Origin: Steroidobacteraceae bacterium | GTDB lineage: Bacteria > Pseudomonadota > Gammaproteobacteria > Steroidobacterales > Steroidobacteraceae | Reading direction: 5' to 3' | NCBI GenBank assembly: GCA_049508555.1 | Contig: JBELAR010000001.1 | Span: forward strand, 1-55,980 | DNA length: 55,980 bases | Shown: positions 1 to 55,980 of the stretch, in pieces | Layout of the letters: each line of letters starts with the position of its first letter | Numbering within the stretch: the stretch's first letter is position 1 | The notes under the pieces: generated by a model | What the model was told of the DNA's origin: nothing | What the model saw: only the letters and a program-made list of their open reading frames with translations | The model's database searches: none | Program-made: the position numbers and the translations under genes

Positions 1-108
1 CGATGGTCGTATCTGATTGCCGATGAACGCTGGTTTCGAACCTGCACATCGTCACCCGGGCACGCCACCAGAGCGCCTGCCGATCTAGCGGTGCAGCATG
101 GAGATTGA
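1..108 (+). CDS. 3' end of an unidentified upstream CDS (partial, runs off the window start)
   Basis: Frame 1 is open from base 1 to TGA at 106-108 and overlaps the ATG at 98 by 11 nt, an operon-style junction. No recognisable motif in the 35 codons. Confidence 0.25.
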   Translation, partial: RWSYLIADERWFRTCTSSPGHATRAPADLAVQHGD

Positions 109-1360
109 CGGCTCACTGCCCGAGCTTCGAGCCGTTGAAAGAGCTTTGCGCGATACTACGGAAACTCTCGCTTGCGAGCTCATCAGTGCGTCAGCGACGG
201 CGCCAAACTGGAATGCCTTCCAGTGGCAGATCGCGCTCGCCGTCGCGGTGATGCATGGCGTAACCCCACTGCTGTCGAGCACACTGCGTTGGCGCGGCCC
301 TGCAGCGTGGCAGCAATTTCTGAGCGCTCAGAGGGCCCACACACTCGTGCGCCAGCGGCGCATTGTCCAAGTGCTGGCGAACATCGACGCGGCGGCGCAC
401 ATTGAGCAAGTGGCCATACTGCCGCTCAAAGGGGTCGCGCTCCACGAACTTGGCATCTACCAGGCCGGCGAGCGACCCATGGCCGACATTGATCTGCTGG
501 TGCGGCCGCGAGACGCCGCCGCGGCGACGCGACTGCTCGCGATGCTGGGTTATCTCGAGACCGGCAACACGGGGCGGGAGCGAATCTTTGAAGCTATCGG
601 TTCTGTCGCTCCCGCCGATTGGGCCGAACATGGTGACAACCCAGTGAAGATCGAACTGCATGAAAGGATCGCCGAGCCGTTGCCGATCGCGACCGCTGAT
701 ATCACCGCTCGATTGCTGCCACGGCCCGCGCTTCCGGGCGTCAATCCATATCCGTCCGTGGCGGCGCTGATGCTGCATTTGCTGCTACACGCGGCCGGGA
801 ACATCCGAACGCGCGCGGTGCGCCTGCTGCAACTGCACGACATCTCCCGACTCGCAAGTCGTTTGAGTCGCGAAGACTGGGAGCGTGTTCTGCTGCCACA
901 GGGCGAACCAGCTTCCTGGTGGGCTTATCCTCCCCTGCTACTGACCGCCCGCTACCAGCTCTCGAGCATACCAACGCCAATACTGGTGCTCGCCCGAGCC
1001 CAGTGTCCATGGCCGTTGCGCCGCGTCTGCGAGCGATACAGGCTTGTGGACGTATCGCTGTCGAACATGTGGACCCAAGCTTTTCCCGGCATCGAATGGT
1101 CCAATTCCGTACCCGAAGCGCTCCGTTACATATATCGCCGCCTGTTTCCCAATCACGTCCAACAGGCGCAGCGCCAACTCTCCGCTAGGCAGGACTGGGC
1201 CGCGCACAGCCCCTGGATGCGGCAATCGCAGACCCGGCGTATGGTGCAGTGGGTCCTATCCGGACATGCGCGAGTGCCCACCGTAGCGGCCATTCGCGCC
1301 GCCACTGCGCAAGCGGTGATTCCCATGACCGCCGCCCACAGCAGCGGGATCGACGGGTGA
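98..1360 (+). CDS. nucleotidyltransferase family protein (NTP_transf_5-like, 'uncharacterised nucleotidyltransferase')
   Basis: ATG at 98 is preceded by an in-frame TAG (86-88). 420 aa. The 'GERPMADIDLLV' Asp-x-Asp motif and overall layout recall this family. Assignment is from memory, not searched. Confidence 0.6.
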   Translation: MEIDGSLPELRAVERALRDTTETLACELISASATAPNWNAFQWQIALAVAVMHGVTPLLSSTLRWRGPAAWQQFLSAQRAHTLVRQRRIVQVLANIDAAAHIEQVAILPLKGVALHELGIYQAGERPMADIDLLVRPRDAAAATRLLAMLGYLETGNTGRERIFEAIGSVAPADWAEHGDNPVKIELHERIAEPLPIATADITARLLPRPALPGVNPYPSVAALMLHLLLHAAGNIRTRAVRLLQLHDISRLASRLSREDWERVLLPQGEPASWWAYPPLLLTARYQLSSIPTPILVLARAQCPWPLRRVCERYRLVDVSLSNMWTQAFPGIEWSNSVPEALRYIYRRLFPNHVQQAQRQLSARQDWAAHSPWMRQSQTRRMVQWVLSGHARVPTVAAIRAATAQAVIPMTAAHSSGIDG

Positions 1361-2461
1361 TCAGCTCACCAAAGTTCGGTAGAGGCGCTGGAACTGGGCC
1401 GCGGTGTAATCGGCATCCTCGCTCGTGCCGCGTCGATAGGCCTCGCGGGCCACTTGCAGGCGTAAGTCCTCATCCTCTAGCAGTGCGCTTATGGTCGCAG
1501 CAAGCGCGGCCGAGTTACCGATGGCAACCGCGCGTGACGCAGTTGGCGCCCACTCCGCGATGTGTCCCACCGCCGTACCCACCGTGGGCACGCCGACAAT
1601 GGCGGCTTCTAAAAACACCACCGGCCCGGCTTCATGGCGTGAAGCGATGATGTGGAGATGGGCCGCCTCCATGATCGGTCGTAGTGCCGGCTGTGGCAGA
1701 AACCCGTGGAAACGGATCTTATCAGCGAGTCCGAGCTCTTCCGCCAGTGATTGGATTGCGCCGTGCAGCGTATCCTCACCCACGACGTCAAGCCGAAATT
1801 TCAAACCTGAGGAGGCCAGCGCTGCCAGCGCATGCAACATCGTCGGCTGGTCTTTGACACGATTGAGGCTGGCCACATGAATCAGTCTGGCGGCCTCGCC
1901 CGCGCGGCGCGCCACCGGTTCGCGCGGCGGCCATGCGGTCAGATCAACGCCCAGCGGCACGCGCTGCGCGCTGTGTCCGAGTGCCGTGAGCGCACGCAGC
2001 ATTGGTGCGCTCGCGGCGGTAACGGCGGATGCCGAGCGCAACACCAAGGCTTCCCGCAAGCGGCCCTTCCAGCTCATCCGGCCGCCATATTGAATGTCAG
2101 GCAACGCCAGAAGTTCGCCGCCGGCGATATGGACCACGCTGGGTGCACCGATCAGGCGTGCGGCCAATACCGCCACGCACCCGCAGTTGGCGGACCAGAT
2201 GGCTTGCACCACGTCGAATCGCTTGGCGGAGTTGATCCGCAGAATTGCGGCTACCGCGCGCGCGCGCGTGAATTGGGCGCCGATATTGTGGATTGCGGCG
2301 CCGCACAGCGACCAGTCCGCCGGCAGGGCCTCCTGTGCGAGCGCAAACACATGCACCTCGTGATGCTGTGCCAATCGTTGAATCAGCGCCAGTATCACCG
2401 GAATGACACGGTGCTCACCGGAGCGGTCCACACCGCCGGGCACTACCAGTGCGATTTTCAT
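1361..2461 (-). CDS. glycosyltransferase, GT-B fold (GT4-like)
   Basis: 366 aa. N-terminus 'MKIALVVPGG'. C-terminal GT4 pattern 'SRHEAGPVVFLEAAIVGVPTVGTAVG'. Its stop abuts the stop of the convergent gene (TGATCA at 1358-1363). Confidence 0.8.
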   Translation of the reverse strand: MKIALVVPGGVDRSGEHRVIPVILALIQRLAQHHEVHVFALAQEALPADWSLCGAAIHNIGAQFTRARAVAAILRINSAKRFDVVQAIWSANCGCVAVLAARLIGAPSVVHIAGGELLALPDIQYGGRMSWKGRLREALVLRSASAVTAASAPMLRALTALGHSAQRVPLGVDLTAWPPREPVARRAGEAARLIHVASLNRVKDQPTMLHALAALASSGLKFRLDVVGEDTLHGAIQSLAEELGLADKIRFHGFLPQPALRPIMEAAHLHIIASRHEAGPVVFLEAAIVGVPTVGTAVGHIAEWAPTASRAVAIGNSAALAATISALLEDEDLRLQVAREAYRRGTSEDADYTAAQFQRLYRTLVS

Positions 2462-2510
2462 CGTTGCTCCAACATACCAGAGATCCTTGAGCTGTTGTGG
2501 TCACCGCGTC

Positions 2511-3332
2511 ATGACGGATGACAACTCATCACGCTCGCTGCGCGAGACCCGCGATGCGTTCGACAGCGTCGCCGCCGACTACGATGGCCCGCGTGGTAAT
2601 AACTCGCAGATCCAGCACTTGCGTGAGGAAATGTGGCGCTGGCTGGATGCCGCATTCACCTCCCCCAGTCGATTGCTGGATCTGGGTTGCGGCACCGGAC
2701 TGGATGCCATCCGCATGGCGCATCGTGGACATCGCATCACGGCAACCGATTGGTCGGTCCAGATGGTTGCTCGAACCCACGATCGTGCGCTGCGCGAAGG
2801 GGTGGCGAATCGAGTGCAAGCGCTGAACATCGGTGCGCACGAGCTCCAAAGACTCGACGGAACAGGTGAGTATGACGGGGCGTATTCGAACCTCGGTCCG
2901 CTCAATTGTGTGCCGGAGCAAAATGAGGTGTCGCGCGAGTGTGCACGGCTCCTCAGGCCCGGGGGAGTGCTGATCTTCTCGGTGATCGGCCGCATATGTC
3001 CGTGGGAAGTGGCGTATTACTTGGGCCGGAGGCGTTGGGCCAGGGCCGTGGTGCGTTATGCCCGCGACGTCGTGCCAGTGAGCATGAATAAGCGCACCAT
3101 CTGGACTCGTTATTACACACCGCGCCAATTCTATCGTCCCTACGAGCGCAATTTCCGACTCGCGCATTATCGCGGCCTTTGCCTATTCGCACCGCCCCCC
3201 TATCTGACGTCGGTTCGTGAACGGCATCCCTATTGGTATGAGCGGCTGTGGCGTATCGACCGGCGAGCGTCAGGTTGGCCATTGCTCCGATCGATGGGCG
3301 ATCACTTTCTGATCGTCATGAGGAAGCGCTGA
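2511..3332 (+). CDS. class I SAM-dependent methyltransferase
   Basis: ATG at 2511 chosen; the ORF-track start at 2403 would overlap the divergent GT. SAM motif I 'LLDLGCGTGLDA', then 'ITATDWS' and 'LRPGGVLIFSV'. Confidence 0.8.
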   Translation: MTDDNSSRSLRETRDAFDSVAADYDGPRGNNSQIQHLREEMWRWLDAAFTSPSRLLDLGCGTGLDAIRMAHRGHRITATDWSVQMVARTHDRALREGVANRVQALNIGAHELQRLDGTGEYDGAYSNLGPLNCVPEQNEVSRECARLLRPGGVLIFSVIGRICPWEVAYYLGRRRWARAVVRYARDVVPVSMNKRTIWTRYYTPRQFYRPYERNFRLAHYRGLCLFAPPPYLTSVRERHPYWYERLWRIDRRASGWPLLRSMGDHFLIVMRKR

Positions 3333-3355
3333 GCGCCACTTGGCCAAAATCTAGA

Positions 3356-4105
3356 ATGAATACTATCCATACGGGCAAAGACTACGTCGAAGCAATCACT
3401 GCATTGCACTCGGACCGCCGGGCGCGCTCGGCATTTCAGGAACTCGTTCTAAGGGTTGCCTCTCCGGGCGCCGCCCTCTTCGACTTCGGAGCTGGGCCGG
3501 GTATCGACGCACGATTCTTTGCCGAGCGCGGCTTTACCGTCGACGCATACGATGTCGACCCTGGGATGTCCGAGTATTTTGCCGCCCATTGTCAGGACCT
3601 CATCCAAGCCGGGTCAATCGCGCTCGAAACCGGGAGCTATCGCGATTTCCTGGCCAATAATGCTGTAGCCGGTGGGCGACGGGTGGACCTGGTTATCTCG
3701 AACATGGCGCCCCTCAATCTCATCGAGCGATTACAGGAACTGTTCGCGAAATTTCATGCTCTCACGGCGCCGGACGGCAAAGTCCTGGCAAGCGTTCTCA
3801 GTCCGTACTTCATCGGTGACCTGCGATACGCCTGGTGGTGGCGCAATGCCGCTCGGCTGTGGCGTGCTGGTCATTTCTCCGTACCAGGCGCACAAGGACC
3901 TATTGTGCGGCGACGCGTGGCCGATTTCGCCGCACAAAGCACGCCTTACTTCACGCTCGAGCGGGTGTTTCGCGGACTGCCGCCGTCAAGCAGGCGGCAC
4001 GCCCATGGCATCGATGCGACTCGAAACGGCCGAAATGCGTGGCTGCACGTCCTCACCTGCCGGTTCATGATCCTGTTGTTTCAAAAGCGCAAGGTGCCGC
4101 AATAA
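3356..4105 (+). CDS. class I SAM-dependent methyltransferase
   Basis: ATG at 3356, 23 nt after the previous stop. Motif I 'LFDFGAGPGIDA', then 'VDAYDVDPGM' and 'LTAPDGKVLASV'. Confidence 0.7.
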   Translation: MNTIHTGKDYVEAITALHSDRRARSAFQELVLRVASPGAALFDFGAGPGIDARFFAERGFTVDAYDVDPGMSEYFAAHCQDLIQAGSIALETGSYRDFLANNAVAGGRRVDLVISNMAPLNLIERLQELFAKFHALTAPDGKVLASVLSPYFIGDLRYAWWWRNAARLWRAGHFSVPGAQGPIVRRRVADFAAQSTPYFTLERVFRGLPPSSRRHAHGIDATRNGRNAWLHVLTCRFMILLFQKRKVPQ

Positions 4106-5077
4106 ATGGGTGCGTCCGCCATGAGCCGGTGGTTACCAACAGCCTTGAAGCAGAAACTTCGAGCATTGCCGCAGTGGTCGGCGATCGCGTTGCGCGAGCC
4201 GCAGGCAGCCGTTGAAGTACGCATGTTCGCCGCCGGCGGCAATTTCGATGTGACACGTAACAGCGTTGTCGCAGCACTCAGGCCGTTGACCCTCGCGGTG
4301 GGTCTCGGCGAGCAGATCATCTCGACTATGAAAGAGGGCTCGGAGCCTGCGCTCCACTTTGTAGATCTGGAATCGCGGCACACGCTGGGAGTGCTGCATC
4401 TGCGCCAGATCCGGGATCCGAGCCTGGCGGCATCCCAAATCGGTTTGTTCGAAATTCGGCACGGAGCGCAGTATTGCGTTCGCTGGCCATATCGGCCTTG
4501 GAACCGCTGGTTGCAGAATCGCGCGATGCGGAAACATTCCGATCCGAACAATTTTTCGATGCCGCCTGCCGCGGTTCAACAGCTGATGATTTTCTATATT
4601 CGTCCGCGGCCGGTCGTTCTGGTTTCAGTGGACGATGGTCACCACAGCAACATCTTTCCGATGGATCTGATAGGTCACATTGCACCGGATTATTTCACGT
4701 TGGCACTTCGCAGCACGAGCCAGTCGATTGCGACGATGAAGACCGCGCGCCGAGTCGCGCTCTCGAGTATAGCCGCCCAGGATCGCGCTATTGCGTATCA
4801 GCTTGGTGCCCACCACAAGAACGTACAAGTCGAGTGGGATCGTCTCCCTTTCAGGATCCAGCGATCCAATAACTATGCTCTGCCTTGCCCGGAAACGGCG
4901 CTGGGAATTCGCGAACTCGATATCTTGAGTTTTGAGTCCATAGGATCTCACACCTTCTTCATCACGCGAATCGCGTCCGAGCGTTCGTTCAGAGACAGCC
5001 CACAGCTGTGTCATACCAGCGGCATCCACCAATATTTTAGATCTCGCAATGGAGGAGTGCTTCAGCTCGCGCCTTAG
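4106..5077 (+). CDS. hypothetical protein, possible flavin-reductase-like (FMN-binding split-barrel) domain
   Basis: ATG directly follows the TAA of the previous gene. 323 aa. 'PRPVVLVSVDDGHHSNIFPMD...FTLALRS...GSHTFFITRI' resembles the flavin reductase-like fold. Resemblance is weak. Confidence 0.45.
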   Translation: MGASAMSRWLPTALKQKLRALPQWSAIALREPQAAVEVRMFAAGGNFDVTRNSVVAALRPLTLAVGLGEQIISTMKEGSEPALHFVDLESRHTLGVLHLRQIRDPSLAASQIGLFEIRHGAQYCVRWPYRPWNRWLQNRAMRKHSDPNNFSMPPAAVQQLMIFYIRPRPVVLVSVDDGHHSNIFPMDLIGHIAPDYFTLALRSTSQSIATMKTARRVALSSIAAQDRAIAYQLGAHHKNVQVEWDRLPFRIQRSNNYALPCPETALGIRELDILSFESIGSHTFFITRIASERSFRDSPQLCHTSGIHQYFRSRNGGVLQLAP

Positions 5078-5128
5078 TTTCCGACATTCGGGTGCTTGCG
5101 ACTATCAGACTTAGCTGCGCTTGCAAAG

Positions 5129-6916
5129 TTACCAGGCCGCACACACCTCTGGCGTCGCCATCAGCTCATCGTACTTTCCGCTTCGGATTAGTCTCCCGGC
5201 TTCCAGCTCGAAGATCAGATCGCAATGCCGGAGCGTGGTGCGGCGATGAGCGATCAGCAGAATCGTCCGATCTCGCCGAAGTGCCTGCAGCGTATCGACT
5301 ATCGCTTGCTCGGCGGCCGCGTCCAGCGCACCGGTCGCCTCGTCCATGATCAAGACCGAGGCGTCACGATACAGCGCCCGCGCGATCCCCAAACGTTGTC
5401 GCTGCCCACCACTCAGGCGGCTACCTCGTTCACCCAGCACTTCGCTGTATCCGTTGGGCAATGCCGCCACGCAGTCGTCCAATCGGGCGAGCGTGGCCGC
5501 CGAGCGGACACGCGTCAGATCGATCTGAGAAACCGTGACTCCAAGGGCGATGTTCTCGGACAGCGCGGTATCGAGCAGAAAGATCTGCTGCGGGACGTAG
5601 GCAATTACCGATTGCCAAGCACGGCGATTGACGTCATCGACGACCATTCCATCAATTGCCAAGTGCCCTGACTCCGGGACCAGCAGCCCGGCTAACAGAT
5701 CAACCAGAGTGGTTTTGCCCGAGCCATTGGCGCCGATGAATCCGACCATTGCGCCGCTCGGAATGCGCAGCGTAACATTCGAGACTGCGGCCGGAAGCTC
5801 GGCGGTATGACGATACGAGACGGCTTCCAGCCTGATGTCGTGGCGGGGCCTGCCGCGCCAGGAGCGATCCGTCGGAGCGCAGCGAAGCAGGGGTCTGCCC
5901 GCCCGTGCTTGCCGCAAATCGGCGGCGATGCCCTCGAACGCCGGACGCTCTCCACGGATCCTCACAATGGCCGCAAAAGCTTGCTGCAATGCGGGCAATA
6001 ACCGGTAAGCGGCAAGCCCAATGAACGTGAGCTGCGCGATCCACGGACTCGCTACCTCGCTGCGGCCACTCAAGTAAAGGGCGGTTCCGACCAGGCTGCA
6101 AACAGTAACGCATTCCAGAAAGTGACGCGGGCTCTGCGAGATTGCAAGGGTGCTGACTATCGTCTTGGAAATCGATCTGCAACGCTCCGTAAACTTATCG
6201 ACGAACAGCGGCTGCGCCTGCTGCAGGATGATCTCCTTGATCGCGCCGAAGCTCTCGCCGACCAGTTTGGTCCGCGCGACGAATTCGTGACTTTCCTTCA
6301 GCCCGTTTCGCAGCAGCTTGCCGCGGGCCATGGCGTAGATTGCGCCGTAGCTTATGGTCAATGTGGCGAAAGCAGCGATCGCGACCAGCGGGTTGAAAAA
6401 CACGATCGAGGCCACGATGAAAGCGATTGTCACCAGGTTGGTGATGAGAATTAGGCCGCTCTGGAGGATTCCTGTGGTGACTCGGGCGGTCTCATAAAGT
6501 ACTTTGCTCGACAGCGTCGAACTGTTGGTTATCGAATGAAACGCGTAGCTCCGGTAAAGGTATTCTTCGAATAAGGCTGCACAAAACGTGTCACCGACCT
6601 GGAAAGCGAAGCGATTCATCGTCAGCGACCCAATCAGGTTGATGGCATTTGCAAGCGCGATTACGCTAGCAAACGCCGCTCCAAGCGCGAGGACGAAGCG
6701 GCGCTCACTGTCAAAGTGCAAGTGTAAATAGAGAAAGTGCAGCAACGCACTACGATCGACCGCATTTGGATCCGCCAGTACGCTGAAGAAGGGCACCACC
6801 GCGGCAATTCCACCCACAGTCGAGACTGCCATAAGTGCACACAGCAGTTGCAGCACGACCAACCGTCGTCGCTGCCGCCGGTCAAGCAGACGCCATACAG
6901 CTGGCAGTATCTTCAT
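5129..6916 (-). CDS. ABC exporter, fused permease/ATPase (MsbA-like half transporter)
   Basis: ATG at 6916, 7 nt after the upstream GT stop; the ORF-track start at 7114 overlaps that GT. N-terminal TM domain. Walker A 'GANGSGKTT', signature 'LSGGQRQR', Walker B 'VLIMDEAT'. No peptidase domain. Confidence 0.9.
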   Translation of the reverse strand: MKILPAVWRLLDRRQRRRLVVLQLLCALMAVSTVGGIAAVVPFFSVLADPNAVDRSALLHFLYLHLHFDSERRFVLALGAAFASVIALANAINLIGSLTMNRFAFQVGDTFCAALFEEYLYRSYAFHSITNSSTLSSKVLYETARVTTGILQSGLILITNLVTIAFIVASIVFFNPLVAIAAFATLTISYGAIYAMARGKLLRNGLKESHEFVARTKLVGESFGAIKEIILQQAQPLFVDKFTERCRSISKTIVSTLAISQSPRHFLECVTVCSLVGTALYLSGRSEVASPWIAQLTFIGLAAYRLLPALQQAFAAIVRIRGERPAFEGIAADLRQARAGRPLLRCAPTDRSWRGRPRHDIRLEAVSYRHTAELPAAVSNVTLRIPSGAMVGFIGANGSGKTTLVDLLAGLLVPESGHLAIDGMVVDDVNRRAWQSVIAYVPQQIFLLDTALSENIALGVTVSQIDLTRVRSAATLARLDDCVAALPNGYSEVLGERGSRLSGGQRQRLGIARALYRDASVLIMDEATGALDAAAEQAIVDTLQALRRDRTILLIAHRRTTLRHCDLIFELEAGRLIRSGKYDELMATPEVCAAW

Positions 6917-6923
6917 GGGACAT

Positions 6924-8051
6924 TCATATCTGCTGGCGTTGCAGCAGATCCTGGTACATCGCATGCAGTTTTCGGCCGAGCGCAGTACAAGACAACTCCG
7001 CATCGAAATGCGCTCGTACCGCCTCACGTATTGTTGGCTGCGGCTTTGACGCCAGCGACAACAGAGCCTGGCACAACTCGCGCGGGTCGCCACACTGCCA
7101 CAGTGCCCCCACAATGCCGTCCCCGGTGAGCGAGCGAAACGATGGGATGTCAGTTACGACTGGCGGTAATCCGCAGGCGAGCGCCTCGATCAGAGAATAG
7201 CCGCTACCTTCCCGGTGACTGCCCAACACGAAGAAGTCGGCCGCCCGCATCAGTTGCTCGATTCTGTCATGGGGTACGCGGCCCAGCAGATGAACTCTGC
7301 CGCGCAATAGCGGATCGAGGGCAATTCGACGTTGAACCGCGTGCAGCAGCGGTGCAGTACCGAAGCAGCAATAAACCTGCAGATCCGGCAGCACGGGTGC
7401 AGCCTTGCTGATGCCCTCCAACATCGTGAGCGGATCCTTGTTGGCATCCAGATGTCCAACCCACAGTAGCAGCGGGCTGCCCTTCAGACCGGTCGCGCGG
7501 CGTGCTTCTTCCTTATCGCCCGGCGCGAAGCGACTGGTGGATTCAGGAATTTCATATACCTTTGTGCGCGGCTGTATGTGACCGGCAGTTACAAACGGCT
7601 GTGCCTGCCGCTTTGAACAGAATGCGATTCCCGACGCCACAGCTAGCCCGCGTCGCCATATTCGACGCCGCCACGGCCGTGGCGGTCGGTTTGCGTGATC
7701 CTGCAGCAGGAGCGGAATTCCCGTGGTGTCGGCTGCCAGGGACAGAACGTCGCGCGCGAAGCCGAGACCTTGTACGTGCAGCACCTCGGGAGCGATCTTG
7801 CGCAGCAGTTCGGCAAGCGCCCCGGCCGTGTCCCTCACGGTCGCGATGCCTCGGCCGAACGGCAGAAAATGGTAGCTCACGCCGTTGCGTATCAGGTGCT
7901 GCGAGTTGCGGCAAGCCTGTACGACTGAAATTCGGATGCCCGCGCGGGACGCGGCTTCAGCCACATCAACCAGAGTCGGCCAGTCGAGTAGAAGCTGCTC
8001 CGGGGCGCGCCCTTGAGGGTCGGCGAAGAAACTAATCTGGGCGACGTGCAA
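6924..8051 (-). CDS. glycosyltransferase, GT-B fold (GT4-like)
   Basis: 375 aa. C-terminal 'SHREGSGYSLIEALACGLPPVVTDIPSF' is the GT4 E-x7-E region. Confidence 0.8.
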   Translation of the reverse strand: MHVAQISFFADPQGRAPEQLLLDWPTLVDVAEAASRAGIRISVVQACRNSQHLIRNGVSYHFLPFGRGIATVRDTAGALAELLRKIAPEVLHVQGLGFARDVLSLAADTTGIPLLLQDHANRPPRPWRRRIWRRGLAVASGIAFCSKRQAQPFVTAGHIQPRTKVYEIPESTSRFAPGDKEEARRATGLKGSPLLLWVGHLDANKDPLTMLEGISKAAPVLPDLQVYCCFGTAPLLHAVQRRIALDPLLRGRVHLLGRVPHDRIEQLMRAADFFVLGSHREGSGYSLIEALACGLPPVVTDIPSFRSLTGDGIVGALWQCGDPRELCQALLSLASKPQPTIREAVRAHFDAELSCTALGRKLHAMYQDLLQRQQI

Positions 8052-8068
8052 CTTCGGCTACCTGTGCA

Positions 8069-9577
8069 TCAGAGGCCCGAAACGCGCGGATCCCACAGGC
8101 GGATGAAGCGCTTCGACCATTCGAGCTCCCATGGGCGCTCATATCGCTGACGTGTATAGCGCCACGATGCGAGCGTGCGCAGCGCCAACTTGCCCCAGGA
8201 TGGCGAGCGGACGTCCGTGATGGTCGGGAATCTACACCCGAGAACGGTCGTGAAATCGCGGATCCGACTGCGCAAACGCGGAGTGAGCCACGGTGTGTCG
8301 GTGTGGCACCAGTACCTGATCCATTGGGGTTGGGCCCACTCATCGGCGGTCGCTGGAAACGCCAGCGGCCTGCCGAAGCCGTCCCGCAGCGCGCTCACGG
8401 AACGCTCGACCTGCGCACTGTTGCTGCAGGGTGCCGGCGGCAGCGGTGCGTACACGTAGAGCATGATCTCCGTCTTCGGATGGATCCGCTTGATGTGACG
8501 GATAAACGCGAAGGTTTTTTCTGTTTCGCCCTCAGGGTCCTGCGGAGGCGCCAGCATGAACGACAATTCCGGAATCACTCCGTGGCGGCGGCACTGCTCG
8601 ACGGCTTCGAGAGTTTGATCGATTCGGGTGCCCTTGCGGACATCGTGCAGCAGCCAGTCGCTAGGGGATTCCGCGCCGATATAGGCCATCCGCAGCTGAC
8701 TCTTTTGGACCAGCGCCCAAGAACGCTCTGATAGATTCAACAGCGCGTCAGAGCGCGCAAAGCACCACCACGGCAACTGAAATTTCGCCAGTACCTCGAG
8801 CAGCGGCACCATGTCGACCTCACGATCGAAAAAATTATGGTCATAGAAATTAACCGAGTCGACTCCGTACTGCGCCGTCAGGAACTGCAGCTCCTGTTCG
8901 AGCCGCTCTGGCGCCGGCAGCGCAGTTTTGCCCCGAAACATGGCCGCCACGCCGCAGAAGGTACAGCGGAATCGGCAACCCAAAGCGGCCTGGTAACCGA
9001 TCGTGCGCCGCCCGAGATAGGTTCTGCCCAGATAGCGCAGCGGGTTCCCCAATCGCTCGTAGGGCAGCCTTCTCATAAGACCTGCCGTTGCAAACGCACG
9101 ATTCTGGTTATGGACGATTCGCTCCCCCGAGCGCCAGGACAGTCCCGGAATCGAAGCAAGCGCAGCGTCATCGCCGCAAAACAGTGCGTCCAGGATTTCG
9201 CAGAGCGTGGCCTCTCCCTGGCCTCTGATCGCATAGTCAACGTATGGCGTATTGAGACTGGCTTCGGCGCAGATGGTCGGATAGTGGCCGCCCCAGATGA
9301 TGGGTGTTGCCGGAAACCTCGTGCGGATAGCGCGCGAGACGGATATCGCCGTTCGAAGCTGTGGGCCTCCCATGACGCTGATACCGACTGCATCGACGCG
9401 TCCGCCCTCAAGGGTACGTATCGTGGTGGCGACGAAGTCCCGGTCGATATTGCCGTCGATGATGCTGGATTCGTACCTGCCGTCGAGCGACGCGGACAAA
9501 TTGAGCACCGCGAGCGGAAACCGGGCGCTGCGTCGCGACGTCATCGTCGGGTTGATCAGCAGGATGTGTCTGGACAT
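8069..9577 (-). CDS. B12-binding domain radical SAM protein
   Basis: 502 aa. N-terminal cobalamin-binding-like Rossmann region ('ILLINPT...VDAVGISVMGG...PIIWGGHYPT'), then CxxxCxxC 'CRFRCTFCG'. Confidence 0.85.
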   Translation of the reverse strand: MSRHILLINPTMTSRRSARFPLAVLNLSASLDGRYESSIIDGNIDRDFVATTIRTLEGGRVDAVGISVMGGPQLRTAISVSRAIRTRFPATPIIWGGHYPTICAEASLNTPYVDYAIRGQGEATLCEILDALFCGDDAALASIPGLSWRSGERIVHNQNRAFATAGLMRRLPYERLGNPLRYLGRTYLGRRTIGYQAALGCRFRCTFCGVAAMFRGKTALPAPERLEQELQFLTAQYGVDSVNFYDHNFFDREVDMVPLLEVLAKFQLPWWCFARSDALLNLSERSWALVQKSQLRMAYIGAESPSDWLLHDVRKGTRIDQTLEAVEQCRRHGVIPELSFMLAPPQDPEGETEKTFAFIRHIKRIHPKTEIMLYVYAPLPPAPCSNSAQVERSVSALRDGFGRPLAFPATADEWAQPQWIRYWCHTDTPWLTPRLRSRIRDFTTVLGCRFPTITDVRSPSWGKLALRTLASWRYTRQRYERPWELEWSKRFIRLWDPRVSGL

Positions 9578-9579
9578 GC

Positions 9580-10755
9580 TTATGCTGCCCGCCAGGTCAC
9601 ATTTACAAGCTCGAGACCCTCTGCGCTTGCGCTGGCGTTGGACAGAATCGCGGCCAGGCTGGTGTCAAGCATCTTCGTTCTGCCATCGACGCGCACTTCG
9701 ACCCAATGCGAGATAGGTGCCGTGCTCAGGGCGTAGTCTTTATCCCCGTAGCGTGCGATACCCGCCAGTAGCACGAGACGTACATCGGTGCGCCGTGCCC
9801 TCGCGAGCGGCATATTCGCGGGAAGGATCAAAATATCGGCGCGAGCTCCCGCACGCAGTGTGCCGCGATCGGACAGCCGCAATAGCCGCGCGCTGTGGTG
9901 AGTCACCAGCGATTGCAGCGTGGGATCATCTAACCGGCCCGCTTCTGCAGCGACCCCAAGCTCCTCGAGCAAGTCGCGCGCGCCACTCAAGCGCGAGTCA
10001 GTACCGAGTGCGACCCGCCCGGCTGCTAGCAGGTCGGTGATGTCCGCAGTCCTGCCGAATAATCGCAGATTCGAGGACGGACACCAGATAAGTCCCGCCC
10101 TGGCACGTTCGAGCCGCAATCGCTGTGCGCGGTCGAGGGCGACGCCGTGCACTATTAAGGTATTTGGCCCAAGGCAGCCAAGCGCATCGAGACGTTCAAA
10201 TTCATTCCCCGCCTCCTGGTCCAGCCCCTCAGCCGCGTGGATGATCCATGGCCATTCAGGGGGTGTGCTCTGATACACGCTGCGCACTTTCTGTTCGCCG
10301 TCCATGTACAAGGAGTGAGACCAGCCGTAATCAGTGACGACCCGCGTGGGAAAGCATGGATTCAACAAGTCTGGATACAGCGGGTCGTGGTGCGCGACGG
10401 TGGTGACGCCGCTCAACAAGTTCTTCATTCCACCTATAGCCAAACGCTCATCGCGAGGGACGGCGACACGCGCTTCGAATGCCGGATCGGATCCCCGACG
10501 CGTGTTGATATCTGCAATCCATTCGCGCACGTGACGATAGTGTGTAACCGATTCGAGGTCAGGCAGGTTATTAAGCTGCAAATGGTCATGTGCATTGATC
10601 AACCCCGGTAACAGCCGATCGCCCTGCAAGTCGATGACTCGATCGCCTGCATGGGGAGCCGCCCCCAACGCAGCAATAGATGAGCCGCGAATGCGCAAGG
10701 TGGTCGTATCACCGCCCATCTGAGCATTGATGAATGTCAGACCGTCGCGGAACAT
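9580..10755 (-). CDS. metal-dependent amidohydrolase family protein
   Basis: ATG at 10755, 7 nt after the upstream stop. HxH metal motif 'GLINAHDHLQLN'. Later 'IIHAAEG', 'VHGV' and 'GTDS' fit the amidohydrolase superfamily. Confidence 0.8.
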   Translation of the reverse strand: MFRDGLTFINAQMGGDTTTLRIRGSSIAALGAAPHAGDRVIDLQGDRLLPGLINAHDHLQLNNLPDLESVTHYRHVREWIADINTRRGSDPAFEARVAVPRDERLAIGGMKNLLSGVTTVAHHDPLYPDLLNPCFPTRVVTDYGWSHSLYMDGEQKVRSVYQSTPPEWPWIIHAAEGLDQEAGNEFERLDALGCLGPNTLIVHGVALDRAQRLRLERARAGLIWCPSSNLRLFGRTADITDLLAAGRVALGTDSRLSGARDLLEELGVAAEAGRLDDPTLQSLVTHHSARLLRLSDRGTLRAGARADILILPANMPLARARRTDVRLVLLAGIARYGDKDYALSTAPISHWVEVRVDGRTKMLDTSLAAILSNASASAEGLELVNVTWRAA

Positions 10756-10762
10756 CACGTTA

Positions 10763-11437
10763 TCAGCACTTGCGAGCGCGAACGACCAGCGCGATTGGCA
10801 GACCGTGCCATCGACGGTAGAACTCGTCCGATCCCGAAAACCGCTCCTGCAGCTCAAATCCCACTCGGATCTCATGGATCGCGTTTATTCTCAGATTGAC
10901 CGCTGCGGCTGCCTCCTGTTGTAACGACAGCTCGTAGCAATGGTGTGGCACTGCGAAGGTGCAGCCACTCTGGTCTTTGAAAGTACGCGGCAGCCCCGCA
11001 CGAGCCGCTTCGGGATGAAAATCCGAGTACAACAATGCGCCTCCCTGGCCGAGCACCCTGGCGACCTCAGCCATCCAGGGGCGGATGCTGGATGCGTGAC
11101 CCAGTGCAAGTCCCGATATCACGACGTCGAACGACTCGTCACCGAAGGGCAGATCCATCATGCTCGCACGCACTCGGCTTGCACCGGATACCTGCGCCAA
11201 CATGGGGCTACAGACATCCAAAGCGACAATGTGCGCGGCGTGTGTCTCGGTCAGTACTCGCGAATAGCGTCCGGTACCACAGGCGAGATCCAATGCCCGC
11301 CGACCCTCCACAGCGGGCCAATGCTTGACCATCGCCCGCTGCTCGGCTCGCATCAGCGGGTTGTGTGGGATCGGCGGGTACAGAGGCGCCCAACGCTCGT
11401 AGGCCGCAAGCGTCTCTACTGTGAGATTAGCGGTCAC
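10763..11437 (-). CDS. class I SAM-dependent methyltransferase
   Basis: Motif I 'ALDLACGTGRYS', then 'VALDVCSPML' and 'LGQGGALLYSDF'. Start set at GTG 11437, which forms a GTGA overlap with the upstream radical SAM stop. The ORF-track ATG at 11527 would overlap that gene by 94 nt. Confidence 0.75.
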   Translation of the reverse strand: MTANLTVETLAAYERWAPLYPPIPHNPLMRAEQRAMVKHWPAVEGRRALDLACGTGRYSRVLTETHAAHIVALDVCSPMLAQVSGASRVRASMMDLPFGDESFDVVISGLALGHASSIRPWMAEVARVLGQGGALLYSDFHPEAARAGLPRTFKDQSGCTFAVPHHCYELSLQQEAAAAVNLRINAIHEIRVGFELQERFSGSDEFYRRWHGLPIALVVRARKC

Positions 11438-12528
11438 ACAGTCGCCGACGACGCCGGTCCCCTTGTTCGGACCGAGGTCTCGATGTGGTCGGGATCTCGC
11501 CACAGCGTGCAAACGCAGGTCCTGCATTCGATACGCGCACCCGTCCGGATGGCCGTGCGCAGCCCCACCATGGAATTGCTGTTGAGCACAGCCGCAAGCT
11601 CACCGTCGTGTGCCGCGCCGGCGCCCGATATTTGAGCGGCGGGAGGTCCCGAAATAAAAAAGCACGGTTGCACGCGGCCACTCGCACCAATCACAGCGGA
11701 GAATTCCGGCGCGTTGCATCGAACCGGAGGGTACGTCCCCTGCCCTTGGATGGCGGCGAAGTATTGCAGGAGGCGCCGCAACTTCTGCGGGCTTTCTGCG
11801 ATGAACCCAGAGCGAAATTCCTCGGCATTATCCTGCTCCAGGGAACGCAAGACCTGGTCGAAAACCGGCAAATCCTCCGGGTGTAGCGCCAAATCAGCGC
11901 CAAAATCATCCGTGCGGCCGAAGGCGTGCGGGTTCGCTACGTCGACCGCGAGAAAGGAAACCTCGCGAGCGCCAAGCGCCTTCGTCAACGCGACGAAGCT
12001 CGGCAATTGCCGGTAGTTGGCACGCTGTAGTGTGACTCGAATGCTCGGTGGCAAGCCGTGGGCGCCCACCGCGCGAATGCCTTCGCAAACCTTATCGAAC
12101 GCGTCCAAACCGCGAATCGCCGCGTAGGTCTCGGAATCGGTTCCGTCCAGCGACGCTGTGATGGAATCGAACAGCTCGGCCGCGCGGGGCGCGTGCTTGG
12201 CTAAGGCCAGACCCGAAGTCAACAGCCATACCTGATGACCGTTCGCCCGCAGCAACTGCGCAATCGGCGCCCAGTCGGGATTGAGTAGCGGTTCGCCGCC
12301 GGATAGGAGCACCACCTGGGTTCGTAGTCGAGCCAGACTGGGCAGCAAACGCGCCACCGCCGCCAGGTTCATGTCGTTGCGACCATGCCGCCAGTAGTCA
12401 CACGAGACACAACGCGAGTTGCAACGCTCACTCACATACAGCGTAACCAGGGGCAGCCGGCGAAGGGGCAGCGGGGCCGCGGCTGGGTCAGCGCGCAAAT
12501 GGCAACTCCCGGATTCGAGCATCGTCAC
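11434..12528 (-). CDS. radical SAM protein with Cys-rich C-terminal (SPASM-like) extension
   Basis: 'ERCNSRCVSCDYW' is a CxxxCxxC cluster, followed by 'LLSGGEPLL'. C-terminal Cys pattern 'VRCNAP...VQPCFF...ECRTCVC'. GTG start at 12528 (ATG alternative at 12522), 12 nt after the anti-sigma stop. Confidence 0.85.
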   Translation of the reverse strand: MTMLESGSCHLRADPAAAPLPLRRLPLVTLYVSERCNSRCVSCDYWRHGRNDMNLAAVARLLPSLARLRTQVVLLSGGEPLLNPDWAPIAQLLRANGHQVWLLTSGLALAKHAPRAAELFDSITASLDGTDSETYAAIRGLDAFDKVCEGIRAVGAHGLPPSIRVTLQRANYRQLPSFVALTKALGAREVSFLAVDVANPHAFGRTDDFGADLALHPEDLPVFDQVLRSLEQDNAEEFRSGFIAESPQKLRRLLQYFAAIQGQGTYPPVRCNAPEFSAVIGASGRVQPCFFISGPPAAQISGAGAAHDGELAAVLNSNSMVGLRTAIRTGARIECRTCVCTLWRDPDHIETSVRTRGPASSATV

Positions 12529-12540
12529 ATAGACGAGTAG

Positions 12541-13221
12541 TCATGGTCGTGAAGCGCGTAACCCTGTATCGATAGGCTCGGCGAGGCGGACGTGTGGGTT
12601 CCTGCGCAACTCGCGCAGCGCCCCCTCGGTCGCGGCAGCGGTTGCATCGGTGATGGGCGCCAGCGACCAGATTCCGGCATCCCCGGGTCCGGCGACCACC
12701 TGCAGATGCGCGGCGTTGAGCAAGACTCGTAGCTGCTCGAGTGTCATGCCTGGCGCCAGCACGACTCGAATGGTAGCGGCAGCACTCACATGATCGGGGT
12801 CAGACAACGTGTGGTAGGCGCTCGGCGGCTGCGATGCAACCCTGTTGATCCGGGATGCCGCAGAAAGAGCCCCCAGCGCCACGGCCTCAACCACCACCGC
12901 GGCCACGAGCCACCGGGTTGTGGCATGCATGGACGCACCCGCTCGCTCCGGGTCGGGCTCGCGCCGGCGAGGAGGGAACCTCTCCCCGTTGTCGAGGCGC
13001 GCGCATAGGCTGTGCCAGCCCTTCTCAACGTCGCCAAGGTCAGCCTGCGGAGCACTCAACGCAGCCTGTACGCGCTCCTGAAACGCCAGTTCCGCACGGC
13101 AATCCGCGCAAAGGCGCAGGTGTTCCTGCGCTGCGCGGTATTCCGCCTGTGTCACGCTGTGGTTGACGATCCACGGAATCATTTCCCAGGCCTGCTGATG
13201 GGCTCGATTGAGGTCACTCAT
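12541..13221 (-). CDS. anti-sigma factor (zf-HC2 type), single-pass membrane protein
   Basis: N-terminal 'HLRLCADC' zinc-finger motif. One hydrophobic helix 'WLVAAVVVEAVALGALSAA'. Overlaps the upstream sigma gene by 8 nt. Paralog of 15198..15959. Confidence 0.8.
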   Translation of the reverse strand: MSDLNRAHQQAWEMIPWIVNHSVTQAEYRAAQEHLRLCADCRAELAFQERVQAALSAPQADLGDVEKGWHSLCARLDNGERFPPRRREPDPERAGASMHATTRWLVAAVVVEAVALGALSAASRINRVASQPPSAYHTLSDPDHVSAAATIRVVLAPGMTLEQLRVLLNAAHLQVVAGPGDAGIWSLAPITDATAAATEGALRELRRNPHVRLAEPIDTGLRASRP

Positions 13222-13813
13222 GGTTCTGCTCCTGATTCGGACCCCCGCCCAGAGCGGGCAGCAGATTACGTAACTTGATTCGTGCTTGAAACATGCGTGC
13301 CTTGACGGTGTTAATGGGGCAATTCATGATTGTGCCGATCTCTTCACACGAATGGCCCATGAAGTAGGCCAATTCCATGGTCGCGCGTTGCTCGGTTGGC
13401 AACGAGCGCAGCCCGCTCTCAAGCCACTCGCGCAGTTCCTCGACGGCTTGCGTGCTATCGCTAGCGGAACCGGTTTGGAGACTCTCAAACCCGCGCTCGG
13501 CTGGCAGCGGAGCGCTGCGTCGCAGCGCTTTAAGCGCGCAGCGCCAAGCGATGCCCATGATCCATGTGGAGGCTTGCGAGTCGCCCCGGAACCGCCCGGC
13601 CTTCTGCCAGACGATCCAGAAGGTATCGTTGATCGCCTCCTCGAGCGCATCACTTCTGGGGCTCAGACGCGACAGGAAGCGGCCCAATCGGCTGTGATAG
13701 TTGAAATAGAGCTGCTCGAGCGCCCGTCGCTCCCCTGCCGCGATCCGCCGCAACAATTCGCAATCGCGGCCATCGTCGCGCACCAATCCAGGATCCTGGC
13801 TACTCGCTTCCAT
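13214..13813 (-). CDS. ECF-type RNA polymerase sigma-70 family factor
   Basis: ATG at 13813. Region 2 'EAINDTFWIVWQKAGRF...STWIMGIAWR'. Region 4 HTH 'HSCEEIGTIMNCPINTVKARMFQARIKL'. Confidence 0.9.
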   Translation of the reverse strand: MEASSQDPGLVRDDGRDCELLRRIAAGERRALEQLYFNYHSRLGRFLSRLSPRSDALEEAINDTFWIVWQKAGRFRGDSQASTWIMGIAWRCALKALRRSAPLPAERGFESLQTGSASDSTQAVEELREWLESGLRSLPTEQRATMELAYFMGHSCEEIGTIMNCPINTVKARMFQARIKLRNLLPALGGGPNQEQNHE

Positions 13814-13926
13814 AGGCACAAATTCGCTCCTGCCAGTGCGTGCCGGGAACGTCAGCGAAGGTTTTAACGGCCTGCGAAGAACCGACAAAAAAGTTGAGCT
13901 TGCCTCGATTGAGCGCTGTGGCCGCG

Positions 13927-15201
13927 CTAGTTCTGCGCCAAGTTCCCAGCACAACCCGACTTGTGCAGGAGCAACCCCAGCGCCGCACAGGCATTCGGCA
14001 CGGAGGGTCGCGAGGCAGGCGTGTCCACGCCAGCCGAGGCGGTCAGAAGCATCTGCGCTTCCTGCCCACTCAGGCGACTGCGTTGCGATCGAAGCAGCGC
14101 TATGATCCCGGTAATTTCGGCTGTCGCGAGCGAGCTGCCCGAATAGAAGTCGTAGCGGCCCTCTGGGGCCAGCGACACCACATCGCGCCCCGGCGCCTCC
14201 ACCACACCGGCACTCATATGGTTAGCTTCGATAGCATCTGCGGCAATCACACCCGTTATGTCGGTTGGAAAGGAGTTTCGTAGCCCGTCCGACGGCACGG
14301 CTCCCACCACGATAATGCCAGCGTCCAACCCCCGCCGAACGAGCCGGGTAAGCAATGGATCGCTCGGGCCGCCGAGACTTAAGTTAATGATGTCCGCGCG
14401 CGCCTCAATCGCCGCGGCAATCGCCTGGGCCAGTGTGAATGTATTGCACACGGCCCCGATGCCGATGGCCGATGCGCGCCAGCACGCCTTGTAGGCCAGC
14501 AACGAAACATCCGGCGCAATGCCGACGATGCCGATGCCGTTGTTCGGGACCGCCGCAATCACGCCGGCCACTGCCGTGCCGTGCGCATCGGTGCGAAAGG
14601 ACTGGGTATCGTTGTCGACAAAATTGCGTGAAGCAATCGTGGCCGGGAGATCCGGATGATCCGTATCCACTCCGGTATCGATCACCGCCACCCGGACTCC
14701 GGCTCCCCGACTTAAGGCCTGAGCGTCCGCGATACTCATTTGCTGCACGTCGCGTTGCAGTTGCGCATACGGGTCGTTGTAGCCGCCGGCAGCAGTTTCG
14801 AAATTGAGCAACGGCTGCGCCGACTCGACCCGAGCATCGTGGGCCAGGACCGCGAGCAACCGCTGCTGGTCCATGTCCTCGGACAACTCATACACAAGGC
14901 AGTGCACATCAAGCAGGGCAATAGGCCAGCTGGCACTCTCACGTAATCGGTAATCCCTCGCCAGCGCACGACTCACCGTTCGCGCCACGCCTCCAGCCAA
15001 GTAGGGGCCGACGCCATCGTAGCCACGGGACGTAGAAGCGGCCCGAGCATGCGGCAAACTCACGGGATTGCGGACGGTGACCACGATATAGCGCTGCGGC
15101 GATGCGCGCGCCGCAAGCGACAGCGTTGCGCTCGAGCGCAGCGACTGACCCGATGTGCACGCCATCAGGCAGAGCGCGAGCGGGCCGGCAAACCATCTCA
15201 C
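13927..15201 (-). CDS. S8 (subtilisin-like) serine peptidase, probable lipoprotein
   Basis: Catalytic triad contexts 'VAVIDTGVD', 'HGTAVAGVIAA' and 'SGSSLATAEITG'; also 'INLSLGG'. N-terminus 'LALCLMAC' is lipobox-like. GTG start forms a GTGA overlap with the anti-sigma stop. Confidence 0.88.
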   Translation of the reverse strand: MRWFAGPLALCLMACTSGQSLRSSATLSLAARASPQRYIVVTVRNPVSLPHARAASTSRGYDGVGPYLAGGVARTVSRALARDYRLRESASWPIALLDVHCLVYELSEDMDQQRLLAVLAHDARVESAQPLLNFETAAGGYNDPYAQLQRDVQQMSIADAQALSRGAGVRVAVIDTGVDTDHPDLPATIASRNFVDNDTQSFRTDAHGTAVAGVIAAVPNNGIGIVGIAPDVSLLAYKACWRASAIGIGAVCNTFTLAQAIAAAIEARADIINLSLGGPSDPLLTRLVRRGLDAGIIVVGAVPSDGLRNSFPTDITGVIAADAIEANHMSAGVVEAPGRDVVSLAPEGRYDFYSGSSLATAEITGIIALLRSQRSRLSGQEAQMLLTASAGVDTPASRPSVPNACAALGLLLHKSGCAGNLAQN

Positions 15202-15959
15202 CTGTCGCCACCCGCTTCGTTCACCGCAGGCTCAACAAACATCACCCGTGTATCCGTACGCAGCGCCGCAATGGCCGCGTCCAGACGCTCCGTCGCCGAA
15301 CGTGGATCCGAAAAAGCCAGGGTGTAGGCGCCCGCATCGCTCGGACCCCGGATGATGGTCAGGGCGTTCTGCGTGAGCAGCAAGTTGAGCGCGTCCAGCG
15401 ACATGCCGGGCGAGAAGACTGCGCGGATACGCGATCCAAGTGCCACCGGCACAGGAACCGAAGTCAACGTCGTGTACCGCGGTGCTCGGTCCTGGAGTGG
15501 GGGTGAGCGATGATACAGCGACGTGCCCACGACGCCGAGGGCAATGGACTGCACGAGGGCCGCAGCAGCGAGCCAGTGCGCAGCGCCAAAGCGGCGCGCA
15601 GGCACTCCCGGGGGGGGCGCCGAGCTGAGGGGGACCGCGCGAGCCTCGCGCTCGAACTCGTCAATGCGGGCCAGCGTCTTAGCCAGGCCCGGTTGCGGTG
15701 CGTATTCCAGACTGGGCTCTGGTTTCAACAGCGTGCGCAGAGCGCGTTCACGGGCCACATCGTCGCGACAGGTCGCGCAGCGCTCCAGGTGACGCGCCAC
15801 GCGCGCGGCATCGCTCGCGCTCAGTCGCCCGGTCACATGCCAAGGCAACAGCCGTGCGGCCTCCTCCTCACAGCGGCTGTCTTCCGGATATTTATTCAGG
15901 GCCGTTCTCCCTACCCGACGCCGAGCCGGCCAGAATCGTCCGCAGCTTGCGCCGCGCAT
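15198..15959 (-). CDS. anti-sigma factor (zf-HC2 type), single-pass membrane protein
   Basis: 'HLERCATC' motif and TM 'WLAAAALVQSIALGVVGTSL'. The C-terminal domain aligns with that of 12541..13221. Start uncertain: ATG at 15959 overlaps sigma by 68 nt, and the true start may lie near 15899. Confidence 0.75.
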   Translation of the reverse strand: MRGASCGRFWPARRRVGRTALNKYPEDSRCEEEAARLLPWHVTGRLSASDAARVARHLERCATCRDDVARERALRTLLKPEPSLEYAPQPGLAKTLARIDEFEREARAVPLSSAPPPGVPARRFGAAHWLAAAALVQSIALGVVGTSLYHRSPPLQDRAPRYTTLTSVPVPVALGSRIRAVFSPGMSLDALNLLLTQNALTIIRGPSDAGAYTLAFSDPRSATERLDAAIAALRTDTRVMFVEPAVNEAGGDR

Positions 15960-16497
15960 TGAACATACGTGTCTTTACGGTGTTGACTGGGCATTCCATG
16001 ATCTCGGCAATCTCCTCGCACGAGTGATCAAGGTAATAGGTGAACTCAAGCACCAAGCGCTGCTCGAGCGGCAACTGCGCAAGCCCCGAATCGAGCAGCT
16101 GCTGCTGCTCGAGCCCCTGGGCACTATCGCTGGCGGTGGCTTCGGATTCCGCGATCTCCATTCTCATCGCGCGCTCGTGGGTGCTGGCACGGCGAATCAT
16201 GTTCAGGGCGCGGCGATAGGCAATACCCATGATCCAGGTCGATACGCGCGAGGCGTTGCGAAACTCGCCGGCACGCTGCCAGACGACCCACAGGGTGTCG
16301 TTGATGACTTCCTCCGCGTCCTCATACCGAGGCATCAGTCGGGTCAGAAACCGTGCTAGGCGGCGGTGATAGCGCAGATACAGCTCACGGAACGCATCCC
16401 GGTTTCCCGCGCTGACTCGGCACAGCAGCGCGCGCTCCAGTTCGCTACCGATTGGTCCGGCTGCGCCCGGGTCGAAACTAGAATCACCGTGTTTCAA
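15892..16497 (-). CDS. ECF-type RNA polymerase sigma-70 family factor
   Basis: TTG start at 16497 with GAGG 7 nt upstream. 'EVINDTLWVVWQRAGEF...STWIMGIAYR' and 'HSCEEIAEIMECPVNTVKTRMFNARRKL'. Paralog of 13214..13813. Confidence 0.9.
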   Translation of the reverse strand: MKHGDSSFDPGAAGPIGSELERALLCRVSAGNRDAFRELYLRYHRRLARFLTRLMPRYEDAEEVINDTLWVVWQRAGEFRNASRVSTWIMGIAYRRALNMIRRASTHERAMRMEIAESEATASDSAQGLEQQQLLDSGLAQLPLEQRLVLEFTYYLDHSCEEIAEIMECPVNTVKTRMFNARRKLRTILAGSASGRENGPE

Positions 16498-16605
16498 TGG
16501 CTTACCTCATCCTCCGGGCAGCTGAAATGGATTTGCCCAACGGTATGTACCGGGAGAGGCTCGGCCGGTTCATTGCCGTGGTACGGCGCGCGCGACCCAA
16601 TAGCC

Positions 16606-17448
16606 TCAGAAGCGCACCACCGCCGACAAAACCCAAGTGCCGTTCGCACTGGCGTCCCCATACAGGCGGGCCACGGTAGGATCGGCAATAAAGTGAGTCA
16701 GATCGAGGCTCACTCGTCGATAGATGTACTGGATCCCCGCATCGGCCGCCCAATAGCGGACGCCGAAGACGCGCTGCAGATCGTAGTAGCCGGCGCCAGC
16801 CTCGATGGCTAACCCTAGGGGTAGCGGCCACCGACCGGTCAGCTCATAGGCCAAGCTCGGGCGCCGGTCTGCAAAGCCCAGATTCGAGTACAGTGTGATG
16901 TCGGGCTGGTACGAGATCGTCGCAACCAGACGATCCAGGTAGCTCGCCGACAGCGTCAACTCATCATAGTTATAGTGCGCGGGCCGCGGATCGTCCAGGT
17001 ACAGGTAGCGGGTATAGACGAAGCTGGCATTGAAATCACCGCCCAACGGACGGCTAACGCCAGCGTAGAGATTCAGTTCCTGCGCCGATCGTGCGCCGGG
17101 ATACAGGTCAACATTGGAACCCCAAGCGCCGGCAAACCAACCCTGGGGACTGAAGTAATTCCCGCCCAGCTGCAGCGCCCCGCGATCGTAGGTCTGCGAA
17201 ACGCCTCGGAAGACGTAGTCCGTGGTCGCAGTCACTGAGGCGCTCCACGGCCCCTCGGCAGGGTAAGCCAGGAGCGGCGCGCTGGCCAGCAGCATGGCCT
17301 GGATGAGCCGCACGCCACTGCGCCCGATGCGCAGCCGACCGACCAACGTAACGGTCTGGCCTGATTCCAAACCGCTCACCGCCCTTGTTCTCATCGCGGC
17401 CAGTATGGCTGTGTCGCTGCCGGTTTCAATAACGCACTGCACTCTCAT
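16606..17448 (-). CDS. outer-membrane beta-barrel protein (TIGR02001/Gcw_chp-like)
   Basis: 'SASVTATTDYVFRGVSQT' plus alternating aromatic/Gly strands ending in '...WVLSAVVRF' (C-terminal Phe). A likelier start is GTG 17313, which gives the signal peptide 'RLIQAMLLASAPLLAYPA'. The 5' limit is uncertain. Confidence 0.7.
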   Translation of the reverse strand: MRVQCVIETGSDTAILAAMRTRAVSGLESGQTVTLVGRLRIGRSGVRLIQAMLLASAPLLAYPAEGPWSASVTATTDYVFRGVSQTYDRGALQLGGNYFSPQGWFAGAWGSNVDLYPGARSAQELNLYAGVSRPLGGDFNASFVYTRYLYLDDPRPAHYNYDELTLSASYLDRLVATISYQPDITLYSNLGFADRRPSLAYELTGRWPLPLGLAIEAGAGYYDLQRVFGVRYWAADAGIQYIYRRVSLDLTHFIADPTVARLYGDASANGTWVLSAVVRF

Positions 17449-17606
17449 CAGTTAATCGCTGCACCTCTTCAAGAAACCCCTCCAGCCGCGAGGCTACGAC
17501 AATGCAAGGGCATCTACTTCGAGCTGACCCGCGGCCTTTTCGGTAAGCATCGGGCCGCTGCTGCATTCGCGCGATCAGCCACGACAGACGCGCCGGCTAC
17601 TGGCCT

Positions 17607-17786
17607 CTAGATATCCTCCGTTGTCGTACCCGAATGGACAAATGCTCGGTTGGTCGCCGCTCTCGGCCAGGCCCCCGCGTGCATTCGCTGTCGAAAGTCC
17701 CGTTTTGGCTCCGGGACGAATAAACCAGGCTGTTCCCAGGCTGCGAAGTGTCCGCCCTTGGGGAGCTTGTCGTAGTGGATCCCGGA
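17607..17786 (-). pseudogene. 3' stump of an alpha/beta-hydrolase (epoxide-hydrolase-like) gene
   Basis: Only the C-terminal motif 'IHYDKLPKGGHFAAWEQPGLFVPE..RDFR' is present. Similarity stops where the transposase remnant begins (about 17790). No N-terminal catalytic part. Confidence 0.45.
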
Positions 17787-17792
17787 GGCGCT

Positions 17793-18172
17793 ATGAACAC
17801 AAAAATGCCGCACACGGCGCGGGCCGAACTCGCCAATGCTATTCGCCGACGTTATCGAGCGGCGACGGGCAAAAAGAAACGCAAGATCCTGGATGAGTTT
17901 GTCGCGACCACGGGCTATCACGAGAAATCGGCGATCCGGGTACTGAACCGTGCAGTGTTCCCGGAATACCGAACCCGCACTCGCCCGTCGCTCTACGATG
18001 AAGCCGCGCGTGCGCGCTGATTGTGCTGTGGGAGGCTTCCGATCGGGTCTGTGGCAAGCGCCTGCGCGCCTTGGTGCCCATCCTGCTGCCTGCTCTGGAG
18101 CGCAATGGACACCTAAGGCTCGATGAGGCGATCCGCTCGAAGGTTCTGGCAATGAGTGCCGCGACGATCAAC
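17793..18172 (+). mobile_element. IS transposase remnant (N-terminal HTH part only; frameshifted and 3'-truncated)
   Basis: 'MPHTARAELANAIRRRYRAATGKKKRKILDEFVATTGYHEKSAIRVL' continues in another frame as 'LIVLWEASDRVCGKRLRALVPILLPALERNGHL...LAMSAATI'. Stop at 18018-18020, with the frame change in the GC run at about 18005-18020. No DDE catalytic region follows. IS family not assigned. Confidence 0.6.
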
Positions 18173-18536
18173 TTAGGTACGCAGAGGAGGCACCGCCGCC
18201 CTAAGCATCTCGACGTAGTACGCCTCAACGTTCCCGCGCTTCTGGTCCTCCCGGCTGAGCGCCTCGGCAGGCCAGAAATGGCGAGGTTCGCCGAGTGGGA
18301 ACACAACGGTTTCTGAATCCACAGCGATGAACGGACGGAATAGGTCGAATTGCTCGCGGACGTGCGAATTATGATGACTTACGACAGCCCTGCACGTTTC
18401 TGTTACACCCGAATGACCTTCAAGAAATCGGTCAAGTGCCGCAATCAGAGCAGTGGCTCTCGCTCATTCGGCCCGTTCCTTTGGCATAAATGTTTGAGAA
18501 TACGCTGGCCGTCATAGGCCATTCATGACAGGCGGC

Positions 18537-18968
18537 TCAGGTTCGCGGGCGGTCCCATTGCCGGTTTGCAGCAGGGATAAAGCATCCCTGGACAATGCGC
18601 CAGCCCAAGTTAAGTCCCCACACCAGAAGTACGACAAAAAGCAGGGCCAGCCAAAGCGGATGCAACAGGCGAACTAGGTAAATGAACGCCACCATGTAAA
18701 TCGTGATGCTAACTACGAACGACAAGTAAGCGGCAGGCGCCCACGGACGCATCCGCCACAGTGCGAATGCGCAGACGAGTGTAGTCGCGCAGTAGAATGC
18801 GCCCACGACTAGAAGTATCCAACCTGTGAGCACTGGATCCATGCGTAGTAAGTGTGGCGCCACGGGTAGCGGTCGTCCCCAAGGGTTGTCCAAGAGTCCG
18901 CCGACCGCGGACAGCCCGAGGATCAGAAGTACCAGAGAAAGACGAGAGATAGCACGAGGTCTTTGCAT
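18537..18968 (-). CDS. hypothetical small integral membrane protein (about 4 TM helices)
   Basis: 143 aa, four long hydrophobic stretches, no recognisable motif. Lies in a visibly AT-richer stretch. Confidence 0.5.
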   Translation of the reverse strand: MQRPRAISRLSLVLLILGLSAVGGLLDNPWGRPLPVAPHLLRMDPVLTGWILLVVGAFYCATTLVCAFALWRMRPWAPAAYLSFVVSITIYMVAFIYLVRLLHPLWLALLFVVLLVWGLNLGWRIVQGCFIPAANRQWDRPRT

Positions 18969-19119
18969 GTGCGCGCCGCCGATTCCGCCGGGCTTATCTG
19001 TCGGCCTAATAACCTAATCGGATGTTCACGTTGGCCCACAGAACAGCAGACGCTCGCTATGGACCGCTTTGGGGTCGAGAGCTGCCGATTGAGTCGGCGC
19101 GAGGGCCAGCCGAGTCGAC

Positions 19120-19455
19120 TTAGCTCTCAACGAGCGCAATAATTTTCGCGCGTACGGTTGCTAACTCGCCGGGCTTCGCCTTTCCCTTGTACTTTGCCTT
19201 ACGCTCCACCCAATCAAGACTTTTCACTTGATCGGCAAGCACTGCGCTTGGTCGGTTGCCGGCTAGAAGCACCTCGAACGGATAACCCTTTACCTGAGTG
19301 GTCATCGGACAGCAGAGCATAAGGCTGGTTTTGCGGTTGTAGGCGGCGGGGCTGATGACCAGCGCCGGTCTGTGGCCCGCCTGCTCATGGCCCGCTTGGG
19401 GGCTGAAACGCAACCACACAATGTCGCCGGCCTCTGGCACGTAGCGAGGAGCCAC
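19120..19455 (-). CDS. mazF: type II toxin, MazF/PemK family endoribonuclease
   Basis: 'PEAGDIVWLRFSPQAGHEQAGHRPALVISP..YN...LMLCCPMTTQVKGYPFEV' is typical of MazF/ChpA. The GTG start overlaps the antitoxin TAG by 1 nt. Confidence 0.9.
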   Translation of the reverse strand: MAPRYVPEAGDIVWLRFSPQAGHEQAGHRPALVISPAAYNRKTSLMLCCPMTTQVKGYPFEVLLAGNRPSAVLADQVKSLDWVERKAKYKGKAKPGELATVRAKIIALVES

Positions 19456-19697
19456 TAAAGCGATTCCCTCCCGACCGGATTGCCGAAATCCACGCCGCCC
19501 TGCAGGTTGTCGGCGGTGATGCCTGCGAGCAGCTGGGCAAGATCCAATTTGCCCGTTCGAATCGGCTTTATGACGATCTGTCCGCCCTGTTCGCGGACAT
19601 CGACTGTCTCATCAAGATTGAGACGAGCAGCCTGCATGATACCGCTCGGAATTCGAACAGCTGCGCTATTGCCCCACTTCTTGACGACTACACGCAC
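19455..19697 (-). CDS. mazE: type II antitoxin, MazE/AbrB (SpoVT) family
   Basis: 'VVKKWGNSAAVRIPSGIMQAARL' swapped-hairpin AbrB-type motif. 80 aa. GTG start with GGAAG upstream. Confidence 0.88.
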   Translation of the reverse strand: MRVVVKKWGNSAAVRIPSGIMQAARLNLDETVDVREQGGQIVIKPIRTGKLDLAQLLAGITADNLQGGVDFGNPVGRESL

Positions 19698-19727
19698 GGC
19701 GCACTTCCTGATCCTAGTAACCTTGAT

Positions 19728-19765
19728 AGTTTACCCGACTGCAGGCAGTGTGTCTACAATGTAGA
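19728..19765 (-). promoter_or_regulatory. candidate sigma70 promoter of mazEF with overlapping palindromic operator
   Basis: On the minus strand: TAGACA (19756-19751), 17 nt, TAAACT (19733-19728). The perfect palindrome TCTACA-A-TGTAGA (19753-19765) overlaps the -35. Confidence 0.35.
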
Positions 19766-20039
19766 TACATAATGGGCTACTCCCGGCTGGGCCATCACTT
19801 TCTCCCGGCGCAAATCCGGTGCGATGCGAAGCCAAGGGGTTGGTCTCAAGGAACAGGAAGCGGAGAGCAGCGACTTCAATCGACGAGGTGCCCACGCTGC
19901 CGCAGTCTCTGGAGTGCGCGGGGCACGCTTTGGGGCGGGTCGCGCGCCTATTCGCGGTACAGTGTCCCCAGCTGTCCCCAGAAGCTGTCACTGGCGGTGG
20001 CGCCCGACGCACAACTACCTGAAAACTGGTATGAAAGTC

Positions 20040-20058
20040 TGGCGGAGAGAGAGGGATT
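20040..20058. repeat. 19-nt direct copy of the tRNA-Ser 3' end (att-like scar)
   Basis: tggcggagagagagggatt at 20040-20058 is identical to 20245-20263, which is the CCA end, acceptor 3' strand and half the T-arm of the tRNA below. Confidence 0.7.
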
Positions 20059-20244
20059 GTTCGCGGCTACGCCGCTCATCCCTCGCTTGACGCTCGGGAC
20101 CGCCGGCGCCAGAGCGCGCCGGCGTCCTTCGCCGCCGCGACCGCGGCGGCTCGTCGAACCCGATTGACTATGTTCGAGGGATCGAATCCCATCGCGACAA
20201 CATGAGCTGGATAGCGATTCCTGTGTGGAAGCCGCTCAAAATAT

Positions 20245-20335
20245 TGGCGGAGAGAGAGGGATTCGAACCCTCGAAGGGCTTTTGACCCTTACACCCTTAG
20301 CAGGGGTGCGCCTTCGACCACTCGGCCATCTCTCC
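20245..20335 (-). tRNA. tRNA-Ser (anticodon GCT)
   Basis: The reverse complement folds as acceptor GGAGAGA/TCTCTCC, D-arm GCCGAGTGGTCGAAGGC, anticodon stem-loop CACCC-CTGCTAA-GGGTG, a long variable arm, T-arm GAGGGTTCGAATCCCTC, and an encoded CCA. Confidence 0.93.
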
Positions 20336-20458
20336 GTCACGCGCCAGTCCTGCCGACACGCGGCGCAATCATACGCAAGGGGGTCTGGGAGGGCAAAGCG
20401 CACGTCGCGCGCCGGCTCGAACTGGTAAAACGGCGGTGCGCGCGCCTGCCGCGCGGCC

Positions 20459-20644
20459 TCAGCTCGAAGTCGACTCGGATCGCTCGCGCTTTATGCGGTG
20501 GAAGATTTCCTCGCGCTGCACGGAAACGGTCTTCGGCGCGTTCACGCCCAGGCGCACCTGATTACCCTTCACGCGTAGCACCGTCACCGTGACCTCGTCG
20601 CCGATCATTACGGTTTCGCCGATTCTACGCGTCAGGATAAGCAC
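20459..20644 (-). CDS. csrA: carbon storage regulator CsrA
   Basis: '[47 protein letters not shown]' is a near-canonical CsrA sequence. The alaS-csrA-tRNA-Ser order matches enterobacteria. Confidence 0.97.
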
Positions 20645-20831
20645 TGTTCCGTCCTACGAATTGACTGCGCCGCTTCGTGCAGAGCCAACCCGAGAAGCCG
20701 GGTCGCGCTGCGGAACGGAGTGGTACCTCGCAGGGTACTGCGCTGCTCAACAAATTCAATATATTTCTGCGGCGAACTGTCTCGATTGATACTGAGTAAG
20801 CCGATGTCAAGCAGCAATCGATTAAACTTCG

Positions 20832-23468
20832 TCAATGTGCCGTGGCACTGAGTCGCGAACTCACCCACGGTGCGACGCTGGCGAGCGCCTGATCGAGCAT
20901 CTGCGGCTTGTTGCCGCCGGCTTGAGCAAAGTCAGCACGGCCGCCTCCTTTGCCCCCTACTTGGACGGCCACTGCGCCGACAAGTTCCCCGGCCCGAACC
21001 CTCGCGGTCTGATCCGCCGTGACCCCGGCGACGAGTAACACCTTGGACTCCGACTCGACCGAGGCGAGCACGATGATCGCCGAGCCGAGCTGGCTCTTGA
21101 GTCGGTCGAGCGCTGCGCGCAGCGCTCCCGCATCGGCACCGTCCACGCGCGTGGCGAGTACCTTCACCCCGTCCACGTCGACGGCGCAGGCGGCCAGATC
21201 GCGGCCAGAGCTCAACGCGAGCTTGTCCTTGAGTGCTCGATTCTCTTTCTCGAGCGCACGCATGCGCTCGAGCGCTTCGCGCACCTTGGGTGCGGCTTCC
21301 TCTCGCGAAACGTGTACGAGTTGCGCCACGTCAGCGAGCAGTCCGTCGATCCGATGGACATGGTCGAGCGCCGCCTGGCCGGTCAGCGCCTCGATGCGAC
21401 GCACGCCGGCCGCGACGCCCGATTCACCGATGATGTGGAACAGCCCGATGTCCCCGGAGCGCGCCACATGCGTGCCGCCGCACAGCTCGGTCGAGAATTC
21501 ACCGATCGAGAGCACGCGCACCTGCTTGTCATACTTTTCGCCGAACAGCGCCATGGCGCCGGCCGCGATGGCCTGCTCCGTGTCCATCAGGCGCGTGGAC
21601 ACCTCGTGATTGGCGCGGATCTGTGCGTTGACCTGCCGCTCGATCTGCTCGAGCTGCGCGGCGGTGACTGGCTGGAGATGCGAGAAGTCAAAGCGCAGCC
21701 GGTCGGCGGCAACCAATGAGCCCTTCTGCGTCACATGCACGCCCAGCACGCGGCGCAACGCCGCATGCAGCAGATGCGTCGCCGAATGATTGAGCCGGAT
21801 CGCATCGCGCCGCTGCGTGTCGACGCGCGCGAACAGCGTGGCACCGAGCTTGATCGTACCGGCGAGCGCAACGCCGAGGTGCGCGTGAGCCGAGCCGCGC
21901 TTTTGCGTGTCCTCGACTGCAAAGCGCACTCCCTCCGCACCGTGGAGCTCGCCGCTATCTCCGATCTGGCCGCCCGACTCGGCGTAAAACGGGGTGCGGT
22001 CGAGCACCACCTCACCGCGATCGCCAGCCTGCAGCGCCTCCACGTGCGCGCCATCGCGCAGCAGCGCAAGCACACGTCCTCGACTCTCCAGTTCCTCGTA
22101 GCCGCTGAAGTCACTGCGGCCCTCGATCTGCACGCCGTCGCGCGGCCCGACGCCGAATTTGCTCGCGGCACGGGCGCGCTCGCGCTGCGCGTCCATCTCG
22201 CGGTCATAGCCCTCCAGATCCACTTTCAATCCGCGTTCGCGCGCGATGTCGGCCGTAAGGTCCGGCGGAAATCCGTAGGTATCGTGCAGCAGGAATACCA
22301 ATGAGCCGGGGACGTGGTCACTGCCCGCCTCACGCATGCGCGCATCGAACTGCAACATGCCCGCGGCGAGCGTCTCGGCAAAGCGCAGCTCTTCCTGCTC
22401 GAGCACCCGGCTGACATGTCCGGCAGCACTGATCAGCTCGGGGAAGGCGTCGCCCATCGCCTCGACGAGCGCGGGGACGAGCAAGTGGAAAAACGGCCGC
22501 GATTGTCCGAGCTGGAAGCCATGGCGCACCGCGCGGCGGATGATGCGACGGAGCACGTAACCGCGGCCTTCATTCGCGGGCACCACGCCGTCGACCACGA
22601 GGAAACTGCAGGCGCGGATGTGATCTGCGATCACGCGCAGCGAGGGTGAATCCAGCTGCGTACTGCCGGTCGCCCTCGCCGCCGCGTCGATCAGAATGCG
22701 AAAGAGGTCGATATCATAGTTCGACTGCACACCCTGCATGACCGCAGCGACACGCTCGAGCCCGGCGCCGGTGTCGACCGAGGGTTTCGGCAGCGGCGTC
22801 AGCCTGCCATCGGCGGCGCGATCGTACTGCATGAACACCAGATTCCAGATCTCCACATAGCGATCGCCATCCTCATCGGGTGAACCGGGCGGGCCGCCGG
22901 ACACCGCCGGGCCATGGTCCCAGAAAATCTCGCTGCAGGGTCCGCACGGGCCGGTATCGCCCATGGCCCAGAAGTTCGACTTCTCCCCCATCCGCGTCAC
23001 ACGATCCGCGGGGAGGCCAATCTCCTGTGTCCAGATACGCGCGGCTTCGTCATCATCGCGGAACACCGTGATCCACAGCCGCGCTGGGTCCAGCTGCAGG
23101 CGGCGCGTGACAAATTCCCAGGCGTAGCGGATCGCCTCGCGCTTGAAATAATCGCCAAAGGAGAAATTGCCGAGCATCTCGAAAAAGGTGTGGTGTCGCG
23201 CCGTGTAGCCGACGTTCTCCAGATCGTTGTGCTTGCCGCCGGCGCGTACGCAACGCTGGCTCGACGTCGCGCGCACGTAATCGCGCTGCTCCTTGCCGAG
23301 GAACACATCCTTGAACTGGACCATGCCGGCGTTGGTGAACAACAGCGTCGGATCGTTGCCCGGCACCAGCGAGGCGGACGCCACCACCGTGTGTCCCTGC
23401 TCGCGGAAGTATTCTAGAAACGCGCGCCGCACGGCGGCTGCACTCATATAGGGAGGATGTACTGTCAT
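20832..23468 (-). CDS. alaS: alanine--tRNA ligase
   Basis: '[15 protein letters not shown]', '[18 protein letters not shown]', and the C-terminal editing and DHHA1-like regions. An alternative ATG at 23447 ([14 protein letters not shown]) fits homolog N-termini as well or better. Confidence 0.96.
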
Positions 23469-23492
23469 AGGTTGTCAGCCGTCTTCTGAGAT

Positions 23493-23996
23493 TCACTCCA
23501 GGTCAGTCACGGCCTCGGATCCCAGGGCCGAACGGATATGATCGTTGGAAAAGCCTCGGTATTGCAAAAACCGCGCTTGTCGCGCCTTCTCCGGCCAGTG
23601 CTGCGGTAGTGCGAGGCCGAAGCGGCGAATGCGCAGTTCGCGCGCGCACTGCCCCCAATCGGCGCCGCCCTCCAGTGCGGCCTCGATCACTTCGGCGCCG
23701 ACACCGCGCTGAGCCAGCTCGCGCCGGATGCGCAGGGGTCCCTGGCCGCGCTCGGCGTGGTGCGCCACGAACTGCTGCGCGTAGCGCTCATCGTCGACGT
23801 AGCCGCGCTCGACGAGCTGATCGAGCACGACCCGCGCGGTGGCGGCCTCGAAGCCTTGAGCCACCAGGCTGTCCAACAGCTCACTCGATCCGAAGTCGCG
23901 TCGCGCCAGCAGTGCCACCGCAGCCGTACCGGCTGCCGCGGCATCGGCGCTCTGACCCGCGCCGGCGCGGCGCTTAGGCGGTCTTTTCCTCAACAC
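23493..23996 (-). CDS. recX: recombination regulator RecX
   Basis: Only the C-terminal about 167 aa of the 281-aa track ORF looks like RecX ('[16 protein letters not shown]...[16 protein letters not shown]...FLQYRGFS'). Start proposed at GTG 23996, overlapping the recA end by 23 nt. Start is uncertain. Confidence 0.8.
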
Positions 23997-25002
23997 GCTT
24001 GGGCGGCAGCAGCTTGAGGCGGATCTTGTCCTCGATCTCCCGGGCCGTGGCGGCGTGCTGTTGCAGATACAGGCGTGTATTGTCCTTGCCCTGCCCGATG
24101 CGCTCGCCGTTGTAGCTGTACCAGGCGCCAGCCTTGTCGATGATGCCGTGCGCGGCGCCGAGCTCGATGATCTCACCCTCGCGCGAGATCCCCGAGCCGT
24201 ACATGATCTCGAATTCAGCCTCGCGAAACGGAGGCGCCACCTTGTTCTTGACCACTTTGACGCGTGTCTGGTTGCCGACCACTTCCTCGCCATTCTTGAT
24301 GGCGCCGATGCGGCGGATGTCCAGGCGTACCGAGGCATAGAACTTCAGCGCGTTGCCGCCGGTCGTGGTCTCCGGATTACCAAACATGACGCCGATCTTC
24401 ATTCGAATCTGATTGATGAAGATCACGATCGTGTTGGACCGCTTGATGTTCCCGGTCAGCTTGCGCAGTGCCTGCGACATCAGTCTCGCGTGCAGCCCGA
24501 CCTGCAGCTCGCCCATCTCGCCCTCGATCTCGGCCTTCGGCGTCAATGCCGCCACCGAGTCGATCACGATCACATCGACCGCCCCGGATCGCACCAGCAT
24601 GTCCGTGATCTCGAGCGCCTGCTCCCCGGTGTCCGGCTGCGAGACGAGCAGATCCTGCACGTTGACGCCGAGCTTCTCGGCGTAGGCTGGGTCCAGAGCG
24701 TGCTCGGCGTCGACGAAGGCCGCAGTGCCGCCACCGCGCTGAATCTCGGCCACGACCTGTAGCGTCAACGTCGTCTTGCCCGAGGATTCCGGACCGTAGA
24801 TCTCGACCACTCGTCCGCGCGGCAGGCCGCCGATGCCGAGCGCGATGTCGAGCCCGAGCGAGCCGGTGGAGACCGATTCGACATCGTAGGTGGCCGAGGC
24901 ATCGCCCAATCGCATGACCGAACCCTTGCCGAACTGCTTCTCGATCTGTCCGAGCGCGGCGGACAGTGCCTTCTTGCGATTATCGGTGCGAGCGTCATCC
25001 AT
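23974..25002 (-). CDS. recA: recombinase RecA
   Basis: '[16 protein letters not shown]' Walker A, '[10 protein letters not shown]', '[37 protein letters not shown]'. Confidence 0.98.
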
Positions 25003-25048
25003 CGTAGCCGTCCTTTTTCAGAATCTGCAGCGGTTTTGGCGATTGCGA

Positions 25049-25057
25049 ATTATCCCA
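25049..25057 (-). promoter_or_regulatory. candidate extended -10 promoter element for recA
   Basis: The minus strand reads TGGGATAAT (TGn + GATAAT) about 47 nt upstream of the recA ATG. There is no good -35. Confidence 0.3.
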
Positions 25058-25106
25058 CAACGAGCTGGGGGGCGCGGGCGCAAAACGGGCGCCAGCATGG
25101 CGAAAG

Positions 25107-25437
25107 TCACCCGTCCGGAGCCCTCGGGGGTGCTGGGCACAGTGGCCGGCACCCGAGCCTCGTGTAGCGGTGCATCTGCGGCGCGGTGCCGGTATGCGCT
25201 ACAAGTTCATGAGTTTGCGCCAGATAGAACTGTCGTGCCTCAAGCCGCAGCGCGAGCGACGGACACCGAGCGGTCTCGGCGCGCGCGTCATCGGCGTCCC
25301 GTGCACGCAGCAGCGTGACGTGCGGCCGCAATGGCTTGAGATCCGGGTGCAATCCGAGACCCGACGCGGTGGCCTGCAGCAAGCGGGCGCCGCTCGCACC
25401 AGAGCGAATCGGGCCAGTGTGCAAAGAACAGCCGCTG
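25107..25437 (-). pseudogene. thpR: remnant of RNA 2',3'-cyclic phosphodiesterase (ThpR/LigT), internally deleted and frameshifted
   Basis: The family N-terminus 'QRLFFAHWPD' (25437-25408) has no start codon. A different frame carries only the second H-x-T-x motif and the C-terminus ('LKPLRPHVTLLR', 'FYLAQ...RYTRLG'). The 350-nt slot is too small for a LigT of about 175 aa. Confidence 0.45.
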
Positions 25438-25456
25438 CGTGGAGCGGCTGCCCGAC

Positions 25457-25951
25457 TCAGGCCGCGGCGAGCAGCAGCCGCAGTGCCGTGGCCACCGCGG
25501 CGCGACGCACGGCCTCGCGGTCACCCCCGAAACGCTGCTCCAGGGCACGGGGTTCGCCGGCGCGCTGCGCCAGCGCGAACCAGACCAGCCCGACCGGCTT
25601 GGCAACGGTGCCGCCGTCGGGTCCGGCCACGCCCGTTATCGCCACCGCCAGCTCCGCGCCGCTGGCATGCAAGGCGCCGGCGGCCATTTGCTCGGCGGTG
25701 GGCCGGCTCACGGCGCCAAAAGTCTCGATCACGGTCGCGGAGACTCCGAGGGCCTGCTCCTTGGCGGCGTTGGAGTAGGTCACGTAGCCACGCTCGAACC
25801 ATTGGGAGCTGCCAGGGATGTCGGTCAGGCATTTCGCCAGCCAGCCGCCGGTGCATGACTCGGCCACCGCCACACGCCGCCGCGAGGCGAGCAGTAGCCC
25901 AGCCAACCGCTCGGCGAGCGCCCGCAGCGCGATGTCGCTGAGCTCCTCCAT
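25457..25951 (-). CDS. cinA: CinA-family protein (C-terminal nicotinamide-nucleotide amidase/PncC-like domain)
   Basis: 'VAVAESCTGGWLAKCLTDIPGSSQWFERGYVTYSNAAK...AVAITGVAGPDGG'. Confidence 0.9.
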   Translation of the reverse strand: MEELSDIALRALAERLAGLLLASRRRVAVAESCTGGWLAKCLTDIPGSSQWFERGYVTYSNAAKEQALGVSATVIETFGAVSRPTAEQMAAGALHASGAELAVAITGVAGPDGGTVAKPVGLVWFALAQRAGEPRALEQRFGGDREAVRRAAVATALRLLLAAA

Positions 25952-25982
25952 CGACCTATGGTGGCACGAGCTGAGTCGGCGG

Positions 25983-26807
25983 TTAGCCGCTACGCGGCGC
26001 GGATCGCTCCACGACCCGCACCGTGTAACCGCCGGACTTCTCGTCGGGTTGCAGGTTCACCAGGCCGCGCTTCTGCGCCTCGGCCAGCAGATCGTTGAAG
26101 GATCTGAAGCCATAGGCCCGCTCATTGAAGCCCGGATGACGTCGCTTGATCGTCTGCTTGATCATCGAGCCCCAGATGGCTTCATTCTCGCCACGTTCCT
26201 CGGTGACCGCGTCGAGCGTCTCCACGACCATCTCGAGCGCCTCGGTGAGTTCGGGGCCTTTGTTCTCGGCTGCCACGATGGCCGCCGGTGACACGGTCGC
26301 CGCCACGCGCCGGCGCGACTTCGAGGGCTCCCTGCGCACCAGATCATCGTAGTAGATGAATTCGTCGCAATTGTTGATGAACAGATCGGAGGTGGAGTTC
26401 TTGACGCCGATGCCGATGACGGTCTTGTCGTTCTCGCGCAGCTTGCTGACCAGGGGCGAGAAGTCGGAGTCGCCGCTGATGATGACGAAGGTCCCGACGT
26501 GGGCTTTGGTGTAACACAGGTCGAGCGCGTCGACGACCATGCGGATGTCGGCCGAGTTCTTGCCGGACTGACGTACATGCGGAATCTCGATCAGCTCAAA
26601 GGCCGCCTCGTGCAGGCCGCGCTTGAAGTCCTTGTAGCGATCGAAGTCGCAATAGGCCTTCTTGACCACGATATGACCTTTGAGCAGCAGGCGCTCGAGC
26701 ACCTTCTCGATATCAAAGCTCGGATAATTGGCGTCACGCGCGCCCAGGGCGATGTTCTCCAGGTCGAGAAACACGGCCATCGTGGCGTCGGAAGTTCTGA
26801 CATTCAT
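25983..26807 (-). CDS. NYN (LabA-like) domain protein with C-terminal OST-HTH/LOTUS domain
   Basis: 'AVFLDLENI...KAYCDF...GKNSADIRMVVDALDL...VIISGDSDFSPLVSKLRE' is the NYN nuclease fold. The C-terminal 'WGSMIKQTIKRRHPGFNERAYGFRSFNDLLAEAQKRGLV' is LOTUS-like. Confidence 0.8.
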   Translation of the reverse strand: MNVRTSDATMAVFLDLENIALGARDANYPSFDIEKVLERLLLKGHIVVKKAYCDFDRYKDFKRGLHEAAFELIEIPHVRQSGKNSADIRMVVDALDLCYTKAHVGTFVIISGDSDFSPLVSKLRENDKTVIGIGVKNSTSDLFINNCDEFIYYDDLVRREPSKSRRRVAATVSPAAIVAAENKGPELTEALEMVVETLDAVTEERGENEAIWGSMIKQTIKRRHPGFNERAYGFRSFNDLLAEAQKRGLVNLQPDEKSGGYTVRVVERSAPRSG

Positions 26808-26997
26808 TGAATTGGACCTGCGCTCGGATTCCGGAGGACAGTGGGCAGCTCGCGAATATGCCGCCTTGCGCGCTCAAAGCGCAACGAGTTTCCGTGCGCC
26901 TCGCGGCGCCGCCAACGCGCACGCCGCCGGGCCCCGTTCGTGACAAACTGGCGCCCCCGTTGGCACCGCATCCAGCCGCGGAACGGCGTATAAGCCT

Positions 26998-29676
26998 ATG
27001 ACTACAAAGGAAACCGTGAATAAGCCGCGCGCCGCCGATCCGCCGCTCGATCACACCCCGATGATGCAGCAGTATCTGCGGATCAAGGCGCAGCATCCGG
27101 ACGTATTGCTGTTCTACCGCATGGGGGATTTCTACGAGCTCTTCTACGACGATGCCCGCCGGGCCGCGCAACTGCTCGATATCGCCTTGACCTCGCGCGG
27201 TCAGTCCGCCGGTCTCGACGTCCCCATGGCTGGCGTACCGGTGCATAGCGTCGAGACCTATCTGGCCCGGCTCGTGCGGCGTGGCGAATCCGTCGCGCTG
27301 TGCGAGCAACTGGGCGACCCGGGCAAGACGCGTGGGCCGATGGCCCGCGAAGTGGTCCGCATCGTCACACCCGGTACCGTCACGGACGATGCGCTGCTTG
27401 AGCAGCGGCGCGAGACGCTGCTGGCCGCGCTCTGGCGCGAGGGTGAACGCTTCGGGTTGTCCTGGCTGGAACTCGCCTCCGGGCGATTCATCGTCGCGGA
27501 AATCGGCGATATCACCGAGGTCGAGGCCGAACTCGAGCGGCTGCGCCCCGCGGAACTGCTGCTGGCCGAGAGTCAGGTTCAGGAGTTCGAGGCGTTATTG
27601 ACTCACAAGCCCGTCGTGCGCGCCCGCCCCCCCTGGCACTTCGAGCTCGGCAGCGCCTCGAGACTGCTGACCGATCAGCTCGGAACGTTGGATCTCAAGG
27701 GCTTCGGCGTCGATGAGCTGCCATTGGCGCTGTGCGCCGCGGGCGCGCTGCTGCAGTACGTGCGTGACACGCAGCGCTCGGCGCTGCCGCACATTCGCGC
27801 GCTTCAGATCGAGCAGCGCTCGGAGGCGCTCGCGCTCGACGCCGCGACCCGGCGCAATCTCGAGCTCGATCAGAGCCTCTCGGGCAACGAACAGGCCACG
27901 CTGTTTGCCGTACTCGACTCCACGGTCACAGCCATGGGCTCGCGTGCGCTGCGGCGTGCGCTGGCGCGACCGCTGCGAGCTCAGGGCCTGTTGCGCGAGC
28001 GCTACCATGCGCTCGGCGCGCTGGCCGACTCGCGCCGCTTCGAGACGCTGCGCGAGCGGCTGCGCGGTATCGGGGATCTCGAGCGCGTGCTCGCGCGCGT
28101 GGCGCTGCGCACGGCCCGACCCCGCGATCTGGTGCAGCTGCGCGGCTCGCTGAGCGCCCTGCCCCAGTTGCGTGCCGCGCTCCAGTGCTTCGATTCCCCG
28201 CTGCTCGGCGAGCTGCGAGCGCAACTACAGGAGCATGGCGAGCAGCACGCGCTATTGCTCGTTGCCATTGCCGCTGAGCCGGCCCATGTGCTGCGCGAGG
28301 GCGGTGTCATTGCGCCAGGCTACGACGAGCAACTGGACCAGCTGCGCTCGTTGAGCAGCAACACGGATGAGTTCATGGCCGAACTCGAACGCCGCGAGCG
28401 CGAGCGCAGCGGCATCCCAGGGCTCAAGCTCGGCTATAACCGCGTACAGGGATTCTATATCGAGGTCTCGCGCGCCCACGCCGAGCGCGTGCCGGCCGAC
28501 TATCTACGCCGCCAGACCGTCAAGTCGGCGGAGCGTTTCATCACGCCGGAGCTCAAGAGTTTCGAGGACCAGGTCCTGGGCGCGCGCGAGCGTGCGCTCG
28601 CGCGCGAAAAGGAATTGTATGACTCCGTGCTCACGCAATTGATTGCGGCGCTGGCAGACCTGCAGCGAACGGCCGCAGCCGTCGCCGGGATCGACCAGTT
28701 GGCGGCGTTGGCCGAACGCGCCACGACACTGGGCTGGAATGAACCTACGCTCGTCGGCGAGCCGCGCCTGTACATCGAGGGGGGTCGCCACCCAGTCGTC
28801 GAGCGCTTCCTGCAAACACCGTTTGTCGCCAACGACCTGTCGCTGCACGAAAGCCGGCGGATGCTGATCATCACGGGTCCGAACATGGGCGGCAAATCCA
28901 CCTACATGCGCCAGGTAGCGCTGATCGTGGTACTCGCGCACCTGGGCAGCTTCGTGCCGGCCTTGCGAGCCGAGATCGGGCCGATCGACCGCATCTTCAC
29001 GCGCATCGGAGCGGCCGACGATCTGGCTTCGGGGCGCTCGACGTTCATGGTCGAGATGACCGAGACCGCCAACATCCTGCACAATGCGACCGAGCGCAGC
29101 CTCGTGCTCATGGACGAGATGGGACGAGGCACCAGCACCTTCGACGGTCTGGCGCTGGCGCGCAGCGTTGCCGAGCACATCGCCACGCGAGTGCGCGCCT
29201 TCACCCTGTTCGCCACGCACTACTTCGAGCTCACCGCGCTTGCCGCTCAGATTGAAGGCTGCGCCAACGTGCATCTGGACGCAACCGAGCACGGCGAGTC
29301 ACTGGTATTCCTGCATGCCGTCAAGGACGGTCCGGCCAACCGCAGCTACGGCCTGCAGGTCGCGCAGCTGGCGGGCGTGCCCCGCGAGATCATTGCCGCT
29401 GCACGCCGCACGCTGCAGCAACTCGAGGCTCACAGTGCTCTGAATGCGGGCCGGGATGCGCGCTCCACGCAGGCCGAACTGCCGCTGGCGCCGCCCGCGC
29501 CAAACCCGCCCGATCCGATGCTTGCGCGCCTCGCCGCACTGGACCCCGACGCGCTGACGCCGCGCGCGGCGCTGGAGCTGCTCTACGAATGGCGGCGCAT
29601 CGCGCTGCGCGAGGCGCCTCACTCCAGCTTCAATTCCATACGCACTGAATCTCCGGCCGCGCTGCCCGAGTCCTGA
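26998..29676 (+). CDS. mutS: DNA mismatch repair protein MutS
   Basis: '[34 protein letters not shown]', Walker A '[13 protein letters not shown]', '[13 protein letters not shown]'. Confidence 0.98.
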
Positions 29677-32600
29677 TTGACGAGGAATACACGCTCCGGC
29701 TTCAGTTCCGGGTTGGCGAGTACCGCGCTCTGCGCCGCCTTGGCGCGTGCCTGAGCGAGTTCATCGCGCTGCGCGCTGCTCGGCGCGAATTGCGGCAGCA
29801 GCTGCTCCTCCAGCCATGCGCTTCGACCCGCGTCCGGATCGGCCGCGCTGCTGATCTCGTCCGGGTACTTGGGCTCATCCTGGAACTGCGCACGGTAGAG
29901 AGCGCTCAGCGCCGCCACCCGCGCCCCCGCCGCCGAAACGGCCGTCCCCTTGGCCGCGGCCGCGCGCGGCCGCGCTGTGTGTGCCGGCGCGGCGGGCGCG
30001 GCGAGTAGCGCCTGTTCGAGGGCCGCATGCTCGAGCGCCGCGTCGTCGGCGTCATTGAGTGTGTGCAAGGGTATGTCCAGCTTGAGCTGCGGACGTTCGG
30101 TCAGCGCGCGGGCCAGTTGCGTGAGTTGCTGTGTCTGCGTCGGCCCGAGCGTGGCCTCACCCGCGGGGAAATCGATGTACGAGAGCTCCTGATCGCCGCC
30201 AAATAACGAGCCGAGCAGTGCGAACGGCGCGGTCGCAATCTTGGTGATCAGCCCGACGACCAGCTTCCAGATGATCGGACCGATGCGAAATGTCGGATCA
30301 TCCAGGCTGCCTCCGACCGGCAGATCCAGATTGATGACGCCGTTGCGGTCCTTGAGCAGCGAGGCGGCCAGCTTGATCGGCAATGGCACGGCCTGCTTGC
30401 TCTCGGTCGCATCGCCAAACTCGAGCTGATCGATCTCCACATGATGCTTGGCGTCGAGCTTGCGGTCCTCGACGTGGTAATGCATGTCGGTGCTGAGTTT
30501 GCCTTGCGAGATGTTGTAACCGGCGAACTTGCCCGAATAGGGGTTGAAGGTGGTGAGCTCGATGTTGGCGAAGCTCATGGTGATATCGGTGTAGGTCGCC
30601 GCCGAGAGCACGTTGAGCTCACCCTTGATCGACACCGGCGCGTAGCGATCTACGCTGCCTTGGAGATCCACGCTCGCGCGCGATGCCGGATCGGTCGACA
30701 AGCCCGCGATCGAGCCGTGCAGAGCATTGATTGCCGCGGAGAAGGTGGGCGTCACGGAATGATCGGTGAAATCGGCCACGCCATCCCGGATGTCGATGCG
30801 ATCGATGCGCGTCGGCATCGGTTGTGCCGCGGCCGGGACCGGCGCCGTGGCCACTTTTGCAGCCGGATGGCGCGCCGTGGCCCCAGTCGCACCGCCGCGT
30901 GCTGGCGCCGCCGCCGCCGCCGCGCTCGCACTCGCACTCGCACCCGCACCCGCACTCGCACTCGCACTCGCACCGCCGGGCTGCAACGCAGCGGTCACGT
31001 TCAGACCACCCTTGGCCGCGATGACTACGCGGGCGTAGGGCTCACGCACCTCGATGCGCGCGATGCTGAGTCTGTCGGGAGCAAGCTGGTAGCGCAGACC
31101 CTCGATGTGGAGGGATCGCCAGCTCAACAGATCTTCATTCATCGTATTGTCGCGCGTGGCGAGGTTGGTGACGTCGACTGCCAGGTTCAGCGCGAGCTGC
31201 GGCTCCCCGCGCGCGGGACTGCCGCTGTAGGCGACGTGGCCCTTGACCCCAAGCCGCCCACGGTAGAGAGCGATGGCGGTAGCCTGCGAGAGGTAGGGCT
31301 GCAGAGGCGGCAGATCGAATTCGCTGAGCTCCAGGTCGAGCGCGGCGCTCAGCGGCGAGAGGCTCAACGTACCGTGAGTCTGCAGCCGGCCTTCATCACC
31401 GATGCCCATCTGCAGTGTGAAGTTCAACGGCGTGGCAGCCGTGCTCGAAAAATTCTGCACCGTGAGCCCGATGGACTGCAGGTTCAACTTCACCACCGGA
31501 TCGCTGGCTCGGTCCTCCGCCTCGACGCTTGCATCCTCGACCTCGAGCCGATCCAGTGTCACGGCCCAGGGCGGTGCCGCAGCTCCTGAAGCGCTGGTAC
31601 TCACCGGCGCACTGGCCGCGTCCCTGCTGCTCAGCACCGGTGCGGGCGATGCCACAGCCGGTTGCGCCGTCTGAGGACCGGCAACCAATCGTTGCAGGTT
31701 CAGGCTCCCGTCGGCCGCACGCCAGAGGCGCAGCGCCGCGTGCTGCAGCTTGATCTGACCGATTGCGACGCGGCGCTGTTCGAGCACGACCGCGGTGTTG
31801 TCGAAATCCAGCTCCGGCAGTGTGATCCACGGGGCTTCCACGCTCGCCGCCGGCGCGATCGAGAGCGCGTGAATCTTGATGCTGGGCAGTGTCAATGAGA
31901 GGCCTGCCGGTGTCGAGGCGACGAAGCGATAGTTGCCCTGCACGTCGAGGCTGCCGCTCGTGAGCGCAAAAGGAATCGTGTTCTGCAGATAGGCCGCGAT
32001 CGTGGCGGCCTTCAGGCCGGCGATCGCGAACTGTCCGCTTGATCCCAAAGGCTGCAGCGAGAATTCGCCGGACCAGTCCAGGCGCTCCCCGGCGCTGGTT
32101 GCGGCACTGAAGCGGTACTTATTCTCGAATTTCACGGCCGTACGAAAGTCGGTCAAATCGAACTCGATCGGGCTGAGCGTCGCTGCGAATGGCTCGCTGC
32201 GACTGCGATCCTCGAATTGCACATGACCGCCATGGACGCCCAGCGCCTTCACGCGCAGCGCCGGCAGGCCGGGCGAGGACGGCTGCGGTCCGGGCTTCGC
32301 CGGGGGTGCGAGCTTGACGAGGTTCAAGCTGCCGTCGCGCTCGATGCGGGCATAGACGAGCGGCCCATCCAGCCGCACCTCGCTGAGTGTCCAGGCCCGA
32401 TCGAACAGCGATGCGCTCAGCGACGCGCTGACGCGCAGCAGGTCGAAACTCGCGATCGGACGATCATCGGCCTCGCTCAGCGCGAAGCGGTGAACCTCGA
32501 GCGTGAAGGTGTATGGGTTGAATTGCAGCGCACCGATCGACACGTGCCGCCGCAGCGTGCCCTGCACGTAATCCACCACCGCCGAGCGCGCCAGCCGCGG

Positions 32601-32726
32601 CACGAGCACGAAGCCGGCCAGTGTATAGAGCAGCAGCAGCGCGGCCGCCGCAGCGAGCGAGCGTGCGTGCGCGCGCGCCCACGATGCGAGCGCTGCGCCC
32701 CTCGATTCAGCGTCTGAAGCGTCCAT
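29619..32726 (-). CDS. DUF748 domain-containing large membrane-anchored protein (AsmA-like)
   Basis: ATG at 32726. N-terminal anchor '[18 protein letters not shown]' plus '[29 protein letters not shown]', typical of DUF748. Long beta-rich body. Assignment is from memory. Confidence 0.7.
30925..30972. repeat. hexanucleotide tandem repeat (8 units, 3-2-3 pattern) inside the DUF748 gene
   Basis: ctcgca x3, cccgca x2, ctcgca x3, preceded by a (gcc)n run at 30906-30923. It encodes '[22 protein letters not shown]'. Confidence 0.9.
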
Positions 32727-33345
32727 GTTCGAGGAAACTCCCTGTTTCGCGCGCGACTCGGGCCGACAGCACCAGGCCCGCATGATTCACGGGCACCGCC
32801 GTCCAATCGGCTGCGCCCTCGAGCCGCGTCTCCGAGACGGCGACCACGCCATCGTTCGCCTCGCCGAATGTTACCAGCAGGCGGGCAAGTCCCAGCGACA
32901 AACTGCCGGCAATGATGCCCAGCTCGCGGCCGAAGTCCCAACGTCGCGAACGCTCGAGCAGCAATTCCTCAGCCACGGCCCGTCCCAGTACGCGGCGCCC
33001 CCAGGCCCAGGAGCCGAGGCGACGCGCGGCACGCGAGCCCGCCGATGGCGTTCCCATGAACACGACGCGGCCGGGTTGCGCCATGGGGTAGCGCTCCAGG
33101 CAGCGCAGGATCACGAGACCCCCGAGACTGTGTCCCAGCAGATGCACTTGCGGCGCCTCGATGCGCACCAGCAGCGCCTGCAGCCGCGCCGCGATCTGTG
33201 CCATGTCCTCGTGCACCGAGTCGTAATGAAACACGCAGAGGCGAAAGCCGCACTGGGCTGCCAGTCGCCGGCGCAGGAGCGCCGACTCGTGCCCGGGCAT
33301 CCACAACCCGTGCACGTACACTGCGGCGGCGGCGTTCCCGCTCAA
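32707..33345 (-). CDS. alpha/beta-fold hydrolase (esterase/lipase-like)
   Basis: Nucleophile elbow 'LLGHSLGG'. 212 aa. Its end overlaps the DUF748 start by 20 nt. Confidence 0.75.
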   Translation of the reverse strand: MSGNAAAAVYVHGLWMPGHESALLRRRLAAQCGFRLCVFHYDSVHEDMAQIAARLQALLVRIEAPQVHLLGHSLGGLVILRCLERYPMAQPGRVVFMGTPSAGSRAARRLGSWAWGRRVLGRAVAEELLLERSRRWDFGRELGIIAGSLSLGLARLLVTFGEANDGVVAVSETRLEGAADWTAVPVNHAGLVLSARVARETGSFLEHGRFRR

Positions 33346-33372
33346 GCTCGGCGGGCTCCTACGACCTGCTGC

Positions 33373-35151
33373 TCAAGGGCTCGATTGGGGCGGCGTGCGT
33401 ACGCGGATGTGCAGCTCGCGCAACTGCGCCTCGGCTATCTCGCTGGGCGCGTCGGTCAGCAGATCGGCCGCCGATTGCGTCTTGGGGAAGGCGATGACGT
33501 CGCGGATGGTATCGGCGCCGGCCATGAGCATCGCGAGCCGGTCGAGGCCAAAGGCGATGCCGCCATGCGGCGGACAGCCGTAGCGCAATGCATCGAGCAG
33601 AAATCCGAACTTGAGTCGGGCCTCCTCGGCAGCGATGCCCAGCAGCGTGAACACGGCCGATTGCATCTCCTCGTGGAATATGCGCACCGAGCCGCCTCCG
33701 ACCTCCGAGCCATTGAGCACCACGTCGTAGGCACGCGCCAGCGCCTGGCCCGGGGCCGCGCGCAGCGCAGCCGGCTCATCGCTCTGCGGCGACGTGAACG
33801 GATGGTGCATCGCCGCCCAGCGCCCGGCTGTCGCATCCCATTCAAACATCGGAAAGTCAACGACCCATAACGGCCGCCAACCCGGCGTCACGAGTCCGCG
33901 GTCCTGCGCGACCTTGAGACGCAAGGCGCCGAGCGCATCGCTGACGATCTTGGCCAGATCGGCGCCGAAGAACAGCAGATCATTGTCGCGCGCACCGCTG
34001 CGCTCGAGAATGCCCTGCAGCGCCACGTCGTCGAGGAATTTCACGATCGGGGATTGCAGGCCGTCGCGGCCGCGAGCGCGTTCGTTGACCTTGATATAGG
34101 CCAGACCCTTGGCGCCGTAACGGGCGACATAGGCGGTGTAATCGTCGATTTCCTTGCGCGTCAGCGAGCCGCCGTCGGGCACGCGCAGCAGCGCGACACG
34201 GCCGTCGGCGGCCTGTGCCGGGGCCGCAAACACCTTGAAGTCGCAGTGACGCACGAGGTCGGCGATATCGACTAGCTCCAGATTCACGCGCAGATCCGGT
34301 TTATCCGAGCCATAACGGCGCATGGCCTCCTGATAGCTCAGGCGCGGAAAGGGCTTGGGCAGCTGCACGCCGAGTACCTCGAGAAACAGCGTGTGCACGA
34401 GCTCTTCCATGAGCTGCATGATCTGCTCCTGCGTCATGAACGAGGTCTCGACGTCGAGCTGGGTGAACTCGGGCTGCCGGTCCGCGCGCAGGTCCTCATC
34501 GCGAAAGCAGCGCACGATCTGATAGTAGCGATCCATGCCGGCCATCATCAGCAGTTGCTTGAATAGCTGCGGCGATTGTGGAAGCGCAAAGAACTTGCCG
34601 GGATGAGTGCGGCTCGGCACCAGATAGTCGCGCGCGCCCTCGGGCGTGGCCTTGGTCAGCATCGGCGTCTCGATGTCGATGAATCCGCGCGCATCCAGGA
34701 AGGCGCGCAGCGAGCGCGTGATGCGATGGCGCAAGCGCAGCCGCTGCGTCATGATCTCGCGCCGCAGATCCAGATAGCGATAGCGCAGGCGCACTTCCTC
34801 GTTCACGCTCTCATCGAGCTGGAAGGGCAGCGGCTCGGCGCGGTTCAGCAACTCCAGCTCGCCAGCTACGATCTCGACCTTGCCGGAGGCGAGGTTGGCG
34901 TTGACGGTGCCGGCCGGTCGCTCACGCACCAGACCGCGCGCGCGCACTACGAATTCGTTGCGCAGCTTCTCGGCCCGCTCGAACAGGCCCTGCGGCTCGG
35001 GATTGAACACGATCTGCACCAGACCCTCGCGGTCGCGCAGATCGACGAAGATCACGCCGCCGTGATCACGCCGCCGATGCACCCAGCCGGCAACGCTCAC
35101 GTGCTGCCCGACCAGCCGCTCGTCGATCTGTCCGCAATAGTGAGTGCGCAT
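33373..35151 (-). CDS. aspS: aspartate--tRNA ligase
   Basis: 'MRTHYCGQI...[24 protein letters not shown]', '[25 protein letters not shown]', '[10 protein letters not shown]'. Confidence 0.98.
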
Positions 35152-35202
35152 ACGCTGGAAGCCTGTGCAAAAAAGGGGCCGGAGCCGAAAGCGGCGCGAA
35201 TG

Positions 35203-35829
35203 TTAGGGCGCGGGCGCGGCGGGCACAACCACGCCGAGAGTCACGATCATCTTCATGGCCGCATCGACGCTCATGTCCAGCTCGATCGCCTCGGAGCGCG
35301 GCAGCAGCACGATGAAGCCCGAAGTCGGATTCGGTGTCGTGGGGATGAAAACGCAGATCTGCGGCTCGGGGCCCTGCACCGCCGACAACCGCACGTCCGA
35401 GGCGGACTGAAAGCCGATGCTCCAGAGGCCCGCCCGCGGATACTGGATCAGCAGGACTTTCTTGAAGGAATTGCCCGAGTTCGACAGGATCGTACTCGAG
35501 AAGCTCTTGACGCCTCCGTAGACCACACGCACGAAGGGGATGCGGTTGAGCAGCTCCTCCCACGCGCGCACCAGGCTGCGGCCGATGATGTTCGTGACCA
35601 GCAGTCCGGTGGCGAGCAGTATCAGCACCGCGAGTACGGCGCCGAGCCCCGGGATATGCACGCCGAGCAGCGCCTCCGGCTGCAGCGAGCTCGGCAGCAC
35701 CAGCAGCGTCTCATCCAGCAGGTTCAGGATGAAGCGTACGACCAGGACCGTGGCAACGATGGGAATCCAGACCAGCAGGCCCGCGACCAGATAGCGGCGC
35801 ACGATCAGCTTGGCGAGCTCACCGGTCAA
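35203..35829 (-). CDS. DUF502 domain-containing membrane protein
   Basis: 'RRYLVAGLLVWIPIVATVLVVRFILNLLD' and 'IPFVRVVYGGVKSF' fit DUF502. The TTG start forms a TTGA overlap with the upstream stop. Confidence 0.75.
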   Translation of the reverse strand: MTGELAKLIVRRYLVAGLLVWIPIVATVLVVRFILNLLDETLLVLPSSLQPEALLGVHIPGLGAVLAVLILLATGLLVTNIIGRSLVRAWEELLNRIPFVRVVYGGVKSFSSTILSNSGNSFKKVLLIQYPRAGLWSIGFQSASDVRLSAVQGPEPQICVFIPTTPNPTSGFIVLLPRSEAIELDMSVDAAMKMIVTLGVVVPAAPAP

Positions 35830-36359
35830 CGGCCGCCCCGGCCCCTGGCGCCTTTCGCGCGGGCCCTGCTCGGGCTGCGCGTGGCTGCAGCGCGCGGGAC
35901 TGCCGGGCGCTTGCCGGCCAGCTTCGGGGTAGCGGCGCCCTTGCTCGCACGAGCGCCCTTGGAAGCGGCTGGGGCCGGCTTCGTCTTGGCGGGCACAGAG
36001 CGGCCGCTCTGGCGGTTCTTCTCAGCCGCCGGCTCCGACTTCTGCGCGCTGGACTCACTCTTGGGTGCAGCCGGGGTTTCGGCTTTGGCGTCCTGGCCGG
36101 CGGCGGCTTTATCGGCCGCCGGTGCGGCTGGCGGCGGCTCGGGCTCGCTGCCGGCAAGGTTGCGCTTCTGCTCCTGATCCGATTTGAAATCCGTCTCGTA
36201 CCAGCCTGATCCCTTGAGCCGGAACACGGGCGCGGAGATCAGCTTCTTGAGCGTGTTCTTGCCGCAGGAGGGGCACTTCGTGAGCCGGGCGTCGCGGAGC
36301 CTCTGCATGACCTCGACGTAGTAGCGGCAATTGCTGCATTCGTATTCGTAAAACGGCAT
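35826..36359 (-). CDS. FmdB-family zinc-ribbon protein with long Ala/Lys/Pro-rich tail
   Basis: 'MPFYEYECSNCRYYVEVMQRLRDARLTKCPSCG' is the CxxC...CxxC ribbon, with 'GSGWYETDFK'. Residues from about 70 to 177 are low-complexity and basic. Confidence 0.85.
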   Translation of the reverse strand: MPFYEYECSNCRYYVEVMQRLRDARLTKCPSCGKNTLKKLISAPVFRLKGSGWYETDFKSDQEQKRNLAGSEPEPPPAAPAADKAAAGQDAKAETPAAPKSESSAQKSEPAAEKNRQSGRSVPAKTKPAPAASKGARASKGAATPKLAGKRPAVPRAAATRSPSRARAKGARGRGGR

Positions 36360-36395
36360 GGTTTAGGCTGTGAGAAAGAGTGATGACCGCTGCGA

Positions 36396-36920
36396 TTATA
36401 GACGCCCATCGACGCAGTCGTAGCGCAGCACGGAGCGCAGTGGCAGTGCGCCGCAGTGAAACTCCCCGAAAAGCCTCAGATCGATCAGGGCAGCCAGACC
36501 CGCAACCTCGTAGCCCGCCAGCGCGCACAGCTGTGCGGCCGCCGCCATGGTGCCCCCGGTCGCGAGTACGTCATCGATCAGCAGCACACGGCCGTGACCG
36601 CGCTGCATTTCGAGCACACCGCTGCCGTACTCGAGGGCATAGGGCGCCGCCACAACCGGTGGCGGCAGCTTGCCTTGCTTGCGGATCGGGACAAAACCCT
36701 TGCCGCGCCGGGCGGCCAGTCCCGCGGCTAGGATGAACCCGCGTGACTCGATGCCCGCCAGTGCGTCCACGTCACGCCACTCGCGCTCCTCGAACAGCGC
36801 CTCGAGCGTATCGAGCGTCGCATTGAAGTGCGTGCGCAGCAGCGGCGTGATGTCGCGAAACAGGATGCCCGGGCGCGGAAAATCCGGCACATCGACTATG
36901 TGGCGCTTGAGGTCGAACAT
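36396..36920 (-). CDS. apt: adenine phosphoribosyltransferase
   Basis: 'VPDFPRPGILFRDITPLL', 'GIESRGF', and PRPP motif 'VLLIDDVLATGGT'. Confidence 0.96.
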   Translation of the reverse strand: MFDLKRHIVDVPDFPRPGILFRDITPLLRTHFNATLDTLEALFEEREWRDVDALAGIESRGFILAAGLAARRGKGFVPIRKQGKLPPPVVAAPYALEYGSGVLEMQRGHGRVLLIDDVLATGGTMAAAAQLCALAGYEVAGLAALIDLRLFGEFHCGALPLRSVLRYDCVDGRL

Positions 36921-36991
36921 GATCCCTCCCGCGCCAAGCTTAGCCGCTTCTGGCGCCGATTGCGGCCCCGGCGGCCTTTTCGCCGCGTGCT

Positions 36992-39601
<2,610 letters not shown>

Positions 39602-39627
39602 GGGCGTGGGTCCTTGGCAGCGCCTCT

Positions 39628-40479
39628 TCAGGCGTCTGAATGCATTGATTTCTCCCCGGTTCCTGGGGGTTCGGGAGGCGAATTCAAGCCACTCGGGCGT
39701 CCCGCGCGGCCGGGTGCGCTGCCATATTGCGTCGCGGAGCGCTCGAGCCAGATCAGGGCTGCCATGCGCCCGGTCACGCCGTCGCGGCGGTAAGAGTAGA
39801 AGCGTCGCGGCTGCGCGTAGCTACAGCTCGTATCGGCATGCACCCATTGCACGCCGAGCGCTGCCAACCGTGCCCTGGCGAGGGCCTGCAGGTCGCATTG
39901 CCAGCGTCCGCGCGCATTGCTCGAGAAGGCGCTGCGGGACGCCGCATCGTGCGCCAGGAAAGCCGCGCGCACCTCCTCGCCGACCTCGAAATGCGAGGGC
40001 CCGATCGAGGGTCCGAGCCAGGCGTGCAGGGGCTGCCTCGTATCCAGTGCGGCCACGGTTGCCTCGAGCACCCCGGCGGCGAGGCCCCGCCAGCCGGCAT
40101 GGGCGATCCCGACCGCGCCGCCGTCCTGGCTCGCGAACAGCACCGGCAGGCAATCGGCGACCAGCACCGCGAGCACCGTCCCGGGCTCCCGGGTCAGTGC
40201 CGCATCGGCCCGCGGGACGGTGGCGGCTGGCTCGAGCCGATCCGCGTCGACGACGCCGGTGCCATGGACCTGCTCGAGCCATAACGGCGAGCGCGGCAGC
40301 GCCAGCGCCTCGCATAGGCGCCGCCGGTTCTCGGCCACCGCGGCATCGTTGTCCCCGACATGCGCCGCCAGATTGAATGATTCATACGGCGCCAGACTGA
40401 CCCCACCATGGCGCAGCGTGAACACCGCGTGCACGCCGGCCGGTGCGCTCCAGTGGGCTCTCTGGTATGGAGGGCTCAT
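39628..40479 (-). CDS. pgeF: purine nucleoside phosphorylase/laccase-domain protein YfiH (PgeF)
   Basis: ATG at 40479, 7 nt after the rluD stop. '[36 protein letters not shown]', 'CLPVLF', 'HAGWRG', '[19 protein letters not shown]'. The rluD-pgeF-clpB order is conserved. Confidence 0.9.
39661..39688 (-). promoter_or_regulatory. candidate sigma32 (heat-shock) promoter of clpB
   Basis: The minus strand reads CTTGAA (39688-39683), 14 nt, CCCCAGGA (39668-39661). Consensus is CTTGAA-N13-15-CCCCATnT. It lies about 55 nt upstream of the clpB ATG. Confidence 0.4.
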
Positions 40480-40486
40480 GCCGCCA

Positions 40487-41443
40487 TCAGCGTCCGGCGT
40501 CGGTGCGCAGCAGGCGCAGCAGCGAGTCCATGTCGGCGGGCAGGGGTGCCTCGAAGTGTTCGGCTCGCCGGCTCGTCGGGTGAGACAGGTGCAGGCGCTG
40601 TGCGTGCAGCGCCTGGCGGGTGAAGCCCTGCAGCGCTGCATTCAAGGCCGGCGAGGCGCCGGCCACGAGGCGCCGGCGCGCGCCGTAGAGCGGATCACCC
40701 ACGACTGGAAATCCGATATGCGCCAGGTGCACCCGGATCTGATGCGTACGGCCGGTCTCGAGCTGCACTCGCAGCAGCGTGTGCGCGCGATAGCGCTCCT
40801 CGATGCGATAGTGCGTGACTGCGCCGCGACCATCGGCGCGCACGGCCATGCGCGTGCGCGCAGTGCGGTGGCGGCCGATGGGCTGTTCGATGCGGCCACC
40901 ACCGGTGGGCCGGCCGACACACAGAGCCAGATACTCGCGGCCCACCTCGTGAGCCGCGAGCGCTGCGACGAGCCGGGTATGCGCCTCGGGGGTACGTGCG
41001 ACCAGCAGCAGTCCGCTCGTATCCTTGTCGAGCCGGTGTACCAGCCCCGCACGCGGTACGCGCGCGAGCTGCGGATCGTGCGCCAGCAGCGCATTCTGTA
41101 ATGTGTGTTCGCGATTGCCCGCGCCCGGATGCACCACCAGGCCGGGGGGCTTATTGAGCACCAGCAGGACCGCGTCCTGGTGCACGATGTCGAGCGACAG
41201 AGCCTGCGGCAGCACGCTCGGATCGCTGGCAAATTGCGCCTCGACGGTGAGCTGCTCGCCGCCCTGCACGCGTTCACTCGAGCGGATGGCACGGCCATTG
41301 GCGAGCACTGCCCCCGCGCGGATCCAGCGTTGCAATCGCGCGCGCGAATACTGCGGCAGGGCTGCGGCCAGCGCCTGATCGAAACGCAGCCCGGCCGCCG
41401 AGGCGGGCAGGTCGAGCACGTGGGTTTGGAACTCCGGTGGCAT
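40487..41443 (-). CDS. rluD: 23S rRNA pseudouridine synthase, RluA family (RluD)
   Basis: N-terminal S4-like domain plus the catalytic motif 'GLVHRLDKDTSGLLLVA'. 'HQIRVHLAHIGFPVVGDPLYG'. Confidence 0.93.
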   Translation of the reverse strand: MPPEFQTHVLDLPASAAGLRFDQALAAALPQYSRARLQRWIRAGAVLANGRAIRSSERVQGGEQLTVEAQFASDPSVLPQALSLDIVHQDAVLLVLNKPPGLVVHPGAGNREHTLQNALLAHDPQLARVPRAGLVHRLDKDTSGLLLVARTPEAHTRLVAALAAHEVGREYLALCVGRPTGGGRIEQPIGRHRTARTRMAVRADGRGAVTHYRIEERYRAHTLLRVQLETGRTHQIRVHLAHIGFPVVGDPLYGARRRLVAGASPALNAALQGFTRQALHAQRLHLSHPTSRRAEHFEAPLPADMDSLLRLLRTDAGR

Positions 41444-41553
41444 CCTGCGGGTCAGCTATACTTGCGCCATATTCGAGATGGGTTGCACTGCATCAACGGC
41501 GCACAGATTCTAGGCCTCTTGACCTGCCTTAAGGTTCACACTTGAGCTCAATC

Positions 41554-42372
41554 ATGCACGCACATGGCCTGCCACCGAAGCGTTACCGCCCGGTGTGGGG
41601 CGCGCTGTGCCTGGCAGCGCTGGCCGCGCTGGCGGGCTGTCATACGCGGCCGGTGGCAAGGCAAGTCAAGCGGGTCTCCGCCGCCTCGCTCTATGCGAAC
41701 GCCAACCGGGCCATGCACAACGGTGACATGCAGTATTCGATCAAGCAGTACGAGGCCCTGACCTCGCGCTTTCCGTTCAGCCCTCAGGCACGCCAGGCCC
41801 GGCTCGACATGATCTACGTCTACTACCGCAAGGGCGATAAGGAATTGGCCACGGACGCGGCCGAGCAGTTCCTGCGCGAGAATCCGTCCCATCCGCGCGT
41901 CGACTATGCCTACTACATGGAGGGCATGATCGACTTCGAGCGCACCCCTTACCCCGTCGAGCGCTGGTTCGGGGTCGATATGGCGCGCCGGCCACCTTCC
42001 ACGGCGCTCAAGGCCATCACCGCCTTCAACAAGGTGGTGACGCAATACCCCAAGAGCGAATACGCGACGGATTCGCTGCGCCGCGTGGTCTATCTGCGCA
42101 ATCGCCTGGCCGAGTACGAGGTCAACGTGGCGCGCTACTACGTCAAGCGCGGCGCCTACCTGGCCGCAGCCCAGCGTGCGCAGGACGTGGTCGAGCAATA
42201 CGACGGCGCGCCGGCCGAGCGCGAGGCGCTGAACATCCTCACCGATTGCTATCGGCGGCTCGGCTTCAACGATCTCGCGGGCAATATTCAGCGCGTCTAC
42301 CAGGCCAACTATCAGTCGGCTTCGGACCGCGCCGTGGCGTCGAATCGCCATTGGTGGGCCCCCTGGCGCTGA
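41554..42372 (+). CDS. bamD: outer membrane protein assembly factor BamD (lipoprotein)
   Basis: Lipobox 'LAALAGC'. TPR-like 'LYANANRAMHNGDMQYSIKQYEALTSRFPFSPQARQARLDMIYVYY'. ATG at 41554; the track start at 41542 is TTG. Confidence 0.9.
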   Translation: MHAHGLPPKRYRPVWGALCLAALAALAGCHTRPVARQVKRVSAASLYANANRAMHNGDMQYSIKQYEALTSRFPFSPQARQARLDMIYVYYRKGDKELATDAAEQFLRENPSHPRVDYAYYMEGMIDFERTPYPVERWFGVDMARRPPSTALKAITAFNKVVTQYPKSEYATDSLRRVVYLRNRLAEYEVNVARYYVKRGAYLAAAQRAQDVVEQYDGAPAEREALNILTDCYRRLGFNDLAGNIQRVYQANYQSASDRAVASNRHWWAPWR

Positions 42373-42393
42373 GGGGCCTGCGAGCTCGAGCGC

Positions 42394-44025
42394 TCAGCGT
42401 CGATAACCGCTGGTAATCGGGTAGCGCCAGTCGCGGCCGAATGCGCGGGCGCTCACGCGCACTCCGGGCGGGGCCTGGCGGCGCTTGTACTCGGCGCGCT
42501 TGACCATGTCGAGCACCTGCGAGACGACGGCGCGATCGAAGCCGCGCGCGCAGATCTCCTCCACCGACAGGTCCTCCTCGATGAAGGCCTCGAGTATCGG
42601 GTCGAGCACGTCGTAGGGCGGCAGCGAATCGGTGTCCTTCTGATCGGGGCGCAACTCGGCCGTAGGCGCGCGCGCAATGACGCGCTCGGGAATCACGGCC
42701 GAGAGCGTGTTGCGGTAGCGCGCCAGGCGGTACACGAGCTGTTTGCTGCAGTCCTTGATCGGCGCAAAACCGCCGGCCATATCCCCGTACAGCGTCGCAT
42801 AGCCCACCGCCATCTCGCTCTTGTTGCCGGTGGTCAGCAGCATGCGCCCGGTCTTGTTCGAGATCGCCATCAGCAGCAGACCGCGGCAGCGCGCCTGGAT
42901 GTTCTCCTCGGTCGCATCCGGCGCTCGACCCGCGAACTCATGCTCGAGCGCCTGCAGCGTGGCGGCGAACAGATTCTCGATCGAGATCGAGCTCAAGGTG
43001 ACGCCGAGCGCGCGCGCCTGGGCGGTCGCATCCTCGCGGCTCATGTCCGAGGTATAGCGCGAGGGCATCATCACCGCGTGCACGCGCTCTGCGCCGAGGG
43101 CGTCGGCCGCAATCGCCAGCGTCAGGGCCGAATCGATCCCACCGGACAGGCCGACCACAGCACCATTGAAGTGGTGCTTGTTGACGTAATCGCGCACCCC
43201 GAGCACCAGCACGCGATACACGCTGTGCTCGTCGGACATCTCCGGCTCGACGCTGCCTGCGACCGGTACCACGACGCCGTCGCGGCACTCGAACTGCGCC
43301 GCGTAGAGACCCTCCTCGAGCGCGGGGGCGCGCAGCGCCAACTGGCCCTGTGCGTCCATCACGAATGAATTACCGTCGAAAACCAACTCGTCCTGACCCC
43401 CGAGCAGGTTCACATAGGCGGCGGGTAGCTGCGTCTCGCGCACGCGCTCGCCGATCACCCGCTCGCGCTCGCGCTGCTTGTGAATCTCGAATGGCGAGGC
43501 ATTGATGATCAGCAGTGCCTCTGCACCGAGCGCGCGGGCCTGCGCCGCACTCTTCGGCTCCCAGGCGTCCTCGCAGATCAGGAGCCCGAGGCGATAGCCA
43601 TCGAAATCGAACACGGTGGCGTCGGTGCCCGGGGAGAAGTAGCGCTTCTCGTCGAACACCTTGTAATTCGGCAGACAGGCCTTGCGATGCTGCGCCAGGA
43701 CGCGCCCGCCGCGCACCAGGCGCGCCGCGTTATAGATCTGGCCCTGCTCGTATTCCGGGAAACCCACCACCACGCCGATCTCCGGCACCGCGTGCGTGAG
43801 CTGGTTCAAAGCCTCATCGATCTGCTGGCGCAAACCGCGGTGGAACAGCAAATCCTCGGGCGGGTAGCCCGAGAGCGTGAGTTCAGGAAACAGCACCAGA
43901 TCCGCCTGCAGCTCGGCGCGCGCGCGCCGCGCCTCGGCAATCACACGCTCGAGGTTGCCGCGCACGTCACCGACCAGCAGGTCGAGCTGCGCGAGGGCGA
44001 TGGTCAGTCGATCAGTGCGTGGCAC
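42394..44025 (-). CDS. nadE: glutamine-dependent NAD+ synthetase
   Basis: N-terminal CN-hydrolase domain ('LVLFPEL', 'ICEDAW') plus the C-terminal synthetase 'GLSGGIDSALT'. 543 aa. Confidence 0.95.
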   Translation of the reverse strand: MPRTDRLTIALAQLDLLVGDVRGNLERVIAEARRARAELQADLVLFPELTLSGYPPEDLLFHRGLRQQIDEALNQLTHAVPEIGVVVGFPEYEQGQIYNAARLVRGGRVLAQHRKACLPNYKVFDEKRYFSPGTDATVFDFDGYRLGLLICEDAWEPKSAAQARALGAEALLIINASPFEIHKQRERERVIGERVRETQLPAAYVNLLGGQDELVFDGNSFVMDAQGQLALRAPALEEGLYAAQFECRDGVVVPVAGSVEPEMSDEHSVYRVLVLGVRDYVNKHHFNGAVVGLSGGIDSALTLAIAADALGAERVHAVMMPSRYTSDMSREDATAQARALGVTLSSISIENLFAATLQALEHEFAGRAPDATEENIQARCRGLLLMAISNKTGRMLLTTGNKSEMAVGYATLYGDMAGGFAPIKDCSKQLVYRLARYRNTLSAVIPERVIARAPTAELRPDQKDTDSLPPYDVLDPILEAFIEEDLSVEEICARGFDRAVVSQVLDMVKRAEYKRRQAPPGVRVSARAFGRDWRYPITSGYRR

Positions 44026-44062
44026 CGGCGTTCCGCTACACCTTCCAGCCCGCTCAGGCCGT

Positions 44063-45103
44063 TCAACGATGTCTCGCGAGGCGTTTGCGTGCGCTCGGGG
44101 CCGCGGCCCGTGCCCGCACGCTCACGCCGCGACGCTGCCGCAACGCCGGCGGTCGTGCTCCCGACACCGGTTTCGTCCCGCCCTTGTGGGCTTTGCTTCG
44201 CGGGTTGGATTTTTTTTTGGACGGCGCCCGGCGACGGGACAGCAACTGCGCCATCGCGCTGCCGAGCTGCGCAGGGGATTTCACGGTGCGTACGCCCGCG
44301 GCCTCCAGGGCGCGGTACTTGTCCGCGGCGGTGCCCTTGCCGCCCGCGATCACAGCCCCGGCGTGCCCCATGCGCTTGCCGGCCGGCGCCGTGACGCCGG
44401 CGATGTATGCGACCACGGGTTTGGAGACGTAGCGGTGGATGTGGGCCGCCGCGGCCTCCTCGTCGCTGCCGCCGATCTCCCCGACCATGATGATGCCCTC
44501 GGTCTGAGGATCGCGCTCGAACAGCTCGATGACATCGACGAAGTTCATGCCGCGCACCGGATCGCCGCCAATGCCCACGCAGGTGCTCTGGCCCAGTCCA
44601 TTGTTCGTCGTCTGGAACACCGTCTCGTAGGTCAGGGTGCCCGAGCGCGAAACGATGCCGATACATCCCTTCTGGTGGATGAAGCCGGGCATGATGCCGA
44701 TCTTGCACTCGCCGGGTGTGATGATGCCTGGACAGTTCGGACCAATGAGCCGCGTCGCGGAGCCGGCGAGCGCTGCTTTGACCTTGACCATGTCGTTGAC
44801 GGGCACGCCTTCGGTGATGCACACGACCAGTTCTATGCCTGCGTCGACCGCCTCGAGTATCGAATCGGCCGCATAGGCCGCGGGGACGTAGATCATGCTT
44901 GCGGTGGCGCCGGTTTCGCGGGCCGCAGCCCGTACGGTATCGAACACCGGCAAGCCCAGATGCTGCTGCCCGCCACGTCCGGGGGTGACGCCGCCGACCA
45001 GCAACGTGCCGTAAGCCAGGCATTGCTCGGAATGAAACGTACCTTGCTTGCCCGTGAAGCCCTGGCAGATGACTCGGGTGCGTTGATTGACGAGGATGCT
45101 CAT
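44063..45103 (-). CDS. sucD: succinate--CoA ligase subunit alpha, with a 58-aa basic C-terminal extension
   Basis: '[18 protein letters not shown]', '[20 protein letters not shown]', and phosphohistidine loop 'MGHAGAVI'. The homologous region ends about '[11 protein letters not shown]', followed by an Arg/Lys-rich tail. Confidence 0.95.
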
Positions 45104-45137
45104 GTGGGGCGCGTCCGAGCGTGGCTAATGCGGTACA

Positions 45138-46328
45138 TCAGGCGGCGGCCGTCGCGGCTTTGCGTCGCTGGGCGGCGGCGGCGACGACCTTCTTGGCAGC
45201 CTCCGTCAGATTGCTGGCCGCGATGATGGCCAGGCCGCTGTGCGCGAGCCGTTCGCGCGCGATGTCGGCGTTCGTGCCTTCCAGGCGCACCACGACGGGC
45301 ACGGCAACGCCGACGTTCTTGACGGCATTGATGATCCCATCGGCGATCAGATCGCAGCGGACGATGCCGCCGAAGATATTGACCAGGATCGCCCGCACCC
45401 TGGAGTTTGAGAGTATCAGCTCGAATGCCGCGGTCACGCGCTCGCTGGTCGCGCCGCCGCCTACATCGAGAAAGTTCGCCGGCTCCCCGCCGTGGAGCTT
45501 GATCAGATCCATGGTGGCCATGGCCAAGCCGGCACCGTTGACCATGCAGGCGATGTTGCCCTCGAGTGAGACATAGTTCAGATCGTGCTCGCTGGCGCGA
45601 CGCTCCATGGGATCTTCCTGACCGACATCGCGCAGCGCGGCCAATTCACGCTGCCGGAACAGCGCATTGGCATCGATGTCGAGCTTGGCATCGAGCGCCA
45701 CGAGGCGGCCGGCCGGGCTCACGATCAGCGGATTGATCTCGATCAGACTGGCGTCGCACTCCAGGTAGAGCCGGTAGAGGGCGAGCAGGATGGATTGGAA
45801 GGCTTCGAGCTGCGCTGCGCTCAGGCCGAGCCCGAATCCGAGCTGCTTGCACTGGAAGGGCTGCAGCCCGGTGGCCGGATGGGCGGTGACCGACAGAATC
45901 TGCTCAGGCCTGTTCGCGGCGACCTCCTCGATGTCCATGCCCCCGGCGGCCGAGGCGACCACCGCGATGCGGCCGCGTTCTCGGTTGAGCGTGAGACTCA
46001 AGTACAGCTCGCGCTCGATCTGCGATCCCGACTCGACATAGACGAGTTCGATCGGCAAACCCTCGGGGCCGGTCTGCTTGGTCTTCAGGCGCTGTCCGAG
46101 CATGCCGGCGGCGGCCTTGCGCACCGATTCCAGATCGCGGGCGACCACAACCCCACCGGCCTTACCGCGGCCACCGGCGTGCACCTGAGCCTTCACGACC
46201 CAGAGTTTGCCTCCCAGAGCCTCGGCGGCGGCGTAGGCCTCCTGCGCACTCGCCGCGACGCGGCCGTCGGGCACCGGCACGCCATAGCTGGCAAGAATCT
46301 TCTTGGATTGATATTCGTGCAGATTCAT
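45138..46328 (-). CDS. sucC: ADP-forming succinate--CoA ligase subunit beta
   Basis: '[20 protein letters not shown]', '[17 protein letters not shown]', '[10 protein letters not shown]'. Confidence 0.98.
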
Positions 46329-46440
46329 CCGTCACCAATCGAGCGTCGAAAGGCTGCGGATTGTCGCGGAAAGCGGCGCCCGGGGCCAGCAATCCCGAGC
46401 GCTGGTGGGCTCAAGCCTCGACTGCGGCCCTCACCCGCAG

Positions 46441-47154
46441 CTATTTGACGCTGTAGCCGCGTGCCTCGAGGCAAGCGGTGATGGCCCGTTGATACTGCGG
46501 TCGCTGCGCCCCGTTGTCACCGCCGGCGGGTTGCGTGGGATCGAATCCGGTCTGCCCCTTGGCCCAGTTGTGACATTCGTAGCGATCGGCGGCCTGCTGC
46601 TCCTGGGTCTGACCATTCCTCGGGTAGACGAAAAAGTCGTCTGCCGCCGGCGGCGGCGGTGCCGCCTCGGGAGCCCCGGGCTGATCCGCGCCCGGCGGCG
46701 GAGCGGCCACGACATAGCCGTTCTGAGCCGGACTCCACTGGTAATACACGTCATTGGCGTAATAGAACGGCACGCCCCCGAACCACAGCGTGGTATAGAA
46801 CGGCGGCAGTACATTGACATACAGACCGATGGGTGGGCGCGTGACCAGGAACCCGCCCGCGCCGGGCGCATACCAGACACCGCCATAGAAAAAGAAGCGG
46901 TTGCCGCCGAACATGTAAGGACGGTAGCCGGCCGGCAGCTCGCGCACCACCTGACCGCGTGGCGGATAGTAGTGGCCGTGATTGAACCGGTTGTCGAGCA
47001 CCTGACCGCGCCCGTCGCGCTCAACGTGAGCGGGGCCGCCGCGCTCCATGTGACCGGGGCCACCGTGCTCCTCGGCCAGGCTCTGCCCAGCGCCAACCAG
47101 TCCCAGCAGGCACAGGCCTGCGAGCACGAGCTCTCTGCAGCTTCCCGCGTTCAT
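46441..47154 (-). CDS. secreted Tyr/Pro/Gly-rich protein (DUF6515-like)
   Basis: Signal peptide 'LVLAGLCLLGLVGAGQSLA'. Core 'GGVWYAPGAGGFLVTRPPIGLYVNVLPPFYTTLWFGGVPFYYANDVYYQW'. C-terminal 'DRYECHNWA...ACLEARGYSV' module. DUF name is from memory. Confidence 0.6.
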   Translation of the reverse strand: MNAGSCRELVLAGLCLLGLVGAGQSLAEEHGGPGHMERGGPAHVERDGRGQVLDNRFNHGHYYPPRGQVVRELPAGYRPYMFGGNRFFFYGGVWYAPGAGGFLVTRPPIGLYVNVLPPFYTTLWFGGVPFYYANDVYYQWSPAQNGYVVAAPPPGADQPGAPEAAPPPPAADDFFVYPRNGQTQEQQAADRYECHNWAKGQTGFDPTQPAGGDNGAQRPQYQRAITACLEARGYSVK

Positions 47155-47167
47155 GATCTCAACGCTC

Positions 47168-47740
47168 CTATGCGATGGTGTAACCGCGTGCGTCCAGGCA
47201 AGCGCCGATGGCGCGCCGATAGTTCATCTCACCGGCACCGGCGGCCTGGGCCGAGGCGGCCTGACTGCGGTCGAATTGCGCCTGTTCTGCATTGGCCTGC
47301 GCCTGCGCGTTGACGTCGCTGGCCGTGCCCACGGCAGCCCCGGTAATGCCACCGACCAGCAGGCCGGCCCCGGCGTTGCGCGGTCCGGCGATAGCGGCGC
47401 CGAGGATCGCCCCGGCGATGGCGCCTACTGCGGTGCCCGCTCCGGGGGGCGTAGCCGGTTCGACCACGACTCGCTGGCTGGGCGGTGCACCCGGGCGACT
47501 CGGATCGAAGCCCGACTGCTGCACGGCCCAGACATGGCATTCATAGCGATCGCGCTCCAGCTGATCCGGGCTCTGTCCATGGGCGGGATAGACCATGATC
47601 GGCCTGGGGGCGACCGCTGGCGGGGGCCCCTGCACCACAGTACGCTGTGGCGGCGGCGCTACACAGGCGGCCAGCACGGCCGACAGCGCCAAAACGGACC
47701 CGGTACGCAGATTAAGTAATGGAGTAAACATATGCTTCAT
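47168..47740 (-). CDS. glycine-zipper lipoprotein
   Basis: Lipobox 'LSAVLAAC'. Gly-zipper 'GTAVGAIAGAILGAAIAG...GLLVGGITGAAVG'. It carries the same 'DRYECHVWA...ACLDARGYTI' module as the neighbouring gene. Confidence 0.7.
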   Translation of the reverse strand: MKHMFTPLLNLRTGSVLALSAVLAACVAPPPQRTVVQGPPPAVAPRPIMVYPAHGQSPDQLERDRYECHVWAVQQSGFDPSRPGAPPSQRVVVEPATPPGAGTAVGAIAGAILGAAIAGPRNAGAGLLVGGITGAAVGTASDVNAQAQANAEQAQFDRSQAASAQAAGAGEMNYRRAIGACLDARGYTIA

Positions 47741-47848
47741 ACAACGACTGAGCCTCCGAGACGGTTGACAGTCCAGTTTTGAACCATCCTTACGCTACTT
47801 AGAGTGCGCCTGGGCGCGACAGTTTCAATAGGACAGAGCCGTCTCCGC

Positions 47849-49519
47849 ATGAGCACCGCCGAAGCGCCCTCCGCGCCCCTGATCCCAGCGCCCGTCCGGC
47901 GGTCGACCGACGCCTCGCGCGAGCTCTCGTGGCGCGTCGTCGCGCTCGCAAACCTCTACCGGCTGCTCCTGCCCCCGGTCCTGTTCGGCCTGTACCTGCT
48001 CACCCGCCCCAACCCGACCGTGGGCGGCGCCGACCCGCAGCTGTTCCTCGTGGTGTGCGTATTCTACTGGGCGCTCGGCATTGTGTTCGCCTTCGGGCGG
48101 CGCGGGCACTGGCCCAGCCGGCGGGTGCTCGTGCTCTCGCACATTCTGCTCGACGCCACGGCGGTGGCCGCACTGCTCTACTGCAGCGGCGGGGCTGCCA
48201 GTGGCCTCGGGATACTGCTCGTGATTCCGGTCGGGGCCATGGCACTGCTCGCGGAAGGGCGCGCGGCCTTTGCCGTGGCGGCCCTCGCGGCGCTCGGAAT
48301 ACTGCTGCAGCAAATTGCCTCGGTGGTGTTCGGTAACGTGCCGTGGACGGACTATCAGTCCGCCGGCCTGGTCGGCGCGGTGCTGTTTCTGGTGGCACTC
48401 ACCGCCTGGCCGCTGTCCAATCGTCTGCGGGAGAGTGAGGCGCTGGTCCGGCGCGCGGTGCTCGATCTGGCCAATCTGGCACAGCTCTCGCAGTACATCG
48501 TGCAGCACCTGCGTGAGAGCATCCTGGTCATCGATCCGGCCGACCGCATCCGCCTGATCAACGAATCGGCCGCGCAGATGCTCGGTGAAGCCGCCGCGGT
48601 GCCCGGCGCCCTGATCGGCGAGGTATCACCGCGCCTGCTCTATCTGCTCTCGACCTGGCGCCACGCCGAGGCGCCGAACCTGGCGAGCGATGCCGAGACC
48701 CTGATCGCCGCGGACGGCGCGCGCGTGATCCGACCGCACTTCGCGCCCCTCGGCGACGGTGACCCCGCGCCGGCGATCGTGTTCCTCGAAGACATCGGCG
48801 AACTCGCCGCCAAGGTGCAGCAGACCAAGCTCGCGGCGCTGGGCAGGCTCTCCGCCAGCATCGCCCACGAGATTCGCAATCCCGTCGGCGCGATGAGCCA
48901 CGCGGCGCAGTTGCTGGCGGAATCCCCGGAATTGAGCGGCGAGGACCGTCGCCTCACGCAGATCATGCAGACCAACTCGACGCGCGTGAGCGGCATCATC
49001 GATAACATCCTGCAACTCTCGCGACGCGAAGCCTCCAAGCCCGAACAGATACAGCTCGCGATCTGGACCGCGCGCTTCCGCGAAGAATTCTGCGCCACCG
49101 AGCAATTGCAGTGGCAGCGTCTGCTCATCGATACGGCTTCAGACCCGGTGGAAGTACGCATCGATGGCACGCAGCTGCATCAGATCGCCTGGAACCTGTG
49201 CCAGAACGCCATGACCCACGCGCTGCCCAGAGCCGGAGCCGCGCCGATCGAATTGCGCTATGGCCGCCTGGGCGGAATGGGCCGGCCTTATCTTCAGGTC
49301 GCGGATCGCGGAGCGGGAATTCCAGCCGCCGACGCCGAGCGCATCTTCGAGCCCTTCTTCACGCGTGCCCAGCGCGGTACCGGACTCGGGCTGTTTCTGG
49401 CGCGAGAGCTCGCGGCGGCCAATAGGGCCACATTGCTGTACGAGGCGCGTGAGGGCGGCGGCAGCATCTTCCGCGTGGTCTTTGCCGACCCGAGCCGCTG
49501 GAACGATGTGTATTCCTGA
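47849..49519 (+). CDS. pilS: two-component sensor histidine kinase PilS
   Basis: ATG at 47849. Multi-TM N-terminus, H-box 'LSASIAHEIRNPV', and N/G boxes 'NLCQNAM', 'DRGAGI', 'GTGLGL'. Adjacent to pilR and pilA. Confidence 0.88.
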   Translation: MSTAEAPSAPLIPAPVRRSTDASRELSWRVVALANLYRLLLPPVLFGLYLLTRPNPTVGGADPQLFLVVCVFYWALGIVFAFGRRGHWPSRRVLVLSHILLDATAVAALLYCSGGAASGLGILLVIPVGAMALLAEGRAAFAVAALAALGILLQQIASVVFGNVPWTDYQSAGLVGAVLFLVALTAWPLSNRLRESEALVRRAVLDLANLAQLSQYIVQHLRESILVIDPADRIRLINESAAQMLGEAAAVPGALIGEVSPRLLYLLSTWRHAEAPNLASDAETLIAADGARVIRPHFAPLGDGDPAPAIVFLEDIGELAAKVQQTKLAALGRLSASIAHEIRNPVGAMSHAAQLLAESPELSGEDRRLTQIMQTNSTRVSGIIDNILQLSRREASKPEQIQLAIWTARFREEFCATEQLQWQRLLIDTASDPVEVRIDGTQLHQIAWNLCQNAMTHALPRAGAAPIELRYGRLGGMGRPYLQVADRGAGIPAADAERIFEPFFTRAQRGTGLGLFLARELAAANRATLLYEAREGGGSIFRVVFADPSRWNDVYS

Positions 49520-49546
49520 TCGGTTCCGCAACACAATGCTGTCCCT

Positions 49547-50983
49547 ATGTCGTTGAAGCCAACCGTACTGATCGTCGATGACGAGCCGGATCTGATCGAA
49601 CTCGTGTCGCTGACGCTGGGGCGGATGAATCTGGCCACCGAGTCCGCCAGCGACCTGGCCGGCGCGCGCGCGCAGCTCGCCGCACATCGCTTCGGACTGT
49701 GCCTGACCGATATGCGCTTGCCCGACGGCAACGGCCTCGACCTGGTCGCTCACATTCAGGAGCGTCACCCTGAAGTGCCCGTCGCGGTGATCACGGCCCA
49801 CGGCAATGTCGAATCCGCCGTGCGCGCCTTGAAACTCGGCGCTTTCGATTTCGTCTCCAAGCCCTTGGACCTCGGTGTGCTGCGCAAGCTGGTCGCGACC
49901 GCGATCAAGCTCGCCTCGCGCGCCGTGCCGGCGCCAGCGAGTGAGTTCGTGGCGGGTGCCGCGCTGGCCGCGCAGGGTCCGCGGCTGCTGGGCCAATCTG
50001 CGGTGATGGCTGCATTGCGCCAGCTGATCGCGCGGGTCGCGCGCAGCCAGGCCCCGGTGCATATCACGGGGGAGTCGGGCACGGGCAAGGAACTGGTCGC
50101 ACGCCTGATCCACGACAGCGGCGCCAGAGCCGATGGTGCCTTCGTGCCGGTGAACTGCGGCGCAATCCCTTCAGAGCTCATGGAAAGCGAGCTCTTCGGC
50201 CACAAGCGCGGCAGCTTCACGGGCGCCGTGGCGGACAAGAAAGGACTGGTACAGAGCGCCGAGGGAGGCACCCTGTTTCTCGATGAGGTCGCCGATCTGC
50301 CTCTGCATATGCAAGTCAAGCTGCTGCGCGTGATTCAGGAGAAAACCGTGCGGCCCGTGGGTGAACAGCGCGAAGTACCCATCGACGTACGCGTGCTCTC
50401 TGCAACCCACAAGCCGCTCGCGGAGCTCGTGGGCCAAGGCCGCTTCCGCGAGGACCTCTACTACCGCATCAATGTCATCGAGCTGCAGGTGCCCGCGCTG
50501 CGCGAGCGCGCCGAAGATATCCAGGAGCTGGCCGCAAGCATGCTGCAGCGATTGTCTGCGCGCAGCGGCCTACGTACCCCGCGATTGAGCGCTGAGGCGC
50601 AGGTCGCGCTGCAGAGCTACGCCTTTCCGGGCAACGTGCGCGAGCTGGAGAACATCCTCGAGCGTGCCATCGCGCTGTCTGCGCCAGGCCTGATCGACGT
50701 GGCGGACCTGCAATTGCGCCCGGTCAGCGCGCCGCTCGCGCCGCCCGGCAACGCGCCGAGCGTCCCCGCGCCCGGCGAGGCGGCCGCCGCTGCGAGCGCT
50801 GCCGCTGCGCTCGCCGCCAGCGCTCCGGGCGGGGCTCTGGGCGATCAGCTCGAGCACATGGAACGCGAAGCGATCATCCGGGCACTCGAGCAGACGCGCT
50901 ACAACAAGACTGCGGCGGCGAGGCTGCTCGGCATGAGCTTTCGGGCCCTGCGCTATCGCGTGAAAAAATTGGGTATCGAGTAA
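49547..50983 (+). CDS. pilR: sigma54-dependent response regulator PilR
   Basis: Receiver 'VLIVDDE...LTDMRLPDGNG'. AAA+ 'GESGTGKELVAR' with 'ESELFGH' (GAFTGA-type loop 'GSFTGA'). C-terminal Fis-type HTH 'YNKTAAARLLGMSFRALRYRVKKLG'. Confidence 0.92.
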   Translation: MSLKPTVLIVDDEPDLIELVSLTLGRMNLATESASDLAGARAQLAAHRFGLCLTDMRLPDGNGLDLVAHIQERHPEVPVAVITAHGNVESAVRALKLGAFDFVSKPLDLGVLRKLVATAIKLASRAVPAPASEFVAGAALAAQGPRLLGQSAVMAALRQLIARVARSQAPVHITGESGTGKELVARLIHDSGARADGAFVPVNCGAIPSELMESELFGHKRGSFTGAVADKKGLVQSAEGGTLFLDEVADLPLHMQVKLLRVIQEKTVRPVGEQREVPIDVRVLSATHKPLAELVGQGRFREDLYYRINVIELQVPALRERAEDIQELAASMLQRLSARSGLRTPRLSAEAQVALQSYAFPGNVRELENILERAIALSAPGLIDVADLQLRPVSAPLAPPGNAPSVPAPGEAAAAASAAAALAASAPGGALGDQLEHMEREAIIRALEQTRYNKTAAARLLGMSFRALRYRVKKLGIE

Positions 50984-51133
50984 GACGACCCCTCGGGCTG
51001 AAGCTGACAACTTTTGTCAGTTGCCCACCGATCTGGGCAGTTCTGTCGCCAATCCTGTCCAGAGCTTAGGTTAAGTCCGTCGCCGGCCACAACAATAGTC
51101 AATAAAAACAATGGTCTAATGGCTCTCCAGCGA

Positions 51134-51149
51134 TGGCACGGCGATTGCT
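51134..51149 (+). promoter_or_regulatory. sigma54 (-24/-12) promoter of pilA copy 1
   Basis: TGGCAC (51134-51139), GGCGA, TTGC (51145-51148) matches TGGCAC-N5-TTGC exactly. It lies 60 nt upstream of the pilA1 ATG and downstream of pilR. Confidence 0.8.
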
Positions 51150-51208
51150 ATTCCTATGCTCAGCGGCCACCGGGTCGCAGCCCTCAATAAACGGAGTTCG
51201 GAGCCCTT

Positions 51209-51706
51209 ATGAAGACGATGCAAAAAGGTTTCACATTGATCGAGTTGATGATCGTGGTCGCGATCATCGGCATCCTGGCCGCGATTGCGATCCCGGCCTA
51301 TCAGAACTACACGATCCGCGCGCAGGTCACGGAAGGTCTATCGCTGGCCGATAACTACCAGACCGCGGTCGCTGAGTTCTACCAGAACAATGGCACATTC
51401 CCGGCGGGTGTTTCGACCACCGGCAGTGCCACCACGGTCGCCATGCCCGGTAACACGGTCGGCAAGTATGTGAGCGCGGTCACCGTTGATGCCAACGGTA
51501 ACGTGAAGGTCACATATTCAGGCTCGGCGGTGAATGCCAAGCTCGCCGGCGACATCCTGTACTTGAACGTCGGCACCGACACCAATGGTGATGTGGCCTG
51601 GGTTTGCGGCCTGCAGAGCACAAACCCGCCCACGGGTGTGACGCTCAACACGGCGGCGACGACCACCGTGCCGGCCCAGTACCTGCCCTCGTCCTGCCAT
51701 AACTAA
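51209..51706 (+). CDS. pilA: type IVa major pilin PilA, copy 1
   Basis: Prepilin leader '[34 protein letters not shown]'. C-terminal disulfide loop 'WVCG...SSCHN'. 165 aa. GGAG-type RBS. Confidence 0.95.
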
Positions 51707-51738
51707 TAGCGGGCTGTTCGATCGGGTTGAAGATCAGG

Positions 51739-51766
51739 AGCCCCTCCCAACGAGGGGCTTCTTTTT
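51739..51766 (+). terminator. rho-independent terminator after pilA copy 1
   Basis: 8-bp stem AGCCCCTC/GAGGGGCT, loop CCAAC, then TCTTTTT. Confidence 0.75.
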
Positions 51767-51815
51767 AAGAGTGTGGATGGATGCTCCAATCACAACGAAT
51801 TGCCAGGAAGATTTT

Positions 51816-52313
51816 ATGAAGACCGCACAACGAGGTTTCACGCTGATAGAGCTGATGATCGTGGTCGCGATCATCGGTATACTGGCCGCGATTGCGATCC
51901 CGGCCTACCAGAACTACACGATCCGCGCGGAGGTCACAGAAGGCCTATCGCTGGCAGATAACTACCAGACCGCGGTGGCCGAGTTCTACCAGAACAACGG
52001 CTCATTCCCGGCGGGTGTTTCGACCAGCGGCAGTGCCACCACGGTCGCCATGCCCGGCAACACGGTCGGCAAGTATGTGAGCGCGGTCACGGTGGACGCC
52101 AACGGCAACATCAAGATCACCTATTCGGGATCCAAGGTGAACGCGAAGCTCGCGGGCGACATCCTCTACCTGAACGTGGGCACGGACACCAACGGCGACC
52201 TCGCATGGGTGTGCGGACTGCAGAGCACCAACCCGCCCACGGGCGTGACGCTCAACACGGCCGCGACCACCACGGTACCGGCGCAGTACCTGCCCTCCTC
52301 GTGCCATAACTGA
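51816..52313 (+). CDS. pilA: type IVa pilin PilA, copy 2
   Basis: ATG at 51816 with AGGAAG RBS. '[21 protein letters not shown]...'. 165 aa, 9 aa differences from copy 1. Confidence 0.93.
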
Positions 52314-52356
52314 TGGCGGACGCCTGGATGCAAATCGAAAATTCGCAGTCTGCGAT

Positions 52357-52854
52357 ATGACCAGGATGCAAACAGGCTTCACGCTCATCGAGCTCATGAT
52401 CGTGGTCGCGATCATCGGCATCCTGGCCGCCATCGCGATTCCCGCCTATCAGAACTACACGATCCGCGCCGAGGTTACCGAAGGCTTGACGCTCTCGGAC
52501 ACGTATCGGACCGCAGTGGCGCAGTTCTATGACGAGAACGCCGCGTTTCCCACCGGCGTGTCGGTCAGCGGGAGTGCCACGACGATCGCGGTGTCCGGCA
52601 ACTCAATCGGCAAGTATGTGGGCGCCATCACCGTGGACACGAATGGCAACGTCAAGATCTCGTATACGGGCTCCATGGCGAACGCCAAGCTCACCGGCGG
52701 CATTCTCTACCTGAACGCGGGCACGGATGCCAACGGCGATGTCATCTGGGTGTGCGGGCTGCAGAGCAGCAACCCGCCGACCGGCGTGACGCTCAACGGC
52801 GCGGGCACCACGACCATTGCGGCCCAATACCTGCCCGCGAACTGCCATAACTGA
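52357..52854 (+). CDS. pilA: type IVa pilin PilA, copy 3 (divergent)
   Basis: '[21 protein letters not shown]...WVCG...ANCHN'. 165 aa, 41 aa differences from copy 2. No purine-rich RBS before the ATG. Confidence 0.88.
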
Positions 52855-52901
52855 GCGGGCAGGCACGGCCCCGTGCCGTGTCGCGCAGCGAGCGCCTGAT
52901 G

Positions 52902-52928
52902 GCCCCTCTCCGAGGGGCTTGTTCTTTT
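52902..52928 (+). terminator. rho-independent terminator after pilA copy 3
   Basis: Stem GCCCCTC/GAGGGGC with a short loop, then TTGTTCTTTT. It shares the core sequence of the copy 1 terminator. Confidence 0.65.
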
Positions 52929-53053
52929 GGGAATTCAATCACGTAGCCCGGACGCCCGATATGCAAACATACGGCGGAATTTGACATTGATCGACCGCCC
53001 TAGTTAGGTAGACTAGACTCTGAACCACGTCTGCCCGGTGACACTCTAAGTAC

Positions 53054-54796
53054 ATGAACGATAACGCTTCCTTGGCTATCAGCCCGTCCCGATCCAACCT
53101 GGGCGGCCTGCCCCAGCGTCTGGTGCAGGATGGCGTAGTCAGCGAATCGGGCATGCATGCTGCACTGCAGGCGGCAGGCGACAAGAAGACCAGCTTCGTG
53201 ACCCAGCTCGTGGTCGGCGGCGTGGTCAAGGCGCGCGACATCGCCATCGCGGCCTCGACCGAATACGGCGTGCCATTGCTCGACCTCGATTCACTCATGT
53301 TGGATCTCGAGGCCGTCCGTGCCGTATCGGACAAACTGCTGGCCAAGCATCGTGTGCTGCCGCTCTTCAAGCGCGGTAAGCGTCTGTTCCTCGGCGTCGC
53401 CGATCCGACCAACCTGTACGCGATCGATGAGATCAAATTCCAGTGCGGCCTGGGCGTCGAGGCCATCGTCGTCGAGGACGATAAGCTGCAGAAGCTGCTC
53501 GACAAGGCCATCGAGCAGGTCGACACGGCCATGCCCAACCTCAGCGATGAGGAAGGCGTCGACCTCGAATCGCTCGAAGTATCGGGCGGCGATGATGAGG
53601 CCGGCGGCGAGGTGGGCCGGGACGATGTCGAAGACGCCCCGATCGTCCGATTCGTCAACAAAGTGCTGCTCGACGCCATACGCCGCGGCGCCTCGGATAT
53701 TCATTTCGAACCCTACGAGAAGATCTTTCGCGTGCGCCTGCGCATCGACGGCGTGCTGCGCGAAGTCGCGCAGCCCCCGGTCCAGCTCACGGGCAAGATC
53801 GCCGCGCGCCTGAAAGTCATGTCGCGGCTCGATATAGCGGAGCGCCGCGTGCCGCAGGACGGGCGCATCAAGATGCGGCTCTCCAAGACCCGGGCGATCG
53901 ATTTTCGCGTGAGCAGCTGCCCGACGCTGTACGGCGAGAAGATCGTATTGCGTATCCTCGACCCCTCGCAGGCGATGCTCGGCATCGACGCGCTCGGCTA
54001 CGAGCCGTTCCAGAAAGATCTGTACATGAAGCATCTGGCCAAGCCCCAGGGCATGATCCTGGTGACCGGGCCGACCGGCAGCGGCAAGACCGTATCGCTC
54101 TACACCGGACTCAATATCCTCAATCGCGAAGACACCAACATCTCCACGGCCGAGGATCCGGCGGAAATCAACCTGCCGGGAGTCAATCAGGTCAACGTCA
54201 ACAACAAGGTGGGCCTGACCTTCGCCGCGGCGCTGCGCGCGTTTCTGCGCCAGGATCCCGACGTCGTCATGGTCGGTGAGATCCGCGACCTCGAGACCGC
54301 GGAGATCGCGATCAAGGCCGCACAGACCGGCCATCTGGTGCTCTCCACATTGCACACCAATGATGCCCCGCAGACCCTCACGCGGTTGGTCGATATGGGC
54401 GTCAAGCCCTACGCCATCGCCACCTCGGTCAGTCTGATCATCGCGCAGCGTCTGGCGCGGCGGCTGTGCTCGCAGTGCAAGCAGCCGCTGGACGTGCCGG
54501 CCGAGGCATTGCGTAAGGAGGGGTTTCAGGAGGCCGACATCCTCAGCGGCATCAAGATCTACGGTGCCAAGGGATGCAGCAGCTGCACCGAGGGCTACAA
54601 GGGCCGCGTCGGCATCTATCAGGTCATGGAAGTGACCGAAGAGCTGGGCCGCATCATCATGGCGGGCGGTCATGCCATGGACATTGCCGGGCAGGCCGTC
54701 AAGGAAGGCGTCTGGGACCTGCGTCGCTCGGGACTGGAAAAAGTCCGATCGGGTCTGACCACGCTCGAAGAGATCAATAGCGTTACGATCGAGTAA
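53054..54796 (+). CDS. pilB: type IV pilus assembly ATPase PilB
   Basis: GspE/PilB family: 'DIHFEPYEK', Walker A 'VTGPTGSGKTVSLY', 'VMVGEIRDLETAEIA', tetracysteine 'CSQC...CSSC'. Confidence 0.96.
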   Translation: MNDNASLAISPSRSNLGGLPQRLVQDGVVSESGMHAALQAAGDKKTSFVTQLVVGGVVKARDIAIAASTEYGVPLLDLDSLMLDLEAVRAVSDKLLAKHRVLPLFKRGKRLFLGVADPTNLYAIDEIKFQCGLGVEAIVVEDDKLQKLLDKAIEQVDTAMPNLSDEEGVDLESLEVSGGDDEAGGEVGRDDVEDAPIVRFVNKVLLDAIRRGASDIHFEPYEKIFRVRLRIDGVLREVAQPPVQLTGKIAARLKVMSRLDIAERRVPQDGRIKMRLSKTRAIDFRVSSCPTLYGEKIVLRILDPSQAMLGIDALGYEPFQKDLYMKHLAKPQGMILVTGPTGSGKTVSLYTGLNILNREDTNISTAEDPAEINLPGVNQVNVNNKVGLTFAAALRAFLRQDPDVVMVGEIRDLETAEIAIKAAQTGHLVLSTLHTNDAPQTLTRLVDMGVKPYAIATSVSLIIAQRLARRLCSQCKQPLDVPAEALRKEGFQEADILSGIKIYGAKGCSSCTEGYKGRVGIYQVMEVTEELGRIIMAGGHAMDIAGQAVKEGVWDLRRSGLEKVRSGLTTLEEINSVTIE

Positions 54797-54829
54797 AGTC
54801 CCACGCGGGATTCAGTCAGGAATAAAGCC

Positions 54830-55980
54830 ATGGCGCAAGCAACCTCCGCAATTCGCAGCATCAAGCGCGACACGGCCTTCCAGTGGGAAGGCATGGACAA
54901 GCGCGGACAGCGCATCAAGGGCCGGAGCCTTGCGGCAAACGAGCAGGCCCTCAAGAGCGATCTGCGCCGTCAGGGCGTCGTGGCCACGCGCATCCGCAAG
55001 CAGTCGCAATCCTTCAAGTCCGGAGGCCGGGTCAAGGCCGAGGACATCGCGATCTTCAGCCGGCAGCTCGCCACCATGCTCGGCGCCGGCATACCCCTGG
55101 TGCAGGCCTTTGAGATCATCGGCTCCGGGCATGACAAACCGGCGATGCAGCGGCTGGTGCTCGATATCAAGGCCGACGTCGAGGGCGGAACCTCGCTGCA
55201 CGAGTCGCTCGCCAAGCATCCACTGTACTTCGACGATCTGTTCGTGAACCTGGTCGAGGCCGGTGAGCAGTCCGGCGCACTGGAGTCGCTGCTGGACAAG
55301 GTTGCCACGTACAAGGAGAAGAGCGAGGCGGTCAAGAAGAAGGTCAAGAAGGCGCTGTTCTATCCGGCGGCCGTGCTGGTCGTCGCAGTCGTCGTCTCGA
55401 TCATCCTGCTGATCTTCGTGATTCCGCAGTTTGAGAGTCTGTTCAAAGGCTTCGGTGCCGACCTGCCCGCCTTCACGCAGATGGTCGTGAACCTCTCGAA
55501 GTTCGTGCAGGCCGACGGCATCTTCATCGCTGTCGTGCTCGGTGCGGCCGGCTGGACCTTCATGTACTTCAAGAAGCGTTCGCGCAAGATGCGCGAGTTT
55601 CTCGATCGCGTGTCGCTCAAGTTGCCGATCATCGGCCCGATCCTCAACAAAGCTGCCATCGCCCGCTATGCGCGCACGCTCTCGACGATGTTCGCGGCCG
55701 GCGTGCCGTTGGTCGAGGCCCTCGAGTCCGTCGCCGGGGCTTGCGGCAATATCGTCTATGAGGACGGGGTCATGAAGATGCGCGATGAGGTCGCGACCGG
55801 CCAGCGCCTGCAGCGCGCCATGGAAAACACCGGGCTGTTCCCGAACATGGTCGTGCAGATGATCGCGGTCGGGGAGGAATCCGGTTCACTCGATACGATG
55901 TCGGGCAAGGTCGCGACATTTTACGAAGAGGACGTCGATGCGGCCGTCGACAGCATGTCGAGTCTGCTCGAGCCCCTGAT
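54830..55980 (+). CDS. pilC: type IV pilus inner-membrane platform protein PilC (partial, runs off the window end)
   Basis: Not in the ORF track because there is no stop in the window. My translation from ATG 54830 gives 'MAQATSAIRSIKRDTAFQWEGMDKRGQRIKG...FSRQLATMLGAGIPLVQAFEI...', the GspF/PilC repeat architecture. Confidence 0.9.
   Translation, partial: MAQATSAIRSIKRDTAFQWEGMDKRGQRIKGRSLAANEQALKSDLRRQGVVATRIRKQSQSFKSGGRVKAEDIAIFSRQLATMLGAGIPLVQAFEIIGSGHDKPAMQRLVLDIKADVEGGTSLHESLAKHPLYFDDLFVNLVEAGEQSGALESLLDKVATYKEKSEAVKKKVKKALFYPAAVLVVAVVVSIILLIFVIPQFESLFKGFGADLPAFTQMVVNLSKFVQADGIFIAVVLGAAGWTFMYFKKRSRKMREFLDRVSLKLPIIGPILNKAAIARYARTLSTMFAAGVPLVEALESVAGACGNIVYEDGVMKMRDEVATGQRLQRAMENTGLFPNMVVQMIAVGEESGSLDTMSGKVATFYEEDVDAAVDSMSSLLEPL

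Follow-up and report, generated by a model that had tools for sequence, protein, structure and literature searches.

An ECF sigma factor array joined to one arm of a probable glycan-tailoring and export cluster in a Steroidobacteraceae bacterium

Gene content and layout of the array

The window, that is, the whole 55,980-nt stretch of Steroidobacteraceae DNA that was analysed, carries on its minus strand a run of 12 co-linear genes at 5129-17448. ORF coordinates and sequence reads agree on this run and reproduce all 11 of its junctions, as listed in a preliminary description of the locus. In the direction of reading, the genes and promoter-like elements are:

16606-17448, minus: putative outer-membrane porin of the TorF family (Gcw_chp), opening the signalling module (Pfam Gcw_chp, 62.7 bits)
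16543-16570, minus: promoter-like motif P1, AACC-N15-GGTACATAC, located 45 nt before sigma1 within the 108-nt gap
15892-16497, minus: ECF sigma factor 1, sigma1 (Pfam Sigma70_r2, r4_2 and Sigma70_ECF)
15198-15959, minus: anti-sigma factor 1 (zf-HC2 25.3 bits, above cut-off; HxxxCxxC; one TM helix)
13927-15201, minus: exported serine peptidase of the S8 (subtilisin-like) type, closing the ancestral module (Peptidase_S8, 111 bits)
13836-13863, minus: promoter-like motif P2, AACC-N15-GGCACGCAC, located 22 nt before the sigma2 ATG within the 113-nt gap
13214-13813, minus: ECF sigma factor 2, sigma2, a diverged paralog (Pfam Sigma70_r2 and r4)
12541-13221, minus: anti-sigma factor 2 (zf-HC2 19.0 bits, below cut-off; HxxxCxxC; one TM helix)
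11434-12528, minus: radical SAM enzyme with a Cys-rich, weakly SPASM- or twitch-like C-terminus (Radical_SAM 60.5 bits; SPASM 18.7 bits, short of the gathering score of 21.5)
10763-11437, minus: class I SAM methyltransferase MTa (Methyltransf_11, 67 bits)
9580-10755, minus: amidohydrolase with a complete set of metal and catalytic residues of the nucleobase-deaminase type (COG0402) (Amidohydro_1, 60 bits; Amidohydro_3)
8069-9577, minus: class B (B12-binding) radical SAM enzyme (B12-binding 55 bits, Radical_SAM 49 bits)
6924-8051, minus: GT4 glycosyltransferase GT4a (Glycos_transf_1 and Glyco_transf_4)
5129-6916, minus: fused TMD-NBD ABC exporter of the MsbA/HepA/PglK type (ABC_membrane and ABC_tran)

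The porin stop (16606) and the sigma1 start (16497) are separated by 108 nt, and sigma1 (stop 15892) overlaps anti-sigma1 by 68 nt if the latter starts at the ATG at 15959. This is the only canonical start that retains the N-terminal helix common to both anti-sigma factors; the gene-caller starts (15848 or 15836) would cut into it. A GTGA overlap (15198-15201) joins anti-sigma1 to S8, and 113 nt lie between the S8 stop (13927) and the sigma2 ATG (13813). Sigma2 and anti-sigma2 overlap by 8 nt. Only 12 nt then separate anti-sigma2 from the radical SAM gene, so that the direct physical joining of regulators to enzyme genes holds. A second GTGA overlap (11434-11437) leads into MTa, and the four last junctions, down to the ABC exporter, are gaps of 7, 2, 17 and 7 nt. 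Each of the two gaps longer than 100 nt holds a promoter-like motif, overlooked in the preliminary description. The region has a lower GC content and is flanked by mazEF and a tRNA-Ser gene.

Three parts make up the composite array: a porin/sigma/anti-sigma/S8 module, a second sigma pair and an enzyme arm. The segment 13927-17448 is orthologous to an operon (TorF-like porin, ECF sigma, anti-sigma and S8 peptidase) that stands alone, in unrelated neighbourhoods, in other Steroidobacteraceae genomes, and the 12 genes do not form a single co-conserved unit. The second sigma/anti-sigma pair (12541-13813) is diverged. The remainder (5129-12528) forms one arm of a larger cluster, with at least 17 genes in all; what had been described as a cassette ending at 5129 continues to position 98 and off the contig end, and takes in the following genes:

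4106-5077, plus: flavin-reductase-like protein, beyond the range first described (Flavin_Reduct, 26.9 bits, weak)
3356-4105, plus: methyltransferase MTb (Methyltransf_23; synteny)
2511-3332, plus: methyltransferase MTc (Methyltransf_25 and _11)
1361-2461, minus: second GT4 glycosyltransferase, GT4b (top NCBIfam match EPS EpsE-like, 92 bits)
98-1360, plus: putative nucleotidyltransferase, NTP_transf_5 (PF14907, Pfam match); the contig end cuts the cluster here

The flavin-reductase-like gene is kept alongside MTb in five loci (L009, L010, L017, L018 and L038). Beyond the NTP_transf_5 gene, L010 continues with a second B12 radical SAM gene, preceded by the motif, and then an HprK-like kinase gene.

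Signalling proteins

The porin passes the TorF-family cut-off (NCBIfam TIGR02001, 90.3 versus 47.15 bits) and is 61-67% identical to the porins of two stand-alone modules (L091 and L092). Sigma1 shares 75-78% identity with the sigma factors of stand-alone modules and 51% with sigma2, which is itself 53-56% identical to the cluster-linked sigma factors of L016, L071, L075 and L094. The two anti-sigma factors are paralogs (30% identity over 220 aa), with TM segments at residues 126-144 in the first, followed by a periplasmic C-terminal domain of about 100 aa, and at residues 101-119 in the second. Only this window and its 93%-identical relative were seen to have the second pair between the S8 and radical SAM genes. 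In the loci inspected, the S8 gene always follows the anti-sigma gene; its product has an N-terminal signal peptide with an LxxC lipobox-like motif, and its Asp/His/Ser motifs are kept in eight orthologs.

Enzymes and exporter

Pfam agrees with the enzyme identities initially proposed, including the radical SAM domain of the first enzyme; its SPASM assignment alone is weak. The best PDB sequence match of this enzyme is BlsE, a cytosylglucuronate decarboxylase (49 bits), and its top NCBIfam match is NirJ (66.5 against a cut-off of 515). MTa and the amidohydrolase are fused in L005, L078, L081, L085 and L087. The amidohydrolase residues H56, H58, H173, E176, H203 and D253 are invariant across 40 orthologs, and its nearest solved relatives are adenosine, MTA, SAH and 8-oxoguanine deaminases. 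The B12 radical SAM gene is the most conserved of all and anchors the cluster family; the fold neighbours of its modelled product are TsrM, OxsB, MgmA, TokK, CysS and AprD4. The exporter scores 246 bits against MsbA, 238 against HepA and 232 against PglK, each far below cut-off. No enzyme reaches a curated NCBIfam equivalog cut-off, and the cluster, as before, matches no named pathway. The weak best profile matches of both radical SAM enzymes include peptide maturases (ApyD, ScmF and StsB) and lipid enzymes (HpnJ and ladderane-type), which speaks against a glycan product.

Distribution in relatives

The cluster has relatives in Steroidobacteraceae, Dyella, Luteibacter, Rhodanobacter, Pseudoxanthomonas and Xanthomonas translucens; those in Acidobacteriota are distant. 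Identity of the B12 radical SAM protein is 76-93% within Steroidobacteraceae, 55-61% for most Xanthomonadales (51% for X. translucens) and 38-51% for Acidobacteriota. The exact 12-gene order was seen in this lineage alone. In the Steroidobacteraceae that have the stand-alone operon, the enzyme core adjoins ccm genes and has no sigma gene nearby. In seven loci (L010, L016, L049, L050, L055, L071 and L075) a sigma module and the B12 radical SAM gene are no more than 10 kb apart, in two orientations, and in a Rhodanobacter MAG (L039) they are about 15 kb apart on one contig. In Dyella flava the module adjoins an FdtA-to-Wzx block, and the flank ends before any B12 radical SAM gene.

A promoter motif shared by sigma genes and cluster operons

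Within the window, the bipartite motif CAACC-N15-GG(C/T)AC(T)CAC is confined to the two gaps upstream of the sigma genes. The pattern AACY-N15-GRYACNYAC matches twice in 56 kb (P1 and P2), against 0.03 matches expected. A PWM scan of 1-20.5 kb gave no further site of at least 7 bits, and the motif was not detected in it at the plus-strand genes of 2511-5077 or at GT4b. PWM scores of 10-20 bits arose in some mononucleotide shuffles, and only the exact-pattern statistics are robust. In L010, P1 has identical -35 and -10 blocks and a diverged spacer, and ACAACC stands at the position matching P2. In the stand-alone modules L091 and L092, and in L093 and L094, the motif likewise sits in the porin/sigma gap; the stand-alone operon of related genomes is a predicted autoregulated unit. 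The putative assignment of a sigma factor to the motif draws solely on this autoregulatory position. P2 is predicted to drive the eight genes from sigma2 through to the ABC exporter.

In 77 independent loci, not used in defining the motif, 40 matches were found against a simulated mean of 1.05. Most lie upstream on the same strand, before MTc (13), B12 radical SAM genes (10), radical SAM genes, ABC genes and others. AACY stands exactly 15 nt upstream of 43 of the 72 intergenic -10-like half-sites, and every other spacing occurs at most twice. In Xanthomonadales, MTc heads the tailoring operon directly downstream of the motif; loci lacking the exact pattern keep a one-mismatch site there, e.g. 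Dyella amyloliquefaciens and X. translucens. In D. flava and a Rhodanobacter MAG, motif sites flank the FdtA-to-Wzx polysaccharide operon, and in D. flava the flavin-reductase-like gene adjoins a site. Because the motif is enriched (40 versus about 1) and mostly lies just upstream of cluster operons, predicted sigma control of these operons is well supported in silico. The earlier suggestion that the sigma genes control the enzymes is thus favoured by a conserved ECF-type motif joining the two across genera.

These data bear on whether the sigma modules merely landed beside the enzyme genes in an island-like region, without regulating them. The lower GC content, the mazEF and tRNA-Ser borders, the lineage-restricted gene order and the distance between module and enzyme core in most Steroidobacteraceae would all fit such an accident. 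It is nevertheless highly improbable, given that one motif precedes sigma genes and cluster operons in many genera, unlinked genomes included, that linkage recurs in varied orientations and separate families, and that the anti-sigma2/radical SAM gap is so short.

Glycan context and nature of the product

The B12 radical SAM gene has the two GT4 glycosyltransferases as its closest partners: among 52 gammaproteobacterial loci, GT4a lies within 10 kb of it in 43 and GT4b is present in 40. In some relatives the tailoring block is set within GNAT/DegT/Wzx/GT2/9-TM Wzy-like/Wzz clusters; elsewhere it stands beside Wzm, Wzt with a Wzt_C domain and a 1031-aa double GT2, and in the lineage of the window it pairs with the fused ABC exporter. 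FdtA and a Hexapep acetyltransferase lie upstream in D. flava and the Rhodanobacter MAG, and L016 carries a sulfotransferase. The window holds no initiating phosphoglycosyltransferase, polymerase or sugar-nucleotide gene. The lack of scaffold or sugar-nucleotide genes stems from the lineage and from the edge of the window; relatives have FdtA, DegT, Wzx and Wzm/Wzt. Many acidobacterial relatives have no glycosyltransferase neighbours, so the enzyme family is not universally tied to glycans. The GT4 partners, and the pairing with Wzx/Wzy-like/Wzz, Wzm/Wzt or the fused exporter, favour a surface glycan over a peptide, and the initial choice of 'peptide, lipid or glycoconjugate' narrows to a glycan or glycoconjugate.

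A RiPP pathway is very unlikely. In it, a precursor peptide would be modified by both radical SAM enzymes, with S8 as leader peptidase and the ABC protein as exporter of the product. This reading draws on the peptide maturases already named and on weak best NCBIfam matches to WgkB and NHLP-type bacteriocin exporters, on a small Gly/Trp-repeat ORF upstream in some acidobacterial relatives, and on the ScmC-like/HprK-like kinase and NTP_transf_5 genes of the wider cluster, which are known as lasso-peptide tailoring enzymes and as such count against a glycan. However, among non-genic ORFs of at least 18 codons at 5100-17450, only one of 22 codons was found, in the convergent gap 5074-5142, which upholds the original reading that the gaps hold no precursor-peptide ORF; the array is without a small ORF, and no small-ORF family is common to the loci. 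Nor was a PqqD/RRE domain seen among the proteins given a general domain scan. S8 belongs to the sigma module and is found without the enzymes, Xanthomonadales versions of the cluster lack the SPASM-like radical SAM gene, and the constant partners are glycosyltransferases with Wzx/Wzz or Wzm/Wzt.

A membrane lipid or small glycolipid of the hopanoid-side-chain type, although unlikely, deserves more weight. A radical SAM adduct would lose an amino or acyl group, receive a sugar and undergo rearrangement or methylation by the B12 enzyme, before an MsbA-like exporter flips it. Profile matches to HpnJ (69.7 bits), HpnH (36.9), a ladderane-lipid B12 radical SAM enzyme (67-102; paralog) and MsbA are in line with this, as are weak matches of the GT4 proteins to glycolipid synthases. 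MqnE and aminofutalosine deaminase offer an analogy for deamination after 5'-deoxyadenosyl addition, a step that an adenosine-deaminase-type amidohydrolase would suit. Yet every score is far below the family cut-off, none of the loci inspected holds a squalene-hopene cyclase or lipid-synthesis gene, and the polymer machinery of relatives (Wzy-like, Wzz, Wzm/Wzt with Wzt_C, and the large double GT2) favours a polysaccharide.

Model and significance

The array probably joins an ECF sigma signalling module to one arm of a cluster for the tailoring and export of a cell-surface glycan. Gene order, domains, conservation, glycan-gene context in relatives and promoter-motif distribution were all established in silico; the following model goes beyond them, and we infer what triggers the switch, what S8 does, how the genes are transcribed, each step of the chemistry and which glycan is made. 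A signal, for which envelope stress was the earlier candidate, would free the sigma factors, perhaps via proteolysis of the anti-sigma periplasmic domain, for which the co-conserved S8 is a candidate peptidase; the Zn/Cys motif of the anti-sigma factor may provide another release route. RNA polymerase would then initiate at CAACC-N15-GG(C/T)AC(T)CAC promoters. P1 would drive sigma1, anti-sigma1 and S8, and P2 would drive sigma2 and anti-sigma2, with read-through over junctions of at most 17 nt into the six genes from the radical SAM gene to the ABC exporter.

Together with GT4b, MTb, MTc, the nucleotidyltransferase and the flavin-reductase-like protein, these enzymes would assemble or decorate an oligo- or polysaccharide linked to a lipid. 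The class B radical SAM enzyme may methylate or rearrange an unactivated carbon, the methyltransferases may act on O or N, and the deaminase-type amidohydrolase may act on the substrate or on the by-products SAH and 5'-deoxyadenosine, the fused ABC exporter finally carrying the product across the inner membrane. One promoter motif joins the switch to the enzymes in many soil bacteria, some of them culturable.

Organization and extent of the cluster

The arrangement of 12 tightly packed minus-strand genes between 5129 and 17448 is borne out by ORF coordinates and direct reading of the junctions. All 11 junctions are reproduced: two gaps exceed 100 nt (108 and 113), GTGA overlaps occur twice, one overlap spans 8 nt and one gap 12 nt, and the last four gaps measure 7, 2, 17 and 7 nt. 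For anti-sigma1, ATG 15959 is the sole canonical start that keeps the N-terminal helix common with anti-sigma2, and it gives a 68-nt overlap with sigma1. Genes in the cluster loci were called with a codon-usage caller that reproduces known genes. In public gene calls, the first radical SAM enzyme has 312 aa and starts downstream of CxxxCxxC (7206-8144 in L001 and 155-1093 in L004, two homologous loci, equivalent to window 11434-12372); read from GTG 12528 it has 364 aa and the cluster-binding cysteines are regained. Public annotation likewise shortens S8 (to 412 aa) and anti-sigma1 (to 212 aa), at the cost of the signal peptide and the N-terminal helix, respectively.

The cluster passes 5129, with five more genes down to position 98. 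Since the window is an entire 55,980-bp metagenomic contig, the cluster is cut off by the contig end. In L010, a 93%-identical relative, the region beyond the equivalent of this end holds a second B12 radical SAM gene (497 aa), with a promoter motif in front (18495-18522), and then an HprK-like/ScmC-like kinase gene (L010 16941-18980).

Features of the window
98-5077: extra cluster genes, namely a flavin-reductase-like gene, two methyltransferases (MTb, 3356-4105; MTc, 2511-3332), a second GT4 (GT4b, 1361-2461) and a PF14907 nucleotidyltransferase
5129-12528, minus strand: enzymes to ABC exporter, including MTa (10763-11437) and GT4a (6924-8051)
12541-13813, minus strand: sigma2 and anti-sigma2
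13836-13863: promoter-like site P2, in the 113-nt gap, 22 nt before sigma2
13927-17448, minus strand: sigma1, anti-sigma1, S8 peptidase and TorF-like porin
16543-16570: promoter-like site P1, in the 108-nt gap, 45 nt before sigma1
17748-18316, plus strand: two adjacent small ORFs
18537-18968, minus strand: 143-aa protein
19120-19697: mazE/mazF (PemK) toxin-antitoxin pair, right of the array
20245-20335: tRNA-Ser(GCU), right of the array

To the right of tRNA-Ser lie the housekeeping genes alaS, mutS, aspS, clpB, nadE, sucC, pilSR and pilB. GC content is 0.59-0.65 in the first 20 kb versus 0.645-0.69 at 20-50 kb. With mazEF and tRNA-Ser at its right edge, its lower GC and the ccm-side location of its counterparts elsewhere, the cluster region looks like a relocated or acquired island. 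The two small ORFs between porin and mazEF (90 and 97 aa) and the 143-aa protein, which has four predicted transmembrane helices, have no Pfam match; the first ORF (from 17748) contains …KKKRKILDEFVATTGYHEKSAIRVLN…, which may resemble transposase N-termini. An Rfam scan gives the tRNA as its sole match, with no riboswitch of any kind, cobalamin and SAM types included, and consensus scans for sigma-70 promoters and terminators give counts at chance level.

The sigma module

Both sigma factors contain only the sigma2 and sigma4 regions (Sigma70_r2, r4_2, Sigma70_ECF), with TIGR02937 scores of 84 and 66 against 42.9 bits. The anti-sigma genes overlap the sigma genes, and their products each have one transmembrane segment and an HxxxCxxC motif (HLERCATC and HLRLCADC); zf-HC2 scores are 25.3 bits, over the gathering score, and 19.0 bits, under it. 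The outer-membrane protein of the array is a putative porin of the TorF family (Gcw_chp), at 90.3 bits for the TIGR02001 subfamily versus a cut-off of 47.15. In S8 the catalytic triad is intact, and the export signal is lipobox-like in this S8 family.

The porin-sigma-anti-sigma-S8 operon is conserved, free-standing, in unrelated neighbourhoods of other Steroidobacteraceae. Judged by identity to this stand-alone module (porin 61-67%, sigma1 75-78%, anti-sigma1 55-57%, S8 67-73%), the four window genes are its orthologs. Sigma2 and anti-sigma2 are diverged paralogs (51% to sigma1, 30% to anti-sigma1), closest to the sigmas adjoining the cluster in other lineages. The position of the exported S8 gene directly after the anti-sigma gene is co-conserved across module-bearing loci.

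A sigma module lies at most 10 kb from the B12 radical SAM gene in L010, L016 and L071, where the two are co-directional, and in L049, L050, L055 and L075, where they are divergent. In a Rhodanobacter MAG (L093) the distance is about 15 kb on the same contig, where locus L039 sits; in cultured Dyella flava (L094) the module adjoins an FdtA-to-Wzx polysaccharide block, and the flank stops before any B12 radical SAM gene. After S8, FolE2 (GTP cyclohydrolase IB) is found in L075 and L094, and L075 also has multihaem cytochrome and MtrB/PioB genes there.

A predicted promoter motif shared by sigma genes and enzyme operons

Alignment of the regions upstream of sigma genes at eight loci yields the motif (G/T)(C/G)AAC(C/T)-N15-GG(C/T)AC-N-(C/T)AC. 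As AACY-N15-GRYACNYAC, it has two matches in the 56-kb window, P1 and P2, versus 0.03 expected; a position weight matrix (PWM) scan of the first 20.5 kb finds no third site. P1 has identical -35 and -10 blocks in the window and L010, with a diverged spacer. Across 77 loci outside the motif definition there are 40 matches, versus a simulated mean of 1.05 (range 0-4). They are correctly oriented and lie close upstream of MTc (13), B12 radical SAM genes (10, chiefly the second paralog), radical SAM, ABC and other genes. In six loci lacking the exact pattern, among them those of X. translucens and Dyella amyloliquefaciens, a site with one mismatch precedes MTc. In 43 of 72 intergenic -10-like half-sites, AACY occurs exactly 15 nt upstream, any other spacing being represented at most twice. 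The PWM is partly circular for its founding sites and gives occasional high scores in shuffles; the argument therefore rests on the exact-pattern counts.

Upstream of sigma genes, the motif is found in the window, L010, L016, L049, L050, L055, L071, L075 and L091-L094, always with a 15-nt spacing, and in the stand-alone modules (L091, L092) it occupies the porin/sigma gap. Dyella flava and the Rhodanobacter MAG have sites both in this gap and as a divergent pair (L093 4975-5089, L094 5105-5216) between FdtA and a cytochrome operon (L093 5170-7673) that encodes cytochromes b (Ni_hydr_CYTB) and c and a protein of about 450 aa lacking Pfam matches. The predicted regulon thus takes in redox proteins, and this may be a clue to the signal. 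In Dyella flava, an extra site precedes a methyltransferase/flavin-reductase-like pair homologous to window 3356-5077.

Divergent from the stand-alone sigma module of L091 is a gene (6635-7843, minus strand) with the motif at its 5' end (7808-7835), possibly a further regulon member; L092 has a counterpart (6451-7557, minus strand), and the two proteins (368-402 aa) give only faint SGL/NHL beta-propeller matches. A -10 variant, CACCCAC, is seen at both sigma and target promoters in L049, L050, L055 and L075, most other genomes having CACTCAC; this is a weak indication of within-genome co-variation of autoregulatory and target sites. The GGCAC element was also considered as a sigma-54 -24 box and ruled out: no conserved -12 TTGC follows it, and its partner is the AACC block 15 nt upstream.

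Taken on its distribution, the motif looks like that of an ECF sigma factor that controls its own gene and has the glycan cluster as its regulon; which sigma acts at which promoter is predicted from position alone. At the promoter position of the radical SAM operon, L007 and L015 have the motif itself, L005, L019 and L021 have PWM sites, and L016 has a weaker variant; P2 probably derives from this ancestral promoter. Accidental adjacency of sigma modules and enzymes is contradicted by the shared motif and the recurrent linkage.

Distribution of the cluster genes

The most conserved gene of the cluster encodes the B12 radical SAM enzyme. Its best 120 homologs have 76-93% identity, those named being Steroidobacteraceae MAGs, and in clusters at 50% identity the next full-length relatives stand at 47% and 39%, so that the family is tight and set apart. 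A scan of GTDB species representatives with this protein returned 80 loci, from Steroidobacteraceae, from cultured Dyella, Luteibacter, Rhodanobacter, Pseudoxanthomonas and Xanthomonas translucens (51-61% identity) and from Acidobacteriota (38-51%). In the plasmid database, all relatives are at or below 25% identity.

Co-occurrence was examined by tblastn of 17 window proteins against all loci.

Window genes found within 10 kb in 52 gammaproteobacterial-type loci
GT4a: 43/52
GT4b: 40/52
MTc: 37/52
MTa: 32/52
Amidohydrolase: 31/52
Nucleotidyltransferase: 26/52
SPASM-like radical SAM: 21/52
Fused ABC exporter: 15/52
Sigma: 5/52
S8: 4/52

The 12 genes are therefore not a single co-conserved block. 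In other Steroidobacteraceae, a core (radical SAM, MTa, amidohydrolase, B12 radical SAM, sometimes GT4a, usually then ABC) stands divergent from ccm genes, with no sigma gene nearby. The ccm genes of L009 (1-6300, a long-read metagenome contig) are split into many short ORFs, probably by assembly frameshifts, which makes gene lengths at that locus unreliable (for example, radical SAM and MTa are called as one gene).

A haem-related role, prompted by the ccm synteny and by weak NirJ, BchE and CydDC matches, was dropped because ccm genes adjoin the enzyme genes in only some Steroidobacteraceae and in neither the window nor Xanthomonadales.

In Terriglobia/Bryobacterales of the Acidobacteriota (L079-L083), several B12 radical SAM paralogs stand in tandem, five of them in L081 (3082-11461), together with a methyltransferase and a SPASM-like radical SAM gene; most of these loci have no nearby glycosyltransferase, possibly reflecting another use of the same enzyme set. 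Acidobacterial relatives often have neither glycosyltransferase neighbours nor the motif, so the conclusions hold for the gammaproteobacterial clusters.

Glycan genes around the tailoring block

In cultured Xanthomonadales, a block of MTc, amidohydrolase, MTa, B12 radical SAM, GT4a and GT4b comes straight after polysaccharide genes, namely an Acetyltransf_6 GNAT, a DegT aminotransferase, a Wzx flippase, a GT2, a 9-TM Wzy-like protein and Wzz, with FdtA and a Hexapep acetyltransferase further upstream. In other Rhodanobacteraceae, a methyltransferase, Wzm, Wzt with a Wzt_C domain and a double GT2 of 1031 aa come after the tailoring block; the export partner in the window's lineage is the fused MsbA/HepA/PglK-like ABC exporter. 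A sulfotransferase is additionally present in L016. Between genera, the tailoring block is conserved at 55-80% identity.

The window itself has several glycosyltransferases and inner-membrane export, as a polysaccharide locus does, in GT4a, GT4b and the fused ABC exporter. The reported lack of sugar-nucleotide genes holds for window 1-20 kb, where Pfam and NCBIfam reveal neither these nor an initiating phosphoglycosyltransferase, in a contig that ends within the cluster. The association of one tailoring block with three alternative glycan export routes, and most regularly of all with GT4s, suggests that the product is a lipid-linked surface glycan. For the window's own version, a lipid or glycolipid pathway is possible, as the exporter is a fused ABC protein and polymerase genes are absent, although the polymer machinery of relatives speaks against it.

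Enzymes and exporter

The domain assignments of the preliminary description are all confirmed by Pfam with one exception, the SPASM domain of the first radical SAM enzyme, which stays below threshold (PF13186, 18.7 versus a gathering score of 21.5 bits). About five cysteines are seen in its C-terminal sequence; SPASM maturases have a C-terminal 7-Cys motif for two auxiliary clusters. Its nearest solved structure is the sugar-nucleoside enzyme BlsE. The earlier statement that the genes match no named pathway also stands: no enzyme of the window cluster reaches an NCBIfam equivalog cut-off, and among all 17 window proteins and several neighbours only the TorF porin subfamily and generic ECF superfamily models pass.

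The B12 radical SAM enzyme has an N-terminal B12-binding domain (PF02310, 55.0 bits) and a PF04055 domain (49.4 bits), both exceeding gathering scores, and C201, C205 and C208 of its CxxxCxxC core are invariant in homologs. A structural model of moderate quality (pLDDT 68.7) has TsrM, OxsB, MgmA, TokK, CysS and AprD4 as fold neighbours; it confirms, within that quality, a predicted class B fold and carries no substrate clue. Named B12 radical SAM equivalogs (ApyD, BchE, HpnJ, ArsL, PhpK, HpnR, BzaD) all stay under their NCBIfam cut-offs, the best being ApyD (85.6 vs 750), BchE (79.5 vs 481) and HpnJ (69.7 vs 578); of the hopanoid side-chain equivalogs, HpnH (36.9 vs 225) falls short as does HpnJ.

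The amidohydrolase residues H56/H58, H173/E176, H203 and D253 are invariant in 40/40 orthologs and align to PDB deaminases. By this catalytic set, HxH on strand 1, HxxE on strand 5, His on strand 6 and Asp on strand 8, the protein is assigned to the COG0402 deaminase branch. Scores against deaminase equivalogs are under cut-off for 8-oxoguanine (66.4 vs 532), 5'-deoxyadenosine (51.6 vs 522), MTA/SAH (39.5 vs 779) and aminofutalosine (30.4 vs 320). In five loci of two phyla, one Steroidobacteraceae genome (L005 6636-8540) and several Acidobacteriota (L078, L081 11533-13443, L085, L087), MTa is fused to the amidohydrolase in a protein of about 620-665 aa, a Rosetta-stone link that ties the two activities together. 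By-product scavenging and action on the glycan are both possible roles. The ABC exporter misses the cut-offs of MsbA (245.6 vs 602), HepA (238 vs 725) and PglK (231.8 vs 1000); it has the same architecture as these proteins and need not be their ortholog.

Only weak profile matches and the kinase and nucleotidyltransferase neighbours speak for a RiPP pathway, which is unlikely: a conserved small ORF is absent, S8 is independent of the enzymes and the context is one of glycan genes. As reported, the gaps hold no plausible precursor: the only non-genic ORF of at least 18 codons in the array has 22 codons, in the convergent gap 5074-5142. Across the loci, BLASTP, which is insensitive for very short peptides and hence not absolute here, gives no precursor candidate and no small-ORF family common to at least five loci. 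In Acidobacteriota (L059 7192-7509, L060, L070), a conserved small ORF of about 100 aa with Gly/Phe/Trp repeats (GGxFxGGxFW-like) stands four genes upstream of a 47%-identical B12 radical SAM homolog, with intervening genes that have no Pfam match. It may be a peptide substrate, in that distant lineage alone.

Relation to known systems

AlgU(sigma22)-MucA-AlgW governs alginate synthesis in Pseudomonas aeruginosa, with RpoE-RseA-DegS as the general counterpart, and the regulatory logic proposed here would be like that of these systems. Shared features are an autoregulated ECF sigma and a single-pass membrane anti-sigma (here predicted), a periplasmic serine protease encoded with or acting on the system (here S8, as a candidate) and, as for AlgU, a sigma that directly drives a surface-polysaccharide operon (here predicted). 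Unlike DegS and AlgW (S1C PDZ), the protease is of subtilisin type S8 and lipoprotein-like in this lineage. The anti-sigma has a zinc-finger motif of HxxxCxxC type, the first gene of the operon encodes a TorF-like porin, two paralogous sigma/anti-sigma pairs stand in tandem, and the promoter is CAACC-N15-GGCACTCAC versus GAACTT-N16/17-TCtgA in AlgU/RpoE systems.

Glycan assembly follows several types, Wzx/Wzy/Wzz, Wzm/Wzt with cap binding by Wzt_C (E. coli O9a, with the WbdD kinase/methyltransferase) and fused ABC flippases such as PglK/Wzk. The enzyme content resembles an O-antigen/EPS-type locus to which class B radical SAM tailoring would have been added: O-antigen, EPS and protein-glycan loci share with it GT4 and GT2, methyltransferases, a kinase-like gene and exchangeable export routes round a constant block, the window exporter scoring near MsbA, HepA and PglK. 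Unlike them, the block has one or two class B radical SAMs, a second radical SAM and a deaminase-type amidohydrolase, a set that we know of in no characterised O-antigen or EPS locus, and its conservation between genera differs from the hypervariability of O-antigen loci.

The class B tailoring is reminiscent of GenK and GenD1, class B enzymes of gentamicin C-methylation, or of HpnJ, which acts in hopanoid cyclitol ring contraction. With these and OxsB it shares the B12-binding domain, the CxxxCxxC core and adjacent glycosyltransferases. It differs from class B sugar-tailoring enzymes in having 15-20% identity to any solved member and NCBIfam scores far under cut-offs, and in its setting, an envelope locus of mostly aerobic soil Gammaproteobacteria versus an antibiotic cluster. 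For AprD4, the sugar-acting radical SAM among the fold neighbours, cobalamin use is not known to us. The amidohydrolase has the invariant catalytic set of COG0402 deaminases (MTA/SAH, DadD, aminofutalosine, 8-oxoguanine), which are also its best PDB and NCBIfam relatives, but it is about 50-80 residues shorter and repeatedly fused to a methyltransferase. Similarity to SynChlorMet and other radical SAM/SPASM peptide-maturation cassettes extends to weak radical SAM matches to ScmF and ScmE (65 and 57 bits) and a weak match of a kinase-like neighbour to ScmC; these scores are far under the cut-offs of 400 and 125, the context is one of glycan genes, and no precursor peptide or PqqD-like partner was found. 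In the literature, that on SynChlorMet included, no characterised counterpart was found for the gene combination, for ECF with subtilisin, for B12 radical SAM with polysaccharide or O-antigen, or for HprK-like/PF14907.

Proposed working and significance

The model that follows is computational throughout, built on gene order, domains, conservation over lineages, glycan context in relatives and motif distribution. A signal would free sigma1 and sigma2, with S8 as the candidate protease and the Zn/Cys motif as an alternative route. P1 would then drive sigma1, anti-sigma1 and S8, and P2 would drive sigma2 and anti-sigma2, with read-through from the radical SAM gene to the ABC exporter, a stretch whose junctions are at most 17 nt and in whose gaps no terminator-like site was found (by a consensus scan with counts at chance level). 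The enzyme products and those of neighbouring genes would decorate a lipid-linked glycan, which the ABC exporter would carry across the inner membrane.

Read as a whole, the data allow a tentative proposal, which we put forward as one of several possibilities and hold to be rather doubtful in its full form: a dedicated ECF regulon with the -10 element GGCACTCAC, present in soil Gammaproteobacteria of two orders (with distant Acidobacteriota relatives), links an envelope signal to a surface glycan bearing a cobalamin radical SAM modification, and S8 acts on the zinc-finger anti-sigma as a site-1 protease of a new type. The -10 element would then be unusual, and the modification would be, for example, a C-methylated or ring-rearranged sugar. 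We know of no characterised envelope polysaccharide pathway with such a cobalamin radical SAM modification.

The porin, sigma, anti-sigma and S8 peptidase together make up a newly defined ECF module, and the conserved motif predicts a regulon in a directly testable form. Culturable carriers include Dyella amyloliquefaciens DHC06, D. flava, D. humi, D. psychrodurans, Luteibacter yeojuensis SU11, Rhodanobacter sp. A1T4 and Xanthomonas translucens DSM 18974; genetics and LPS/EPS chemistry are therefore feasible without the uncultured source organism. Cobalamin radical SAM chemistry is known so far mainly from antibiotics, cofactors, RiPPs and hopanoids. If the model is true, it would also be part of regulated envelope glycan synthesis in widespread soil and plant-associated bacteria.

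Follow-up and report, generated by a model that had tools for sequence, protein, structure and literature searches.

A subtilase-prodomain-like domain on the anti-sigma factors of an S8-linked ECF sigma module in Steroidobacteraceae

A gene for a subtilase lies between two pairs of ECF sigma and anti-sigma factors in the window, the 55,980-nucleotide stretch of Steroidobacteraceae DNA analysed here. What does a protease do at this position, and does it act on the anti-sigma factors beside it? The five-gene layout of the original prediction was confirmed, with all five genes on the minus strand:

15892..16497 (-): sigma1, 201 aa, TTG start; Sigma70_r2, Sigma70_r4_2 and Sigma70_ECF (Pfam)
15198..15899 (-): anti-sigma1, 233 aa from the orthologous start (ORF 15198-15959)
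13927..15201 (-): S8 pro-subtilase lipoprotein, 424 aa, GTG start; Peptidase_S8, 111 bits (Pfam)
13214..13819 (-): sigma2 (ORF 13214-13954), about 202 aa from GTG 13819 or 200 aa from ATG 13813; Sigma70_r2 and Sigma70_r4_2 (Pfam; also NCBIfam)
12541..13221 (-): anti-sigma2, 226 aa; zf-HC2 (Pfam), architecture as in anti-sigma1

Sigma1 scores 84 bits against TIGR02937, above the cut-off of 42.9 (NCBIfam), and its closest relatives with solved structures are AlgU, RpoE and SigK. As predicted, the two sigmas align end to end, at 51% identity over 191 aa (E 8e-64), and the peptides quoted for this alignment are present. The anti-sigmas share 30% identity over 220 aa (E 1e-16), an alignment that covers the C-terminal module previously noticed in both. 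Judged by these alignments, the paralogy of both pairs, sigma and anti-sigma alike, is far above chance. Both anti-sigmas match zf-HC2 (Pfam), and the H-x3-C-x2-C finger expected in each was found as HLERCATC and HLRLCADC. The orthologous start of anti-sigma1 lies at 15899 and overlaps the sigma1 stop by 8 nt; it is CTG in the window, and the seven relatives with a recovered start region all use ATG. For sigma2, the conserved start is more likely GTG 13819, with AGGAG 7 nt 5' and retention in locus L010, than the ATG chosen originally. The GTG start of S8 overlaps the anti-sigma1 stop in GTGA, in keeping with the translational coupling that had been proposed.

The original prediction placed its emphasis on duplicated modules that bracket the peptidase. 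This bracketing is present in the window, but elsewhere it is confined to the closest relatives (L010, L018, L019 and L041); it is lineage-specific, and duplication is not central to the phenomenon. By comparison of gene neighbourhoods, the conserved unit is an outer-membrane barrel of the TorF/Gcw_chp type, an ECF sigma, a zinc-finger anti-sigma and S8. The barrel gene, which had been overlooked as part of a four-gene unit, lies upstream of sigma1:

16606..17448 (-): TorF/Gcw_chp outer-membrane beta-barrel; PF09694; TIGR02001 at 90 bits, above cut-off

The previously noted gaps of 108 nt, from the barrel stop to the sigma1 start, and 113 nt, from the S8 stop to the sigma2 ATG, are both correct. 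Linkage of S8 to a prodomain-bearing anti-sigma is nearly universal. Among distant metagenomic relatives, S8 lies directly 3' of the anti-sigma in 37 of 38 evaluable loci, and the barrel gene is upstream in all 14 that could be evaluated for it. The S8 linkage is also kept in L003-L012 and L016; the barrel is upstream of the sigma in L003-L008, L010 and L011, and downstream of S8 in L012. We found no description of a prodomain-bearing anti-sigma arranged with S8 in the searchable literature. The best explanation is that the four-gene set in the window is one canonical example of a widespread envelope-signalling module, accompanied by a paralogous pair that lacks S8.

Sequence and an AF2 model together identify S8 as a canonical pro-subtilase whose catalytic triad is intact and which has its own prodomain. 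It comprises a lipobox (the predicted feature, found as LMAC with Cys15), a prodomain at about residues 36-136, and the catalytic residues D175/H207/S357/N273. Neither the triad nor Cys15 varies among 57 homologues or in three distant orthologues, and S8 is a predicted periplasmic lipoprotein. Its model aligns with unautoprocessed pro-subtilisin E across 403 columns (E 1e-18) and also matches pro-Tk-subtilisin.

An AF2 model and an alignment of 59 homologues (A1) give the order of anti-sigma1 as an N-terminal zinc-finger anti-sigma domain, one transmembrane helix (104-130), a linker and a C-terminal prodomain-like domain.

15225..15431 (-): periplasmic domain of anti-sigma1, residues 157-225; beta-alpha-beta-beta-alpha-beta, pLDDT >90 (AF2)
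12574-12774 (-): prodomain-like domain of anti-sigma2, residues 150-216; aligns with residues 147-207 of homologue P0321, E 4e-10

The top Foldseek match of the anti-sigma1 domain in the PDB is the prodomain of pro-subtilisin E (3whi), followed by 3cnq_P, 1spb_P, 1scj_B and 9fid. Eight of the best 18 matches are prodomain chains of subtilisin, PC1/3 or furin, all from these five entries, and the target-normalised TM against stand-alone prodomain chains is 0.6-0.64. The E-values are only about 0.02 for what is a common fold, with RRM, ACT and S6 in the same list. In sequence, homologues P0321 and P0322 match PF22148, 'Fervidolysin N-terminal prodomain', at 32.8 bits (cut-off 21), in P0321 over residues 148-207. 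PF22148 appears at E<=1 in 23 of 63 anti-sigma family members and is the sole recurrent family apart from zf-HC2. The window's own anti-sigma domains gave no direct PF22148 match (Pfam), and the link to prodomains is therefore transitive and structural. The domain profile's best PDB sequence match, at an E of only 0.28, is a fragment of a serine proteinase with prodomain-like sequence, and a profile-profile comparison with the prodomain of S8 gave a weak score (P 2e-4 over 31 columns). The profile reaches more than 1,150 protein clusters at E<=1e-10; the best 150 of 1,150 are mostly 200-260 aa with the domain at the extreme C-terminus, and shorter ones look fragmentary. From these comparisons and models, we conclude that in both anti-sigmas the C-terminal domain, on the periplasmic side, is homologous to the N-terminal prodomains of subtilases.

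Between membrane and domain lies a conserved linker that is the putative site-1 cleavage site:

15462..15476 (-): Y-x-T-L-(S/T) linker of anti-sigma1, YTTLT; candidate site-1 cleavage site
12802-12816 (-): corresponding linker of anti-sigma2, YHTLS

The motif is present in 115 of 122 anti-sigma family members, about 91 aa before the C-terminus, and is modelled as disordered in anti-sigma1 (AF2). It resembles the F-x-T-A-(A/S) of the S8 pro/mature junction, QPLLxF(E/D)TA(A/S), which occurs in 53 of 57 S8 proteins.

The second pair, sigma2/anti-sigma2, is a member of a sub-clade from which S8 and barrel have been lost, and the pair stands at the head of a radical-SAM biosynthetic cluster. That this sub-clade normally has no adjacent S8 had escaped the earlier reading; at most of its loci, no S8 was found within 6-8 kb. 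The rSAM gene starts 12 nt beyond the anti-sigma2 stop, and the genes 3' of anti-sigma2 (5129..12528 (-); Pfam and NCBIfam) are probably the sigma2 regulon:

11434-12528 (-): rSAM/SPASM
10763-11527 (-): SAM methyltransferase
9580-10875 (-): amidohydrolase
8069-9577 (-): B12-rSAM
6924-8051 (-): GT4
5129-7114 (-): ABC exporter

Related clusters adjoin sigma2-clade pairs in many loci.

The original prediction included the possibility that S8 acts on the periplasmic anti-sigma domains. The prodomain homology and the near-invariant linkage lend this strong support, and from them we infer a mechanism. We tentatively favour a reading in which S8, as a dedicated site-1 protease, docks on a decoy prodomain and then cleaves one anti-sigma or perhaps both. 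Mature S8 would dock on the decoy as on its own prodomain and cut in the exposed, conserved Y-x-T-L-S linker, some 12-15 residues outside the membrane. A general site-2 protease of the RseP type and then cytoplasmic proteases would follow, freeing the sigma, and since the sigma1 operon includes S8, the loop would feed back positively. Against this reading, a protease made together with its own substrate would require a further gating step, and the tail beyond the last strand of the prodomain-like domain is too variable in length for product-like insertion into the active site to be general. The primary signal would be any condition that governs how the lipid-anchored S8 zymogen matures, is released or is positioned, and the barrel may share in this control. 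The same S8, assumed to work in trans, probably acts on anti-sigma2 too, which would couple the biosynthetic cluster to the same signal. Three observations point to one S8 serving two anti-sigmas: the prodomain-like domain is highly conserved in the S8-less sigma2 clade; L042 and L043 have lost the sigma1 pair and have barrel and S8 divergent and adjoining sigma2/anti-sigma2; and in L016 the whole set of barrel, sigma, anti-sigma and S8 is joined to a biosynthetic cluster of the same kind.

Motif comparison gives each sigma a conserved, predicted ECF-type promoter of its own:

16543..16572 (-): sigma1-type ECF promoter, TGAACC-N15-GGTACATAC; kept upstream of sigma1 in 8 loci
13840..13863 (-): sigma2-type ECF promoter, AAACC-N15-GGCAC(GCAC); conserved in L010

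The sigma1-type motif, TGAACC-N15-GGTAC, has a single match in the whole window with up to 3 mismatches allowed, and we infer that sigma1 autoregulates through it; the motif also lies 5' of a TIGR03118 lipoprotein gene in L003-L006 and L008. The putative autoregulatory promoter of sigma2 is of a distinct type, CAACC-N15-GGCAC, which precedes the sigma across the wider family and is found 5' of sigma2-clade sigmas, YceI genes and biosynthetic operons (L010, L014-L016). The two-tier cascade originally proposed, from sigma1 to sigma2 and on to the enzymes, is unsupported as stated, given that sigma2 has its own conserved promoter type. In such a cascade sigma1 would switch on sigma2 by read-through or promoter cross-recognition, and sigma2 the biosynthetic genes. 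We consider this cascade unlikely, although it is compatible with the site-1 reading. No convincing terminator was found between S8 and sigma2, so read-through from the sigma1 operon may occur; AACC-N15-GG(T/C)AC is common to both promoter types; and L043 keeps a sigma1-type promoter before S8 although sigma1 is gone from that locus. However, the sigma2 promoter has the form ancestral to the family, and in loci without a sigma1 pair promoters of this form also drive YceI and cluster operons. The sigma2 promoter was not recovered by the 15-position sigma1 motif search at up to 3 mismatches and therefore differs at at least four positions, and most sigma2-clade pairs do not adjoin a sigma1 operon.

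The decoy could also work with the opposite sign, a reading we regard as doubtful. Here the prodomain-like domain would inhibit S8 or tether it at the inner membrane (I9-type), or S8 binding would shield the anti-sigma, much as RseB protects RseA from general proteases. The loop would act as a homeostat, gauging how much S8 is free or how much is needed, with unbound anti-sigma degraded so that sigma1 makes more S8. Prodomains are tight inhibitors of their cognate subtilases, as in the complexes 1spb, 1scj and 3cnq among our Foldseek matches, S8 already has a prodomain, and its coupling to the anti-sigma suggests stoichiometric production. Cleavage is a better fit to a disordered, conserved linker that resembles the S8 processing junction, and S8-less sigma2 pairs would go unprotected unless S8 works in trans. 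The tail beyond the last strand also varies in length across the family, so product-like insertion into the active site cannot be general. That S8 is a mere regulon output, an envelope quality-control or nutrient protease, while the anti-sigma domain senses something else with a generic ferredoxin-like sensor fold or an evolutionary relic, seems improbable. Operons of sigma, anti-sigma and effector are common among ECF systems, and the weak Foldseek E-values, the common fold and the missing direct PF22148 match in the window fit this view; yet the linkage in 37 of 38 loci together with prodomain homology in 23 of 63 sequences would be a striking coincidence, and L043 retains S8 and barrel beside sigma2/anti-sigma2 despite loss of the sigma1 pair. 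Least credible, and very improbable, is a role as leader peptidase, the earlier suggestion, or as maturation protease for a ribosomal peptide of the adjacent cluster. S8 does adjoin rSAM/SPASM, B12-rSAM, methyltransferase and ABC exporter genes in the window, L010, L016, L085, L087 and L094, and has weak similarity to PatA/PatG-type proteases (NCBIfam), but it is conserved without such genes nearby in L003-L008 and L011, which makes the role unlikely. Most sigma2-clade clusters have no S8 within 6-8 kb, no precursor peptide gene was noticed, and S8 is a predicted periplasmic lipoprotein with its own prodomain, always 3' of the anti-sigma.

The site-1 reading resembles sigmaE-RseA-RseB/DegS/RseP of E. 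coli and sigmaW-RsiW/PrsW of B. subtilis in that an ECF sigma is held by a single-pass class I anti-sigma (the profile matches RsiW, ChrR and RslA), the operon is autoregulated, and a periplasmic first cut followed by intramembrane proteolysis is expected. It differs in the proposed site-1 enzyme, which is a subtilase (S8) where those systems use S1C or PrsW-type proteases. The S8 gene belongs to the operon itself, in translational coupling with the presumed substrate, and the enzyme has a prodomain homologous to the sensor domain of the anti-sigma. We know of no other described anti-sigma with a sensor domain homologous to its protease's prodomain. Like subtilase propeptides and I9-type inhibitors (the BPN'/E prosegment, PC1/3, furin, fervidolysin PF22148), the domain is beta-alpha-beta-beta-alpha-beta and ends in a ...V-x-(F/L)-(A/V)-E-P strand, and the PF22148 match is significant in anti-sigma homologues. 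Unlike them, it forms the C-terminal end of a membrane-anchored regulator and not the N-terminal part of a protease, has only a distant relationship to the prodomain of the neighbouring S8, and has a tail of variable length. A conserved outer-membrane protein gene beside an ECF pair is also found in FecA-FecR-FecI and in SigX-CfrX-CmpX-OprF (ECF102; PMC7826278). Here, however, a small TorF/Gcw_chp barrel takes the place of the TonB-dependent transducer or OprF, the anti-sigma is of zf-HC2 rather than FecR type, and a subtilase is the obligatory partner.

Taken together, the likeness between outer domain and prodomain suggests an undescribed signalling module in which a protease reads or cuts the switch. 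In the SREBP/ATF6 pathway, Site-1 protease (S1P/SKI-1, a subtilisin/kexin S8 enzyme) acts before Site-2 protease, a homologue of RseP. There the substrate is the transcription factor itself, whereas here it would be an anti-sigma factor, whose recognition would use a decoy prodomain; trafficking control is a feature of SREBP/ATF6, and the likeness need not reflect common descent of the pathway. If the model is true, a luminal or periplasmic first cut by an S8 protease would license an intramembrane cut by an S2P-family protease and so free a transcription factor, as in SREBP/ATF6.

The open reading frames and their Pfam and NCBIfam domains confirm the sigma/anti-sigma/S8/sigma/anti-sigma layout of the original prediction; all five genes lie on the minus strand.

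Genes of the module in the window, in order of transcription
15892-16497, minus strand: sigma1, with ECF-type sigma domains (Pfam, NCBIfam)
15198-15959, minus strand: open reading frame of anti-sigma1, with zf-HC2
13927-15201, minus strand: S8 peptidase, with Peptidase_S8 (Pfam)
13214-13954, minus strand: open reading frame of sigma2, with ECF-type sigma domains (Pfam, NCBIfam)
12541-13221, minus strand: anti-sigma2, with zf-HC2

Sigma1 and sigma2 are 51% identical (E 8e-64). Sigma70_r2 and Sigma70_r4_2 score above the Pfam cut-offs in both, TIGR02937 reaches 84 and 65 bits (cut-off 42.9), and each protein has only the σ2 and σ4 domains in about 200 aa, the domain content of an ECF (group 4) factor. 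The best NCBIfam model for the sigma is PRK12515, at 126 bits against a cut-off of 236. Two further marks of an ECF system are the cognate anti-sigma in the operon and a conserved motif upstream of the sigma in many loci, from which autoregulated promoters with an AAC-containing -35 element are predicted. The anti-sigmas are 30% identical over their whole length (E 1e-16), and the C-terminal module that they were predicted to share lies within this alignment. The sigma stop and the anti-sigma start overlap by 8 nt. The GTG start codon of S8 overlaps the anti-sigma1 stop, in line with the proposed translational coupling, and the proposed lipoprotein signal of S8 is borne out in the sequence.

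MAGs of Steroidobacteraceae and metagenomes from soil and peat are rich in S8 homologues that are more than 64% identical, and assemblies of peat and soil metagenomes also contain the window sequence itself. The unit conserved across nine genome loci and two additional contigs consists of a TorF/Gcw_chp outer-membrane barrel gene, sigma1, anti-sigma1 and S8, and only in the closest relative among them, L010, do a second pair and radical-SAM genes follow. Scanning metagenomes with an alignment of the sigma2 clade (anti-sigma2 relatives) gave 80 loci, which were mapped by tblastn. For distant members, defined as having an anti-sigma at most 42% identical, linkage was judged where at least 300 nt of downstream sequence was available: S8 lies immediately 3' of the anti-sigma in 37 of these 38 loci, the lone exception having little sequence left beyond the anti-sigma, and the barrel gene is upstream in all 14 distant loci with enough flank. 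The S8 proteins of distant modules are 38-46% identical to that of the window from end to end, and the alignment takes in both the prodomain region and the Cys near the N-terminus. The four-gene unit is the real entity. The predicted bracketing of S8 by two pairs is present in the window as a lineage-specific elaboration, found also in L018, L019 and L041. Three more examples are listed below.

More examples of the unit
L012: sigma, anti-sigma, S8, barrel
L016: barrel, sigma, anti-sigma, S8, then a radical-SAM cluster
Paraburkholderia phosphatilytica: sigma, anti-sigma, one unknown gene, convergent S8

The S8 protein scores 111 bits for Peptidase_S8 in Pfam and has the complete subtilase triad. 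D175, H207 and S357, together with the oxyanion residue N273, are invariant in 57 homologues and also in three distant orthologues (DTG, HGT and GSS(L)A motifs). Its N-terminus, MRWFAGPLALCLMAC-TS, contains a lipobox of the form L-x-(A/G)-C whose Cys15 is likewise invariant in the 57 homologues, and the Thr at +2 suggests sorting to the outer membrane. Residues 38-130 form an N-terminal beta-alpha-beta-beta-alpha-beta prodomain in the AF2 model (pTM 0.78), as in a zymogen, and the best Foldseek matches of the model are unprocessed pro-subtilisin E (E 1e-18, 403 columns) and pro-Tk-subtilisin. Given the invariant triad and Cys15 and the prodomain in the model, we predict that S8 is an active, lipid-anchored zymogen, its catalytic competence being judged by sequence. 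Because the lipid is on the prodomain end, processing would free the catalytic domain from its anchor.

At their N-termini, both anti-sigmas carry the zinc-binding H-x3-C-x2-C motif of class I, as HLERCATC and HLRLCADC. In Pfam, zf-HC2 scores 25.3 bits in anti-sigma1, above the cut-off, and 19 bits in anti-sigma2, below the cut-off of 22.2; it is matched in 62 of 63 family members. The family profile matches ChrR (3e-6) as well as RslA and RsiW, and the N-terminal domain is by sequence a class I anti-sigma domain. The AF2 model of anti-sigma1, for which 59 homologues were used, starts with a helical anti-sigma domain, runs through a transmembrane helix (104-130; WLAAAALVQSIALGVVGTSLY) and a disordered linker, and ends in a folded domain, consistent with the class I topology of one transmembrane helix and an extracytoplasmic C-terminal domain. 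Signalling of the FecR type is not indicated, as neither anti-sigma has a FecR domain in Pfam or NCBIfam, and the outer-membrane partner of the pair is the Gcw_chp/TorF barrel, not a TonB-dependent transducer.

The orthologous start of anti-sigma1 in the window, at 15897-15899 (minus strand), is CTG. All seven relatives with a recovered start region have ATG instead, located in ATGAATAA/ATGAATGA, overlapping the sigma1 stop and 3' of a GGAGA Shine-Dalgarno sequence. The CTG is not an assembly error, because the same sequence occurs on contigs of four independent peat and soil runs. Starting at the next TTG would cost anti-sigma1 its conserved first 17 residues. The CTG start may lower anti-sigma1 synthesis relative to sigma1.

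The folded domain of anti-sigma1 (residues 157-225; pLDDT above 90) has the beta-alpha-beta-beta-alpha-beta topology of a subtilase prodomain. Its top PDB match in Foldseek is the prodomain of unprocessed pro-subtilisin E (3whi), and the best 18 matches also include the subtilisin prosegments 3cnq_P, 1spb_P and 1scj_B and the furin-bound PC1/3 prodomain 9fid. Stand-alone prodomain chains reach target-normalised TM scores of 0.6-0.64, at E-values of just ~0.02 and with other ferredoxin-like folds interspersed. At the sequence level this gap is closed by PF22148, the subtilase prodomain family 'Fervidolysin N-terminal prodomain' (Fervidolysin_NPro-like). Two anti-sigma2 homologues, P0321 and P0322, match PF22148 in exactly this domain (32.8-32.9 bits against a cut-off of 21), 23 of the 63 family members match it at E<=1, and it is the sole recurrent family besides zf-HC2. 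The anti-sigma2 domain aligns to the PF22148-matched stretch of P0321 (E 4e-10). A Pfam scan at E<=10 found neither PF22148 nor any other informative match for the window's two anti-sigma C-terminal domains and the S8 prodomain. The periplasmic domain is thus predicted to be a subtilase-prodomain homologue, with membership that for the window's own domains is transitive and structural, since these have no direct match.

When 1.84 billion proteins were searched with a profile of this domain alone, 4,452 cluster representatives matched at E<=1e-3, of which 1,150 reached E<=1e-10. The best 150 matches are mostly 200-260 aa long and share the anti-sigma architecture, the domain forming their very C-terminal end, and the shorter entries among them look like fragments. 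Against PDB sequences, the best match of the profile was a serine-proteinase fragment with a prodomain-like sequence, which was not significant (E 0.28). We considered whether the anti-sigma domain is a recent copy of the prodomain of the neighbouring S8 and rejected this, because hhalign gives only weak similarity (P 2e-4 over helix 2 and strand 4); the domain appears instead to be an old relative of it. We also rejected, as a general feature, a product-like plugging of the S8 active site by the anti-sigma C-terminal tail, comparable to a cleaved subtilisin propeptide, because tail length differs between family members, from ~2 to more than 10 residues.

A candidate site-1 cleavage site lies in the disordered linker that joins the membrane helix to the prodomain-like domain. 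Of 122 anti-sigmas, 115 have the motif Y-x-T-L-S there, its distance to the C-terminus being constant at ~91 residues (Y142 in anti-sigma1, Y136 in anti-sigma2), and 53 of 57 S8 sequences have QPLLxF(E/D)TA(A/S) at the pro/mature junction, so that the two share the pattern aromatic-x-Thr-(Leu/Ala)-(Ser/Ala). We regard the Y-x-T-L-S linker as a lead. A cut there would leave ~12-15 periplasmic residues, and RseP-type enzymes accept periplasmic stubs of such length.

The consensus TGAACC-N15-GGTAC(A/C)TAC is found upstream of sigma1 in all relatives, at 16543-16572 in the window, where there is no further sigma1-type motif or target. In relatives, this motif also precedes a convergent TIGR03118 lipoprotein gene just past S8, which is likely, from its promoter, a member of the sigma1 regulon there and is absent from the window. 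It encodes a beta-propeller-like protein of 397 aa behind the promoter ATAGAACC-N15-GGTACTCAT, and is convergent after S8 in L003 (8232-9489), L004, L005, L006 and L008 and near the module in L051, L063 and L077. The position after S8 is taken in the window by the sigma2 pair and its cluster.

A different motif, (A/C)AACC-N15-GGCAC, is located 5' of sigma2 (13840-13863). It also occurs upstream of the sigma across the wider family, and it fronts the YceI genes and biosynthetic operons that adjoin sigma2-clade pairs in L010 and L014-L016. Because the motif is family-wide, sigma2 appears to have retained the ancestral promoter specificity and sigma1 to have diverged, as would be expected after a duplication that had to avoid cross-talk. 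Anti-sigmas of the sigma2 clade are 47-88% identical to anti-sigma2, and a typical locus has YceI, sigma2 and anti-sigma2, then a convergent HprK-related kinase/ScmC-like gene and genes for B12-radical-SAM, NTP_transf_5 and methyltransferase proteins, while S8 is absent for 6-8 kb around. The prodomain-like domain is among the best conserved parts of these anti-sigmas despite the S8-less neighbourhood. A YceI-family gene lies directly upstream of sigma2 across L020-L049, with its own sigma2-type promoter in the loci checked (L014, 6656-7289; L015, 6645-7285), which points to this lipid/isoprenoid-binding periplasmic protein as a regular member of the sigma2 regulon.

S8 adjoins a sigma2-type pair in three arrangements: the tandem form of the window, L016, and L042 with L043 (L043, 2889-6630). 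In the last two loci, sigma1 and anti-sigma1 are cleanly deleted, a sigma1-type promoter and a remnant of the sigma1 start stand directly before S8, and the barrel and S8 are divergent to the sigma2/anti-sigma2 pair. This suggests that either S8 can work with a sigma2-type anti-sigma or sigma2 reads the sigma1-type promoter.

After anti-sigma2 comes a ~12.5-kb biosynthetic cluster (1-12528, both strands) with a rSAM/SPASM protein (ScmE/F-like), two to three SAM methyltransferases, an amidohydrolase, a B12-rSAM protein, two GT4 glycosyltransferases, an ABC exporter, a flavin-reductase-like protein and an NTP_transf_5 nucleotidyltransferase (98-1360), and with a possible sigma2-type promoter at 39-63. 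Relatives have an additional HprK-related kinase/ScmC-like gene. On the other side, between the barrel gene and csrA/alaS, lies a stretch of lower GC (17450-20340; 0.59) with short ORFs without a Pfam match that by eye were taken for transposase remnants (17748-18316), a MazE/MazF toxin-antitoxin pair (19120-19697) and tRNA-Ser(GCT) (20245-20335); in L010, the trp operon precedes the barrel gene instead. Given these features, a mobile or rearranged island beside the tRNA may make up the leftmost 20 kb of the window.

We tentatively propose, as a possibility that falls somewhat short of probable, that the dedicated subtilase is the site-1 protease of an anti-sigma bearing a decoy prodomain, in an undescribed proteobacterial module family, and that in the window one protease serves two paralogous anti-sigmas whose sigmas have diverged in promoter specificity, one of them governing a radical-SAM natural-product cluster. 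In this reading, which has the most support, S8 would recognise the decoy prodomain as a docking element and cut the linker, and intramembrane proteolysis and then sigma release would follow. As S8 is encoded in the sigma1 operon, the circuit would have positive feedback. The S8 of the window probably serves anti-sigma2 too, and hence the radical-SAM cluster. One option of the original prediction had S8 acting on the periplasmic anti-sigma domains; prodomain homology and the linkage in distant loci favour such an action. The analysis establishes the domain identities, catalytic competence as judged by sequence, the gene linkage and the promoter motifs, whereas binding, cleavage and the direction of its effect are inferred, as are the signal and a possible part for the barrel.

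The main rival to this proposal gives the interaction the opposite sign: the binding between S8 and the anti-sigma would inhibit, tether or, as with RseB, protect, making the module a homeostat. That S8 is translationally coupled to its presumed substrate favours this rival. If S8 were instead solely an output of the regulon, its near-constant place behind the anti-sigma and the prodomain homology would be hard to reconcile, and we consider this a weaker rival. A plain transcriptional cascade from sigma1 to sigma2, also weaker, was one of the layouts originally suggested; sigma2 has its own ancestral-type promoter, which speaks against it, although read-through is possible, as neither a consensus scan nor RNA folding (z -0.6) found a terminator between S8 and sigma2. 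The S8-sigma2 spacer (13868-13926, minus strand) has a conserved T-run, CTCAACTTTTTTGTCGG, 5' of the sigma2 promoter and kept in L010; it has no convincing hairpin, and could be a weak terminator, an UP-like element or a regulator site. The suggestion that S8 is a leader peptidase is likewise a weaker rival, since S8 is found without the cluster and the cluster without S8.

Functionally, the site-1 protease proposal is nearest to sigmaE/RseA/DegS/RseP and sigmaW/RsiW/PrsW, and conceptually to the eukaryotic S1P/S2P pathway, in which S1P is an S8 enzyme. We found no description in the open-access literature of a subtilase or a prodomain-like domain tied to an anti-sigma factor, and the main text of the ECF classification 2.0 mentions no S8-linked group (PMC7826278), although its group descriptions may already list the gene neighbourhood. 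In our rating, the system falls under ECF signalling by regulated proteolysis, which is known, but pairs sensor and protease in an apparently novel way. Together with the subtilase and decoy-prodomain reading, it is conceivable, if not quite probable, that this module family comprises more than 1,000 protein clusters (50% identity), for the most part from bacteria of soil and peat.

For most ECF groups, how the anti-sigma perceives its signal and which protease makes the first cut are, to our knowledge, not known. The known site-1 mechanisms (DegS, PrsW, Prc, signal peptidase and autoproteolysis) each brought a new sensing principle, and pairing a protease with a pseudo-prodomain would add another that is modular and highly specific. 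If true, it would be a bacterial counterpart of eukaryotic S1P/S2P logic. Synthetic biology could gain orthogonal sigma switches gated by a protease. A large family of 'zf-HC2 domain-containing' hypothetical proteins would become interpretable, and S8 activity would be a direct handle for turning on silent radical-SAM clusters in uncultured soil Gammaproteobacteria.
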